In this document: positions 1 through 64,000 of the stretch, one piece after another
Numbering within the stretch: the first letter of the stretch is position 1
How the letters are laid out: each line of letters opens with the position of its first letter
Notes under the pieces: generated by a model
The model's input: only the letters and a program-made list of their open reading frames with translations
The model's database searches: none
What the model was told of the DNA's origin: nothing
Program-made: the position numbers and the translations under genes
Source: Opitutales bacterium
GTDB lineage: Bacteria; Verrucomicrobiota; Verrucomicrobiia; Opitutales; UBA2987
Assembly (NCBI GenBank): GCA_965226885.1
Contig: CBDDEL010000016.1
Location: 448,001 to 512,000 of the forward strand
DNA length: 64,000 nt
Direction of reading: 5' to 3'

Positions 1-33
1 AATTCCCCCTGTGAATCCTGCAAAATAAAAAAC

Positions 34-549
34 CTATACCGCCGCAAACTCCCTTGGAACAAGCCCTCCTGCCCCTCTTGTGGCATCAATTAGCTCAATC
101 CAGGGACCAAGGTCATCTGTCCGGGTGAAAGGTTCCCATATCTGCACCTGATATTCCCCTGAACTATCCCATAGGGTAAGCCTGAATTGTTCCCCATCGA
201 TGGATGCTGTCGGGTGATCCTGGCACTGCATTGGAATCCCCTCAGCCACGATTTTATGGATGGCTTGATCGGGTGGTAGCTCCATCGTTCCAATTTCCAC
301 CTGCACCGATACCTTTTTCTTTTCTTCCCGGTATGCTGCCCATAGCTTCTTCCATGCGCTTTCAAGGAAACGGGTTAGGATGATGGTGGTCGTGCCTTCC
401 CTGTAGTCGATGTCATAGACCACTTCCGGCTTCCAACAGGGTAGCCACTCAAGGCGCAGGTTCCAATCGCCTGGGGCCGTGATCGAATCGAATCTTCTTA
501 GGTAGCTGGAAATGAGCCGGTCGTAGGCGTTAGAGATTTTATCTAGCAT
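34..549 (-). CDS. hypothetical protein (start uncertain; ORF track extends it to 711 inside the CPBP gene)
   Basis: Open frame from ATG 549 (MLDKISNAY...) directly downstream of the CPBP gene; no recognised motif. Confidence 0.4.
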   Translation of the reverse strand: MLDKISNAYDRLISSYLRRFDSITAPGDWNLRLEWLPCWKPEVVYDIDYREGTTTIILTRFLESAWKKLWAAYREEKKKVSVQVEIGTMELPPDQAIHKIVAEGIPMQCQDHPTASIDGEQFRLTLWDSSGEYQVQIWEPFTRTDDLGPWIELIDATRGAGGLVPREFAAV

Positions 550-1228
550 TTGCCTGTAGCCACAATACGATGAGACCGTAAGTATTGGAAAAACCATGCG
601 CGAGGATGGCAGGCCATAAACTGCCGCGTGCGAACCATACCACGGTGCCGAAAATGAGTCCACTAACAGTCGCTCCTGCGACACCGGCGGCACCTTGATA
701 AGTGTGAACAAAACCGAAGATCATCGCCTGAAGAAAAAGGACAAATAGCCTAACATTTCGGCTACCGCCAAGCGATGAAGTGATCCCGCGCATCAGCAAC
801 CCGCGAAAGGCCATCTCTTCCCCGAATGCTGCAAAGGTCCAGCTTAAGGCAAGGAGTGCGAGTAGGTCGGGCAACGAAGCGCTCGCCTCTTCGAATCGAG
901 AAAGGTCAGGACCCGCTCCGAATATTGTAATCCAGATAGGCTCCAGAAGCTCACTCGCCAATATTACCGTCGCAGCGCCCAATAGGCCGAGTGCCAAATG
1001 TACTTTCGGCTTGAAGGCAACGCCAAATCCGATTCCACCCCATCCGATGGACGAATGAACAACCCGTATCATTACGAAAACGGTTAATACTATAAAGGCG
1101 GGTGTGGGAACGCCAGACAGCCCGCGCATACTTTCGATGGACAGCACAGCCCAGCGAAGTGCACCTATAAGAACCAACCCCACGGAAAAGAAAATGAGGA
1201 GGCGCAACTGTGTTTTCTTGACATTCAT
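539..1228 (-). CDS. CPBP (CAAX/Abi) family intramembrane metalloprotease
   Basis: Multiple TM segments; motifs GEEMAFRG, FGFVH and AHGFSN. Confidence 0.85.
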   Translation of the reverse strand: MNVKKTQLRLLIFFSVGLVLIGALRWAVLSIESMRGLSGVPTPAFIVLTVFVMIRVVHSSIGWGGIGFGVAFKPKVHLALGLLGAATVILASELLEPIWITIFGAGPDLSRFEEASASLPDLLALLALSWTFAAFGEEMAFRGLLMRGITSSLGGSRNVRLFVLFLQAMIFGFVHTYQGAAGVAGATVSGLIFGTVVWFARGSLWPAILAHGFSNTYGLIVLWLQANAR

Positions 1229-1396
1229 TGGCTAAAGAAACTCTGCGGAGTGAAAGCATTCCTTTTCGATGATCGAAAGGATTAAGTTCAAATTCAGGGA
1301 ATAAAAGGGCCACGCGCCGAAAATTTTCCAACGGAGTTTTCCCATAACAACATTCATAATCGTAGAAGATTGCTACTTTCGAATATTTCGATCCAA

Positions 1397-2615
1397 TCAC
1401 TCCGTGCCGGCCTGGTTCACGACTATGCGCTGCCGCACTGCGGGCGAAACAAACGCGCCCTGCGCAACATCCTCTTCCGTGAAAACACAGAGGTGTATGA
1501 CCTTGTCCTTGTAACGGTTGTAATCGTATATCAGGTATATCCTGCCATCCGGCGCTTGCACCCCTTCTGGGTAGGACACCGCAAGCCGATCGTCGATGGT
1601 CAGACCGCCGTGCCATGTCTGCCCGTCATCATCGGAAAGATACGCCGTCAACCGGCTACGTTGCTTCCAGGAACCATTCACCTCGCCTGTTTTGAGCCAC
1701 GCCGTATCCATGTCCGGGTTATGCTTGACCAGTAGCAACCGTCCCGAGTCCAGCCGCCAGCCGCCGTATGAAAAACCGTGCCGCCAAATGCGGTATCGAC
1801 GATGGCTGGCCCGGACTCCAGGTTTTTCCTCGGTCCGTCGAAATACTCTCGCCGATGCCATACTGAGTGCGCACCAGCATCCACAAGCTCCTGTCCCTGC
1901 GCTCGACAATCATGTGCTCTTCAAAACGAACCTCAGGCACATGGGCAGTGCCTAGCAATTTAAACGTCTCCCCCTTGTCCCGCGAAACATAAACATGCGC
2001 GCCAGTCTTCGATTCATCCCACTTCAAATACTTCTCTGGAATAAACCGATCGCTGGTCGGATCGTTCACCGGCTTATGACCCCAGTAGGCAATCGGATAA
2101 AGCCACTCACCTGAAGCCAGCACTGTTGGTTTGTTCATCATGATCCCGTTGGCGATCCGTCGCGGTTTCGACCACTGCGGGTTTTCATCGCCGGGATTTT
2201 CCGCAACTATCGCCCAGACTCCCGCACGTCCGTCCCACCAACTGTAAGATTGCGCATAGATCAGCCAGAGCCGTTCCTCCGGATCGAGCCACAACGTCGG
2301 GTCGTAAGTGCGTACCAACCCTTCACCATCGACCACCAACTTCAAGTCTGACCAGTTCCTGCCGTCATACCCGCTTGTGATCGCCATCACATAATTTTCC
2401 GGGCCTTCGCCGTTGCCCCCGCCGTACCACACCACCCATAAGCGGCCGTTCGCCGCGCGCGCAATTCCCGGGATGCCCTGAAACCCCCGCGCTACCCCCG
2501 CATACTCCGGGCCGGGAATCGTATGAATTGTCGCCGGAAGCATCGCCGGATCATTCATCATAAATGACATCGAACAAATCGAAAGAAACGCTATGATTAC
2601 AACTGTTGCGCGCAT
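1397..2615 (-). pseudogene. BNR-repeat sialidase-like (exo-alpha-sialidase family) protein, frameshifted
   Basis: Asp-boxes SRDKGETF, STDRGKTW and SDDDGQTW are split over ORFs 1719-2615 and 1397-1909; removing the 7-bp duplication CCAGCCG x2 at 1750-1763 restores FFIRRLDSGRLLLVKH. Confidence 0.85.
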
Positions 2616-2711
2616 CGCTTATCCTCACCGAGATTTCCCATATGATGGGGATGAATCGATAAAATTATCGGCAATTTAATAAGCTTTGGCAATTTCTTTG
2701 GTATCTGCTGG

Positions 2712-3040
2712 TCAATTATTGCCCTTACGCCCTGCCTGGACAAGATCGGGCAACAGGAAGCAGAATTTCAAAAAGCTGATAACCCAGACGAACCAGGAGA
2801 TATAAACGAGGTATATGGGCGTAAGATTCATTCCACCAAGCAAGATCACTGAAATCGCTAAAGCCTGGCCGCAGATGCTCATTGCCAATTCCTTGGCCCA
2901 GCGGGGAATGCGCTTCGATAGCTTGCCCTTGGTTCCAATATCCCGGAGGTAGTAGGCCATAAAGGCACACGATCCCGGACAATGCCCCCAGGACGATCAG
3001 GAACGCCGCCAGCTTGTAATTCAGGCTATACTGGACATGC
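2712..3040 (-). pseudogene. small membrane protein, probably frameshifted or truncated
   Basis: Hydrophobic ORF 2712-2960 continues upstream in another frame (YKLAAFLIVLGALSGIVCL). Confidence 0.4.
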
Positions 3041-3061
3041 TACCCTCGCGGCCCTGAAGTT

Positions 3062-3559
3062 TCAGGAGCCTTTTTGTCTTGCTGCCATTTTGCGGAAAAT
3101 ACCTGGTCCATGAATTTCCCTAAGCATTTTCCGACGAAGGGCCACAGCCAATTTAAAGGCTTTTTGCTCCCCGTATTTGCGGATGGAGAATGAAGTGCAT
3201 TTCTGTTCACCGGGGGAAGGCCGCCAACTTACTGAGTAATATTCAGTAATGCTGCCGCTAAGACTTTTTTTGGCCATTCGGCACACACCCAACACTCCGG
3301 TAGTATTGCGCACATCGCGATAAGCTATCCTTCGGCCCCGAGGCTTGGTAGGAATTTGGGCAAGTTTTTCGTAGAGATCGTCCCGATACTGACGGGCTTC
3401 TTTCTGCGCCTTTCTTATGCCCCCGCATTTCATATCGCTGAAAAGTTTGGAGTAGATTTTCCCGTTTTTATACCCTCTCACAAACCATCCGCGGGTTGAA
3501 CCTGAATCAATGCGGCTGATTCCCTTGTTTTTGGGGTTTTTCCTCTTTCTTTTTGCCAT
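3062..3559 (-). CDS. AP2-domain DNA-binding protein (tandem AP2-like modules), paralog a
   Basis: GISRID..GWFVR..KLFSD and RNTTGVLGV...SFSIRKYGEQKAFKLAVALR motifs; basic; about 82% identical to 6023-6520 (29 differences in 165 aa, counted by eye). Confidence 0.75.
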   Translation of the reverse strand: MAKRKRKNPKNKGISRIDSGSTRGWFVRGYKNGKIYSKLFSDMKCGGIRKAQKEARQYRDDLYEKLAQIPTKPRGRRIAYRDVRNTTGVLGVCRMAKKSLSGSITEYYSVSWRPSPGEQKCTSFSIRKYGEQKAFKLAVALRRKMLREIHGPGIFRKMAARQKGS

Positions 3560-3577
3560 AACCTATCTGATTTAATG

Positions 3578-3668
3578 ATTTGAGTTAAGAACCATCCCCA
3601 GTTTGCTTTGAATCTTTGAATAACAATACGACCTTACCCATACACCAAGCCCAAGTCACGCTCATAAC
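3578..3668 (-). repeat. diverged copy of the 3' end of the small membrane gene at 5648-5729
   Basis: ATTTGAGTTAAGA(A/G)CCATCC...CACCAA..CCA.GTCACGCTCA is shared; translates as VMSVTWAWCM versus VLSVTWLWCM. Confidence 0.65.
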
Positions 3669-3671
3669 CGC

Positions 3672-5641
3672 CTACAACCCCGGCGGCACACTGAAGAGGC
3701 TTGCCGTCCAGGCGCTGGAAAAATCTGCTTGTGGGGGTGTTGTTATTAAATGTCCAAATCCAGGCCGGAGTGTCGTTGAAAAGAAACTGCCAGCGATAGG
3801 TGTTTTGGTTGAGAAAAATCCATTCCTGCAAGCCAAAATCAAACAGGAAGATTACTTCGCTGTTGCTGTCCTCAGAAACGAATTGCCAGCCATGTTCATC
3901 GTGATAAATCCAGGGCCAGAAATCCACATTGTAATTCAGATACCAGGGCGATCCGCGCCACTCGGGGAAGCCTTCAATGGGTTCACCGCCAAATACATCG
4001 GGCGGCTCTGTGTTGTATATCTGATCGGCAAATTCCGGGAAATCGACGAAGGGATTGCGATTGCCCTGGAAACCGCTGAAGATCGTCTGATTCCTGAGCC
4101 GTTCGGTGTCGGTCACCGGATGCTCACGGTTCCAGGCCAGAAGGGTGTCCAGGATTCCCATTTCGGGAATTAAGCTCTGACCTCCAAATTGCGGATCATT
4201 GTTTAGCTTCAGATCAAGAGTTGCCTCATCGCTTCCGTCATAACGAACCGCCATGTAAAACATCGCTCTGGCGATTTCTCCCTTCACGCTGTCGGGCGGC
4301 TCCCACGAGTCAGAATCGCGGGAGACCTCGGGGGCCGGGCCGAACGAACCGGGAGGAAGATATTCAGCGTCGCCGGGGTCGCTGTCGTCAAATATCAGGT
4401 TGCCCCGGCTGCTGTTTATGGAAGCCAGGCTTGGGCGGAGGCTGAACAGGTCGGAAGTATCCGCCCCTGATTCGTCAATGCCCCTTGACTTGGGCCACAG
4501 GTGTTCACGGTTCCATATACTGGGAAAACCATTGAAAGGTTCAGAGGCAGCGGAAAATATCGGCATCACTTTACCCTGGTCAAAGAGGTCCAGGTCGAGA
4601 ACCTGAAAAGCCTCATCTGCCTGGGAAAAGGGAATGACCGTGTGCCCGTCGATGATATTGTGGAGGGCACTGGCCAACTCTGTTCCACTTTTTCCCTCCG
4701 CTGCGGCGTAGTAACCCGAGGGAACTGGATCAATTTGAAACTGTGAGCTGTCAAAAACAGTGAATGACCATTCAAAGTTCTCCGTCATATTGTCCGGGCT
4801 CTCATCAATGTCGCTGACCAGGCTGGCGAAAATCATTATCGTGACGGACTCGCCCTCTTGAAAATCCGTGGCAGTTTTGAGGGTAAAATCCGGGGAGTTA
4901 TCTGCGGCCGTGACTATTGCGGAAATCGATCCGCTCAAGCTCCCCTCAATGGAAAACCACTGGCCGTTCACATCTACTACTTCACTGAAAGAAACGAGAA
5001 TATCGGCCGCCGGAGGCACACCTACCCTGCCATTTTCAGGATCAAAGCCCGATACCATCGGCGGGAGGTCGGTGGCCTGGCCGGTGAAGGTTTGGTTTAC
5101 ATTTGCCGCCCCATAGGTGCTGGCCTCTGGAGCCTCCCATTGGAAGTCACTGGAATCGGAGCCGACACCCGAAAGTTGCAACGAGTGACCAATGGGTGTT
5201 GCAGAACCCTCCTGCACACCGAGGTCGATACTTTCGATTCCCGCGGCTGGCCCATCGGCCGCTATGAAGGTTCCCTCATAACTGAAAAATTCGACCAACG
5301 AACCTGAAGAATCGACCAGGGCCAACCCGTCCGGCGATCCGTTTTGAATTGGGACTATGGCGAAGAACACCGCTCCGATCCCACTGTCTTCCTGGGGGAT
5401 TATCCCACTTAAGGGAACAGTCTTATAAACTTTCAGTTCGGATGCGGTGCCATTGTAAAGGGCAAGGCTCCAGCCTGTCAGGTCGGTTCCTGACGGCCCG
5501 GCGACCTCAATTCCCTCGTTGGCGTCCGCCCCGCTGTTATCATAGGTTATCATAGTGGATTTCATTGATAAAGACCGGGCCTGCAAAAGCCGATATGGCA
5601 ACAATCAATGTGGCCATCAACACTGTGGAAGTTTTAATCAT
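3672..5641 (-). pseudogene. secreted lamin-tail + Ig-like + endonuclease I family nuclease with Trp-rich C-terminal domain; two frameshifts
   Basis: Reconstructed start MIKTSTVLMATLIVAISAFA-GPVFINEIHYDN is cut off by the 10-bp duplication GTTATCATAG x2 (5536-5555); endonuclease I motifs WNREHLWPKS, KGEIARAMFYMAVRY and QGNRNPFVD; a +1 A near 3701 shifts the terminal SLFSVPPGL*. Confidence 0.85.
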
Positions 5642-5654
5642 TCTTATATTTGAG

Positions 5655-5918
5655 TTAAGAGCCATCCTGGGATCGCTTTGAGTATAAATACGCCCGAACC
5701 ATGCACCAAAGCCAGGTCACGCTCAAAACTTCAAGAATGCCTGTGAAGAGCGATTGAGGGTAAAGCAGCGTCAGGGCAAGGGGACCGGCGCACAAGCATC
5801 CCACAACTATTGCCAGGTTATTCCAACGCTCTGCTTTTGGGTTGCCCCGGAATCGATCAGTGAAAAAGTTAAGTCCGGAAAGCCGCATTCGATTCAGTAG
5901 AAACAAAATCAATTCCAA
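5655..5918 (-). CDS. small membrane protein, hypothetical
   Basis: 87 aa with two hydrophobic segments; start uncertain. Confidence 0.45.
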   Translation of the reverse strand: MELILFLLNRMRLSGLNFFTDRFRGNPKAERWNNLAIVVGCLCAGPLALTLLYPQSLFTGILEVLSVTWLWCMVRAYLYSKRSQDGS

Positions 5919-6022
5919 TGGTCAAGCCTTATCGGGATAGCCTACCGGATAGCCTGCCGAAATGGGATTCAACACAATCCCCAAGCAACCCTTGCCGCCC
6001 GTTCACTCGCGGTTCTGAAATT

Positions 6023-6520
6023 TCAGGAGCCTTTTTGCATTGCAGCCATTTTGCGGAAGATACCTGGCCCATGAATTTGACGAAGCATTTTCCGCCGGAG
6101 GGCCACAGCCAGTTTAAAGGCTTTTTCCTCCCCATATTTGCGGATGGAGAAAGAAGTTGTTTTCAGTACTCCGGGGGAAGGGCTCCAACTGACTGAGTAA
6201 GCTTCGCTTATTTTCCCGGATGGGCTTTTCTTTGCCGTGCGGCAGACTCCCAACACTCCTGTAGTATTGCGGGGATTATGAGAAACGATCTTCCGACCCC
6301 AGGGTTTGGTGGGAATTTGGGCCAGCTTTTCGTGAAGTTCATCCCGATACTGACGGGCTTCTTTCTGCGCCTTCCTTTTGCCTCCACATTTCAGATCACT
6401 GAAAAGTTTGGGGTAGGTTTTCCCATTTTTGTACCCCCTCACGAACCATCCGTGGGTTGAGCCTGAATCAATGCGGGTGATTCCTTTGTTTTTTGGATCT
6501 TTCCTTTTTCTTTTAACCAT
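6023..6520 (-). CDS. AP2-domain DNA-binding protein, paralog b
   Basis: Same motifs as 3062-3559; intact 165 aa. Confidence 0.75.
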   Translation of the reverse strand: MVKRKRKDPKNKGITRIDSGSTHGWFVRGYKNGKTYPKLFSDLKCGGKRKAQKEARQYRDELHEKLAQIPTKPWGRKIVSHNPRNTTGVLGVCRTAKKSPSGKISEAYSVSWSPSPGVLKTTSFSIRKYGEEKAFKLAVALRRKMLRQIHGPGIFRKMAAMQKGS

Positions 6521-6550
6521 AAGCCAAAGCCAAAAGCCTTACCAGTCTTT

Positions 6551-6745
6551 TTAAGCCTGCAAAAGCTCAGGCTTGTTCATTTTCCAGGCGGCAGCCCCAG
6601 CCAGCAGGGTCATCAATACGATCATGCCCCATTCATTCAGGGTTGGGATGGGCTGTGGCACAACGCCGGTAGCCCCTGCCAGGATGGGGGTGTCGGGCGT
6701 GTCTTCATATGCCCAGTCTATTATGCTAACCGAGGTGGCCATTCC
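6551..6745 (-). pseudogene. 3' remnant of an IPTL-CTERM sorting-domain protein
   Basis: TSVSIIDWAYEDTPDTPILAGA...IPTLNEWGMIVLMTLLAGAAAWKMNKPELLQA closely matches the C-terminus at ~16230-16422; N-terminal part absent. Confidence 0.8.
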
Positions 6746-6950
6746 AAAAAAAATTGCCAAATCATATTGAAAGCAAATATTTGGATCGAAATATTGGATA
6801 GTAGCTATTTTCAACGATAGTGAATGTTCATATGGTAAATCTCGGTTAAATTCTGTGGACTTTTTGTTTCCTGAGAGCTATACAGAGTTACTTTACTTTT
6901 TCTCCACAGAGTTACTTTACTTTTTCTCCATTGTGCAATTTTTAGTTCTC

Positions 6951-7491
6951 ATGCGTCCGGAAATTACAGAAGAAAGCCATTGGTTCGCAGAAAACCTGCA
7001 GCCACATGAAGCCATGTTGCGGGCCTGGCTGCATAGTCGTTTTTCCAATGAGCACGATATAGACGATATCGTGCAGGAGGCATATTTCAAGGTCTTGAAA
7101 GCCCGAAAGACTACAAAGATCACTTCTCCCAAGGCTTTTCTTTTTGCCACTGCAAGAAATTTGGCTCTCGAAGGCATTAGAAAAAAATCGGTGCGCAGCG
7201 AACTTTCTTTGGTAGATTTGAACGAGTTTGACCTCTTGAATGATGAGGAGGACGTTAATGATGCCGTTGCTCGCTCCGAGGAACTTGAAATTTTGACCAG
7301 AGCCATACAGTCATTACCAACCCGTTGCCGCCAAATCATCACTTTGCGGAAGATATACGGCATGTCCCAAAAGGATATCGCCAAGGAACTTGGCATATCG
7401 GTGCATACGGTAGAAACTCAAGGAACTATAGGCATTCGGCATTCGCAAGCTCACAGAGTTTTTCGAGCGCTTGGAACGTCCAGCATACTAG
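6951..7491 (+). pseudogene. ECF (sigma-70 group 4) RNA polymerase sigma factor, frameshifted near the C-terminus
   Basis: DIDDIVQEAY and region-4 LPTRCRQIITLRKIYGMSQKDIAKELGISVHTVE; removing the 7-bp duplication GGCATTC x2 (7431-7444) gives ...GIRKLTEFFERLERPAY*. Confidence 0.85.
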
Positions 7492-10394
7492 CCCGGATAT
7501 TTCATGAAGGGTAAAGTTTGGCTCGTTATTGCTATTGGAGATGGATTTCTTTGTATTTTGAGCAGATCGTCTTGATTTTTAGGTGTTTTTCAGGGTGTAG
7601 AGACACTGCCCCCTTTCCCCCATTGGTTCGGTAGTGCCGGGGGCAGCACCAATGCACCCTTTAGGTTGGCACCAATCGGCGGGCCGCATGGTTGAAAAGA
7701 CTGGCCCAAGGATAACTCTCACTTAGGTGAAAGTGAATCGTTCGGGTGTTGCGCACGATGACCGCTCCGATCTTGATTAATTTGAGCCGCAGGGTGTGGC
7801 ATTGGGCCCGCGCCCACTTCGTCCCTTTTAAGGCTAACCGGCGCATGGCTTCCATCAAGGTGTAGGCCAGCGCCGACAAGAGCAATCGCCACTGATTGGC
7901 CCACCATTGATGGGCGCTGTGAAATGGACGGGGAAAACTGGACAGTGGAATAAGGTGGTCTTGAACCACTAAATCCGCTAACCTATGAATGTTATTAAAT
8001 CACGAAAGAGAAGACAATACAGTGCTGAGTTTAAAGCCCGAGTGGCCCTGGAAGCCATCAGGGGCGCTCATACCATCAACGAGATCGCCGGTCGTTTTGA
8101 GGTGCATCCCAACCAGGTGACCCAATGGAAGAAGCAGCTTTTGCAGGGAGCAACGGAGCTGTTTTCGCGCCAGCGGCAGACTCTCAGCAAGGACAACGAG
8201 ACGGAAAAAGATCACCTTTACCAGGAGATTGGAAAGCTGAAAGTAGAATGCGATTGGCTAAAAAAAAAGTCTGAACAATTCGGTTGGTGAGAGGCGCAAG
8301 ATGGTGCAACCACTTCAAGGAAAAATCAGTATCGGCAGGCAATGTCAGTTGCTGGGGCTGGCCCGCGGCAGCTATTACTATCGGGCCCGTGCCCAGTGCG
8401 AGCAGAACGTTCTCTACATGCATCGCATGGATGAGCTCTACACCCAATATCCGTTTTTTGGTTCTCGCCGGATGACCCAGTGGCTGCGTCGAGAGGGCCA
8501 TGCAGTGGGACGAGGCCGCATCCAGCGGCTCATGCGCCAAATGGGCCTGGAGGCTATTTATCCGCGTCGAAACTTGAGCCAGGGGCACCGGCAGCACCGC
8601 ATTTTCCCTTATCTGCTGCGGGGTTTGGCGGTCGAGCGGCCCGACCAGGTATGGTGCAGCGACATCACTTACCTGCGGCTGAGCCGAGGATTCCTTTTCT
8701 TGACCGTGGTGTTGGACTGGTTCAGCCGCTACGTGTTGAGCTGGCAGCTTTCCAACACCCTGGAGAGCCGCTTCTGTGTGCTCGCCCTGGAGGAAGCTCT
8801 GAGGCGGGCCCAACCTCAAATCTTCAACACCGATCAAGGCAGCCAGTTTACCGGCAGCGAGTTCACCTCGGTGCTGGGGCAAGCCGGGGTGCGCATCAGC
8901 ATGGACGGGCGTGGCCGCTACCTGGACAACATATTTGTTGAACGCTTTTGGAGAACCCTCAAGTATGAAGACATTTACCTGCGCGAATACGCCACGGCAA
9001 AGGAAGCCAGCGAAGGGATAGCCCGCTACCTGGACTTCTACAACCACCTGCGCCCCCACCAAGCCCTGGGCTACCGGACCCCGGCCGAAGTCCATGCAAT
9101 CGGAGCAAAACCACCCTCCCCGCCAATACAGCTTGCGGGCACCTGCGTGCCCGTCTTTGGCTAAGGACAAAATATATTTTTAAAAAATAATATGAACACG
9201 ATTTCCACCTTAATCCCACGTCAAAATTGTCCAAACAACCCCGTCCACTTCACTGGTGCGCTCGCTGAACAATTGCATCTGTTCCTTGATTCGGTTCTCC
9301 ATTTCACCGCGGCCACAGTATACCTTGTCGTAAAGCTCCTGGGGATCGCCCGGCAGGTTCGTCACCACGAAGCGCGGGTTGGACCCCTGTGCGGTGTGTT
9401 CGGCTTTATGGATGACCAACCGCAGCCATCGCCACGAATCGGCAGCATAGACGAAGTCCTGGAATAACCGTTGTTTTTTACCCCTTAGTTCGAACCATTC
9501 TTTGGCCTGCTTTTGCAACTGCTGGGCGTCTTGCTGCAAGCGTGCATTGCGAGCCATCCCCACGATGTAACTAACTTCGTTGCGGTCGCACCAAGAGAGT
9601 ATCCGGTCTCGACAAAATCCACTGTCGGCGCGCCAAATAATCCGCGTACGGGGCCAGCTTTGGCGAATCCGTTTAACCAGCAATTTGAGGATGGCCCCGG
9701 CATGCTTGCTGGCATCGATCTTGCTCGGCCGCAGGTAGGCCACCAGCAGCTGATCACCGCAAAAAACATATAGCGGCAGAAAACAGTAATGATCATAATA
9801 ACCGTGGAAAAAACGTCCCTCCTGGAGCCCGTGCACCGGAGTGTCGGTGGCGTCAAAGTCCAGGATGATCTCTTCGGGTTCCTCGGCAAAGGAGCCCATG
9901 AACTGTTCGACCAACAGCTCGTTTACCGCAAAGGCCGCCCGCCGATCCTGCCCGTTTTCAAAACGACACAAAGTCGGCGCGCTGGCCAACGTTTCAATGC
10001 GCCCCGTTACCGTTTGCAACAATGGATCGTGGCGCAGGGTATCAAAGTCGTTCAAATCCTCATAGCCCGCCACCAGCCCGTAAACGCGCTGCCGCAGCAT
10101 CCCCAATACCTCATGGCGTACTTTGCCCTTCTGCCGTTTGTCCACTAACTGTCGGGCCGCTCGTTCGGTCAAGCCCAACTGCCGATCCACTTCCCGGATC
10201 AAAAGCAGTCCGGCATCCGAAGTAACCTCTCCGCCCTTGAAATCAACCCGCACACGGCGGCCTTTTACCCTTGTCAACTGTAGCTTTAATTGTTTACCTT
10301 TTGTCATCGCTGATATTGCTTTAATTATTGATCTATCCTGCTGTATATCAGCAGTTAAGCATATCAACGATACTTTTTTTACGAAATATCCGGG
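7492..10394 (-). mobile_element. IS1380-family element copy 1, interrupted by IS3-type A
   Basis: IRs CCCGGATATTTC / GAAATATCCGGG; CTAG target duplication at 7488-7491 and 10395-10398; transposase split into 9253-10307 and 7661-7919. Confidence 0.92.
7920..9252 (+). mobile_element. IS3-family element type A, copy 1 (orfA 7985-8290, orfB to 9164)
   Basis: TG...CA ends (TGAAATGGACGGGG / CCCCGTCCACTTCA); 3-bp TSD CTG; A9G slippery site 8260-8269; DDE motifs WCSDITY, NTDQGSQF and VERFWRTLKYE. Confidence 0.95.
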
Positions 10395-10403
10395 CTAGCC
10401 ATC

Positions 10404-11193
10404 GTGAATGATCCTAGCAAAGAGAATTCGTCCTGCCGTGAAGGCGAGGAAGAGGCCGCAGCCTGGATTTGGAAGCTGGATCGAGGCCTGTCTGCAAAGG
10501 AGCAGGACGTGTTTTTCGACTGGCTTTCGCAGAGTTCTGAGAATGCCGCACTGCTGGCGCGGCAACGCCGCCAATGGAAACGGCTAGACAAACTTTCCGC
10601 ATGGCGACCGGAACATAATGATCGGCCCAATCCCGATTTACTGGCTCCGCCCAGGGAAAAGTGGGTTCGGTGGGTTCGGCGCTATTCTCCCGTATCCCTC
10701 GCGGCGGCTGCAGTGCTTCTTCTTTCCCTCATCCTTTGGAACTACGATCCGTCGATCACGAAGGATAATCCAATCGATACTTTAGCCGCAAAACCGGAAA
10801 ATCGCGTTCTTCTGGATGATGGTTCCACAATCAAATTGAATAACCATGCCGAAGTGACCGTTCTTTTCTCTTCTGCTGAACGGCGCGTCCGACTCGACCA
10901 AGGAGAGGCTTTTTTCATGGTAGCCGAGGATGTGGATCGACCCTTTGTGGTCGAGGTTTGGGGGATCGAATTGAGTGCGGTGGGTACGGCTTTCAACGTG
11001 GTGCGTTTGGACATGGGAGCCGTTGAAATCCTGGTTGCGGACGGCCTAGTCAAAATTACCTCCTCACTCACTCCAGAGGAGAGCCTAATGGAAGTCGGGC
11101 ATCGTTTTGAACCTCTTCTTGAGGCAAATCAGCGCGCTTTGATTACTTTGTCAGTTCAAGAGGAATCACCTCAAATAGCCACTTTGACGAAAC
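10404..11193 (+). pseudogene. FecR-family anti-sigma factor, 3' truncated by IS
   Basis: EAAAWIWK, TM segment, LDDGSTIKLN, GEAFFMVA.D.DRPFVV and VGTAFNV; truncated at the IS3-type C left end; in-frame 9-bp duplication at 10661-10678. Confidence 0.85.
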
Positions 11194-12542
11194 TGATGTG
11201 ACCGCCGAAAACACTACCATTGCCAGTGAGAGTCTTTCTGGAGAAATTACCGGAAAGACCTATGAAGCAAAAAAGATACACCCCTGAACAAATCATAACG
11301 ATACTGCGCGAAGTAGACGCAGGCAAAGGCATTCAGGATGTCTGTCGGTCCCACAATATCAGTCCTCAAAGCTACCATCGTTGGCGTAAAAAGTATGGCC
11401 GCATGGAGCTGCGTGACGCCAAGCGGCTGAAGGAGCTGGAGCGCGAGAACACACAGCTTAAGAAGATTGTAGCCGAGCAGATGCTGGAGAACCGTGTGCT
11501 CAAGGAGGTGAACGCAAAAAAATGGTAGGCCCGAAGCAGAAAAAGGAAGCGGTGAAGCATGTATTGGCCCAAGGGTCGTGCTCGCTGCGTCGGGCCTGTC
11601 AGTATTTTGGGTTGCACCGCTCAACCTACCTGTATGAACCCAAGAAAGCTACTGAGTATAGGCATAAACTGGTGGCACGCATCATTGCCTTTTCGAAGAA
11701 GCATCCGCGCTATGGCTATCGTCGGATCCGCGCTTTGTTGACCCATGAAGGTTGGCCCGTGAGTCGCAAATTCGTCCAAAAAGTGCGTCGTTTCGAAGGA
11801 CTGGGTGTGCGGCCGTCTGGCAAGCGCCGTCGCCGGCAGGGCCAATCCACGGCTACCCCGACCCGAGCAGTGCAGCCCAACCATGTGTGGAGTTGGGACT
11901 TCGTGGCGGATCGCACCGACCGGGGCGGTCCGCTCAGGCTCTTGACACTGATCGATGAACATACCCGTCAATGCCTGGCCATTAAGGTTGCGCGCTCACT
12001 GAAAAGTGCCGATGTGGTAGAGGTATTGAACGATGCCATAAGAGAGAACGGCAAACCTCAGTGCATCCGCTCGGACAACGGATCGGAGTTTATAGCCCAC
12101 CAAGTCAAAGAAGAACTGCAGCGACAGGAAATTGCCATCGCATACATTGATCCAGGAAGCCCTTGGCAGAATGGACATATAGAATCCTTTCATAATCGTT
12201 TGCGCGATGAATGCCTTAATCAGGAACTGTTCCTGAGCGTGACCGAAGCGCGTGTGGTGGTCGAACAATGGCGACACAAATACAACGCGAAACACCCCCA
12301 CAGCCGATTAGGCTTTCTCTCCCCAAATACATTTGCCAGACTCTGGCGAACAATCAACAAAGCAGCGGCTGGCTCCATTCGGCCTACGGCCTCATTGCGC
12401 CACCCGCTGCAAAACCTACAATACCAAACCTACGGAAATACTCTCACTTAAAGTGGTAGCAAAGATGGGGTCCGATCACCTACAATACCAAAACTACGGA
12501 AATACTCTCACTTAAAGTGGTAGCAAAGATGGGGTCCGATCA
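11194..12542 (+). mobile_element. IS3-family (IS407-like) element type C with a duplicated 64-bp right end
   Basis: orfA 11262-11528 (MKQKRYTPEQII), A7 slip site, orfB 11522-12451 (WSWDF, RSDNGSEF, PWQNGHIESF); right IR ends at 12478 and again at 12542; no TSD. Confidence 0.9.
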
Positions 12543-12650
12543 GGTAGTTTGGAAATATTAACATACCAAATCGACTTGATGCAAATTCGTTTATAGGAAA
12601 GTCCGGACTTGACCGTAAGTTTTCGCTCTGTAGGTTGTTTGTAAGAGGCT

Positions 12651-13439
12651 ATGAAAGCACCAAATGCTCGCAATTTCGATACGAATATGACTACCGAGTT
12701 TGTCACAGAGTCCGACTGGATTCCCAACTTTTAGAACTTTTGGAACTCTTTGCTTGGATTCAATCGGAATGACTTGATCGCCGAATTGGTTCAGAACGAT
12801 CTCGACCAGCGTGCAACGCAGACTGTGATTTCATTCGAACCCCACTGTATAGTGAGTGAAGGAGACGGAAATCCTGTCGATAGCGATGGCTGGAGCCGGC
12901 TGCGAATGATCTGCGGAGCCGGAAAAATAGTTCCGCGAAAGCGAGGCAAGATCGGAGTAAAAAACCAAGGATTGAAAACGGCGTTCACGCTTGGTGATGA
13001 AATTCGTGTTTTGTCTGATGGCCGAACGATTACTCAGACGTTGTACGCCCTGGGTCAGAACAAGTCGCCTTATCCGGGTGCATCTCCAGAACCAACACAT
13101 GATCCGAATGCTCCAATCAATGGATGTCGGATTATTGTGAGCTACCGTGTTAAAAATCTTGAGCCGAAGGATGGCGAGCCTATCGTTTTCGGAAGGGTTG
13201 AGACAGATGACGTTGACTGCTTGTTTAGGTCTAGTTGTGCGGACATACCAGAACAGTTCATCGGAATCGTCTCGCCGGAAGTGACACCACGATACGAGAT
13301 CGTGCTTCGACATTGGCGGCATGGAGAGGCCCGCTTCAAGTTTTCATGCACACGCCCGCGCAAAGTTGGTAGAAATATTGTAATCTTTCGGAGGCGGTGT
13401 TTAGTAAACGGAAGCGCCGATTCCTTAGCTCCATATTTG
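12651..13439 (+). pseudogene. sacsin-like N-terminal GHKL/HATPase protein fragment
   Basis: ELVQNDLD...GKIGVKNQGLKTAF motifs; in-frame TAG at 12731-12733; 3' truncated by IS1. Confidence 0.6.
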
Positions 13440-14235
13440 GGTAGTGTTAACATGACGAATGTTTGATATTGCTGTTGTATTCCCAGATGAACAAGCACAG
13501 GACGCGAAAATGCATGACCAAAGACTTCGAGAATGACAGCGTTTTACGCACATAGCGTGACAGGGACTGTCGCAAGGTATTGTTCCAGCGTTCGATATGG
13601 GCGGTTTGGCCGGATTGTTTCCCGCTGGCGCTGTTGTGAGGGAAAACCTTGTCGTAGCTTTCCCAGTAATCGCTTACGGTGGCACAGTCGCGATAGGGCT
13701 GGGCGATGTTGTGATACAACTGCCAGCACGTTTGATCGCTACGATCACCCAGAGAAAACCCGACGACCTGTCGGGTACGTCGACACAAGGCTACCCATAG
13801 CCATACCTGCCCCGAACGCTTATCGCCCCAGAATGACCACACCTCGTCCAGTTCCAGCACATCACTACACTGGCGGGCAAGCAGAGTGGACTCCAGCTTC
13901 GGCAAACTCAGGACTTTTTTTTAATCCATTCGATGACCGTCTTTGGGGCTACCCCGAAGGTACGGTAAATGGCACGCAGGCTCATCCGGCTTTGGTGCGC
14001 ACGGAGCACCTGCTTGACCAGCGCCGGAGGATGCTCACGACTTTTGGGGTGAAGCCGAAACTGATAACCACACCCCTTGCATCGATACTTCTGAACCCCT
14101 TTCGGATCCTTGCCGTGCTTGATGATGTGATCGCTTCCGCATTGAGGACATTTTACTGTGATATGGACCATTCCCAGTTCACAACATAATCACGCTAAAA
14201 AGTACAGCTTAAACATTCAAAATGTTAACACTACC
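13440..14235 (-). mobile_element. IS1-family element (insA 13908-14171, insB 13447-13905)
   Basis: IRs GGTAGTGTTAACA; zinc-ribbon CPQC...CKGC InsA; ELDEVWSF and HIERWNNTLRQ InsB; no TSD. Confidence 0.92.
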
Positions 14236-14240
14236 GATTA

Positions 14241-16422
14241 ATGATGGAAAAGCCAGCAGTTAAGAAAATCGTAGATTTAAAGGACAAGCTCGAGGCCTAC
14301 CGGGCATCGGCCCTTGCAGCAGGAAGAGGCAGAAGCCCGGCAAGGACTGGGAATCTTGCTCTAGCCAGTGCCGCAGCCGGAGGGGCCGCCTTGGCCATCG
14401 CCCCTGCGGCTGAAGCCGTTATACAGTACAGTGGCCCGCAGAATATTACTGTTGCAGCAGCCACCCCTTCCGGGACGACGACCTATAACATCAATATGGA
14501 CGGTGATGGCTTTAATGATTTTGGAATAAGACAACTCTGAAATGGACGGGGAAAACTGGACAGTGGAATAAGGTGGTCTTGAACCACTAAATCCGCTAAC
14601 CTATGAATGTTATTAAATCACGAAAGAGAAGACAATACAGTGCTGAGTTTAAAGCCCGAGTGGCCCTGGAAGCCATCAGGGGCGCTCATACCATCAACGA
14701 GATCGCCGGTCGTTTTGAGGTGCATCCCAACCAGGTGACCCAATGGAAGAAGCAGCTTTTGCAGGGAGCAACGGAGCTGTTTTCGCGCCAGCGGCAGACT
14801 CTCAGCAAGGACAACGAGACGGAAAAAGATCACCTTTACCAGGAGATTGGAAAGCTGAAAGTAGAATGCGATTGGCTAAAAAAAAAGTCTGAACAATTCG
14901 GTTGGTGAGAGGCGCAAGATGGTGCAACCACTTCAAGGAAAAATCAGTATCGGCAGGCAATGTCAGTTGCTGGGGCTGGCCCGCGGCAGCTATTACTATC
15001 GGGCCCGTGCCCAGTGCGAGCAGAACGTTCTCTACATGCATCGCATGGATGAGCTCTACACCCAATATCCGTTTTTTGGTTCTCGCCGGATGACCCAGTG
15101 GCTGCGTCGAGAGGGCCATGCAGTGGGACGAGGCCGCATCCAGCGGCTCATGCGCCAAATGGGCCTGGAGGCTATTTATCCGCGTCGAAACTTGAGCCAG
15201 GGGCACCGGCAGCACCGCATTTTCCCTTATCTGCTGCGGGGTTTGGCGGTCGAGCGGCCCGACCAGGTATGGTGCAGCGACATCACTTACCTGCGGCTGA
15301 GCCGAGGATTCCTTTTCTTGACCGTGGTGTTGGACTGGTTCAGCCGCTACGTGTTGAGCTGGCAGCTTTCCAACACCCTGGAGAGCCGCTTCTGTGTGCT
15401 CGCCCTGGAGGAAGCTCTGAGGCGGGCCCAACCTCAAATCTTCAACACCGATCAAGGCAGCCAGTTTACCGGCAGCGAGTTCACCTCGGTGCTGGGGCAA
15501 GCCGGGGTGCGCATCAGCATGGACGGGCGTGGCCGCTACCTGGACAACATATTTGTTGAACGCTTTTGGAGAACCCTCAAGTATGAAGACATTTACCTGC
15601 GCGAATACGCCACGGCAAAGGAAGCCAGCGAAGGGATAGCCCGCTACCTGGACTTCTACAACCACCTGCGCCCCCACCAAGCCCTGGGCTACCGGACCCC
15701 GGCCGAAGTCCATGCAATCGGAGCAAAACCAACCTCCCCGCCAATACAGCTTGCGGGCACCTGCGTGCCCGTCTTTGGCTAAGGACAAAATATATTTTTA
15801 AAAAATAATATGAACACGATTTCCACCTTAATCCCACGTCAAAATTGTCCAAACAACCCCGTCCACTTCACTCAATAGCATATACACTACCATTACAAAC
15901 GGTACCCCCACCTTCCCCATCCATACAGCTGGCATCGATGCACTGAAATATGGCTTCCCAGGAACTTACGCGAGCCTCATTGCCACCGGTTCAGGCAGCG
16001 GATATCCCGTGCCCTTGAACGCAACACCAAACTACAATATTTCCAACTCCCTTACTGGGACCGAGGCTGGAACCTGGGATAGTCAAAACGGGTCATACGC
16101 GTATTTTTTTCTTGGCGATAATACTGATGGCCCTTTCCCCGGTGCGGGAAACAAATACATCGGCGTTCGGTTTACGAATGAAGATGGCGAGCACTTCGGT
16201 TGGATTCAGCTCAACGTTAACGCAAACAGCACCTCGGTAGAAATCATCGACTGGGCCTGGGAAAAAGTGCCGGGAGAACCCATCCTGGCAGGGGCGACAA
16301 CCGGCGGTGCTGCGAATCAGGTCATCCCCACACTAAGCGAATGGGCCATCATCGTCTTGATGACCCTGCTGGCTGGCGCTGCCGCCTGGAAAATGAACAA
16401 GCCTGAGCTTCTGCAAGCCTGA
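14241..16422 (+). pseudogene. secreted IPTL-CTERM sorting-domain protein interrupted by IS3-type A
   Basis: Long signal region ending PAAEA; removing the IS and one CTC restores the frame (FGIRQL-NSIYTT...); ends IPTLSEWAIIVLMTLLAGAAAWKMNKPELLQA. Confidence 0.85.
14538..15870 (+). mobile_element. IS3-family type A, copy 2
   Basis: Near-identical to 7920-9252; TSD CTC. Confidence 0.95.
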
Positions 16423-16560
16423 GCCTGAGAAATTCGATTCTTGGCACGAATTAGGCGCAACTCGAACTTGCTTGCAGTCCGGCCTGAATTGCCGCCTTCG
16501 CTTCTGTATTTCCCGTTATTGAATTGAAAGTATTGTCAGGCCAACGGAAAAGTTAGAGGC

Positions 16561-16855
16561 GTGGAATATACCTACAGTGGCTATCGAATCTTGTGCGTTT
16601 ACGGCCAGGTCGATTCTGAACTCGCTCAAGAATTGGTTGACTTTTGGATGGGCATCCAGGGCTTGATGAATCTTCGAGAGGCGAGAGCGCGGGTTTCCCA
16701 GGTTGCCTCAATTGCCAGAAATAAGGCTGGGCGGCTTGCCGGTGTGTCAACGGTTTACCCATTCATGCTAAATCCCGGCCAGCAATACTATACCTACAGA
16801 ATGTTTGTCCAGCCGGCCGATCGCGTGTCAGGTATGGCGCGGTTTATGGAAAGGA
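16561..16855 (+). pseudogene. hypothetical protein, 3' truncated by IS21
   Basis: ORF runs into the IS21 left end; its stop codon comes from the IS. Confidence 0.55.
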
Positions 16856-17028
16856 TGTAAACGCCGGGATGAAACCGGTACGGGGGTCGGGGTAAAACCG
16901 GTACGCTTGGAATAAGGTCTAGGTTAGTAATTGCAGGTACGTCAAGGTTTAGGGTTTGGGAGTTGGTTTTGGGGATTGGCTTGGGGTCGGTGAGGAGGCC
17001 GGAGGCCGACGAGCCGGGCCCAAGGCGT

Positions 17029-17796
17029 TTATTGTTTTGTGCCACGGCGACGGCGTCGAGCATCGCGCAAGCGGTAGCTTTGCCCGTTGGCTTCGAGGAT
17101 ATGCACCCGATGGGTGAGTCGGTCCAGCAGAGCTCCGGTGAGCCGTTCGGAACCGAGCACTTCGATCCAGTTCTCAAAGGGCAGGTTGGTGGTGACGATG
17201 AGACTGGTGCGCTCGTAAGCGCGGCTGACCACGTCGAAGAGCAGTTCGGAACCGGTCTTGGAAAAAGGGACGTAACCGAGTTCGTCGAGGATGAGTAGGT
17301 CGAGCCTTTCGAGTTGCTTCATGAAGCGCTGCAGGTCGTGGTTGTCGCGTTGCTCGAGCATATGGGTAACCAGGGCGGTGACCCCGAAGAAACGGATCCG
17401 CGGGCCCTGGGCACAGGCGGCAAAGCCCAGGGCGGTGGCCAGGTGCGTTTTACCGGTACCGGCGTTACCGAGGAGCAGCACGTTTTCGCGCTGGTCGACA
17501 TACTCCCCGCGCATGAGCTCTCGGATGAGCGCTTCGTTGATCGAGGGCTGCGCTTCAAAGGCGAAGCTCTCGAGGGTCTTGAGCACGGGGAAACGGGCGT
17601 TTTTGATCCGCCGCTGGGCGGCCCGCTGTTCGCGTTCAATGAGCTCCCGTTCGACCAGATGCAACAAAAAGGCGGCGTAATCGAGCCGGTCCCGGGAACA
17701 AGCCGCGGCCACCGCCGGCCATTCGCGCAGGATGGTGGGCAACTTCAGTTTCTTGAGGTGATGGTGTAACAGCAGCTGGTTTTTTTCTTCCTTCAT
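17029..17796 (-). CDS. istB: IS21 helper ATPase IstB
   Basis: Walker A GNAGTGKT, LLILDELGY, LDRLTHRVH. Confidence 0.93.
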   Translation of the reverse strand: MKEEKNQLLLHHHLKKLKLPTILREWPAVAAACSRDRLDYAAFLLHLVERELIEREQRAAQRRIKNARFPVLKTLESFAFEAQPSINEALIRELMRGEYVDQRENVLLLGNAGTGKTHLATALGFAACAQGPRIRFFGVTALVTHMLEQRDNHDLQRFMKQLERLDLLILDELGYVPFSKTGSELLFDVVSRAYERTSLIVTTNLPFENWIEVLGSERLTGALLDRLTHRVHILEANGQSYRLRDARRRRRGTKQ

Positions 17797-19298
17797 AAAG
17801 CCCCTCCTGGAATCTTGAGCAGTTCGCTGTAGGCACCGAGGTCAGGGGCGGCCACACGGACGTGACGCAGGTGTGGATGGCCGTCCAGCCGGAAGGTTCT
17901 GCTCCCGTAGTCTTCCTGAGGATAGAGATACTGGGCGATGGCCTCACGAGTCAGTCCCCCCACCCGCAGGGCCGAGACGACGGCCTGCTGCAAGGCCGCC
18001 ATGGGGTGTTTCTCCAACAGCCGCAGCACCCGGATATACTCCCGGGTGCCTTCGCCCCCGCATTGGCTTTCGAGCCGGCGTCTGAGGACCTGCAGGCACT
18101 GCGGCAACTGCCAGCCCGAGAGTGGGCGGGCGAAGTCCAAAGCGCCCGGTTTTTTCTCCAGCAAAGCCAGGTAGTGCACCGGCTCGAAAGAGACTTGCTC
18201 TTTATCCCAAATGCGGCGGTGCCGGGCCACCTCTTGGCCCCCACAGAAGATCATCACCTGCCGACAGGACCCTTCCACCACCACCGGATGGTGGGCGCAG
18301 CGCACCGGCACCGAATAGTCGTTGCACTCGAAGCGCACCAGCGAGAGGCTGCTGACGCAGGTCGAGCGTTTGCGGCTCGCTTCAAAGGGTATGGGCGGCA
18401 ACGCCAGCATGACGGCGCGCTCCTCGGCCAGCAGTTCCTTTTTCACCGCCCTTTTCCCGCGTAATTTACGCTCCATGTCCCGCTCACATGCCTCCAACAG
18501 CTTTGCGTTGAGTTCCTCCAGGTCCCGAACCTGCGGTACCGGTACCAGGAAGTTGGCCCGGGCATAACGCACGATCCCCTCGACCACGCCCTTCTCGTTG
18601 GGCCGGGCGGGCAGACAGAAGTGTTCCTCGAACAGGTAATGGCTCTGTAGCTGCAGAAACCCGTCGGTCAGCTTGCGTTCACGCGAACCGATAATCTTAC
18701 CCACCGCCACCTTCGAGTTGTCATAGCTGATGCGCCGGGGCACCGCCCCGAAAAACTCAAAAGCTCGCAGGTGCCCCTCCCAGAAGCTCTCCGTGCACTC
18801 CCGTTCGAACACCTGCACGAAAAAGGCATCGCTGTAGGGCAGGCTCATGGCAAAAAATGGCCGCCTACGCAATTGCCCCGCCTCCTTCACCAGGGCATGA
18901 CCGAAGTCCACCTGTCCCTCCCCGGGGCGGTGCTCCAGCGGCACGAACACTTCCCGCCGCCTCGCTCGCAGCTCGGCCACCACCTCCTTGACCGCCGTGT
19001 AGCCCCCTTGGTAGCCCTTCTCCCGACCCAAACGCTGGTAGATCCGTTTGGCCGTATGGCGCTGCTTCTTGGGCACGTTCCGGTCCGCTTTGAGCACCTC
19101 CTCGATCCAGCCCACATACGGATCGATCTTGCGCTCTCGCCTCTTCTTGCGCCGGTATCCCGGCGGCTGGGAATAGGCCAGCATCTTTCCCAGGGTCTCC
19201 CAGTGCAGTCCCTCTTCTCGCATTACAGAGCGCTTGCTCTGCTTGTCCCGCAGCACTTTGTGCCGCACTCTTGTCCATTGCTTCATATCTCGATACAC
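17793..19298 (-). CDS. istA: IS21 transposase IstA
   Basis: GQVDFG, YDNSK and EKGVVEGIVRY motifs. Confidence 0.93.
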   Translation of the reverse strand: MYRDMKQWTRVRHKVLRDKQSKRSVMREEGLHWETLGKMLAYSQPPGYRRKKRRERKIDPYVGWIEEVLKADRNVPKKQRHTAKRIYQRLGREKGYQGGYTAVKEVVAELRARRREVFVPLEHRPGEGQVDFGHALVKEAGQLRRRPFFAMSLPYSDAFFVQVFERECTESFWEGHLRAFEFFGAVPRRISYDNSKVAVGKIIGSRERKLTDGFLQLQSHYLFEEHFCLPARPNEKGVVEGIVRYARANFLVPVPQVRDLEELNAKLLEACERDMERKLRGKRAVKKELLAEERAVMLALPPIPFEASRKRSTCVSSLSLVRFECNDYSVPVRCAHHPVVVEGSCRQVMIFCGGQEVARHRRIWDKEQVSFEPVHYLALLEKKPGALDFARPLSGWQLPQCLQVLRRRLESQCGGEGTREYIRVLRLLEKHPMAALQQAVVSALRVGGLTREAIAQYLYPQEDYGSRTFRLDGHPHLRHVRVAAPDLGAYSELLKIPGGAL

Positions 19299-19372
19299 TC
19301 CTCCTTTCTAGGATAAGCGTACCGGTTTTAAAGCGCCCTCTTTACCGTACCGGTTTTTCCCCGGCGTTTACA

Positions 19373-19892
19373 GCCTGGCCACCGTAACGATCCATGCTAC
19401 CAGGCAATCGCATCAGAATTTCGCCATTCTGCTGCCGATCATCCTGCTGGCGGCAATTCCCCTGAAACGTTATGCGACCACCCTTCAGCAAATGTTTTTC
19501 GGTCTTGTGATTATGAGTTTTTTTGCGGTCATTATGAATGTCGTGCAATCCTATCTTTTATTCAGTTCCTACCTGGAGCACGGTATGGGGACTACCACGG
19601 TATGGGGACTACGAATATTATGAAGGAGCGGCTGATCCTGCTGCCCGTCAATTATATCATCCTGCCTGCGGTGGCTATATTTTTATCCGGTTTTATCGTA
19701 AGCGGCAGCACCCGGTTTTTCACGGCGTGGCGGAGAAAGGCCACAGCAAGGCCGAAAAAGGCATCTGCGAAAATTTCCCAAAAAAGGGAAAAGGCCCGGC
19801 TGGCGGCTCTACCCAAAGCGGGCCGCAACGAGCCCTGCCCCTGCGGCAGCGGCAAGAAGTTTAAAAGATGCTGCGGAAAAGCCGCTGGCTAG
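19373..19892 (+). pseudogene. 3' part of a multi-TM membrane protein with a C-terminal SEC-C motif (possibly exosortase-system associated)
   Basis: [17 protein letters not shown]...[17 protein letters not shown] joins ORF 19602-19892 ([19 protein letters not shown]) after removing the 17-bp duplication at 19579-19612; 5' end lost at IS21. Confidence 0.65.
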
Positions 19893-20799
19893 AATTTACC
19901 TCAATTTTGTCAATTGGTGGGTAAATCTGGAGGCACGCTGAAGAGGTTGCCGTTGTCTAGCCTCTGGAAAAAGCGGCGGCCCGGCCGGTTGTCGCTGAAG
20001 GTAAAGACCCATTCGGCGTTGTCGCCCCCCGGCGTTGTCGCCCCCGAAGATGAATATCCAGCGGTAGGAATTTTCATTTAAAAATATCCATTGCCCCAAA
20101 CCGAGGTCCCAAAGGAAAATTACCGATTCGGTGCTGGACGCCGCCACAAACTGCCAGCCGTGCTCGTCGTGATAAATCCAGGGCCAGGAATCGACGTTGT
20201 AATTCATATACCAAGGTGAGCCTTTCCAGCCGGGGGAACCCTCTATATCCGTTCCGCCAAGAATATCCGGCTGTGAGGAGGAAACAAATTTATCATAATT
20301 TGAATGGAAACTGGATCGTTGTTCAGTGTTGAAGAAAAAGCCCATCCCTTGAACATCATCCCAATTGATCCCCCCAGGCAGCGGAATGTTGGTTGTGTTC
20401 CCAGGGAGGTTGAATTCTTCAAAAATGGGTGAGAAATTCGTGCTGTATATATTGATTCCCATGTTTTGGATAAAATCTGTGGAAGGGGCAGCCTGGTCAT
20501 CAATGGTTTTTAAAACGATATCGATGCTCTGTAGGGTATTGTCGCCATTCAGGTTGACGGTGGGAACCACGATCAGGTTTTGGTCGAGGAGAGACTGAAA
20601 ATCTACGTCTTTGCTAAAGACCACCGCATCGAAAACACTTACCTGGTAAGTGCCTGAAAAGCTGGATCCATCGGAAGGCGTGGCAAGGCTATCAATCCTG
20701 TAAAATCCCTGACCCTCGCCCTGATCCGGACCGAAAAATGCAATCGGCACAAGGCTGCCTGCCGGTCCGTCAAAGATGACATCGCCCAAGGCCGGAAAA

Positions 20800-21335
20800 T
20801 TTCCAGCGATGCCCTCGAAACTGTAGGAAAAATCGAATTGAGCATTTTCAATGGGAAAAATATTGGTTGTCACCTGGTTATTGGCGGCATCATTGAAAGA
20901 GCCGGCATCCTGGAAAAAGCTGAATTCCAAATCTTTCCGGCTGGTGTCTCCAAAATCGATGCAAGTGTCCGCTCCGTACAATGCTGCCGCATGCTGCCGC
21001 GAGGGTTCCATCGATTGTGGCACTATCGACAACCTTGAAAAATTCGATGCAAAGTTCGTCAACACCAACCAATTGTTTCCAGCGATGCCCTCGAAACTGT
21101 AGGAAAAATCGAATTGAGCATTTTCAATGGGAAAAATATTGGTTGTCACCTGGTTATTGGCGGCATCATTGAAAGAGCCGGCATCCTGGAAAAAGCTGAA
21201 TTCCAAATCTTTCCGGCTGGTGTCTCCAAAATCGATGCAAGTGTCCGCTCCGTACAATGCTGCCGCATGCTGCCGCGAGGGTTCCATCGATTGTGGCACT
21301 ATCGACAACCTTGAAAAATTCGATGCAAAGTTCGT
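20800..21335. repeat. 260-bp direct duplication with a 16-bp filler
   Basis: 20800-21059 equals 21076-21335; filler CAACACCAACCAATTG at 21060-21075. Confidence 0.9.
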
Positions 21336-21998
21336 AGCCTCCATCATCTTCAAGAAGACCGGGGGGGATAACAATGGAGGTAACTTCACCATTCAACTCA
21401 AAGGGTTCCGTATCAAAGATATTGTCGTCGCTGCCGTCCCGATTGAATTTTTCAATCTCTACAAAGATAAGGTCGTCGGGTCCTCCGTTTTGAAATTCAT
21501 CCCATCTGAGGGTGAAACCAGCACTCAAGGTGGCGCTCTGAAGTTCATTGAATGATGCCTCAGTGAGGCTAGGGGCATTGGGATAGGAGGTCCCCTTCGA
21601 TCGTCAAGTTGCGCGTGATCGCGCCCTGTGTGGCGCCGGTATAATGTATGGTGTAAGTGCCGTTGGGGGCCTCTAAATCCAAAGTGGCCTTATCGTCATA
21701 ATCCTCCTCAATATCCCACCCATCATCTTCACTAAATTCAAATTGGGTCGTGGTCATATCGGGTTCCGTGACAAAAGGCACCGGATTGGCCAATATTGAA
21801 CCGGTGGAACTTTCGCCTATAAATGCAAAAGCGCCCCAGGGTTCAAATTCCGCCAAAACCGCTCCCGAGGCGGAATCCTGAGTATGGAATTTTTCTTTAG
21901 CAATGACGATCAATTCAGCGTCCTGGGCCATTAAATGGATCCCGCCGGTAATAATCAATAAGAAGGATGAGACCAAAATTTTGGCCCAGTGGGTTGTG

Positions 21999-24678
21999 TG
22001 AAATGGACGGGGAAAACTGGACAGTGGAATAAGGTGGTCTTGAACCACTAAATCCGCTAACCTATGAATGTTATTAAATCACGAAAGAGAAGACAATACA
22101 GTGCTGAGTTTAAAGCCCGAGTGGCCCTGGAAGCCATCAGGGGCGCTCATACCATCAACGAGATCGCCGGTCGTTTTGAGGTGCATCCCAACCAGGTGAC
22201 CCAATGGAAGAAGCAGCTTTTGCAGGGAGCAACGGAGCTGTTTTCGCGCCAGCGGCAGACTCTCAGCAAGGACAACGAGACGGAAAAAGATCACCTTTAC
22301 CAGGAGATTGGAAAGCTGAAAGTAGAATGCGATTGGCTAAAAAAAAAGTCTGAACAATTCGGTTGGTGAGAGGCGCAAGATGGTGCAACCACTTCAAGGA
22401 AAAATCAGTATCGGCAGGCAATGTCAGTTGCTGGGGCTGGCCCGCGGCAGCTATTACTATCGGGCCCGTGCCCAGTGCGAGCAGAACGTTCTCTACATGC
22501 ATCGCATGGATGAGCTCTACACCCAATATCCGTTTTTTGGTTCTCGCCGGATGACCCAGTGGCTGCGTCGAGAGGGCCATGCAGTGGGACGAGGCCGCAT
22601 CCAGCGGCTCATGCGCCAAATGGGCCTGGAGGCTATTTATCCGCGTCGAAACTTGAGCCAGGGGCACCGGCAGCACCGCATTTTCCCTTATCTGCTGCGG
22701 GGTTTGGCGGTCGAGCGGCCCGACCAGGTATGGTGCAGCGACATCACTTACCTGCGGCTGAGCCGAGGATTCCTTGATGTGCACTGGAAAAAGTGGACAC
22801 GAGATTCTCCTAAATGGAGAATCGAAGCATGGGAAGAAGACGCATGGGAAGAAGACGCTTTAGTATAGAGTTCAAAAATGAGGCAGTTCAACTGATGATA
22901 CTCGATGGTCTGAGCGCCACCGAGGTATCGACCAAACTTGGGGTCAACACCAACCAATTGTATAGGTGGAAGAGGCTCTATCTGGACGATCAGCAGGGCG
23001 AAGCCACCTCAAAGCGACAGAGCAGTCCGAAGGAGATGGCGGCCGAGATAGATCGTCTTCGCAAAGAGCTGCGCCGCTCGGAGCGGATCAACCAGATACT
23101 AAAAAAAACGGTGGGCTACTTTGCCAAGGACGAACAATGAAGTACCAGTTTGTCAAAGACAACGAGGGGCGCTTCAAGATCGAGGAAATATGCTCGGCGA
23201 TGGGGATTTGTCGCAGTGGCTATTACTGCTGGAGGCACCGAGCGCCCTCGGCCCGGCGGATCGAGGACGAGGGAATCAAGGGGGCGATCCTGAAGGTACA
23301 CAAAGAGGCCAAGGGCCGCTATGGGCATCGGCCAATGCACCGCCATCTGAAGGATGATGAGGGCATCGATTGCGGCCGTGACCGGGCTCTGCGTCTGATG
23401 CGTGAAATGGGAATCAAAAGCACCCAGAGTAAACGCTTTAAGCCATTAAAAACCAACAGTAACCATCCCTATGGTTACAGCCCCAATGTGCTTAAAAAGC
23501 ATGGCCAGCCGACCCATATCGACGAGGTCTGGGTGGCGGACACGACCTACCTACGGACCCTGGCCGGTTGGATGTACTTGGCCACGGTGATGGACCTGTT
23601 CAGCCGACGCCTGCTGGGCTGGAGCGTTTCCAACCACAACGACGCGAAGCTGGTTGGCAAGGCCCTCAAAGCCGCGGCCATGACCCGCGGCACACTGCGC
23701 ACCGGGATTATTCATCACAGCGATCGGGGCAGCCCCTACGCCAGCGACGACTATCAGAGGCTGGTCTCTGAACTAGGCATGAAGCCGAGCATGAGCGCCC
23801 AAGGCAACTGCTACGACAACGCGGCCATGGAATCGTTCTACGGCCGCTTCAAGACCAGCACGATTCGAGGCCGCCACTTTGCCGACGAGCGCGAACTGCG
23901 ATCAACTGTCTTCGAATACGTGGAAATCTTCTACAACCGATATCGCAAACATTCCTCTCTGAGTTACCAAAGCCCAGTCCAATTCGAGGAAAATATTTGC
24001 CCCCCATGGGGGGCAACGAGAAAACAAAACCCTTTACCAAAACAAGCCGCCTGACACACTAATCAATAAACAATGAATATAAGAGAATCCCGTGTCCAAC
24101 AAATCCAGTACACGTCATCCTTTTCTTGACCGTGGTGTTGGACTGGTTCAGCCGCTACGTGTTGAGCTGGCAGCTTTCCAGCACCCTGGAGAGCCGCTTC
24201 TGTGTGCTCGCCCTGGAGGAAGCTCTGAGGCGGGCCCAACCTCAAATCTTCAACACCGATCAAGGCAGCCAGTTTACCGGCAGCGAGTTCACCTCGGTGC
24301 TGGGGCAAGCCGGGGTGCGCATCAGCATGGACGGGCGTGGCCGCTACCTGGACAACATATTTGTTGAACGCTTTTGGAGAACCCTCAAGTATGAAGACAT
24401 TTACCTGCGCGAATACGCCACGGCAAAGGAAGCCAGCGAAGGGATAGCCCGCTACCTGGACTTCTACAACCACCTGCGCCCCCACCAAGCCCTGGGCTAC
24501 CGGACCCCGGCCGAAGTCCATGCAATCGGAGCAAAACCAACCTCCCCGCCAATACAGCTTGCGGGCACCTGCGTGCCCGTCTTTGGCTAAGGACAAAATA
24601 TATTTTTAAAAAATAATATGAACACGATTTCCACCTTAATCCCACGTCAAAATTGTCCAAACAACCCCGTCCACTTCA
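21999..24678 (+). mobile_element. IS3-family type A, copy 3, interrupted by IS3-type B
   Basis: Type A ends; TSD GTG; orfB split at 22774/24118. Confidence 0.93.
22775..24117 (+). mobile_element. IS3-family element type B, copy 1
   Basis: Ends TGATGTGCACTGGA / TCCAGTACACGTCA; TSD TCCT; orfA to 23140, orfB to 24054 (WVADTTY, HSDRGSPY, CYDNAAMESF); private 15-bp duplication at 22827-22856. Confidence 0.95.
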
Positions 24679-24832
24679 GTGGTAATGCAATTAGAGTTCA
24701 TGGTATTTAGTATTAAGCAATTAGTTGAATTGGGTAGAAAGTGTCAAAAAATCCAATTTTTGTCTCGATATACTGCCTCATTTGCCTGTCTTTGGCAAAT
24801 CTGATTTTTAATGAATGCCCAGTCGCGGTTTC

Positions 24833-27346
24833 TTAATTCTTTGGCTGGCCGGAGGGTTTTAGAGTGATCAATTCGCTGAGGGAACTAAAATGGTCTTCCA
24901 GATGGGACACGTCTTTTAAATCGCCTACCACTTGGTTGAATAGATCGCGCTTGGCCGCCTTGAGTTCCTCCATCCTTTCCTCGATGGTGCCTTCTGTAAT
25001 CATCCGGTAAACAAAGACCGGCTTTTTCTGACCGATGCGGTGGACCCGGTCGATGGCCTGCTCTTCCACCGCCGGATTCCACCAGGGGTCGAGCAGGAAA
25101 ACATCATCCGCCGCATGCAGGGTGATTCCAGTGCCCCCGGCCCTCAAACTGATCAGGATGATGCCCGCCCCTTTGGTGGTTTGGAACCCGCTCACTGGTT
25201 TGTCCCGGTCAATCGTTCTTCCGGTCAACGTATAGACGGGGATTTCGGGTAAATTGATCTCAAGACTCTCCTTGACGCGGTTGAGCAAAGACACGAATTG
25301 GCTGAAAATGACGATCTTGTGATTGTTGCTGACACCTTCGGCCACCTTGGTTTGAAGAATATTCAGTTTCCCGCTTTGAGAAAGCCCGGCTGACAGCCAG
25401 GGTAGCAAATCGGGATCGCAACAAGTCTGCCGCAGGCGAGTCAGGAGGGTGAACAGGTTCATGGTTCGCTGGCGTTTTATCTGGGAAAAATCATTCCCCA
25501 GCGTGCTAAGGCCTTCCTCCACCAGCCGGGAATACTCTTGCTCCTGTAATCCGCTGAGCGGGCAAACCATCGGGATTTCCACTTTTGGCGGAAGTTCGCG
25601 GGCCACGTTCTTTTTTGTGCGGCGAAGGACGAATGGGGTGATTTGCCTGCTTAACCTCTTTAAAAAGTCGGCCCCGTCCCGCTCCAGCCCATCACAGAAG
25701 CTTTGGCGTTCGCCTAGTAACCCGGGCATGAGAAAGCGAAACAAGGTCCAAAGGTCGAGATGCCGGTTTTCCAGCGGAGTGCCGGTCAAAATGAGGCGGT
25801 GGCGAGCTGCAATGCCCATGCAGGCCAGGGATACTTTGGCGTCGGGATTCTTGATCAACTGGGCTTCATCGAGAACCGCATAGCCAAAATCGGTTTGCGC
25901 GAGGAGATTTTTCTGGCGGCGCAGTTGGGTATAGCTGGTCAACCAGATAACGGGTTCGGGATAGTTGATAAAATTGTGGCCGCTCCTCAAAATTTCCACT
26001 CTCAACTGTGGAAAATACCGGGCCAGCTCGTTTTTCCATACCGGCACCACGCTGGCCGGACATACCACCAGGTGCCGTTTTCCGGGCAGGGGCCGACAGA
26101 CCATCAATGCGGCCACCTGCAAGGTTTTCCCCAAACCCATCTCATCAGCCAACAAGGCATGGCAGTCTTTATCGCAGAGATTGGCCAGCCAGCGTACTCC
26201 CTGCCGTTGATAAGGGCGCAGGATGTCAGGCAATCCATTGACTGAAGATATAGGTTGGAGGACCGAATCGCGCCATTTTTTGAGCACGGCAGACATTTTT
26301 ACCGGCAGGCTGTTCTGTCCGAATAGTGAAAAAAGCATATAGGTGGGCAGGCAGCCATTTTTCTGCCGAAGTTGCAGGGCGCGCCAATCTTCAAGGATGG
26401 GGGCCTGAACACGGTCCACCCGAACCATTCCGTAACCCGGTAAAATCACTGTGTTTCCCCTACGACCCAGCAGCTTTTCCGCCAGTGAATGATCCACAAT
26501 GCGCTTATCCAGTTTGAGTATCCAGCGAAGGGAAAAGACGCCATTATCTACGTCCGCTGCCGCTTCCACCTTAACAGTTTGCACACCTTTGAGGAGGAGT
26601 ACGGCCGAGTTGTCCATTTCCACCCTGAAGCGGTTTTTCCACAAGGGCAGGTTCTTTTTAAAATACGAGCTTATGCGGTGGGGATCGCGCAATAAAAACC
26701 GGCCTTGGCGGGAACTGTATTCAAACCCGCACTGGCGAGCCAATCCGGTCAGCCGGATCAGCTTTTCCCTCTCTCCCAGATTCAGGTTGCCACCACGGCG
26801 TTTGTGCCGGGAAAGGGCCTGAATTGATTTTTCTCCGTGCTTTTGCCAGTGAGCCTCGAAGACCAGACCTTGCTCCGACGACCTGAATTTGACCACCAAA
26901 TTCCGGATATTTTCGGTGGGAGTGGATTCTCCAGCATCAGATTCCAAAAGCCGTTGAGGGGTTTGTTTCCCTGAGTCAGAATCCAGCTCTTCGCATGGAA
27001 CGGGCAATATTTCGTCCCCTACCAACTCTTCGATTTCGTAAAGACCGGCGGCTGCCAGACAACGGCCAAAGTGACGATCCTTAGTGGAAGTCCGCACATT
27101 GGGATGCCCGTTTTCCCATTCTATGGTGGAGTATAAACCCAGTTTTCCCCGGCCGCAATGGATGATGGCATCGATAGGACTCAGTTCCAGTTCACGAATT
27201 TCTCCCTCCCGATAGAGTTCCCGGGCGGATTTTAAAACCGAATCGCTAAAATGATGTTCCCAAGTGGAAGAGAGCCTCTCAAACCAAGATTCGAGCGCCT
27301 TGTGGGTATAAATTCTTTTGGGTGTCCGGTAACTATTTGGTGGCAC
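24833..27346 (-). CDS. SNF2-family (SWI2/SNF2) helicase/ATPase
   Basis: LADEMGLGKT, LDEAQ, LTGTPLEN, DPWWNPAVEEQAIDRVHRIGQ. Confidence 0.92.
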   Translation of the reverse strand: MPPNSYRTPKRIYTHKALESWFERLSSTWEHHFSDSVLKSARELYREGEIRELELSPIDAIIHCGRGKLGLYSTIEWENGHPNVRTSTKDRHFGRCLAAAGLYEIEELVGDEILPVPCEELDSDSGKQTPQRLLESDAGESTPTENIRNLVVKFRSSEQGLVFEAHWQKHGEKSIQALSRHKRRGGNLNLGEREKLIRLTGLARQCGFEYSSRQGRFLLRDPHRISSYFKKNLPLWKNRFRVEMDNSAVLLLKGVQTVKVEAAADVDNGVFSLRWILKLDKRIVDHSLAEKLLGRRGNTVILPGYGMVRVDRVQAPILEDWRALQLRQKNGCLPTYMLFSLFGQNSLPVKMSAVLKKWRDSVLQPISSVNGLPDILRPYQRQGVRWLANLCDKDCHALLADEMGLGKTLQVAALMVCRPLPGKRHLVVCPASVVPVWKNELARYFPQLRVEILRSGHNFINYPEPVIWLTSYTQLRRQKNLLAQTDFGYAVLDEAQLIKNPDAKVSLACMGIAARHRLILTGTPLENRHLDLWTLFRFLMPGLLGERQSFCDGLERDGADFLKRLSRQITPFVLRRTKKNVARELPPKVEIPMVCPLSGLQEQEYSRLVEEGLSTLGNDFSQIKRQRTMNLFTLLTRLRQTCCDPDLLPWLSAGLSQSGKLNILQTKVAEGVSNNHKIVIFSQFVSLLNRVKESLEINLPEIPVYTLTGRTIDRDKPVSGFQTTKGAGIILISLRAGGTGITLHAADDVFLLDPWWNPAVEEQAIDRVHRIGQKKPVFVYRMITEGTIEERMEELKAAKRDLFNQVVGDLKDVSHLEDHFSSLSELITLKPSGQPKN

Positions 27347-27507
27347 AGCGATCTATCCTCAAAAAAAGAGTTGAATCTACAGATTATGCTCAAGTCGCGC
27401 AAGGCATATTCGCAAACCTGGATGGAAAAAATATAAAGAAAACCCCGTTAAATTTAGCCAGCAGCCATCATAGGGCGCGCTAATTACTTTATATCACTAC
27501 TTTATAT

Positions 27508-30170
27508 CACTAGTGTCCAGTTAAAAGCCCTTGAGCATCAACTGGTTGTGTAATGCTAAGTTTGGCTTTCTTGTTTCGAACTTTGCAAGTAGTTGATATA
27601 CAGGATCTTTTTGAAAGACGTTCACACTCAAAACTTGCAGAATCCGACTCAGACTTTCAGTGACTCCATGCACTTTTTTCAAACAGGCGACCATGAGATA
27701 AACGCATATGGCTACCCAAATTTGGGTCTTCACGGCGTTTTCGGTGGTGCCGTAGAAAGCCTTGATGCGGAGGTTTTGCTTGATCCACTTAAAGAACAGC
27801 TCAATGCGCCAGCAGAACAGCTCAATGCGCCAGCGGCTTTTGTAAATGGCCGCGATAGTCAAGGCGGGCAAGGTGAAGTTGTTGGTGAGGAAGACCAGCC
27901 TCTGGCCAGTTGCGCCATCGCGGTAGCGAATGCGCCGGAGCTTGCCGGGGTATTGGCTTTTGCTTTTGGCGACTTTCAATCCGATGATCTGGTCGCAACT
28001 GATTCCGCTGGATCGGTCCACGGGTTGGGAAGCACTAACGTAAAAACTCATATTGCTTTTGGCGCGGGTGACGAAGAAGGCAGCAGCCAAATGGATGCGA
28101 AAGAGCCGCTGAAAATCGACGTAACCACGATCCATTACGTAAATGCTTGCGGGTTCAAAAGCCAGTTCATCAAGGATGTTCACGTCATGCACGCTTGCGT
28201 CTGTAATACTGATGAATATAGGGATGGAGCCACGCAAGTCCATCATCGTATGCAGTTTGATGGCCGCCTTGGTGCGGCGAAATGTTGCCCACGAAAACAA
28301 CGACAGGCACAGGTCTATGGTCGAGGCATCCAGGGCATAAACCATCTCGTCTACATTCAATCCAATCGCGTCTTGGGCATACAAACGGCGCGCCTTGGCG
28401 ATGAGCACTTGAGCCAATGCTTCGTAAAGGCGCCAGTTGCGATGCTCGTTGGCGTAGGCCAAGTTCGTGCGTGTCACATTGCCCCGGATTCCCATCGCAT
28501 ACAAGTGAGGACTTCCCCGCAGACACGCCTCGATGTCACGCAAACTCTCACGGAATGTCATTTGCGCAATGATGTGCACTGGAAAAAGTGGACACGAGAT
28601 TCTCCTAAATGGAGAATCGAAGCATGGGAAGAAGACGCTTTAGTATAGAGTTCAAAAATGAGGCAGTTCAACTGATGATACTCGATGGTCTGAGCGCCAC
28701 CGAGGTATCGACCAAACTTGGGGTCAACACCAACCAATTGTATAGGTGGAAGAGGCTCTATCTGGACGATCAGCAGGGCGAAGCCACCTCAAAGCGACAG
28801 AGCAGTCCGAAGGAGATGGCGGCCGAGATAGATCGTCTTCGCAAAGAGCTGCGCCGCTCGGAGCGGATCAACCAGATACTAAAAAAAACGGTGGGCTACT
28901 TTGCCAAGGACGAACAATGAAGTACCAGTTTGTCAAAGACAACGAGGGGCGCTTCAAGATCGAGGAAATATGCTCGGCGATGGGGATTTGTCGCAGTGGC
29001 TATTACTGCTGGAGGCACCGAGCGCCCTCGGCCCGGCGGATCGAGGACGAGGGAATCAAGGGGGCGATCCTGAAGGTACACAAAGAGGCCAAGGGCCGCT
29101 ATGGGCATCGGCCAATGCACCGCCATCTGAAGGATGATGAGGGCATCGATTGCGGCCGTGACCGGGCTCTGCGTCTGATGCGTGAAATGGGAATCAAAAG
29201 CACCCAGAGTAAACGCTTTAAGCCATTAAAAACCAACAGTAACCATCCCTATGGTTACAGCCCCAATGTGCTTAAAAAGCATGGCCAGCCGACCCATATC
29301 GACGAGGTCTGGGTGGCGGACACGACCTACCTACGGACCCTGGCCGGGTGGATGTACTTGGCCACGGTGATGGACCTGTTCAGCCGACGCCTGCTGGGCT
29401 GGAGCGTTTCCAACCACAACGACGCGAAGCTGGTTGGCAAGGCCCTCAAAGCCGCGGCCATGACCCGCGGCACACTGCGCACCGGGATTATTCATCACAG
29501 CGATCGGGGCAGCCCCTACGCCAGCGACGACTATCAGAGGCTGGTCTCTGAACTAGGCATGAAGCCGAGCATGAGCGCCCAAGGCAACTGCTACGACAAC
29601 GCGGCCATGGAATCGTTCTACGGCCGCTTCAAGACCAGCACGATTCGAGGCCGCCACTTTGCCGACGAGCGCGAACTGCGATCAACTGTCTTCGAATACG
29701 TGGAAATCTTCTACAACCGATATCGCAAACATTCCTCTCTGAGTTACCAAAGCCCAGTCCAATTCGAGGAAAATATTTGCCCCCCATGGGGGGCAACGAG
29801 AAAACAAAACCCTTTACCAAAACAAGCCGCCTGACACACTAATCAATAAACAATGAATATAAGAGAATCCCGTGTCCAACAAATCCAGTACACGTCAGCA
29901 AAGGCCATGCTCAAGAACTGATCACGGGCACTGAAACTACGACTGGTTCTTGGCATGGGATAAAGACTAACGCAGCGTTCGAACTGTTCGCGATGGAGCA
30001 AATCCATCGCCTGCGTGAATGCAAGGCGGCCTTCGTTCATGCTGCCCAGTCTCAAAAAGGGTGCGGAAAGCGCCAGCTAACTTCAAATGCGTCACATCCA
30101 TGTGGCTACTCAACAAACACATCATCAACGAAATACGACTTTAGACTGGCCGCTTAACTGGACACTAGTG
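27508..30170 (-). mobile_element. IS4-family element interrupted by IS3-type B
   Basis: 17-bp IRs CACTAGTGTCCAGTTAA; 9-bp TSD ACTTTATAT; transposase MNEGRLAF...MAFA|QMTFRESLRDIE...YKSRWRIELF; in-frame 21-bp duplication at 27793-27834. Confidence 0.92.
28570..29897 (+). mobile_element. IS3-family type B, copy 2
   Basis: Near-identical to 22775-24117; TSD GCAA. Confidence 0.95.
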
Positions 30171-30265
30171 ACTTTATATGATGAATTTGAGGTGGCCTTT
30201 CCATCCAACACCTCTAGGCTCTGTTTGTAATTTCGTAATACTTTTAAATTTATTTAGGCCCCTAG

Positions 30266-31858
30266 CCCGGATATTTCATGAAGGGTAAAGTTTGGCTCGT
30301 AAGGGTAAAGTTTGGCTCGTTATTGCTATTGGAGATGGAGATGGATTTCTTTGTATTTTGGGCGGATCGTCTTGATTTTGAGGTGTTTTTCAGGGTGTAG
30401 AGACACTTCCCCCTTTCCCCCATTGGTTCGGTAGCGCCGGGGGCAGCGCCAATGCGCCCTTTAGGTTGGCACCAACCGGCGGGCCGCATGGTTGAAAAGA
30501 CTGGCCCATGGATAACTTTCACTTAGATGAAAGTGAATCGTTCGGGTGTTGCGCACGATTACCGCTCCGATCTTGATTAATTTTAGCCGTAGACTGTGGC
30601 ATTGGAGCCGCGCCCACTTCGTCCCTTTTAATGCGAACCGGCGCAAGGCTTCCATCAAGGTGTAGGCCAGCCCCGACAAGAGCAATCGCCACTGGTTGGC
30701 CCACCATTTATGCGCGCTGGTGTGTTCGCTGAACAATTGCATCTGTTCCTTGATCCGGTTCTCCATCTCACCGCGGCCACAGTATACTTTGTCGTAAAGC
30801 TCTTGGGGATCGCCCTGCAGGTTCGTCACCACGAAGCGCGGGTTGGACCCCTGTGCGGTGTGTTCGGCTTTGTGGATGATAAGGCGTTGGCGCCGCCACG
30901 ATTTTGGCCCATACTCGAAGTGCTGAAACAGCCGTTGCTTTTTGCCGCTACCCTCGAACCATTGTTTGGCTTGCTCCTGCAACTGCCGGGCCGCTTGCTG
31001 CAAGCGTGCATGGCGGGCCGTTCCCACTATAAAATAAACCTCGTTGCGCTCGCACCACGAGAGAATCCGATCCCGGCAGAATCCGCTGTCGGCACGCCAA
31101 ATAATCCGCGTATGGGGCCAGCTTTGGCGAATCCGTTTAACCAGCAATTTGAGGATGGCCCCGGCATGCTTGCTCGCATCGATCTTGCTGGGCCGCAGGT
31201 AGGCCACCAGAAGCTGATCGCCGCAAAAAACATACAGCGGCAAAAAACAGTAATGATCATAATAACCGTGGAAAAAACGTCCCTCCTGGAGCCCGTGCAC
31301 CGGATTGTCGGTGGCGTCAAAGTCTAGGATGATCTCTTCGGGTTCCTCGGCAAAGGATCCGATGAACTGTTCGACCAGCAACTCGTTCAGGGCAAAGGCT
31401 GCCCGCCGATCCTGCCCGTTTTCAAAACGACACAAAGTCGGCGCGCTGGCCAACGCTTCAGTGCGCCCCGTTACCGTTTGCAACAAAGGATCGCGGCGCA
31501 GGGTGTCAAAGTCGTTCAAATCCTCATAGCCCGCCACCAGCCCGTAAACGCGCTGCCGGATCATGGCCAGCATCTCATGGCGCACTTTGCCCTTCTGCCG
31601 TTTGTCTACTAATTGCCGGGCCGCTTGCTCGGTCAAGCCCAACCGCCGATCCACTTCCCGGATCAAAAGCAGCCCGGCATCCGAAGTAACCTCACCGCCC
31701 TTAAAATCAACCCGCACACGGCGGCCTTTTACCCTTGTCAACTGTAGTTCTAATTGTTTACTTTTTGTCATCGCTGATATTGCTTTAATGTTTAATCTAT
31801 CCTGCTGTATATCAGCAGATAAGCATATCAGCGATACTTTTTTTATGAAATTTCCGGG
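30266..31858 (-). mobile_element. IS1380-family element, diverged isoform with intact transposase (30461-31771)
   Basis: CCCGGA IRs; CTAG TSD; 436-aa transposase with LDFDATD, RADSGF and RGEMENRIKE. Confidence 0.93.
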
Positions 31859-31878
31859 CTAGCGCTGCCACCCCGCAA

Positions 31879-32601
31879 ATGCCACCTTCTTCTACCAGTC
31901 AAAAGACGGAATTAATCATTTACAAATTTACCCTGGAAAACGGGGAAGTTCACAGTTTTGAGGTAAATGTTTATAGAGAGAGCCCGCGCCCACGCGATGA
32001 CAGGGCGGAGTGGACACGGCTCGGTTATCATCAGTGCACGAATTGCCCTTTGAGCAAAGAGGAGCATAGATATTGCCCGGTGGCTGTGGACATCGAGGAG
32101 GTGGCCGAACGTTTCAAAGATATTTTATCCTATGAACAGGCCACAGTGCGGGTATTGTCCAAAGAGAGGGAATACCTGAAAAAATGCGATATTCAAACCG
32201 GTCTTAAATCGCTGTTAGGGCTTATTATGGCTTCCAGCCGCTGCCCCACCCTTTCCCAGTTCAAACCCATGGCCATCCATCACCTGCCCTTCGCCAATAT
32301 CGATGAGACCATCTACCGGGTAAGCGGCGCTTATTTGCTAAAACAGTATTTTCTCAACAAAGAGGGCATCGAGCCGGACCTGAAATTGCTCGGATTGTGG
32401 AAATTTTACCGGGAATTGCAATTGGTCAACAAGGACTTCATGCGCCGCATCCGGGCCGCATCCCAAAGCGACGCCAATTTGAACGCCATAAATATCCTCC
32501 TTTCACTCTCTTCCGTGGTGGCCCTGACCCTTGATGAAAGGCTGGAGGAAATAAAACCTCTATTCTTCGAAGGCCAAAGCGACTTGAAAGCCAACGATTG
32601 A
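31879..32601 (+). CDS. conserved hypothetical protein with Cys motifs (DUF6901-like)
   Basis: WTRLGYHQCTNCPL...CPVA, LLGLIMASSRCP, HHLPFA. Confidence 0.65.
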   Translation: MPPSSTSQKTELIIYKFTLENGEVHSFEVNVYRESPRPRDDRAEWTRLGYHQCTNCPLSKEEHRYCPVAVDIEEVAERFKDILSYEQATVRVLSKEREYLKKCDIQTGLKSLLGLIMASSRCPTLSQFKPMAIHHLPFANIDETIYRVSGAYLLKQYFLNKEGIEPDLKLLGLWKFYRELQLVNKDFMRRIRAASQSDANLNAINILLSLSSVVALTLDERLEEIKPLFFEGQSDLKAND

Positions 32602-32708
32602 CAATCCTCTAAAATCAAAAATCCACTTCTTTTGACTCGCCACCACCACAACCAACGTTTAATCCTGTTTTCCTGTTATTATTGGGTTCAATCTTTTAAT
32701 TGAATATT

Positions 32709-33701
32709 ATGAAAGTATTTTTTTGGGGCACTCGAGGTTCCCTGCCTGCTTCCGTCTGGGCCAGTGATTGCCGGGAAAAGGCATTCAAAACCCTTGAGGC
32801 GGCACGCGGTCTGGACCTCTCCGACAGCGAAGCCATCAATAATTTTATAGATGCCAAGCTGCCATTTTCAGTGTCAGGAACCTACGGCACCAACACCTCC
32901 TGCATCGAAATCTGCAACGACTTGCCCTCCGACGAATACCTCCTGTGCGATGCCGGATCGGGCATTCGCGATTTCGCCCACCAGCACATGGCCAGCGGTA
33001 GAGGGAATACTCCGGCCACTTTTCACATTCTGATGACGCACTTGCACTGGGACCATATTTGCGGGTTTCCTTTTTTCGTGCCCGCCTATATTCCCGGCAA
33101 TCGGTTTATTTTTCATGGTTATCACGAGTCGATTCCCGCTGCCATAAAACACCAAATGGATACTCCGTGTTTTCCCGTTCCATTCAAATTCATGGGTGCC
33201 GATATCGAATTCGACATCATGCCCCCATGCCAGCTCCTTCATCTATGCGGTTTCGACATCACGAGCCTGGAGCAAAATCATCCTGGTAAATCCTATGGCT
33301 ACCGTTTTACCAAAGATGACAAAAGCATCGTCTACTCCACCGATTCCGAACACAAAGAGGACGCTTACGACGAGGATTATCGATTTTTAAAGTTCTTCCA
33401 TGGGGCCGATCTGGTTATTTTTGACGCTCAGTATTCCCTTGCCGAAGCCACTTTTACCAAGGCCGACTGGGGGCACTCCAGCAATGTGCTGGGGGTTGAA
33501 CTGGCGGCCCGTTCCAATGTCAAGCACCTCTGCATGTTCCACAACGAACCGACTGCCACCGATGTGGCGCTGGATGATTTTCTCTTTAATACTAGAATGT
33601 ACAGCGAAATTTATCATAGTGAGCATCAAAGTGACTCCGGGTCCGACAGGTTTCCGCAGAAAGTAAGCCTGGCCTATGACGGACTGGAAATCGAGGTGTA
33701 G
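32709..33701 (+). CDS. MBL-fold metallo-hydrolase
   Basis: WGTRGSLP, CDAGSG, THLHWDHICG, DWGHS. Confidence 0.88.
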   Translation: MKVFFWGTRGSLPASVWASDCREKAFKTLEAARGLDLSDSEAINNFIDAKLPFSVSGTYGTNTSCIEICNDLPSDEYLLCDAGSGIRDFAHQHMASGRGNTPATFHILMTHLHWDHICGFPFFVPAYIPGNRFIFHGYHESIPAAIKHQMDTPCFPVPFKFMGADIEFDIMPPCQLLHLCGFDITSLEQNHPGKSYGYRFTKDDKSIVYSTDSEHKEDAYDEDYRFLKFFHGADLVIFDAQYSLAEATFTKADWGHSSNVLGVELAARSNVKHLCMFHNEPTATDVALDDFLFNTRMYSEIYHSEHQSDSGSDRFPQKVSLAYDGLEIEV

Positions 33702-33744
33702 GGGAAAAAGGAAATATTTTTCAGTTTTTTGGAATAAATCGTGA

Positions 33745-34398
33745 ATGACCGTATGCAACTGGCGGAAAGTGTCAAAAATTGTGGATGAGGCAGAGCGAAA
33801 GAAGGGTTATCCAAATTTCATTTCCAAAGAAGATGTCAACCAGCTGCCCTTGACCCGTTACAAAGGAGAAATCCGTCTGGTTGACAATGAAAGCGCTCTT
33901 GAGAAAGCGGTCCAGTCCCTAGAATGCGAAAAAGTGCTCGGCTTTGACACGGAGACACGCCCTTCCTTCCGTCGCGGTCAATCCTACCCTCTGGCTTTGC
34001 TGCAACTTGCCGGGGCCAAGGTCGTTTATCTCTTCCAGCTTAATTTTCTGGATTCCCTGGACCTTTTGATTCCCCTCCTTTCCGATTCCGGAATCATCAA
34101 AGCAGGGGTAGCCATTCACGACGACATCCGGAAATTACGCGAAATCACCGAGTTTAAACCGGCTGGGTTTCTGGAATTAAGTTCTATTTCCCAAAAACTG
34201 GACATTGTTAATACCGGTTTGCGCAGCCTGTCCGCCATATTCCTGAACACTCGCGTCTCCAAGGGAACCCAAATAACCAACTGGAGCCGGCGGCAACTGA
34301 GCCATGCGCAAATCAATTACGCCGCCACCGACGCCTGGGTAAGCCTCAAGCTGCACCAACGATTCGAGGAGCTCAACTTGTTGGACAACCATAAGTGA
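33745..34398 (+). CDS. DEDD 3'-5' exonuclease (RNase D/WRN-like)
   Basis: GFDTET, LLQLA, QINYAATDAW. Confidence 0.88.
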   Translation: MTVCNWRKVSKIVDEAERKKGYPNFISKEDVNQLPLTRYKGEIRLVDNESALEKAVQSLECEKVLGFDTETRPSFRRGQSYPLALLQLAGAKVVYLFQLNFLDSLDLLIPLLSDSGIIKAGVAIHDDIRKLREITEFKPAGFLELSSISQKLDIVNTGLRSLSAIFLNTRVSKGTQITNWSRRQLSHAQINYAATDAWVSLKLHQRFEELNLLDNHK

Positions 34399-34413
34399 TT
34401 GAGAATGCTGAAT

Positions 34414-35112
34414 TTACGTTGGTGTAGAGTAATTGAATAGGGTGAATAGGTTTTCAAAATCGATGGGAGCCGGTGAATCGATTTGCACCAGACAGGATTT
34501 GCGCGGATGCATAAACGATATCCGGGTGCAATGCAGCATTAAGCGGTCTATTTGAAGTTTTTCCCTGAATATACGGTTTTGGCAGGCCTCACCGTGTTCT
34601 GCATCGCCCACTACGGGATGCGCAAAATGATTCAAATGGCGTCGTATCTGATGCCTCCGCCCGCTTACCGGCTCCACTTCCAGCAAAGAATAGCGGGCCG
34701 TCTGGTAGGGGCCCACGGCATAGGGCAATTCCATCCTGGCCAAAGGCCGGTAATGAGTCGTAGCAAGCTGCTTTTCGCCGTCCGGCGTCCGCTTCAAGGG
34801 ATCGTCCAGGGTGCCCGCCTCTTCCACCCAGCCCCTGACAACCGTTATATAAGTTTTGTGAATTTTATGGTCGCGGAAAAGTTCACTCAGCCCTCCGGCG
34901 GTTTCTTTATCGAGAGCGAATAGCAACACCCCGGAGGTTTTGCGATCCAGCCTGTGGACGGGGTAAACCCATTGGTCAAGCTGGTCACGCAGGTTATTCA
35001 TGCAAGTCCGCCGATCGGTTGCCATACCTGTTTTGTGAACGATTAAACCGCTCGGTTTATCGATCGCTACCATGTAGCAATCATTATACAGGAGGATTAA
35101 AGGTTCACTCAT
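34414..35112 (-). CDS. truC: RluA/TruC-family pseudouridine synthase
   Basis: VHRLDRKTSG, GRRHQIRRHL, HPVVGD; TruC-like TARYSLLEV. Confidence 0.75.
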   Translation of the reverse strand: MSEPLILLYNDCYMVAIDKPSGLIVHKTGMATDRRTCMNNLRDQLDQWVYPVHRLDRKTSGVLLFALDKETAGGLSELFRDHKIHKTYITVVRGWVEEAGTLDDPLKRTPDGEKQLATTHYRPLARMELPYAVGPYQTARYSLLEVEPVSGRRHQIRRHLNHFAHPVVGDAEHGEACQNRIFREKLQIDRLMLHCTRISFMHPRKSCLVQIDSPAPIDFENLFTLFNYSTPT

Positions 35113-35359
35113 GGCAGGTAGATAAATACATTTTTTGCAAGCACGCGCATGAAGCAATAAAATGCGGGTCGTTGTTTGTCGGCAGAGTGAGTTTCAATAT
35201 CAACAGAATTCGGCTGGCATCCTTTTTCATAAAGGGGCAACCCAATCGTGTAATCCTCTATCAAACCCAACTAGCCTATTGACAGCCGCTGACGAGGAGC
35301 TAATTTCTGGCTTTTTCAAATTCAATCCGGGCGAATATCGGGACGCTGAACGCATTGCT

Positions 35360-37063
35360 ATGATTACATGGATTCAAAGAGTTTTTCAAAGACACAACAA
35401 GTGGCTCTTCTCACTCTTGTTAATTGTCATAATCGTGGCTTTTGTGCTGACCATCACCCCGGCCGGAAGCGGTTTGTCTCGCGGAGAGGGCAAGATTCGC
35501 CAGGACGATTATTTCGGAGTCAACATGGCCTCCGAATCGGAAGTTCGAGCGCTCGTTCTGGATGCGCAGGTCAGCACCTGGTTCACTACCGGAAGCCAGG
35601 TGACCCAGTTTAACTATTTGCTCGACCTGGCTTTAGATCGAACAGCTCTGCTCGCTCTGGCCGACGAAATTGGGGTGCCTACCCCCAGTGAATCCCAATT
35701 GGAGGAAAACATTCGCAGCAATCCAAAATTTGCAAACCCGGACGGATCCTTCAACAGTAAAACTTACGACGATTTCCGGAAGGGCCTAAGAACAAACTCC
35801 AGATTTACGGAAGCTATGGTCCACAAGGCGATGATTGAGGATTACCGCATACAACAGGTGAGCGAAGCGCTGACCGGTCCCGGATATGTCCAAAGCAAGG
35901 AGGCCAGGGAAAAATTAAAAAGCGAAAAAACACTCTGGTCGGTTGAAGTTGCCACCCTGGACTACCAATCCTACGAACCGGAAATCGAAATCGAGGAAGA
36001 AAAACTTGAGGAATATTACGAATCCAACAAAACCAATTACGAAGAACGGCCTAAGGCGAAGGTCACCGCCATCCATTTTACGATTGCCAATTTCAGGGAC
36101 GCAGCGGCAGAGGAACTGCCCGATGAGGCGATCCTGGAAAGCTATTTTCAAAAAAATAAAGCCCGTTTCGATAAAAAGCCGAATATCTCATTGCTGGGTT
36201 CGGAAGACGAACAGGATTCCGCAGCTGTAGATGATGCCGAAACGACCTTCGCTGAGGCCCGTTCCCAGGTGGAACAGGCTTGGATTGACGATAAAGCCAA
36301 TTCCCTGGCTGAAGTGAAAGCGTTTGATTTTACGGAGCTACTCTATGAAAGAAACATCGACCAAAATTCTCCTGAAATGGAAGAGTTGATCCGTGCTAGC
36401 GGCGCTGAAAAAATAACCCTGGAGCCTTACGCACAAAACCGGCGCCCGCCCAATACCTTAATTCCGCTGTCCGGTCTTAACCAGATTTTTAATTTACCCC
36501 ACGGCCGTTATTTCACTGACGCCCTGAGCAGCCCCGATGGAGCCAGCGTGCTCCTTATTGACGGCATGATCTTTGCCCGCATCCCCGAGCTGGATGAAGT
36601 TCGCGAAGTAGCCGAAGCCAACTATCGGGAAATTCGCCGCAAAGAACTTTTCATCAAAAATGGTGAAGAAATCCAGGAACGAATCGAAACGGGCCTGAAG
36701 ACGGGTCAATCGTTCCAGGAGTTAACCGAAATTGAGGAGATGGAAACGACGGCCTTTGAAGACTTCACCAGCAAGAACCCTCCCTCCGGATTTAACAGGG
36801 CTCTTTTCGTTCAAAATGAAAATCTCGAACCGGGCCAGGTGTCACCCATGGTTTTCCTTCAAAACAAGGCGAATTTCGTTTACCTGAAAAGCAAAGATCT
36901 GCCGGACATTCCCGCTGATTCTTCCGAAATTGAGACTTACGCCAAAAGCCTGGCTCAATCGGTTCTTCCCGCCAACAGCTATGCCCTGGTTTCGGAAATC
37001 GTTAACCAGGAACGGGCAAAGTCGGGTGAGCAAAACGAGGATTCTTCTGAAACCGGCAATTAA
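35360..37063 (+). CDS. SurA N-terminal domain / PpiD-like periplasmic chaperone
   Basis: MITWIQRVFQRHNKWLFSLLLIVIIVAFVL membrane anchor followed by a SurA_N-like helical domain. Confidence 0.75.
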   Translation: MITWIQRVFQRHNKWLFSLLLIVIIVAFVLTITPAGSGLSRGEGKIRQDDYFGVNMASESEVRALVLDAQVSTWFTTGSQVTQFNYLLDLALDRTALLALADEIGVPTPSESQLEENIRSNPKFANPDGSFNSKTYDDFRKGLRTNSRFTEAMVHKAMIEDYRIQQVSEALTGPGYVQSKEAREKLKSEKTLWSVEVATLDYQSYEPEIEIEEEKLEEYYESNKTNYEERPKAKVTAIHFTIANFRDAAAEELPDEAILESYFQKNKARFDKKPNISLLGSEDEQDSAAVDDAETTFAEARSQVEQAWIDDKANSLAEVKAFDFTELLYERNIDQNSPEMEELIRASGAEKITLEPYAQNRRPPNTLIPLSGLNQIFNLPHGRYFTDALSSPDGASVLLIDGMIFARIPELDEVREVAEANYREIRRKELFIKNGEEIQERIETGLKTGQSFQELTEIEEMETTAFEDFTSKNPPSGFNRALFVQNENLEPGQVSPMVFLQNKANFVYLKSKDLPDIPADSSEIETYAKSLAQSVLPANSYALVSEIVNQERAKSGEQNEDSSETGN

Positions 37064-37983
37064 TCGAAGAGGGATTCGGGCTGTCCCTTTAAATTCTTTT
37101 TCAAAAAAAGCCAGCGATCCACGGGAATCTGTTTTTTAAACCAGGTGCGTTGTTTTTTGACCAACCTCATGGTGTTCCTGGCAATGTTATCCTCGAGATC
37201 GGCAATGTTGTTTCCGCCGCCTTTCAGGTATTCGATACACTCGCGATAACCAATGGCGAGGGCGGCACTGGGATTTTCTGAAATCCCTGCATCGAGCAAT
37301 CTCCTGACCTCATCAAGCAAACCCTGGCTGAGCATTTGTCGAACCCTCTGGACAACGCGGGATTTGTTGTCTTCTTTTTCACGCCAAAGGCAGCAAACCT
37401 GTTTTTTAAATTGGGGAAAGGGCCACGGTTTTTCTTCAAACTCGCGGTTTAACTGGATGGCAGTCTTGCCGGAGGCCAGGCAGCGCTGCAATGAATTGAT
37501 TACGCGGCGCGGATTTTGCCAGTCCAACGATCCACAACCATCCGGGTTCAGCCTTTTCAATTCTCTGGTTAGCCCATCCAGACCACCGTCATCGTAGAGC
37601 GATTGCACCTGTTGCACAATTTCACTGGAAATTTTCGAATCGTCCACCACAGGGGAAAAAAATGATTTCAAATAAAATCCGCTGCCTCCAACCACGAGGA
37701 CATTTTTCCCTCTTCCCAGGATATCCGTTATCGCCGATTTCGAAAATTTCACATACTCAGCCACATTGAAAGGTTCCCCCAGAGAACAGATATCTACTCC
37801 ATGATGCCTCACCTTCAATCGTTGATCACTTGTCGGTTTAGCCGTCCCGATATCCATTCCCCGGTAGAATAGGAGGGAATCGCAGGAAAGAATTTCACCA
37901 TCATTATTGAGGCTCCAATTGAGGCTCAAATCGGTTTTTCCGGATGCACTGGCGCCGGTTAAAAAATAAAGCGTTAGACTCAT
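37060..37983 (-). CDS. miaA: tRNA dimethylallyltransferase
   Basis: GASASGKT, DSLLFYRGMDIGTAKP, VGGSGFY, KKQRTWF. Confidence 0.93.
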   Translation of the reverse strand: MSLTLYFLTGASASGKTDLSLNWSLNNDGEILSCDSLLFYRGMDIGTAKPTSDQRLKVRHHGVDICSLGEPFNVAEYVKFSKSAITDILGRGKNVLVVGGSGFYLKSFFSPVVDDSKISSEIVQQVQSLYDDGGLDGLTRELKRLNPDGCGSLDWQNPRRVINSLQRCLASGKTAIQLNREFEEKPWPFPQFKKQVCCLWREKEDNKSRVVQRVRQMLSQGLLDEVRRLLDAGISENPSAALAIGYRECIEYLKGGGNNIADLEDNIARNTMRLVKKQRTWFKKQIPVDRWLFLKKNLKGQPESLFD

Positions 37984-38199
37984 CGTGAAACCATCAACCC
38001 ATGAATGTTTATTGTTCCGGCTCAATTCCCGAAAGGATTTTCAATATTCACTGTTTTCCCGGTACAATTCGAGTAATAAAACAAGCGCCGTTACTAAATT
38101 CATTGAAAATATACTAACGCTAATAGATGGCTTCATATTGAGTAAATTCCTCTATAGACGGCTCTTTGGGATTTAAAATAATAACGATTTCCGAAAAGA

Positions 38200-38535
38200 A
38201 ACTAAAAATTATCCACCCTGAGAATAAGTAATCGAAATTCGACAACAGCAGCTCAAAGGGCGTTCATAGTGAAAAATATTGCTTATCTTTTTTGCGTTGT
38301 TCATCGCAAAGACAAATGTTTTTTATAATAACTATGTAATATTAGTTTATATATTATATAATATGTTGTATTACAGTAAGTAACAATTATAAGAAATCAT
38401 TTATAAGAATCGAAAAGACCGACCTTGACGAACCAGGCAATTGAGTTAAACGCATGTGGATTTAGCTTTTATTGCGATTGTTATGATGCTCCGATTTACT
38501 GTATTTAACATTGTGAATAACTCGTGAATAATTCG
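38200..38535. other. AT-rich intergenic region with DnaA-box-like motifs (candidate oriC)
   Basis: TGTGAATAA 38512-38520, CGTGAATAA 38523-38531, TTATCCACC 38209-38217, TGTGGATTT 38455-38463; very AT-rich 38318-38410. Confidence 0.3.
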
Positions 38536-38592
38536 ATTCCGTCTTGCTGGTTAGGGGTTTCCGGCATTTTTGAATCGACCGGTGTCGATTGT

Positions 38593-39390
38593 TCAAAAAA
38601 GGCCACTGGTTAGAGTTTGCAGTTTTTCGGCCAGAATAGACATCATAATTTTCCTGTCGTTACTATTTCTTCCGATACAATTAACTAACGCACTGCCTAC
38701 GACAACGCCGTCGGCAATGGCGCCCACCGCTCTGACCTGACTTGCATTTGAAATTCCGAAACCGACCACGACAGGCAATGATGTTCGTTCCCGGATCGAT
38801 TTTAGCGGATTTTCCAATTCGTAGGAGATATCCGGTTGTTCTCCCGTGACACCCTCCCTGGAGACATAATAAATAAATCCGGAGGAAGCTTTGGCTATCA
38901 ATTCCACACGCTCCGGCGGAGTAGTCGGCGCCACGATAAAAATATTTTTCAAACCCATTTGACGACTGGCAGAGATTAAATCGCCAGCCTCTTCCGGCGG
39001 CAGATCCAGGGTGAGCAAACCGTCAACCCCGGCGGTCGTCAATTCCTTCACATAAGTCGTTATCCCGCGCGCATAGACGAGGTTGAAGTAAGTGTACAAA
39101 ACAATCGGTTTTTGGGTAAAGGTGCGCACTTCCTTCACCAACCGGAGAAGTTTTTCATGGTTCATGCCGCCGCTGAGGGCGCGCTCCGCGGCTAATTGGC
39201 TGGTTGGACCATCAGCCAGAGGATCGGAAAAAGGGACTCCAATTTCCAGCAAGTCCACGCGATTTTCAGCCAGGAGACGACAGATTTCCACCGAGGTTTG
39301 ATAGTCGGGATCACCCGCGCAGGTATATGAAATGAAGCAGGCCCGATTTTCTTGCTTCGTTGAGGCAAATGTGGCGGCAATTCGATCCAT
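38593..39390 (-). CDS. trpA: tryptophan synthase alpha chain
   Basis: EIGVPFSDPLADGP, YYVSREGVTG, VGFGIS, GVVVGSALV. Confidence 0.96.
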   Translation of the reverse strand: MDRIAATFASTKQENRACFISYTCAGDPDYQTSVEICRLLAENRVDLLEIGVPFSDPLADGPTSQLAAERALSGGMNHEKLLRLVKEVRTFTQKPIVLYTYFNLVYARGITTYVKELTTAGVDGLLTLDLPPEEAGDLISASRQMGLKNIFIVAPTTPPERVELIAKASSGFIYYVSREGVTGEQPDISYELENPLKSIRERTSLPVVVGFGISNASQVRAVGAIADGVVVGSALVNCIGRNSNDRKIMMSILAEKLQTLTSGLF

Positions 39391-39558
39391 TTAAGGAAGA
39401 AGGCTAGACACCTTCTTTGGATGCCGACAATCATAAAGTTTTCCACCTGCCTGAAATTGGCGCGGGGTTGTTCGTTGCAGGAGACAGTTTTCAGGTTTCA
39501 AGTCTCGACATTTTTACTTCCGTCTTCTGAATTCTTTCCTGACTCTGTATTTAACAAC

Positions 39559-40875
39559 ATGATCTGGATTTACCGAATATTGTATCTCCCTCTACTCATT
39601 TTGTTTTCGCCCTATTACGTTTACAGAATGTTTCGGCGGGGTGGTTACAAAAGGGGGTTTATGCAACGATTCGGACTCATTGAGCCGATGAGCCCTCCAT
39701 TGCCGGGAAAAAAACGGATTTGGCTACAAGCGGTCAGTGTTGGCGAAATTCTTGCTGTGGCCCCCATTATCGAATCCCTGGCCAAGGGGGGGAAAACGGA
39801 GGTGGTTCTGACCACGACGACCAGCACCGGGATGAAGGTCGCGCGGGAACGGTATGGCGAAATCACCTACTCCATAGGCATTTTCCCTCTCGATTTTTGG
39901 CTTTTCAGCCATACCGCCTGGAATCGAATTAATCCGGACATGGCCATTTTAATGGAGAGCGAACTCTGGCCCGAGCATATACGCCAGGCAAATCGAAGAA
40001 AAATTGAGATCATTCTGATTAACGCTCGTCTATCCGATAATTCTTACAATCGTTATAAAAAGCTAAGGTTTTTGTTCCGCGGATTGACGAATAATCTCAG
40101 TCAGATACTGGCATCGTCGGCGCAGGACATGCATCGTTTTCGGGAACTGGGGGTGGCGTCGAAAAAAATCGAAGTTGCCGGAAACCTCAAATTCGACGTC
40201 AGCGTGGAACCTCTCCTCGACCGGGCCTGGATTGATGCTCTGAAAGAAGAGTTGGGCTTCATGGCAACAAACGAGGAAGAAAAGAAGCCCGTTATCCTGC
40301 TTGGCTCCTCCACTTGGCCAGGCGAAGAAGAATGGCTCTTGAATATCATAAATGAAGCCCAATCATTGGGCCTCAACTGCCGTCTCCTGCTGACTCCCCG
40401 CCATGCCGAAAGAAGGGGGGAGATTAAGAAACTCCTAGCAACCCTGGAATTTCCATTCCACTTTAGATCCGAAGGGAAAAAAGCGCCCGGTCTTGTCATG
40501 ATTTACGTAGGAGACACGACCGGTGAGTTGAAAATGCTGACCCAGGCAGCCGATCTCGTTTTTATCGGCAAAAGCCTCCCACCCAATGCAGGAGGCCAGA
40601 CGCCGATTGAGGCCGCCGCTCTCGGCAAGCCGTTGGTTTTCGGCCCTGCCATGAGCAATTTCAGCGATGTATGCCGATCGTTGCTCAAAAGCGGAGCGGC
40701 CCGCCAAGTCAGTAATGGAACTGAACTTCAGGAAACTATCTTGCATTTATTAAAAGATTCGCATGAACGGGCCAGCATGGCGCAAGCGGCCCAAAAGTGG
40801 CACGCTGAAAACCAGGGAGCGGCCCAAGTTATACAGCGGGAAATCGAGAATCGCCTTCGGTCAAGGCTCGTGTAA
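39559..40875 (+). CDS. waaA: 3-deoxy-D-manno-octulosonic acid transferase
   Basis: WLQAVSVGE, ESELWP, INARLS, PRHAER, GGQTPIEAA. Confidence 0.93.
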   Translation: MIWIYRILYLPLLILFSPYYVYRMFRRGGYKRGFMQRFGLIEPMSPPLPGKKRIWLQAVSVGEILAVAPIIESLAKGGKTEVVLTTTTSTGMKVARERYGEITYSIGIFPLDFWLFSHTAWNRINPDMAILMESELWPEHIRQANRRKIEIILINARLSDNSYNRYKKLRFLFRGLTNNLSQILASSAQDMHRFRELGVASKKIEVAGNLKFDVSVEPLLDRAWIDALKEELGFMATNEEEKKPVILLGSSTWPGEEEWLLNIINEAQSLGLNCRLLLTPRHAERRGEIKKLLATLEFPFHFRSEGKKAPGLVMIYVGDTTGELKMLTQAADLVFIGKSLPPNAGGQTPIEAAALGKPLVFGPAMSNFSDVCRSLLKSGAARQVSNGTELQETILHLLKDSHERASMAQAAQKWHAENQGAAQVIQREIENRLRSRLV

Positions 40876-40928
40876 ACTGGGCTGTGGTGTAACCTTTAGC
40901 CTGATGATTTATAAAAAACGAAAAAGAG

Positions 40929-43166
40929 TCACTCCGGTAGTGTCGGTGTCAGGAGTCTAAGTTGTATCTGGGAACCCTTGTATTCGTAAAACTCCTTCAC
41001 CTCCGTTGCCCGGCACTTTTCAAGCAGCGTTATGGCGCCATCTGAATCTCCTTCCACCATGCGTTTGTTGGCGGCATAAAAGTAGGCTTCGCACAATTGG
41101 CGAATTTGGGTTGTTTCATCATCGGAGAGGGCCGCCCGGTTAAGGTCTTCCTCATCGATGTCCTCGAGGTAGAAACGGGCTAAAACCGAATACCAGTCTC
41201 CCGATTTTTCGGCTGATCGATTTTCAAACTGCGCTCGCAATTCTTTTTCCCCTTCGATTTTCCGGCCCAGCCGTCCGTTGGCCATCCACATCCAGAGATT
41301 GGAATAGTCCCTGGCTTCGCCTTCGAGATCGAGTTGACGACTTTTTTGAATATCTTGCAGGGCTTTGTCATATTTTTCCAGGACCAGGTAATAGAATGCT
41401 CTCTGAATATAGATTTCGGGATTATTCGGGTGGAGGGAGAGGATATTTGAAAAATCGGAGATGGCCCCTTCGGTATCGTCAAGCTCCAGCAGGCTTTCGG
41501 CTCTTCGCAAATAGGCTTCGGCGGAGTTGGGCTGAAGCCGCAAAACCTCGGTAAAGTCTTTGATAGAGCCCACGTAGTCGCCGATTCTGAGCTTGGCCAG
41601 TCCCCTGCTGCCCCAGGTGTTCACATCGGTGACGCCATCGACAAGTATCAAGTCGAAGTCGTTGATAGCGCTTTGATAATCCTGAATTTCAATTTTCAAC
41701 TGTCCTCGCCAGGATAGCCATTGCATGGAGGCAGGTTCCAACTGCAAAGCCACATTGAGATCGGCAATGGCCTTTTCAACTTCTCCCTTGAATCCCATAA
41801 CCAAACCGCGGGCTGCAAAAGAACGGGCATCATCGGGATCCAGACTGATGGCCTGGCTGAAATCGGCCAGGGCGGGGTCGTATTCATTCAATTGCACATA
41901 GGCGTTGCCTCTGGCCAAATAGCCATTGGGATCTTCCGGCATCAGCTGAATCACTTCGTTGAGATCGGAAACAGCGCCGGTTAAATCTTCTTTTTTCATC
42001 CTGGCGTTGGCCCTACCGCCAAAGGCGTCGGGATTTTTCGGATCGATGCGAATGGCTTCGGTATAGTCCTCGATGCCCCCATCGGGGTTTCCTGTCTCGG
42101 CTTTTACAAGACCCCGAGCCATCAATGCCTCGACATGTTCCGGGATCAGCCGCAAGGTCTCATTAAAATCTATTACAGCGGCCTCAAAATCGTGGTTAAA
42201 TAGCTTGGCGTTACCTCGCTCGAAGTAGAGCTGGCCCGATTCGGGATCCAGCTTTATGGCCTCATCATAATTCAAAATAGCGGAGCGCCAGTACTTCAGC
42301 TCATAATAAACCCGGGCCCTGGAAAGCAGTGCTTCGAGGCTGGGCGGACCTGATTTAAAGTACCGGTTAATATCGACCAGGGCGGCTTCCCGATCGCCGA
42401 ATTGGAGCAAGGCGTTGCCTCTTTTCAAATAGGCGTAGGGGTAATCGGGGTCTGCCTTGATGGCCTTGTTGTAATCGGTGTTGGCGCTGATGATGTCACC
42501 CGATTTCTCCCGTGCCATGCCACGGCGCACATAAGCCTCCGCATTGAGCGGTTCCAGCCGAATCACTTGGGAATAATCCTCAATGGCCCCGGCATAGTCT
42601 TGCAGGGCCATTTTTGACTCCGCTCTGTTAATAAAAGCTTCCGTCCAGTTGGGCCAGAGCCGGATGGCTTCCGAATAATCTTTGACACTGTCCGCGTGCT
42701 CCCCGCTTTTGCCCTTGGCCCGGGCTCGGTTGTAATAGGCATTGGCAACCATGGGGCCTTGGCTGAAAGCATTCCGGTAATCGACCAAAGCCCCTTGCAA
42801 ATCCCCTTTTTTTGCTTTCGTGGAGGCGTTATCGATCGTCTCCTCCACTTTTTCCAGCTCGATAGAAATAACCTGGGTAAAGTCCTCTCTGGCTTTTTCG
42901 TAATCACCCTCCCCCATCCGCGACATACCCTTTAACAAAATAGCCTGGCTCCAATCCGGGCGTTTCCTGGCGGCGCGGGAAAAAGCTTCCGTAGCGGCAG
43001 CATAATCGCGGGCTTCGTAATGATCTTCTCCCAAAGCATAATAATTTTCGGGTGTTTTTTGCGGGCCGAACGCACAGCCAGCCGCCCATGCCGACATCGC
43101 GGCCAACACCATCCATTTAAATAGGCGCAAACATGCCGGCGCCGACCATGCCGTTGAATTTTCCAT
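40929..43166 (-). CDS. long TPR-repeat protein, probable lipoprotein with NlpI-like C-terminus
   Basis: Lipobox-like WAAGC; more than 15 TPRs (AYxNRG...A..DY..AI.L.P); C-terminal LCEAYFY...EFYEY. Confidence 0.85.
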   Translation of the reverse strand: MENSTAWSAPACLRLFKWMVLAAMSAWAAGCAFGPQKTPENYYALGEDHYEARDYAAATEAFSRAARKRPDWSQAILLKGMSRMGEGDYEKAREDFTQVISIELEKVEETIDNASTKAKKGDLQGALVDYRNAFSQGPMVANAYYNRARAKGKSGEHADSVKDYSEAIRLWPNWTEAFINRAESKMALQDYAGAIEDYSQVIRLEPLNAEAYVRRGMAREKSGDIISANTDYNKAIKADPDYPYAYLKRGNALLQFGDREAALVDINRYFKSGPPSLEALLSRARVYYELKYWRSAILNYDEAIKLDPESGQLYFERGNAKLFNHDFEAAVIDFNETLRLIPEHVEALMARGLVKAETGNPDGGIEDYTEAIRIDPKNPDAFGGRANARMKKEDLTGAVSDLNEVIQLMPEDPNGYLARGNAYVQLNEYDPALADFSQAISLDPDDARSFAARGLVMGFKGEVEKAIADLNVALQLEPASMQWLSWRGQLKIEIQDYQSAINDFDLILVDGVTDVNTWGSRGLAKLRIGDYVGSIKDFTEVLRLQPNSAEAYLRRAESLLELDDTEGAISDFSNILSLHPNNPEIYIQRAFYYLVLEKYDKALQDIQKSRQLDLEGEARDYSNLWMWMANGRLGRKIEGEKELRAQFENRSAEKSGDWYSVLARFYLEDIDEEDLNRAALSDDETTQIRQLCEAYFYAANKRMVEGDSDGAITLLEKCRATEVKEFYEYKGSQIQLRLLTPTLPE

Positions 43167-43436
43167 TATTTTCTCAAATCAAGTATGCCGATTATTGAAA
43201 TCTTGCCATTTTTTCAACCCCTAACAAATATCAAAAGCCGATGCCCATCTGTTCCAAGGGTTTGCATCTATATGTTTTGGGCCGGGACGAGAGCTACGAT
43301 GAAGTCAATTTTATGAGATTGCCATGTTCCCGCAATTTATTGAAAGTTGTTATAAAGCTGTCTGAAAAGTAAAAATCCCACTTTTTCCAAGAAACGTTCT
43401 GTGGAGTCATGAAAATGAACTGCCAACAGTCCATAA

Positions 43437-45353
43437 ATGCCTGACTGGAAAAAAATGAAAGTCCATTGCTTTAACTTGCCCCAAGAGAAGGCAGCATACC
43501 GGGAATCCGAATGCCTGAAAACCTTTCACCTATTACGGCCTATGAAGCAGATATCTGATTATCGCGCATTGTTATTGAAAATCATCCTATCCCTTGCGGG
43601 CATCTCCATGCTCGATCCCACGACCGGGTTTGCCCTCGAACCGAGGAAAGAGCTGACTCAATACCAATACACCAATTGGGGGGTCAAGGACGGCCTCGGC
43701 AACATGGAGGTGCTGGACATGATACAGACTCGCGATGGCTATCTTTGGATCGCGAATTTCGGCGGTATCGTGCGCTTCGACGGCATTGAGTTTAGCATTT
43801 ATGATCGTGTCAATTATCCGAACCTTGATGCAACGGGTTTTTGGACGCTGGCCGAGGATGAATTGGGAACCTTGTGGCTGGGTGGCAATGGCGGAGGACT
43901 TTATACCTTTAAGGACGGGGTTTTCAAGGCTTACACCACCGAGAATGGACTTCTCAGCAATGTGGTGCAATTCCTTGATATTGACAAAACGGGCACTCTT
44001 TGGATTGGAACATCGAACGGGCTCAACTTCATCGCTCCCAACACCGGAAACACCATCGAGGCTTTTGCCCCGGAAACGCTAGAAGGCACCCATATCATAG
44101 ACCTGCAGGCCGCCCAAAATGGATCCGTGTGGGTGGCAACCCAGGAAAAAGGCATTTTTCAGATAGAAGACCATCGCCTCATCGAATTTCAAACTCCGGA
44201 CGGGTTTCCGCAAACTGGCATCCGCAGATTATTCATGACGAGCGACGACTGGCTTTGGGTAATCGCGGAAAATTCTGACGTCTATCGAACAAAAAACCAT
44301 GTAGTTTCTGCAATTACAATTGGGGATAATAAGGAAATCGGCCGCATTTATGGACTTTTTGAAGACAGCGAAGGAAATATCTGGATCGGCGCCGACCATG
44401 CAATTTTGCGGTGGAACGCCAAAGGGCTGAGGCAGTATGTTGATCGGGAGACCTTTACCGGATGGAGGTCTTTCTTCGAAGACAACGAAGGGAACCTCTG
44501 GATAGGCACCCATTATAATGGGCTGATACGGGCCAGCAACGGGAAATTCACCAATTTCTCAACCCTGGAAGGACTTTCCGACAACACGGTTAATGTGATT
44601 TTTGAGGATCTCGACGGCTCTATTCTGATCGGATCGAATGGAGGTGTGGACCGACTAAAAAACGGGGAAATTGAGCCCTACTTCCCCCTTAGAGGGAAAT
44701 TACCGAGTGAACGAGTGAGGGAAATATTCAGGGACTCCCATGGAGATTTATTGGTCGGCACACAAGGCGGCCTTACCCGTTTGCAAGACGACGAGGTGAA
44801 TACAATAACCACGGAAGATGGTCTACGGCACAATCAGGCACGGGTGCTGATGGAAGATCACCTGGGAAATCTGTGGATCGGCACCCGCAACGGCATAAGT
44901 CGTTTGATAAATGGTGAACTTACCTCATTCAGCGAGAAGGATGGTCTGGAAGAATCGTTTATTATCGAATTGTTTGAAGACTCCCTCGGAAATGTATGGG
45001 TGGGCACCGCTGGTGGTGGCATATTCCGCTTTGATAATAGATCCAACAGGTTCGAAAATTTTAACCGTGAAGACGGGATAAGCGGGGACACTGTCTTCCG
45101 GTTTTATGAGGATAATGAAGGAGCGTTATGGATAGGCACGGACAACGGGATTACCCTCTATCGTAACGGAAGTTTCAAAAGTTTGAAAAGTAAGTGTTGG
45201 CGATCTGCCGTCCACAGCGGTCTTTCATGTTTTGGAAGATGACCAGGGTTACCTCTGGATTACCTCCGACAAGGGCATTGGCCGCGTCCAGAAAGAGAGT
45301 TTGAAAGATTATATACTGGAAGGCCAGAACGATATTTCAATCGAAGTCTTTAG
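43437..45353 (+). pseudogene. two-component regulator propeller (Reg_prop) sensor protein, frameshifted and truncated
   Basis: Repeated ED..GNLWIGT..GL blades; 4-bp duplication AAGT x2 (45188-45195); remainder cut by the IS1380 end at 45354. Confidence 0.85.
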
Positions 45354-45522
45354 CCCGGATATTTCGTAAAAAAAGTATCGTTGATATGCTTAACTGCTGA
45401 TATACAGCAGGATAGATCAATAATTAAAGCAATATCAGCGATGACAAAAGGTAAACAATTAAAGCTACAGTTGACAAGGGTAAAAGGCCGCCGTGTGCGG
45501 GTTGATTTCAAGGGCGGAGAGG
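45354..45522 (+). mobile_element. IS1380 left-end fragment
   Basis: Matches the start of copy 1 through GGEV; preceded by TTAG. Confidence 0.9.
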
Positions 45523-46850
45523 TGATGTGCACTGGAAAAAGTGGACACGAGATTCTCCTAAATGGAGAATCGAAGCATGGGAAGAAGACGCTTTAGTATA
45601 GAGTTCAAAAATGAGGCAGTTCAACTGATGATACTCGATGGTCTGAGCGCCACCGAGGTATCGACCAAACTTGGGGTCAACACCAACCAATTGTATAGGT
45701 GGAAGAGGCTCTATCTGGACGATCAGCAGGGCGAAGCCACCTCAAAGCGACAGAGCAGTCCGAAGGAGATGGCGGCCGAGATAGATCGTCTTCGCAAAGA
45801 GCTGCGCCGCTCGGAGCGGATCAACCAGATACTAAAAAAAACGGTGGGCTACTTTGCCAAGGACGAACAATGAAGTACCAGTTTGTCAAAGACAACGAGG
45901 GGCGCTTCAAGATCGAGGAAATATGCTCGGCGATGGGGATTTGTCGCAGTGGCTATTACTGCTGGAGGCACCGAGCGCCCTCGGCCCGGCGGATCGAGGA
46001 CGAGGGAATCAAGGGGGCGATCCTGAAGGTACACAAAGAGGCCAAGGGCCGCTATGGGCATCGGCCAATGCACCGCCATCTGAAGGATGATGAGGGCATC
46101 GATTGCGGCCGTGACCGGGCTCTGCGTCTGATGCGTGAAATGGGAATCAAAAGCACCCAGAGTAAACGCTTTAAGCCATTAAAAACCAACAGTAACCATC
46201 CCTATGGTTACAGCCCCAATGTGCTTAAAAAGCATGGCCAGCCGACCCATATCGACGAGGTCTGGGTGGCGGACACGACCTACCTACGGACCCTGGCCGG
46301 TTGGATGTACTTGGCCACGGTGATGGACCTGTTCAGCCGACGCCTGCTGGGCTGGAGCGTTTCCAACCACAACGACGCGAAGCTGGTTGGCAAGGCCCTC
46401 AAAGCCGCGGCCATGACCCGCGGCACACTGCGCACCGGGATTATTCATCACAGCGATCGGGGCAGCCCCTACGCCAGCGACGACTATCAGAGGCTGGTCT
46501 CTGAACTAGACATGAAGCCGAGCATGAGCGCCCAAGGCAACTGCTACGACAACGCGGCCATGGAATCGTTCTACGGCCGCTTCAAGACCAGCACGATTCG
46601 AGGCCGCCACTTTGCCGACGAGCGCGAACTGCGATCAACTGTCTTCGAATACGTGGAAATCTTCTACAACCGATATCGCAAACATTCCTCTCTGAGTTAC
46701 CAAAGCCCAGTCCAATTCGAGGAAAATATTTGCCCCCCATGGGGGGCAACGAGAAAACAAAACCCTTTACCAAAACAAGCCGCCTGACACACTAATCAAT
46801 AAACAATGAATATAAGAGAATCCCGTGTCCAACAAATCCAGTACACGTCA
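45523..46850 (+). mobile_element. IS3-family type B, copy 3 (no TSD)
   Basis: 1328 bp, near-identical to the other B copies; flanks GAGG and GAAC differ. Confidence 0.95.
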
Positions 46851-47265
46851 GAACTGGACGAGGTGTGGTCATTCTGGGGCGATAAGCGTTCGGGGCAGGT
46901 ATGGCTATGGGTAGCCTTGTGTCGACGTACCCGACAGGTCGTCGGGTTTTCTCTGGGTGATCGTAGCGATCAAACGTGCTGGCAGTTGTATCACAACATC
47001 GCCCAGCCCTATCGCGACTGTGCCACCGTAAGCGATTACTGGGAAAGCTACGACAAGGTTTTCCCTCACAACAGCGCCAGCGGGAAACAATCCGGCCAAA
47101 CCGCCCATATCGAACGCTGGAACAATACCTTGCGACAGTCCCTGTCACGCTATGTGCGTAAAACGCTGTCATTCTCGAAGTCTTTGGTCATGCATTTTCG
47201 CGTCCTGTGCTTGTTCATCTGGGAATACAACAGCAATATCAAACATTCGTCATGTTAACACTACC
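46851..47265 (+). mobile_element. IS1-family right-half fragment
   Basis: Matches the insB part and IR of 13440-14235. Confidence 0.9.
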
Positions 47266-47904
47266 CGGACCCGAATACATAGTTTCTGGATGCTCTTTTA
47301 GTTAAAAAATACTTCTGGTCCTGGGAGGAAAAGTTAACTTCAAAAAATTCCACAATCCCTCCCCTGGATATTGTGATCAAGCGATCCCCCTCTTTGCGTC
47401 CCGTATAAAAAGTTCCGGCATATTGGTTTTCCAGTTCGGCGACTTGATTGCCATCGCTAATTACCGGAATGGTAACCGGCGGGAACAAGTGGTCGGTTGG
47501 AGTGAGCAGCTTGTGGCCGATGGCCGCCACAATTACGGCAACGATGATGAGTACCAAACAAGGATAGAGGAATTTTTTGGCAAAGCCCGGCCCCGAATGT
47601 TGAACGGGCGTTTGCTCTACAGGCGTTGCCTCAATACCTGTTATAATGAACAATGCCTCTCCGGGAGTAGTCTCAATGCCCGATAAATTTGGATCGTTGG
47701 TATCCGAAAGGTAGAGCTTATCAATTCCTGCTTCGATGTTGAAAACGCCTTTGGATGAAGTCACCTTAATGTTCGGGGTAATATCCGAATTCGTGTCGAT
47801 GGAAATTGCGGCGAACAACTCCAAATATTCTACCAACTTGGTATTGGTCACGTCTCCGATTTCGAGTCGGCCGAATTTATCGTCAACCTCCAAAAAATCG
47901 CTGC
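47266..47904 (-). pseudogene. internal fragment of a hypothetical single-TM protein
   Basis: Open frame bounded by IS630 (5') and IS1 (3'). Confidence 0.55.
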
Positions 47905-47906
47905 TA

Positions 47907-49021
47907 TTAATCCGGCAATTGAATAGTAACAGTTAAGCGGCGTATTGAACATCCCGATGATGGAAGAGTTTTTTAATCAAAATTGGTTTTCGTTGCCTGC
48001 TGCGCAGGTGGGTTCGCAGACTTCCCTGCAACTCAATTTGGCTGCGCGGGGCCGGCAGGTTCTTCAAGTTCGCTTTGACCGTGTTATTCAAATACTCATC
48101 GGGGTTCAATTCGGGACTGTAAGATGGTAGATAAAAAATCTCGATCCTATCGCGGTGGGCTTCAATCCAACCGGTTACTTTTTTAGCATGATGCACTCTC
48201 AGATTGTCCACAATGAGAAAGATTTTCCGTTTGGCTCCTTTGATTAACTGGCGCAGAAATTTGATAAACAGTTCCACATTCAAGGCTCCCTTGTAAACCA
48301 TGAAACGCAGCTTTCCACGGTTGGTTATAGTCGAGATCATGCTCGTGCTAAAACGACGCGCACTGCGTTTGGCAACTGGCGTTTTACCGCGCGGAGCATA
48401 ACCTCTTCCCCGATGATCTTCGCTACTGATGCCGGTTTCATCTCCCCAGTGGATTTGGGCCTGTTGCGCTTTGGCTCTGGCTTCGATGGCCGGGTAAGTT
48501 TGATCAAGCCACTTCTTAATCGCCTCAGGCTGCTGCTCATAGGCTTGTCTTCGAGGTTTTTGTGGAGTGAAACCCCAACGGCGAAGATACTCGCCCACCG
48601 TGCGGATCGGCATCTTCAAAGCAAACTGCCTTTCAATCAACTCTTGCACCGCTTGGCGCGTCCACAGGGCAAAGGGCATCTTAAGCTGGTCGGGTCCTCT
48701 TATCGGTAATCATTCGGCACACCATGCGCTCTTGTTGGGAGCTCAATCTTCGACATTGGCCCTGCCGACGGCCCCGTTGTCCAAGCCGCAGGGCTTTTGG
48801 CCCTCCATTTCGGTAAAGGGCCCACCATTTGCGCACAGCGCTGATCGATACCTTTAAAACCACGGAAACCTCTTCATAAGTGCAACCCTCTCTTTTCAGA
48901 TCCACCGCCCGACACCTCAACTCATATATAGTCTCTTCGCTTAGTGAACGCGCATCATTCCTATTCATGAACCTACTTTAGCATAAGTTATTGATATGTC
49001 ACTATTTATTTGCCGGATTAA
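47907..49021 (-). mobile_element. IS630-family element copy 1, transposase frameshifted
   Basis: IRs TTAATCCGGCAA flanked by TA; WGDETG, VDNLRVH and SPELNPDE motifs; extra C near 48697 relative to copy 2. Confidence 0.92.
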
Positions 49022-49023
49022 TA

Positions 49024-49773
49024 GTTACATCGTGGGGATGGCTCGCAATGCACGCTTGCAGCAAGACGCCCAGCAGTTGCAAAAGCAGGCCAAAGAATGG
49101 TTCGAACTAAGGGGTAAAAAACAACGGTTATTCCAGGACTTCGTCTATGCTGCCGATTCGTGGCGATGGCTGCGGTTGGTCATCCATAAAGCCGAACACA
49201 CCGCACAGGGGTCCAACCCGCGCTTCGTGGTGACGAACCTGCCGGGCGATCCCCAGGAGCTTTACGACAAGGTATACTGTGGCCGCGGTGAAATGGAGAA
49301 CCGAATCAAGGAACAGATGCAATTGTTCAGCGAGCGCACCAGCGCCCATCAATGGTGGGCCAATCAGTGGCGATTGCTCTTGTCGGCGCTGGCCTACACC
49401 TTGATGGAAGCCATGCGCCGGTTAGCCTTAAAAGGGACGAAGTGGGCGCGGGCCCAATGCCACACCCTGCGGCTCAAATTAATCAAGATCGGAGCGGTCA
49501 TCGTGCGCAACACCCGAACGATTCACTTTCACCTAAGTGAGAGTTATCCTTGGGCCAGTCTTTTCAACCATGCGGCCCGCCGATTGGTGCCAACCTAAAG
49601 GGTGCATTGGTGCTGCCCCCGGCACTACCGAACCAATGGGGGAAAGGGGGCAGTGTCTCTACACCCTGAAAAACACCTAAAAATCAAGACGATCTGCTCA
49701 AAATACAAAGAAATCCATCTCCATCTCCAATAGCAATAACGAGCCAAACTTTACCCTTCATGAAATATCCGGG
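49024..49773 (+). mobile_element. IS1380 right-half fragment
   Basis: Transposase C-terminus to 49598 and right IR followed by CTAG. Confidence 0.9.
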
Positions 49774-49883
49774 CTAGTTGGTAATCGATTTAGCTTGTTT
49801 TTAATCATGTCATGCAATGATTTAATCGCCTTCGGCGAGTCGACTGCTCGGAAATATCCAAATCTAGCTTTCCTAACTGGTAA

Positions 49884-50747
49884 ATGAAAACTTCAACCGA
49901 GACATTGGCCGCGCTTTTGCATGGGCCGGACAAACCGGGCTTGGTGGCGCGGGTGGCCGGTTGGATCCATGAGAACGGCGGCAATATCATACATGCCGAT
50001 CAACATCGGGACGCGGAAGAATAGATTTTTTTCCAAAGAGTAGAATGGGCGCCGCCGGACGGTGAGGTTGAATCGCAGTTGGCGGCTTTCAACGCGCTGG
50101 CGGGAGAATTTGGAATGAAAGTTCAGGTGGCGCGTTCTACCGAAAGGCCGAAGATTGCTCTCTTTGTATCGCGAGCCGCTCATTGTTTCCACGATCTCAT
50201 ACTTCGGTGGAAGGCGGGGGAATTTCGGGCAGAGATAGTCTGTGTGGTATCGAACCACGATACCCTGCGGTCAGCTTCCGAGGGATATGGGCTTCCTTAT
50301 TGTCATATTCCCATTCATCGGGAGAGCCCATCACGGGCTCTGGCCGAAGAGAAGCAACTGGAAGTTCTTGAAAAATACGATGTGGAACTGGTTGTCCTGG
50401 CCCGTTATATGCAAATCCTTTCGGCCCGAATGCTGGAGAAAATGGGTTGCCCGGCCATCAATATCCATCATTCGTTTTTGCCCGCCTTTGCCGGGGCCAA
50501 TCCCTACCGCCAGGCCTATCGGCACGGGGTGAAAATCATTGGGGTGACCGCCCATTATGTCCGCGCGGAGCTTGATGCCGGCCCGATCATCCAGCAGGAT
50601 GTGACACATGTGACTCACCGTCACGGAGTCGAAGACCTAATGCGCAAAGGCAGGGACCTGGAAAAAGCGGCACTGGCCCAGGCGGTTCGCTGGCACCTGG
50701 AAAACCGGGTGCTCGTTTACAATAACAAAACCGTGGTTTTCGATTGA
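49884..50747 (+). pseudogene. purU: formyltetrahydrofolate deformylase with an in-frame amber stop
   Basis: ACT domain MKTSTETLAALLHGPDKPGLVARV; TAG at 50022-50024; LARYMQIL, INIHHSFLPAF, GVTAHYV. Confidence 0.9.
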
Positions 50748-50808
50748 TCGGTCCTCGGATTTCGATCAAAAACCAGCCCGGCGGGGCCGGATATTCATTT
50801 TTACTCGC

Positions 50809-52269
50809 TTAATTTACGGGCAAACCCTCAGGCACGCTGAAAAGGCTGCCATTATCTAGCCTCTGAAAAAAGCGCCGACCCGGAGCATTATCGTCAAAAG
50901 TGAAAACCCAACCCTGGTCGTCTCCGAACAGGTATATCCATCGGTAGGAGTTTTCGTTCAAGAACACCCATTTGGCCAAACCGAAATCCCACAGAAAAAT
51001 AACATCCGCGGCGCTGCCCTCATGAATGTACTGCCAGCCGTGCTCGTCATGGTAAATCCAGGGCCAGAAATCCACACTGTAGTTCATGTACCAAGGCGAA
51101 ACCCACCATCCGGGAAAGCCCTCAATGGCGGAGCTGTTAAAAAATCCCAGGTTTTGCAATTCATATGACAACAAAGGTATGAGAAAAAGCTGCCCTTCGA
51201 TGATGTCGCGGATGGCCGATCCGGCACTGATATCGAGAAAATTTCGTTCCAGTTCCAAAATGAACAGATTGGATAATTCCGTCAAATCGCTTATGTCCGT
51301 AATCTGGTTTCCATTGAGGACCAGCTGGGACAGATCTGCCAGAACGCTCAGCGGGTCAATAATGTGTATCTGGTTGTCACTCAGGTTCAGGTTTTGCAAC
51401 GCGGTGAGGCCGATCAAAGGGCTCAGGTTACCAATCTGGTTATGGTTTAAAAACAGTGACGTCAATGCCGTCAGACCGCTAATCGAGTTTAGGTTGTCAA
51501 TCTGATCTCTACTCAGGATCAGCGTCCTCAAATTCGTCAAACCGCTCAGGGGGCCAAGGGCGCTGATTTGATTGCCGCTGAGATTGAGGCTGGTTAATGC
51601 GCCGAGGCTGCTCAAGGGGTTTAAGTCGCCAATCTGGTTGGCGCTGAGATCGAGGACTGCCAGGGACGATAATCCGCTCAAGGGCTCGAGGTTGCTAATT
51701 TGGTTGGCCCCAAGGTCGAGAGTGGCCAGCGCGGTTAATCCACTCAACGGGCTCAGGTTGGATATCTGGTTTCCACCCAAATCCAGGTTCTGGAGGCTCG
51801 TCACACCGCTCAGGCCGCCGATGCCGCCGATCTGGTTGCCACCGAGGTCAAGGGTGGTCAGGGCGGTCAAGCCGCTTAAGGAGCCCACGTCACTGATATT
51901 GTTGCCCCCGAGATCCAGGGAAACCAGGGCAGTCAGAGCGCTCAATGGGCTCAGGTCGCTGATTTTGTTGCCATTGAGGCTGAGGCTGGTTAAATTTTGG
52001 GCGGCCTCCAAGCCCGTCAAATCGTCAATATTCAATTCGAGGACATTGAGGGAGGTTAGGGAATTTAAATCCTCCGTCGTTAATTCTCCAATAGGTTTGC
52101 CAAGCTCACCGCGAATAGCCAATTCGAGGGCAATTTCCGGCACATCCACGGAATATACGGAAAGAGGAATGAGGCTCAAAAAAAGCGTAGTCAGCAAAGA
52201 AAACCCTAGTTTTGGACAGCCATATTTGGCCCGTCCAAGTCTATTTTCCCCATTCGCCAATTCTACCAT
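50809..52269 (-). CDS. secreted internalin-like leucine-rich-repeat protein with Trp-rich C-terminal domain
   Basis: Hydrophobic signal segment; about 12 22-aa LRRs (LxxLxLxxNQIxxLxPLSGLT); C-terminal WPWIYHDEHGWQ...RFFQRLDNGSLFSVPEGLPVN. Confidence 0.88.
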   Translation of the reverse strand: MVELANGENRLGRAKYGCPKLGFSLLTTLFLSLIPLSVYSVDVPEIALELAIRGELGKPIGELTTEDLNSLTSLNVLELNIDDLTGLEAAQNLTSLSLNGNKISDLSPLSALTALVSLDLGGNNISDVGSLSGLTALTTLDLGGNQIGGIGGLSGVTSLQNLDLGGNQISNLSPLSGLTALATLDLGANQISNLEPLSGLSSLAVLDLSANQIGDLNPLSSLGALTSLNLSGNQISALGPLSGLTNLRTLILSRDQIDNLNSISGLTALTSLFLNHNQIGNLSPLIGLTALQNLNLSDNQIHIIDPLSVLADLSQLVLNGNQITDISDLTELSNLFILELERNFLDISAGSAIRDIIEGQLFLIPLLSYELQNLGFFNSSAIEGFPGWWVSPWYMNYSVDFWPWIYHDEHGWQYIHEGSAADVIFLWDFGLAKWVFLNENSYRWIYLFGDDQGWVFTFDDNAPGRRFFQRLDNGSLFSVPEGLPVN

Positions 52270-52387
52270 TCAGGAGACATCTTACGCTACCATTCAGGAG
52301 ACATCTTACGGTTAATAGCTTCCTTGTCAATTATAGTCCGCGCCATAATTTGTAATTGCATTTGATACCACTTTTAACCCCTCTCGC

Positions 52388-52700
52388 TTAATTGGAGAGC
52401 CCGGGCGGGATGCTGAAGAGGCTGCCATCTACAATTCTCTGGAAAAACTTTCGATCCGAGGTGTTGTCATCGAATGTCCATATCCAGCCGGAATTGTCGC
52501 CAAAAAGGAACATCCAGCGATAGGTATTTTCGTTCAGAAAAAGCCACTGGCCCAAGTCAAAGTCCCAGATGTAGATTATTTCTTCTGTGGTGCCATCAAA
52601 AACAATTGCCAGCCGTGCTCGTCATGGAAAATCCAGGGCCAAATATCGACATTATACTTGAGATGCCAGGAGGGAGGAGTGCCAGCTGACAATTCCATCG
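52388..52700 (-). pseudogene. orphan, frameshifted copy of the Trp-rich C-terminal domain
   Basis: WHLKYNVDIWPWIFHDEHGWQ [frameshift] VFDGTTEEIIYIWDFDLGQWLFLNENTYRWMFLFGDNSGWIWTFDDNTSDRKFFQRIVDGSLFSIPPGLSN*; absent from the ORF track. Confidence 0.8.
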
Positions 52701-52746
52701 CTAAGGTTCGGCAATATTTCTTCCCGTTATTTGGGAATCAACAATC

Positions 52747-53718
52747 CTAATAATCGGTGGTCAGGGTGCGGTGGTGGGGTATTTTTGGTTCGTTTTCGAA
52801 TCCTTTTTTCCAGAGCCAGTAATCCAGATGCAGGGCGTCAATTTCGCCTTTGTTTTGTCGAACTTTTTCGATCAATATATCGCAGGCCGCGACCGTGACG
52901 ACCCGCATCTCGGTCTCTTCGCGGCTGCCTGCCTGCAGCCAACGCCGTTCGTTTATTTTCTCCGCCAGATCGCGGGTTAATTCCATGACGCCGATGCTCC
53001 TGAGGGCGACCGGCAGCATGTAATCGGCATAGACCGTCAATCGTTGGGGATTTGACAAACCTTCGGCGCCCCGAGCCAATCGGGCGGCGTGGAGCATGCC
53101 GGCGGCCAGTTGGGCTCTTTTGCGCAGAGGGATAAATGATTCATTTAGGATGCGGGCATCATTAAAGGAGGGAAATGTGGTAGCGAGAAAATCGGCGTGG
53201 GAAAGAGCGTCTTTTCCGGCCGCCGCGATGGCATTTTGCAAACGTCCGCCGTAGTTTTTTTCAAGAACTTTACCGATCTCGCGCAGGATGGCGATACGCT
53301 CGTCAACCAGAGGTAGAAAACCTTGCCCGGCGGCAAACGAGGAGGCAATTAAATCGCTTTTAAGTACTTTGGCGTCGTTTAAATCATGGCCCTTTGCAAA
53401 GGCGGCGTGGAGCATACCGAACTGGGCGAAGGCATCCACTTCGCGTTCTCCGGCAATGTCAATCGACCACATGGGCTGGGCATCCGGCGTCCAGTAGCAA
53501 AAATTGAGAGCGTTCCCCAGCCAGACCACGGCATCGAGGGTGGCGCCCGCCAATGGGGGAAAGGCAGGATGGTCCCAGGCCGGCAGCGGCAGGCGCTTAT
53601 GGGCCAATGTTTTGGCCAGTGATTCGATGGCGTCGCGGTTGACCGATACATGCCGGCAGCGCGGCAACATCTCCCGGCAAAGCATTCCCAGCGGCGTCCA
53701 TTTCATTTTATTCATCAT
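52747..53718 (-). CDS. queuosine salvage protein (DUF2419/QNG1 family)
   Basis: ALNFCYW, LRKRAQL, LTVYADYMLP, EETEMR, LDYWLW, PHHRTLTTDY. Confidence 0.85.
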   Translation of the reverse strand: MMNKMKWTPLGMLCREMLPRCRHVSVNRDAIESLAKTLAHKRLPLPAWDHPAFPPLAGATLDAVVWLGNALNFCYWTPDAQPMWSIDIAGEREVDAFAQFGMLHAAFAKGHDLNDAKVLKSDLIASSFAAGQGFLPLVDERIAILREIGKVLEKNYGGRLQNAIAAAGKDALSHADFLATTFPSFNDARILNESFIPLRKRAQLAAGMLHAARLARGAEGLSNPQRLTVYADYMLPVALRSIGVMELTRDLAEKINERRWLQAGSREETEMRVVTVAACDILIEKVRQNKGEIDALHLDYWLWKKGFENEPKIPHHRTLTTDY

Positions 53719-53719
53719 T

Positions 53720-54607
53720 TCAGGAAACCGCGATGCCGATGGAAAAAAGAACACTGTAAAGCATCAGGAATTGTGCCGTTTGGGCCAGAATTTGATTGTA
53801 TTCAGTTCCATAACAGGCATCGCGTAAATGCTTGCTTAAAAAATAGCTGGCCGGCCAAAGGATCAATGGAAGAAATACCCAGGGTTTCATACCAAGACGC
53901 CATAAAATGATGGGAACGAACAAAGCGAAAAGAAAATTAATTTGATAATGAACAAGCGCAAAAGGCCGCCCGAATCTAACCACGAGCGTATTCTTACGGG
54001 CCCGTTCATCATTTTCTGCATCCCGGTAGTTGTTGACTATGAGAATATTAGTAACCAAGCCCCCGGCCACAACCGATACCCAGAAGGAATTGACTGAAAA
54101 ATACCCCGATTGCACAAAAAAAGTGAACATGACCGCGATGAGTCCGAAAAAAATAAAAACCAGTAGATCGCCATAGCCATGATAGCCGAGCGGATAGGGT
54201 CCACCGGTGTAAGCGATAGCGCATAAAATACTGGTTGCGCCGATGGCCAGCAGCCACCAGCCCCCGTAAAAAATCAAGCCGCACCCTACCAGGAAGGCCA
54301 GCGCGAATACCACCGACATGGCCCGGAACATTTCTTTAGGGGTCATCAGCCCTCCGGCCACCGCACGGACCGGGCCAATGCGGTCCGGGGTGTCGGCGCC
54401 TTTCATAAAATCAAAATAATCGTTGGCGTAATTGGCGCCGATCTGGATGAGCAGGGCAAATGCCAGGCACAAGGCTGCCGGGAGGAATCTGAAACATCCG
54501 GCCTGCACAGCCAGGGCCGTTCCCAGCATAACGGGCGCCACAGCGGCGGGCAAGGTTTTGGGCCTGGCCGCAACGATGAGGGGTGAGGGTATTTTCCTAC
54601 CTCGCAT
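53720..54607 (-). CDS. menA: 1,4-dihydroxy-2-naphthoate polyprenyltransferase
   Basis: AARPKTLPAA, NYANDYFD..KGAD, VNNYRD.ENDERARKNTLVV. Confidence 0.92.
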   Translation of the reverse strand: MRGRKIPSPLIVAARPKTLPAAVAPVMLGTALAVQAGCFRFLPAALCLAFALLIQIGANYANDYFDFMKGADTPDRIGPVRAVAGGLMTPKEMFRAMSVVFALAFLVGCGLIFYGGWWLLAIGATSILCAIAYTGGPYPLGYHGYGDLLVFIFFGLIAVMFTFFVQSGYFSVNSFWVSVVAGGLVTNILIVNNYRDAENDERARKNTLVVRFGRPFALVHYQINFLFALFVPIILWRLGMKPWVFLPLILWPASYFLSKHLRDACYGTEYNQILAQTAQFLMLYSVLFSIGIAVS

Positions 54608-54694
54608 AATAGATTAAACCAGCGCCTGAAATTTTTTTGTTTCGGGCATTTTCATGAATATTTTTTACCCGGACAGCCGGGATTGCCGCCCTTG

Positions 54695-55192
54695 CTACTC
54701 GAGCAGGGGCGTAAAATTGTCCTCGGGACTTGGCTCCAGATTGTAACGCATGATGGTTCTGGCGCAATAATTCCAACGCAGAATCGCTTCGTCGTTACCG
54801 GCCGGGCGAATCGCTTCCGCTTTCTCAAACAATTCCATGGCGTCGTGAATTAATTCATATGCCACAAATTTGGAGCCGGGAAAAACGTTCTCCAATTTCG
54901 ATTTAGCCCGGCGTTCACAGACTATCCCACTGTAATAATAGTTTTTGTAGTCGTCTTTGAAGTGGGAGAGAACATTCTTTATACGGGTCATGCCGACGGG
55001 GTGATCGGAATTAAACTGATCCGCCATGGCCAGAATAAGGAGGACGTGCGCCTCCTCGTTTTCCGGGTCGGTCTTGAGAATATCCTCGCAAATGCTTTCG
55101 GCCGTGGCCGAATCGTTGAGCAGGCGGTAGCGCATGGCCCGCTCCAGGGCGGCGGGAATAGATTCCCTGGATATTGATTTTAATTCGAACAT
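54695..55192 (-). CDS. conserved hypothetical helical protein downstream of sdhB
   Basis: MFELKSISRESIPAALERAMRYRLLN...AILRWNYCAR; plausible coding frame from ATG 55192. Confidence 0.7.
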   Translation of the reverse strand: MFELKSISRESIPAALERAMRYRLLNDSATAESICEDILKTDPENEEAHVLLILAMADQFNSDHPVGMTRIKNVLSHFKDDYKNYYYSGIVCERRAKSKLENVFPGSKFVAYELIHDAMELFEKAEAIRPAGNDEAILRWNYCARTIMRYNLEPSPEDNFTPLLE

Positions 55193-55214
55193 ATCAGGGC
55201 CTCGTATATTATTA

Positions 55215-55494
55215 TTAGAACCTATCTCAAATTCGCTGATGAATGATGTTTGTAGCGCCACGGTGGCAGATGCCAGGCGGCTTCGCGGCCAGATGGGCGG
55301 TAAGCCCCTCGGGCGCGAACCAACGCCGCAGGTGCAACCGTGCCGCACAAATCCTTCGGACAGAGGCGATTATGGGCTTGAGCGGCGTTTCGTCGGGGTG
55401 GCAGTGCTTCCCGCCCAGCACATCCCGACGCGCCTTGCTCAAAACACATAATTGCTCTCTGCATCACCATCATCGATTTTTAGATAGGTTCTAA
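55215..55494. mobile_element. 280-bp MITE-like element
   Basis: Perfect terminal IR TTAGAACCTATCT, extending imperfectly to ~33 bp; GC-rich non-coding interior. Confidence 0.6.
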
Positions 55495-56238
55495 CTATCT
55501 TTTAAGTTTACGCAACAACATAGCCAGAGGATCGTAAAATTGGTCAACCACTCGTTCCTTGAGGGGAATAATGGCATTGTCGGTTATTGTGATCTCCTCT
55601 GGACAGACCTTGGTGCAGCACTTGGTGATATTGCATAAGCCGACGCCGTGGGCTTTTTTTAATTCCTCCAGACGATCTTCAGTGTCCAGCGGGTGCATTT
55701 CCAGCGCAGCCACATGAACCAGGAACCGGGGGCCGATAAATTCTTCGTGCATCTGATGTTCCCGCAATACGTGGCAGACATCCTGACAGAGGAAACACTC
55801 GATGCATTTGCGAAATTCCTGCACGCGATCAATGTCCTCCTGCCAGATGCGCCAGGAACCGTCGGCAGCGTCCGGCGGGCGGGGTTTGAATGGCTTGATT
55901 TTCTTTTTGACGTGAAAATTCCAGGAAACGTCAGTCACCAAGTCCTTGATGAGCGGAAAGGCTTTCATGGGTTCGACGGAAACGGGTTTTTGCAATGGAA
56001 GATCGGCCAGGCGGGTCATGCACATGAGACGCGGAACTCCATTGACTTCAGCCGAACAGGAACCGCATTTTCCGGCTTTGCAATTCCAGCGGCAGGCCAG
56101 ATCGGGAGCTTGTTCGGCCTGAATTTGACGGACCGCGTCGAGAACCACCATACCCTCTGAGATGGGGGTTTCGTATTGTTCAAACTTTACTCCTTGCGAG
56201 GTTCCCCGCAGTATTTTGAAGGTTACCTTGTCACTCAT
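55495..56238 (-). CDS. sdhB: succinate dehydrogenase/fumarate reductase iron-sulfur subunit
   Basis: CKAGKCGSC, CIECFLCQDVC, CNITKCCTKVCP. Confidence 0.92.
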   Translation of the reverse strand: MSDKVTFKILRGTSQGVKFEQYETPISEGMVVLDAVRQIQAEQAPDLACRWNCKAGKCGSCSAEVNGVPRLMCMTRLADLPLQKPVSVEPMKAFPLIKDLVTDVSWNFHVKKKIKPFKPRPPDAADGSWRIWQEDIDRVQEFRKCIECFLCQDVCHVLREHQMHEEFIGPRFLVHVAALEMHPLDTEDRLEELKKAHGVGLCNITKCCTKVCPEEITITDNAIIPLKERVVDQFYDPLAMLLRKLKR

Positions 56239-58067
56239 CCCATTTCCTTGATGATGGTTTTAAGTTCCTCCGGCATTTCCGGTATCGGTTTACTACGAAC
56301 GCGCATTTTTCCATCGGGACCTTTGACGGTGACATGATTGCATTGGCCAAAGTCGGAATTTTTCTCGGGATAATCCTCCCGAAAATGGGCCCCGCGACTC
56401 TCTTTTCGTTCGAGGGCGGATAGGGCGATGGCTTCAGAGACCGTGAGCAAATGGGTCAGGTCCAAAGCCGTATGCCAACCCGGATTGAAACCCCGGTTTC
56501 CGGCAACATGCACCCGGCCCGCTCTTTCCCTCAAGATTTCGAGTCCTTCCAGGGCGTGCCGCATTTCCTCTTCTTTCCTCACGATTCCCACATTATGCTG
56601 CATCAATTTCTGTAAATCGCTTTGTATCGAATAAGGGTTTTCGGTTCCATTCTGTGGATCGTTATCCCGGCCAAATGGTTCCAGGGCCATTTTGGCGGCT
56701 TCTTCGATGGGCTCGTGACCGATACTGCCGAGACTGTTTTCCCGCGCAAATTTGGCGGCATATTCTCCGGCCCGTTTTCCCAAAACCAGCAGATCGGACA
56801 GGGAATTGCCCCCGAGGCGGTTGGCCCCGTTGATGCCGGCAGCACATTCCCCGCAGGTAAAAAGCCCCAGCACGGTGGACATTTGGGTGTCGGCATTGGC
56901 ATAGATGCCGCCCATTATGTAATGGGTGGTGGGTCCCACTTCCATGGGCTCTTTGGTTATGTCGATACCGGCCAGTTGTTTGAACTGATGGTACATGCTG
57001 GGGAGCTTTCTTTTAATGTGCTCCTCGGCATTGGGAAGTTTTTCTTTGATCCAGGCAATATCGAGGTAAACGCCTCCGTGCGGGCTGCCCCGGCCTTCCT
57101 TGATTTCTTTCACAATGCAGCGGGCGGTGTGATCGCGTGTGAGGAGCTCGGGCGGGCGGCGGGCGTCTTTGTCGCCTTGGGTGTAGCGCCAGCCTTCTTC
57201 CGGGTTGTCGGCCGTTTGGTTTTTGTAGTTATCCGGGATCTCGTCGAACATAAACCGCCGATTTTCATTGTTTAATAAAATGCCGCCCTCGCCCCGGACG
57301 CCTTCGGTGACCAGAATGCCTCGAACGCTGGGAGGCCAAACCATGCCGGTGGGGTGAAATTGAATGAACTCCATGTCGATCAATTCAGCGCCGGCCTCAT
57401 ATGCGAGGGAATGGCCATCGCCGGTGCAATCCCAACTGTTGCTGGTGATCTGGTAGGCCTGGCCGATGCCCCCGGTGGCCAAAATGACGGCTTTGGCCCG
57501 AAATAGCTGGAAGCGGCCTTTTTCCCGGTCGTAAACAAAAGCTCCGCAAACGCGGGAACCATCGCCATCTTTCAAAAGGCGGATTACGGTACATTCCATG
57601 TGCACTTCGATGCCTTGATGGATGCCGTGATCCTGGAGGGTACGGAGCATTTCCAGGCCGGTGCGGTCGCCCACGTGAACCAAGCGCGGATACTTGTGCC
57701 CGCCAAAATTTCTCTGCAAGATGCGGCCGTCTTTGGTGCGGTCGAAAACGGCGCCCCAGGCTTCCAGTTCCCGCACGCGCTGAGGCGATTCCTGAGCATG
57801 GATTTGGGCCATGCGCCAATTGTTGATGTATTGCCCGCCGCGCATGGTGTCGGAAAAATGCACTTTCCAGTTGTCGCGATCGTCCACATTACCGAGAGCG
57901 GCAGCGATGCCTCCCTCAGCCATTACGGTGTGGGCTTTGCCCAGGAGGCACTTGCAAATCATACCGACAGAGGAGCCTTCAGCCGAAGCCTCAATGGCCG
58001 CCCTTAAACCGGCTCCGCCGACGCCAACGACCAACACGTCATACTCAAATTCCTTGTAATCGACCAT
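56235..58067 (-). CDS. sdhA: succinate dehydrogenase/fumarate reductase flavoprotein
   Basis: True start MVDYKEFEYDVLVVGVGGAGLRAA; KAHTVMAEGG, QFHPTG, THYIMGG, NRLGGNSL, ESRGAHFR. Confidence 0.93.
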   Translation of the reverse strand: MVDYKEFEYDVLVVGVGGAGLRAAIEASAEGSSVGMICKCLLGKAHTVMAEGGIAAALGNVDDRDNWKVHFSDTMRGGQYINNWRMAQIHAQESPQRVRELEAWGAVFDRTKDGRILQRNFGGHKYPRLVHVGDRTGLEMLRTLQDHGIHQGIEVHMECTVIRLLKDGDGSRVCGAFVYDREKGRFQLFRAKAVILATGGIGQAYQITSNSWDCTGDGHSLAYEAGAELIDMEFIQFHPTGMVWPPSVRGILVTEGVRGEGGILLNNENRRFMFDEIPDNYKNQTADNPEEGWRYTQGDKDARRPPELLTRDHTARCIVKEIKEGRGSPHGGVYLDIAWIKEKLPNAEEHIKRKLPSMYHQFKQLAGIDITKEPMEVGPTTHYIMGGIYANADTQMSTVLGLFTCGECAAGINGANRLGGNSLSDLLVLGKRAGEYAAKFARENSLGSIGHEPIEEAAKMALEPFGRDNDPQNGTENPYSIQSDLQKLMQHNVGIVRKEEEMRHALEGLEILRERAGRVHVAGNRGFNPGWHTALDLTHLLTVSEAIALSALERKESRGAHFREDYPEKNSDFGQCNHVTVKGPDGKMRVRSKPIPEMPEELKTIIKEMG

Positions 58068-58870
58068 TAAAATAATCTCCAATCCGTCCACACGCCCATT
58101 GAGCAAAGCCGCACATAAACATCTGAAAACCCAACCCAGAAAAGGCTCAACCAGGCGAAACGCATATGCCTTTTGTTGAGGCAACTGACGCAGCCATAGG
58201 CATGTTTGCGGGCCGGCGTTTTGGTGATCTGGTCTATCATTCCGCCTACCAGGTGCCGCAGCGAATGGCAGCCCAAAGTGTATCCGCCGAGCAGGATTAC
58301 GTTGACGGCCAAAACGAGCGTCCCCACACCGATTCCAAACGAGACGCTTCCGGTTGCCGGGTCCTCGAACCAGAGGGCTTTCCAGACATCGTGGGTGAGG
58401 AAGATTATAAAGCCAAGGGCCAGGTAGAGAAAGTAGCGATGGATATTCTGCATGATCAGGGGGAAGGAGTTTTCTCCCCAAAAACTTTTTCGCGGTTCGC
58501 CCACCGCACAGGCGGGCGGATCGGCCCAAAATGCCTTGTAGTAGGCGCCCCGGTAATAATAGCAGGTGAGCCGGAATCCGGCTGGCGCCCAGAGGATGAG
58601 AAAAGCCGGCGACCACGGCAGCGCGGAGGGCCAGATTGACGGTTTTTGCCCAAACCAGCTATGGCCTGAACTTCCAAAAAGCTCCGGGGAATAAAATGGC
58701 GAGAGATAGGGGCCGAAGGTGTAATGATTTCCCTGGAAGGCGGCCCAGGTCGAGTAAATGATAAATGCCGATAGGCCCGCAAACACCGCCAGGGGTTGAG
58801 CCCACCAGGCGTCCGTGCGCATGGTTTGCCCAAAGCTGCTTTGTTTCAAATTGGCATTTGTGTATTCCAT
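58067..58870 (-). CDS. Sdh1-type (Rv0249c-like) membrane anchor subunit
   Basis: FRLTCYYYRGAYYKAFW.DPPACAV, YTLGCHSLRHLVGG; first gene of the operon. Confidence 0.8.
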   Translation of the reverse strand: MEYTNANLKQSSFGQTMRTDAWWAQPLAVFAGLSAFIIYSTWAAFQGNHYTFGPYLSPFYSPELFGSSGHSWFGQKPSIWPSALPWSPAFLILWAPAGFRLTCYYYRGAYYKAFWADPPACAVGEPRKSFWGENSFPLIMQNIHRYFLYLALGFIIFLTHDVWKALWFEDPATGSVSFGIGVGTLVLAVNVILLGGYTLGCHSLRHLVGGMIDQITKTPARKHAYGCVSCLNKRHMRFAWLSLFWVGFSDVYVRLCSMGVWTDWRLF

Positions 58871-59746
58871 TTCAGGCAACAATCAGAAAATCAATCCGGC
58901 TCAAGCGGTTGGATATAGGGTCGGGATATTGATGATATAGGGTCGGGATATTGATTCTGGCAAGTATTACTTTTAGAGGGGCTCCCCCACCAAGAAAAAA
59001 AAACGGGAATAGGTTTTACCATTGGCTTCGATTATTTATTCGCTGTCCAAAGATGGGTGGAGGCCCTCTGCCGCGGTGGCGAGGAGTTGGGCGGTTTTTG
59101 GGGAAAGAATGGTGAGGGCAATCTCCGCATAAGCGGGGCGGAGGGCGGCAGGTTGGGGAAAAGCGACGCTCTGGCCAACGATTTCAGATCGCACCCAGAC
59201 GCCTTCAGGATTCAAAACACGCCTGTAATAACGCACTTTAAATGAAACTATATTGCCCAGCAAAAAAGATTGTTCGATGTTCGATGGTGCGAGGATCTGA
59301 AAAATCATGAAATCGGGACTCTTCCACATTTTCCAGGTTTCCCTGCATTTGCTGAAAAGACTCGTCTGATTCGATGACTGTTCTATAGAGACTGGAGAGC
59401 CCGCTGGTGGTGGAGGAAGCGGTCAGTGGGTCGATGGGGAGGAGACGGTAGCTGACCGCGTTGAGATCGCCGGAGTGGTTACGGTCCCGATCTCTGGCGG
59501 ATGTAAAAAACCTCAGCCAGAGGGTACTGCCGGGCGTAGTTTGAGAAGCGCCCTGATCGGAAATTAGCCACGTTTTGCCATCATCGCGGAAAAATGCGCC
59601 GGAAAGATCCCTAGCCAAGTAATCGAGAACGATATCCGCCTCCAGATCCTGTGCATAATCGTTGGTTGCACCCTGCCACGATTCGAGGACGTTGTTGGAC
59701 AAGTAGAGAACTATAGCCGCCAAAACAACCATCAAAACGGAAGCTA

Positions 59747-62196
59747 TTAATCCGGCAATTGAATAGTAACAGTTAAGCGGCGTATTGAACATCCCGATGA
59801 TGGAAGAGTTCTTTAATCAAAATTGGTTTTCGTTGCCTGCTGCGCAGGTGGGTTCGCAGACTTCCCTGCAACTCAATTTGGCTGCGCGGGGCCGGCAGGT
59901 TCTTCAAGTTGGCTTTGACCGTGTTATTCAAATACTCATCGGGGTTCAATTCGGGACTGTAAGATGGTAGATAAAAAATCCCGATCCTATCGCGGTGTGA
60001 AATGGACGGGGAAAACTGGACAGTGGAATAAGGTGGTCTTGAACCACTAAATCCGCTAACCTATGAATGTTATTAAATCACGAAAGAGAAGACAATACAG
60101 TGCTGAGTTTAAAGCCCGAGTGGCCCTGGAAGCCATCAGGGGCGCTCATACCATCAACGAGATCGCCGGTCGTTTTGAGGTGCATCCCAACCAGGTGACC
60201 CAATGGAAGAAGCAGCTTTTGCAGGGAGCAACGGAGCTGTTTTCGCGCCAGCGGCAGACTCTCAGCAAGGACAACGAGACGGAAAAAGATCACCTTTACC
60301 AGGAGATTGGAAAGCTGAAAGTAGAATGCGATTGGCTAAAAAAAAAGTCTGAACAATTCGGTTGGTGAGAGGCGCAAGATGGTGCAACCACTTCAAGGAA
60401 AAATCAGTATCGGCAGGCAATGTCAGTTGCTGGGGCTGGCCCGCGGCAGCTATTACTATCGGGCCCGTGCCCAGTGCGAGCAGAACGTTCTCTACATGCA
60501 TCGCATGGATGAGCTCTACACCCAATATCCGTTTTTTGGTTCTCGCCGGATGACCCAGTGGCTGCGTCGAGAGGGCCATGCAGTGGGACGAGGCCGCATC
60601 CAGCGGCTCATGCGCCAAATGGGCCTGGAGGCTATTTATCCGCGTCGAAACTTGAGCCAGGGGCACCGGCAGCACCGCATTTTCCCTTATCTGCTGCGGG
60701 GTTTGGCGGTCGAGCGGCCCGACCAGGTATGGTGCAGCGACATCACTTACCTGCGGCTGAGCCGAGGATTCCTTTTCTTGACCGTGGTGTTGGACTGGTT
60801 CAGCCGCTACGTGTTGAGCTGGCAGCTTTCCAACACCCTGGAGAGCCGCTTCTGTGTGCTCGCCCTGGAGGAAGCTCTGAGGCGGGCCCAACCTCAAATC
60901 TTCAACACCGATCAAGGCAGCCAGTTTACCGGCAGCGAGTTCACCTCGGTGCTGGGGCAAGCCGGGGTGCGCATCAGCATGGACGGGCGTGGCCGCTACC
61001 TGGACAACATATTTGTTGAACGCTTTTGGAGAACCCTCAAGTATGAAGACATTTACCTGCGCGAATACGCCACGGCAAAGGAAGCCAGCGAAGGGATAGC
61101 CCGCTACCTGGACTTCTACAACCACCTGCGCCCCCACCAAGCCCTGGGCTACCGGACCCCGGCCGAAGTCCATGCAATCGGAGCAAAACCAACCTCCCCG
61201 CCAATACAGCTTGCGGGCACCTGCGTGCCCGTCTTTGGCTAAGGACAAAATATATTTTTAAAAAATAATATGAACACGATTTCCACCTTAATCCCACGTC
61301 AAAATTGTCCAAACAACCCCGTCCACTTCAGTGGGCTTCAATCCAACCGGTTACTTTTTTAGCATGATGCACTCTCAGATTGTCCACAATGAGAAAGATT
61401 TTCCGTTTGGCTCCTTTGATTAACTGGCGCAGAAATTTGATAAACAGTTCCACATTCAAGGCTCCCTTGTAAACCATGAAACGCAGCTTTCCACGGTTGG
61501 TTATAGTCGAGATCATGCTCGTGCTAAAACGACGCGCACTGCGTTTGGCAACTGGCGTTTTACCGCGCGGAGCATAACCTCTTCCCCGATGATCTTCGCT
61601 ACTGATGCCGGTTTCATCTCCCCAGTGGATTTGGGCCTGTTGCGCTTTGGCTCTGGCTTCGATGGCCGGGTAAGTTTGATCAAGCCACTTCTTAATCGCC
61701 TCAGGCTGCTGCTCATAGGCTTGTCTTCGAGGTTTTTGTGGAGTGAAACCCCAACGGCGAAGATACTCGCCCACCGTGCGGATCGGCATCTTCAAAGCAA
61801 ACTGCCTTTCAATCAACTCTTGCACCGCTTGGCGCGTCCACAGGGCAAAGGGCATCTTAAGCTGGTCGGGTCTCTTATCGGTAATCATTCGGCACACCAT
61901 GCGCTCTTGTTGGGAGCTCAATCTTCGACATTGGCCCTGCCGACGGCCCCGTTGTCCAAGCCGCAGGGCTTTTGGCCCTCCATTTCGGTAAAGGGCCCAC
62001 CATTTGCGCACAGCGCTGATCGATACCTTTAAAACCACGGAAACCTCTTCATAAGTGCAACCCTCTCTTTTCAGATCCACCGCCCGACACCTCAGCTCAT
62101 ATATAGTCTCTTCGCTTAGTAAACGCGCATCATTCCTATTCATGAACCTACTTTAGCATAAGTTATTGATATGTCACTATTTATTTGCCGGATTAA
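59747..62196 (-). mobile_element. IS630-family element copy 2, interrupted by IS3-type A
   Basis: Same IRs as copy 1; TA TSD. Confidence 0.92.
59998..61330 (+). mobile_element. IS3-family type A, copy 4
   Basis: 1333 bp; TSD GTG. Confidence 0.95.
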
Positions 62197-62270
62197 TAAC
62201 AAGACTTCGACCAGGGTAAAGGCTCCGGAATTCGGATTGAAGGTGAATTTTCTTTGGCGTTGTGCGGGCA

Positions 62271-62855
62271 TCAGTTGGCCGTCCGTGTTACCGCGTAATT
62301 ATAAAGGGTGATAAAATTATTTGCTGACACATCAGGGCTGATGGCGACCGGTGTTCCCGGCTCGACCATGGTTTCGGCGTAAACCCAGGCTTCCAGGGCA
62401 AGATACCCTTTCGGGTAGTCGCCGGGATTGGAAGGGAGGAGTCCGGTGATTCTATTTTCTTCGAGCCCGCGAAAGGACAAGGGCGAATTTTTCAGAATAA
62501 TTTTTATAACCGGCCCGGTGGACCGCGACAGTTCGTCCTGCAATCCTGCGTAAGCGGACTCCCGCAGGGTCGATTCCCTGCCCCCCGGGTTGTCGTCCGG
62601 TTGATACGTATAAAAAAACAAAACTTTTTGGGAATCCTCCGCCACCCAGGAATATACGGTGTTGAAGTCTTTATCCCGTAAAAAGGCGTCCAGCCTTCCG
62701 GCCAGCGCCTCGGTCTGGTCATGAGTCTGAATTTCGGTCAGTTGCCGGGCCGAACGAGCCAGAAATGACATCAGCACAACCAAAGTCAGGGAAATGACAC
62801 CGACGGACAAGACGACTTCGAGAAGCATAAAGGCGTTTTTACGGGGTAGAAGCAT
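62271..62855 (-). CDS. prepilin-type N-terminal cleavage/methylation protein
   Basis: KNAFMLLEVVLSVGVI. Confidence 0.75.
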   Translation of the reverse strand: MLLPRKNAFMLLEVVLSVGVISLTLVVLMSFLARSARQLTEIQTHDQTEALAGRLDAFLRDKDFNTVYSWVAEDSQKVLFFYTYQPDDNPGGRESTLRESAYAGLQDELSRSTGPVIKIILKNSPLSFRGLEENRITGLLPSNPGDYPKGYLALEAWVYAETMVEPGTPVAISPDVSANNFITLYNYAVTRTAN

Positions 62856-63483
62856 TGGGAATGCCTGTGAAAAGGGATATGCTGCCCGTTTTGTGGATGA
62901 CTAATCCGCGGGATTTTTGATTATAATCTTCAATTTTCTCAGGGCCGGAATCCTCCTCGGGTCGTTGGGTGGAAAAAACGATCCTGCTCCCGGCGGTGTT
63001 GGTGGCCGCTGTTCCATTGCTGTCGATTTGATAATAATACCATTGCTCCCCCACCCCGGCAACGGCCTGTGTTTTGGGAAATGATATTCGCATGGTGTTT
63101 AGTGGGCTGCTCATGGATTCCAGAAAATAGACGCCGGAGGGTAAGAACACACCGTCCCGCGGAGCTATCCAATCATCTCCATCGGGATTTATTGGGTTTT
63201 TGTAGATGAAACCGAGGTAGCGGAGCTTTTTTTCTGGATTGGAATCGTCTTTGTGAATGAGGAGGCGGGCTTCGGTATTTTTCAGGATGGCCTGGAGCCG
63301 GGCCGAACCGAGAAGAGAAATTGCGGTTCTTTGACTAGTTTGCAAGGACAGCCCTTGCCCGTTTTTACCCGGCCACAGGGCCAACCCTAGGGCTCCTCCC
63401 AGCAATGCCATCAGCCCGATCACGACGAGAATTTCAAAGAGAGTGAAGGCCGAGGCCCGTTTTCGTTTTGCAGAGAAATTCAT
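62839..63483 (-). CDS. prepilin-type (FimT/GspH-like) protein
   Basis: SAFTLFEILVVIGLMALL...SARLQAILKN. Confidence 0.8.
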   Translation of the reverse strand: MNFSAKRKRASAFTLFEILVVIGLMALLGGALGLALWPGKNGQGLSLQTSQRTAISLLGSARLQAILKNTEARLLIHKDDSNPEKKLRYLGFIYKNPINPDGDDWIAPRDGVFLPSGVYFLESMSSPLNTMRISFPKTQAVAGVGEQWYYYQIDSNGTAATNTAGSRIVFSTQRPEEDSGPEKIEDYNQKSRGLVIHKTGSISLFTGIPNASTP

Positions 63484-63496
63484 GCCTTAGCGCTTC

Positions 63497-64000
63497 TCAG
63501 TCCCAACTGGCGATGGTTTTCCATTCCTCGCACCCGCTGCCGCTTTTTAACGAATAAATGGCCACGGCTCCATGAAGGTCTTCACTTCCGGACGGCAGAT
63601 TTTTCTTTTCAATGACTCCATTGCCGTCCCCGTCGAAAACGAGGTAAATGTTGGGATTGCCGAAAGCGTCCACGAGATCGCCCTTTTGCACGGTTTCTCC
63701 GCAAATGGTGAGCGTGTCGGAGGCTAACTCGGATTCGTTGAATCGATAAAAGGGAATGCTTTGTTTATTGGCGGCTTGGGCGTAGGCATTATCGGATGGA
63801 CTGCCGTCGATTTTTCTTCCCGAAAGCGTCTCCATAAAAACTTCGGTGACGTCGCTCAGGGGAATTAACGGATCGGCGTCGGTGGAAGTGAGGCCGAAAT
63901 TCGGATAAAATCCGTATTCGATTTTGAATTGTTGGAGGGCCATGGCGTATTGGCTGAATTGGGCCCTGGATTTTGCCGTCAGCACAGCTTTGCGAACCGA
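63497..64000 (-). CDS. GspG-like major pseudopilin, 5' end outside the window
   Basis: AKSRAQFSQYAMALQQFKIEYGFYP...LVDAFGNP...IASWD. Confidence 0.7.
   Translation of the reverse strand, partial: SVRKAVLTAKSRAQFSQYAMALQQFKIEYGFYPNFGLTSTDADPLIPLSDVTEVFMETLSGRKIDGSPSDNAYAQAANKQSIPFYRFNESELASDTLTICGETVQKGDLVDAFGNPNIYLVFDGDGNGVIEKKNLPSGSEDLHGAVAIYSLKSGSGCEEWKTIASWD

Follow-up and report, generated by a model that had tools for sequence, protein, structure and literature searches.

Several modules are known that anchor proteins to the bacterial surface non-covalently, amongst them the choline-binding (CW_binding_1, PF01473), SLH, WxL and GW modules. Choline-binding repeats are strings of aromatic beta-hairpins that occupy a terminal position on varied exported passengers and are held non-covalently to a polymer of the cell envelope. 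To our knowledge, it is poorly understood how diderm bacteria outside the Bacteroidota retain secreted enzymes and adhesins at the surface; in the Verrucomicrobiota we know of only one such system, PEP-CTERM/exosortase, which is largely uncharacterised biochemically. The PEP-CTERM tail is described as ~25 residues comprising a PEP motif, a transmembrane (TM) helix and a basic cluster, and its discovery is reported to have used a census of the pattern of many carriers, signal peptides and varied passengers (PMC1569441). In the accounts given in PMC4804311 and PMC8545088, the T9SS CTD folds as a beta-sandwich and serves as an outer-membrane export signal. Here we describe a Trp-rich domain shared by secreted proteins of an Opitutales bacterium that most likely keeps its carriers in a single location, probably at the surface of the cell.

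Domain copies and their carrier genes

The original prediction, that unrelated secreted proteins encoded in the window (the whole 64,000-nucleotide stretch of DNA analysed) share a single domain, was borne out by tblastn for all four copies (E 3e-27 to 2e-40; Table 1), a degree of similarity far greater than chance would produce. The intact copy 3 served as the query and also heads alignments A1 and A2. Gene 3 is the sole unbroken carrier within the window and has its signal peptide in frame; its LRR region matches Pfam LRR_4 (E 2e-58), and internalin models score far under their cut-offs on the window proteins.

Gene 1 is broken twice, by a 10-bp tandem duplication and by a single extra base. 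The duplication separates the signal peptide, MIKTSTVLMATLIVAISAFA, from the remainder of the protein; in the orthologue P0170 the signal peptide is in frame. The extra base lies within copy 1, at the end of the ORF 3634-5604(-), and beyond it the alternative frame gives SLFSVPPGL-stop. The description of this gene as encoding a lamin-tail/endonuclease I protein holds for the nuclease, Pfam identifying both Endonuclease_1 and Big_5 in the ORF, but not for the lamin-tail, of which Pfam finds none at E<=0.1.

Copy 2 is the other domain end that had been expected to need frame repair. Past its 16-bp duplication, the alternative frame reads ...PPDLPTN-stop. Logan contigs from runs X10 and X11 contain the identical duplication, and one of these two runs may be the sample behind the genome assembly; run X13 misses the duplication and run X1 spans only 20109-20259. 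The signal peptide of gene 2 lies in its own ORF (21569-22048). Because the three pieces of the gene are collinear in congeners and form a single frame in L037, they fit one protein of ~604 aa; full-length relatives (P0001, P0005, P0011 and P0043; 603-604 aa) have zero Pfam matches. The fourth copy is an orphan, as had been proposed, with a degenerate first hairpin and neither passenger nor signal peptide, and starts directly past the stop of the unrelated ORF 52747-53754. The genome as a whole is rich in insertion sequences and broken genes.

Table 1. Positions within the window of the domain copies, their carrier genes and the associated tandem duplications
Feature	Position	Strand	Details
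Domain copy 1	3672..3999	-	one-base frame break (extra base) at 3702; true stop 3672-3674; tblastn E 2e-40
Gene 1	3672..5641	-	signal peptide (5582-5641), Big_5, Endonuclease I, domain
Perfect 10-bp tandem duplication	5536..5555		TRF 2.0 copies, 100% match; frameshifts gene 1 right behind the signal peptide
Domain copy 2	19910..20267	-	frameshifted by 16-bp duplication; true stop 19910-19912; tblastn E 4e-32 plus 3e-13
Perfect 16-bp tandem duplication in copy 2	20014..20045		TRF 2.0 copies, 100% match
Gene 2	19910..22048	-	broken remains, three ORF pieces; signal peptide, passenger without assigned function, domain
Perfect 276-bp tandem duplication	20800..21335		1.9 copies; inside gene 2 passenger
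Intact domain copy 3	50809..51147	-	residues ~372-486 of LRR protein; ends ...SVPEGLPVN-stop
Gene 3	50809..52269	-	486 aa; signal-like N-terminus, internalin-like LRR passenger, Trp-rich domain (last ~115 aa)
Orphan decayed domain copy 4	52388..52700	-	frame change near 52606; tblastn E 3e-27

Predicted structure, distribution and carriers of the domain

The domain is ~110 residues long, with 23% W+F+Y and a median pI of 4.3. It has no membrane-spanning stretch, the top 19-residue Kyte-Doolittle mean being 1.29, in agreement with the earlier view that it lacks a TM helix and a basic tail. The AlphaFold model (pLDDT 92, pTM 0.83) contains ten short strands arranged as five hairpins, matching the aromatic beta-hairpin build that had been suggested. 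On this predicted model five aromatic hairpins make up the shared end, an acidic, all-beta module that is autonomous and whose architecture may resemble that of known binding repeats. Residues H41, H44, D62 and R100 are conserved even among distant relatives. The domain is in neither Pfam nor NCBIfam, no significant match across it being obtained for 46 domain sequences at E<=1. Likewise, the domain model gave no significant fold match to solved chains and no match in a viral structure library; the Foldseek row for the choline-binding 2bml stands at rank 50 with a non-significant E of 4.6. The predicted complex of two domain copies scored 0.00, which speaks neither for nor against self-association.

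A profile search of the genome's 41,829 six-frame ORFs picked out 47 with the domain, of which 41 end no more than 3 residues from the domain end. Twenty-seven copies are intact, 22 of them finishing with the same ...GLP-x-[N/D/E] tail. Profile iteration raised the count from 47 to 52 ORFs, an addition of only five, and a scan for W-rich tails gave just one further family, the metallophosphoesterase. Congeners have 10-48 copies each. Elsewhere the domain is rare and the family phylogenetically narrow, being present in 18/61 relatives and in 9/301 genomes sampled across the phylum. Carriers include G000-G004, G008, G014, G056 and five f14 genomes; G005 and G007, of one genus with G008, lack the domain. 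G008-like genomes are near-complete, with 3 contigs.

That the domain is always terminal, as had been claimed, proved incorrect: amongst 167 family members, 148 carry it C-terminally and 11 N-terminally, with a further eight scored as internal, of which four are broken genes. Seven of the N-terminal members are full-size proteins in which the domain lies right behind a signal-like N-terminus, and in distant relatives a signal peptide is followed by the domain and then by FGE-sulfatase, CotH or fasciclin domains. P0131 has the domain at both ends; a second copy in one protein is seen only here and in P0155. The multi-stretch matches P0094 and P0125 were lost under the profile. Three proteins (L002, P0031 and P0034) comprise a signal peptide and the domain only, an arrangement kept between genomes. 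In the close family the domain is C-terminal in 68/71 members; of the three exceptions, P0028 and P0030 at least are frame-broken copies from this window. Complete carrier genes begin with clear signal peptides; a crude signal-peptide test was positive for 64/104 carriers from other genomes versus 29% of 2,773 background ORFs, the background having been scored by a laxer form of the test.

The passengers are as varied as was first thought, with many unrelated extracytoplasmic domain types found across the carriers: LRR, NPP phosphodiesterase, S8+MAM, NHL, FG-GAP, lamin-tail, EEP, CAP, cadherin/Big_9/CHRD, endonuclease I, BNR, ASPIC and PQQ propeller. No carbohydrate-active enzyme family occurs among the Pfam matches of 29 carrier ORFs of this genome (G000). 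Four cassettes in the genome pair a TonB-dependent receptor with a domain-bearing lamin-tail protein, with a metallophosphoesterase at two of them, and the adjacency of receptor and carrier is retained at 6 congener loci. Lamin-tail orthologues of 33-59% identity still end in hairpin tails that are shorter than the domain but homologous to it (hhalign probability 95.7%, E 1e-8). The receptor cassettes fit a protein obliged to remain beside an outer-membrane transporter. An all-against-all comparison of 727 ORFs lying no more than 6 kb from the 47 carriers identified, as recurrent neighbours, insertion-sequence families, the TonB-receptor/metallophosphoesterase cassette and several small families lacking annotation; these recurrent neighbours included no recognised candidate sortase or transporter, and no envelope receptor or partner gene for the domain.

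Domain subtype is tied more closely to lineage than to passenger. A tree of 88 copies, with moderate branch supports, shows one predominant subtype each for genus g1, G008 and G014/G056, and lineage labels change 45 times on it compared with 60.2 times when shuffled (0/200 shuffles as low). A lamin-tail orthologue with an 88% identical passenger bears another domain subtype. The lineage pattern is impure: the g1 subtype is represented by 2 of the 12 copies sampled from G008, and a G008-type copy occurs in one g1 genome.

Possible roles in tethering, sorting or targeting

We favour, with a probability of roughly 0.45, the reading that the domain is a non-covalent tether and not a cleaved sorting signal. 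In this lineage copies of the module have spread to the C-terminal ends of some 45 Sec-exported proteins; once exported, it would bind a single constituent of the producer's envelope that is shared by all carriers and specific to the lineage, candidate targets being a surface protein or a glycan of the outer membrane (LPS or capsule). Carriers that might otherwise be lost by diffusion would thereby be retained at the cell surface, among them nucleases, phosphoesterases and proteases, adhesin-like proteins of the LRR, cadherin and FG-GAP kinds, and the partners of TonB-dependent transporters. Binding by the domain, the ligand bound and the final location of the carriers, and with them function, are what we infer. 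The original prediction had offered an export signal or a non-covalent anchor: because N-terminal, internal and signal-peptide-plus-domain-only members exist, the former half is weakened whilst the latter, that of an anchor or binding module, is favoured.

A tether sits less easily with the near-strict C-terminal position in the close family (68/71) and the conserved extreme C-terminus (22/27 intact copies), since both would also be expected of a sorting signal that is recognised or processed. The impure lineage pattern also counts against a tether. Such a folded signal might be read by a dedicated outer-membrane export or attachment machine, in the manner of T9SS, and perhaps be cleaved or covalently attached. 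The terminal placement seen in 41/47 ORFs of the genome is in line with this, as is the occurrence of dozens of carriers per genome with signal peptides and varied passengers, the census pattern by which PEP-CTERM is described as having been discovered (PMC1569441). The domain also outnumbers PEP-CTERM within genus g1, whose genomes have 1, 10, 7, 7 and 4 PEP-CTERM matches versus 47, 10, 48, 33 and 37 domain copies, and ten relatives without the domain have 24-41 PEP-CTERM matches each. However, the two coexist in G008 (33 PEP-CTERM and 31 domain) and G056 (47 and 12), and no PEP-CTERM-like tail replaces the domain in homologues of three passengers (0/113 for endonuclease I, 0/39 for lamin-tail and 0/30 for NHL, most NHL homologues having no tail of any kind). 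Together with the N-terminal placement in distant homologues, the passenger-less forms and a set of recurrent neighbours of the 47 genes in which insertion sequences and the TonB-receptor cassette appear but no candidate machine, this makes a sorting signal unlikely in our view. We are similarly sceptical of the bolder proposal that marine Opitutales have an undescribed surface-display system. Its hallmark would be a folded five-hairpin aromatic domain of new fold at the C-terminus of as many as 50 or so exoproteins; the receptor or export machine reading it in the outer membrane would be specific to the lineage and co-evolve with subtype, and in this genus the system would take the part that PEP-CTERM/exosortase plays in relatives.

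Tethering to the cell's own envelope must also be weighed against a target outside it, which would account for most of the facts too. Here the domain would be a lectin- or CBM-like module directed at the surface of a host, a polysaccharide of algae or particles, or the matrix of a biofilm, gathering enzymes and adhesin-like proteins there. Aromatic hairpin repeats with conserved polar residues would suit this role, as would a domain found at either terminus or alone, CBM fashion, and eukaryote-like interaction passengers such as LRR, cadherin, NHL, FG-GAP and CAP. Host-associated life would fit with the public runs best matching this DNA being labelled as organisms, not metagenomes, and with the abundance of insertion sequences and broken genes. 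Yet the Pfam matches of the 29 carrier ORFs lack carbohydrate-active enzyme families, one predominant subtype per lineage over all passengers suits a self receptor better, and carriers encoded beside TonB-dependent receptors belong at the cell's own surface; we hold an external target to be rather unlikely. Co-assembly, in which the domain would oligomerise to unite its carriers into one extracellular complex or layer, has in its favour the general logic that a shared module could be a mutual docking element, but no scaffold bearing repeats of a receptor module came to light, second domain copies being confined to the two proteins mentioned above, and we judge it highly improbable.

Tagging about 1% of the genome's genes, and with no named family or structural relative, the domain offers a handle on surface retention in diderms and outlines what is probably the surface proteome of a lineage that is uncultured and may be host-associated. 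It is a new entry for family libraries, so that such tails need no longer be called 'hypothetical', and, being small and predicted to fold well, is a candidate for structure determination and for use as a display tag.

Comparison with known systems

As originally proposed, the domain is neither a T9SS CTD nor a PEP-CTERM tail when judged by profile. Like the T9SS CTD (Por_Secre_tail, PF18962/TIGR04183, of Bacteroidota), it is a folded all-beta unit of roughly 80-110 residues at the extreme C-terminus of dozens of unrelated Sec-exported carriers per genome, and neither has a TM helix. In contrast to the CTD, it is predicted to comprise five hairpins and not an Ig-like sandwich, it belongs to another phylum, and its distant members are N-terminal or stand-alone, which is impossible for a T9SS signal: whilst 68/71 of the close family obey a C-terminal rule, the wider family of 167 includes 11 N-terminal and 4 truly internal members. 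The Por_Secre_tail profile matched none of the three window proteins (E<=0.1) or 46 domain sequences (E<=1) and had 0 matches genome-wide at E<=0.01; a search with SprA_N (PF14349) gave 0 in the genome, as it did in the control genomes. With PEP-CTERM/exosortase (TIGR02595, PF07589; EpsH PF09721) the domain shares a multi-copy C-terminal placement on diverse signal-peptide proteins within the same bacterial order, but it is 110 residues long, acidic and soluble, and PF07589 matched none of the 46 domain sequences at E<=1. An autotransporter or outer-membrane beta-barrel was also considered and rejected, since barrel-forming, membrane-spanning strands together with a terminal aromatic residue are not seen.

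The shorter W/Y-rich hairpin tails of other Verrucomicrobiota (P0286, P0288, P0291 and P0301) are homologous to domain positions 13-88, the hhalign match covering 76 columns, and stand on the orthologous lamin-tail passenger at the same C-terminal place. They differ in that the last hairpin(s) are missing and neither the HDEH nor the RRFFQR motif is present, and are also without a family name, precomputed Pfam lists giving LTD only. In likely mode of action, analogy suggests that anchors of the choline-binding type are most plausibly the nearest. The ~20-residue CW_binding_1 repeat profile matched none of 46 members at E<=1, and the domain is a fixed five-hairpin unit in a diderm organism, not an array of variable number. 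The domain model has five hairpins rich in W, F and Y, and its structural similarity to the solved choline-binding 2bml is not significant (E 4.6).

The domain and its copies in the window

The ~110-residue Trp-rich domain had been proposed to stand apart from characterised families, and the sequence comparisons agree with this: it falls outside every Pfam and NCBIfam family, in the window proteins and in 46 close and distant members (E ≤ 1) alike, and no PDB sequence matches its profile at E ≤ 1. AlphaFold2, run on a 46-row alignment, returned a confident model (pLDDT 92, pTM 0.83) in which a short helix is followed by ten short strands forming five hairpins, and the same motif recurs in predicted hairpins 2–4: three residues that are hydrophobic or aromatic, then a turn and (G)W-x-F. 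The best Foldseek match of this model in the PDB has an E of 0.82 (none ≤ 1e-3) and a structure search of BFVD found none. The predicted fold is thus apparently unmatched in both collections, an absence that is not proof of a new fold. With a median pI of 4.3 the domain is acidic; it is nearly free of Cys, has 7.9% Trp and 23% W+F+Y, and its hydrophobic stretches are all too short to span a membrane, in line with the earlier claim that it lacks a TM helix. H41, H44, D62, R100 and several Trp residues are retained even in relatives of 30–45% identity.

Using the last 115 residues of the gene 3 protein as a tblastn query, we recovered the other three predicted copies where they had been placed, at E 3e-27 to 2e-40 (see table). 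The frameshifts claimed at two domain ends were traced to one extra base in copy 1, where the alternate frame gives SLFSVPPGL followed by a stop, and to a perfect 16-bp tandem duplication in copy 2. Copy 4, which starts directly past the stop of an unrelated ORF, switches frame and has lost its first hairpin and its passenger (the rest of the protein). The signal peptide of gene 1 (endonuclease I) is separated from the remainder by a perfect 10-bp tandem duplication, whilst gene 2 (no known function) is split into three ORF pieces and contains a perfect 276-bp tandem duplication; its pieces are collinear in congeners and in a single frame at one collected locus (L037), consistent with a ~604-aa protein. 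Two carrier genes of the window thus hold three perfect tandem duplications (10, 16 and 276 bp), both short ones causing frameshifts. Because Logan contigs from two runs in two studies (X10 record 2, X11 record 14) carry the 16-bp duplication without differences, it is unlikely to be an assembly slip of this genome, although one of these runs may be the source sample.

Features of the window (G000, C16:448001-512000) and, with C numbers for contigs, of the rest of the same genome
Feature	Location	Strand	Observation
Copy 1	3672-3999		tblastn E 2e-40
Copy 1, extra base	3702		alternate-frame stop at 3672
Gene 1, 10-bp duplication	5536-5555		perfect, tandem
Gene 1, signal peptide	5582-5641
Copy 2	19910-20267		tblastn E 4e-32 and 3e-13, two frames
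Copy 2, 16-bp duplication	20014-20045		perfect, tandem
Gene 2, 276-bp duplication	20800-21335		perfect, tandem
Gene 3	50809-52269	-	486 aa; signal-like N-terminus; LRR repeats (LRR_4 E 2e-58, Pfam); ends ...RRFFQRLDNGSLFSVPEGLPVN
Copy 4	52388-52700		tblastn E 3e-27, two frames; frame switch near 52606
Transposase-like ORF pairs amid carrier genes	17029-19298; 47933-48968; 22064-24054		presumably IS21-like (istA/istB), IS630-like and IS3-like, from motifs
Receptor–carrier cassettes	C14:506573-515727; C10:406074-412256; C15:183913-190047; C17:844400-853528
Metallophosphoesterase L117	C14:506573-509620		different Trp-rich tail
Metallophosphoesterase with L117-type tail	C17:850499-853528		also as a fragment on C16
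Duplicated segment	C15:713617-740796		~18 kb
Exosortase/PEP-CTERM loci	C10:342486-343181; C16:20093-24261; C6:9726-9794

Distribution, position and passengers

A profile built from 21 copies (alignment A1) matched 47 of the 41,829 six-frame ORFs (≥ 60 aa) of the window's genome, G000; three iterations raised this only to 52. The ORF ends within three residues of the domain in 41 of the 47. There are 27 intact and terminal copies, 22 of them finishing on N, D or E, mostly preceded by GLP-x. Judged by eye, some 20 loci appear complete (signal peptide, passenger and domain), the remainder being fragments; the genome has many insertion sequences. Repeated insertion-sequence families, some reaching 34 ORF copies, are genome-wide the commonest neighbours of the carrier genes, and on contig C15 a duplicated segment holds two carrier genes (1247-aa and 860-aa ORFs) as identical pairs.

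Searching 1.84 billion representative proteins with phmmer gave 296 matches at E ≤ 1e-3, 96 at ≤ 1e-10 and 45 at ≤ 1e-30, and among GTDB species genomes the close family was found in Opitutales MAGs. The domain is present in 18 of 61 relatives, with 10, 48, 33 and 37 matches in the four congeners of G000 (together genus g1), 31 in G008 of the same family and zero in G005 and G007, small-genome congeners of G008. A phylum-wide sample placed it in 9 of 301 genomes, including all five sampled from family f14, and a broader profile gave 38, 24, 23 and 4 matches in G008, G014, G056 and G135. For one close copy (L060, 60% identity), the contig was assigned to an alphaproteobacterial Robiginitomaculum sp. 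MAG, which shares an isolate-name series (OFTM) with three Opitutales MAGs; a binning error is the probable cause, not a transfer. Public runs holding most of window 19850-20350 (58–94% of words) come from three studies and are organism-labelled, not metagenomic, and little of it occurs in marine and sediment metagenomes. Together with the insertion-sequence and pseudogene load, the labels hint at a host-associated bacterium.

The domain had been described as always terminal, which nearly holds for the close family (68 of 71 C-terminal at E ≤ 1e-40) and is too strong for the wider one. Of 169 proteins collected, two were dropped as repeat-protein artefacts; among the 167 matching the profile, the domain is C-terminal in 148 (at most 10 residues from the end), N-terminal in 11 and scored as internal in eight, four of these being frameshifted or truncated genes, including the window's own. 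In the N-terminal cases it immediately follows the signal peptide and precedes FGE-sulfatase, CotH or fasciclin domains, and protein P0131 has one copy at each end. At loci of G008, G014, G056 and G135, 31 of 35 matches are no more than 12 residues away from where the ORF ends. Some proteins, kept across genomes, consist of signal peptide and domain only (L002, 171 aa; P0031 and P0034, 168 aa).

The claimed diversity of passengers was confirmed. Pfam analysis of 29 G000 carrier ORFs identified LRR, NPP phosphodiesterase with LRR, S8 with MAM, NHL, FG-GAP, lamin-tail, EEP, CAP, cadherin-like/Big_9/CHRD, endonuclease I, BNR, ASPIC and PQQ propeller types, whilst nine of the 29 lacked any Pfam family; M23 peptidase, cyclophilin and multihaem cytochromes join the list from carriers in other genomes. 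The expected signal peptides are clear in complete carrier genes. Elsewhere, 64 of 104 carriers were positive in a crude test, several of the 40 negatives being obvious N-terminal truncations or test misses, compared with 29% of 2,773 background ORFs under a more lenient variant.

Module exchange and a receptor cassette

A tree of 88 copies (quick method, moderate supports) separates a g1-type clade of 54 rows, with all G000 copies, nearly all sampled congener copies and two of 12 from G008, from a G014/G056/G135 clade (16 rows) and a G008-type clade (17 rows). Genome labels require 45 changes on this tree against 60.2 when shuffled, and none of 200 shuffles was as low. Among orthologues of the lamin-tail carrier L094, sequence comparison indicates that the module has been exchanged whilst the passenger was conserved: P0283 (96% passenger identity) has a g1-type module, P0284 (88%; E 3.6e-16) and P0285 (79%; E 1.8e-13) a different subtype, more distant orthologues (33–59%) shorter W/Y hairpin tails, and P0305 and P0309 (41% and 36%) an unrelated tail. 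Since the short W/Y tails are homologous to domain positions 13–88 (hhalign probability 95.7%, E 1e-8), we infer that the domain is a lineage-specific elaboration of a wider, likewise unnamed hairpin-tail family.

At four paralogous loci of G000, a TonB-dependent receptor (1071 aa; CarboxypepD_reg, Plug and barrel) is directly followed by a lamin-tail carrier, and the pair recurs at six congener loci. In the C14 and C17 cassettes a metallophosphoesterase (~1010 aa) follows the carrier. The arrangement resembles a unit for capture and uptake at the surface, whose substrates could be nucleic acids or phosphoesters. The last ~80 residues of the C14 metallophosphoesterase form a Trp-rich tail of another kind (12 W among the final 90), missed by the domain profile and possibly an even more distant hairpin tail.

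A proposed surface tether and its relation to known sorting signals

We favour, at a probability of about 0.45, a role as a non-covalent surface tether whose target would lie on the cell's own envelope. Were the domain instead a true sorting signal, it would follow a known pattern: one end shared by many unrelated exported proteins is what earlier exposed such signals (PMC1569441), and the T9SS CTD is a precedent for a folded C-terminal export signal (PMC4804311). We nevertheless prefer a binding module, because relatives use the domain N-terminally and standing alone, its predicted make-up is similar to that of known binding repeats of aromatic hairpins, its conserved polar cluster points to binding and no machine was found among recurrent neighbours of the carrier genes; a sorting role ranks third and seems improbable. 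Binding to an external target, such as an environmental substrate, is somewhat less improbable and ranks second, an own-envelope target being favoured over it because one subtype predominates per lineage and because of the link to outer-membrane transporters.

The relation to PEP-CTERM is one of numbers. G000 has one intact and one broken exosortase gene and one PEP-CTERM match (one or two by regular expression), its 5.5 Mb encoding a single convincing PEP-CTERM protein. Counts across genus g1 are 1, 10, 7, 7 and 4, compared with 24–41 in each of ten order-level relatives without the domain. The two tags are thus numerically complementary in genus g1 but not exclusive, both occurring in G008 (33 PEP-CTERM matches and 31 copies of the domain) and in G056 (47 and 12, respectively), and no swap of PEP-CTERM for the domain was seen on three passengers tested. 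Endonuclease I homologues of other Verrucomicrobiota have a different ~70-aa tail ending ...RFYRL; in most of the homologues P0174-P0280 this C-terminal domain, ending ...[RQ]-[FY]-[FY]-R-[LV]-x-x, occupies the slot of the Trp-rich domain, and precomputed Pfam gives Endonuclease_1 only.

No description of the domain was found in the open-access literature searched. To the original prediction this analysis adds the genome census, position statistics, subtype tree, short-tail homology, transporter cassette and negative PEP-CTERM swap tests. Taken together, these results describe an unnamed domain family that is most likely doing a known kind of job.
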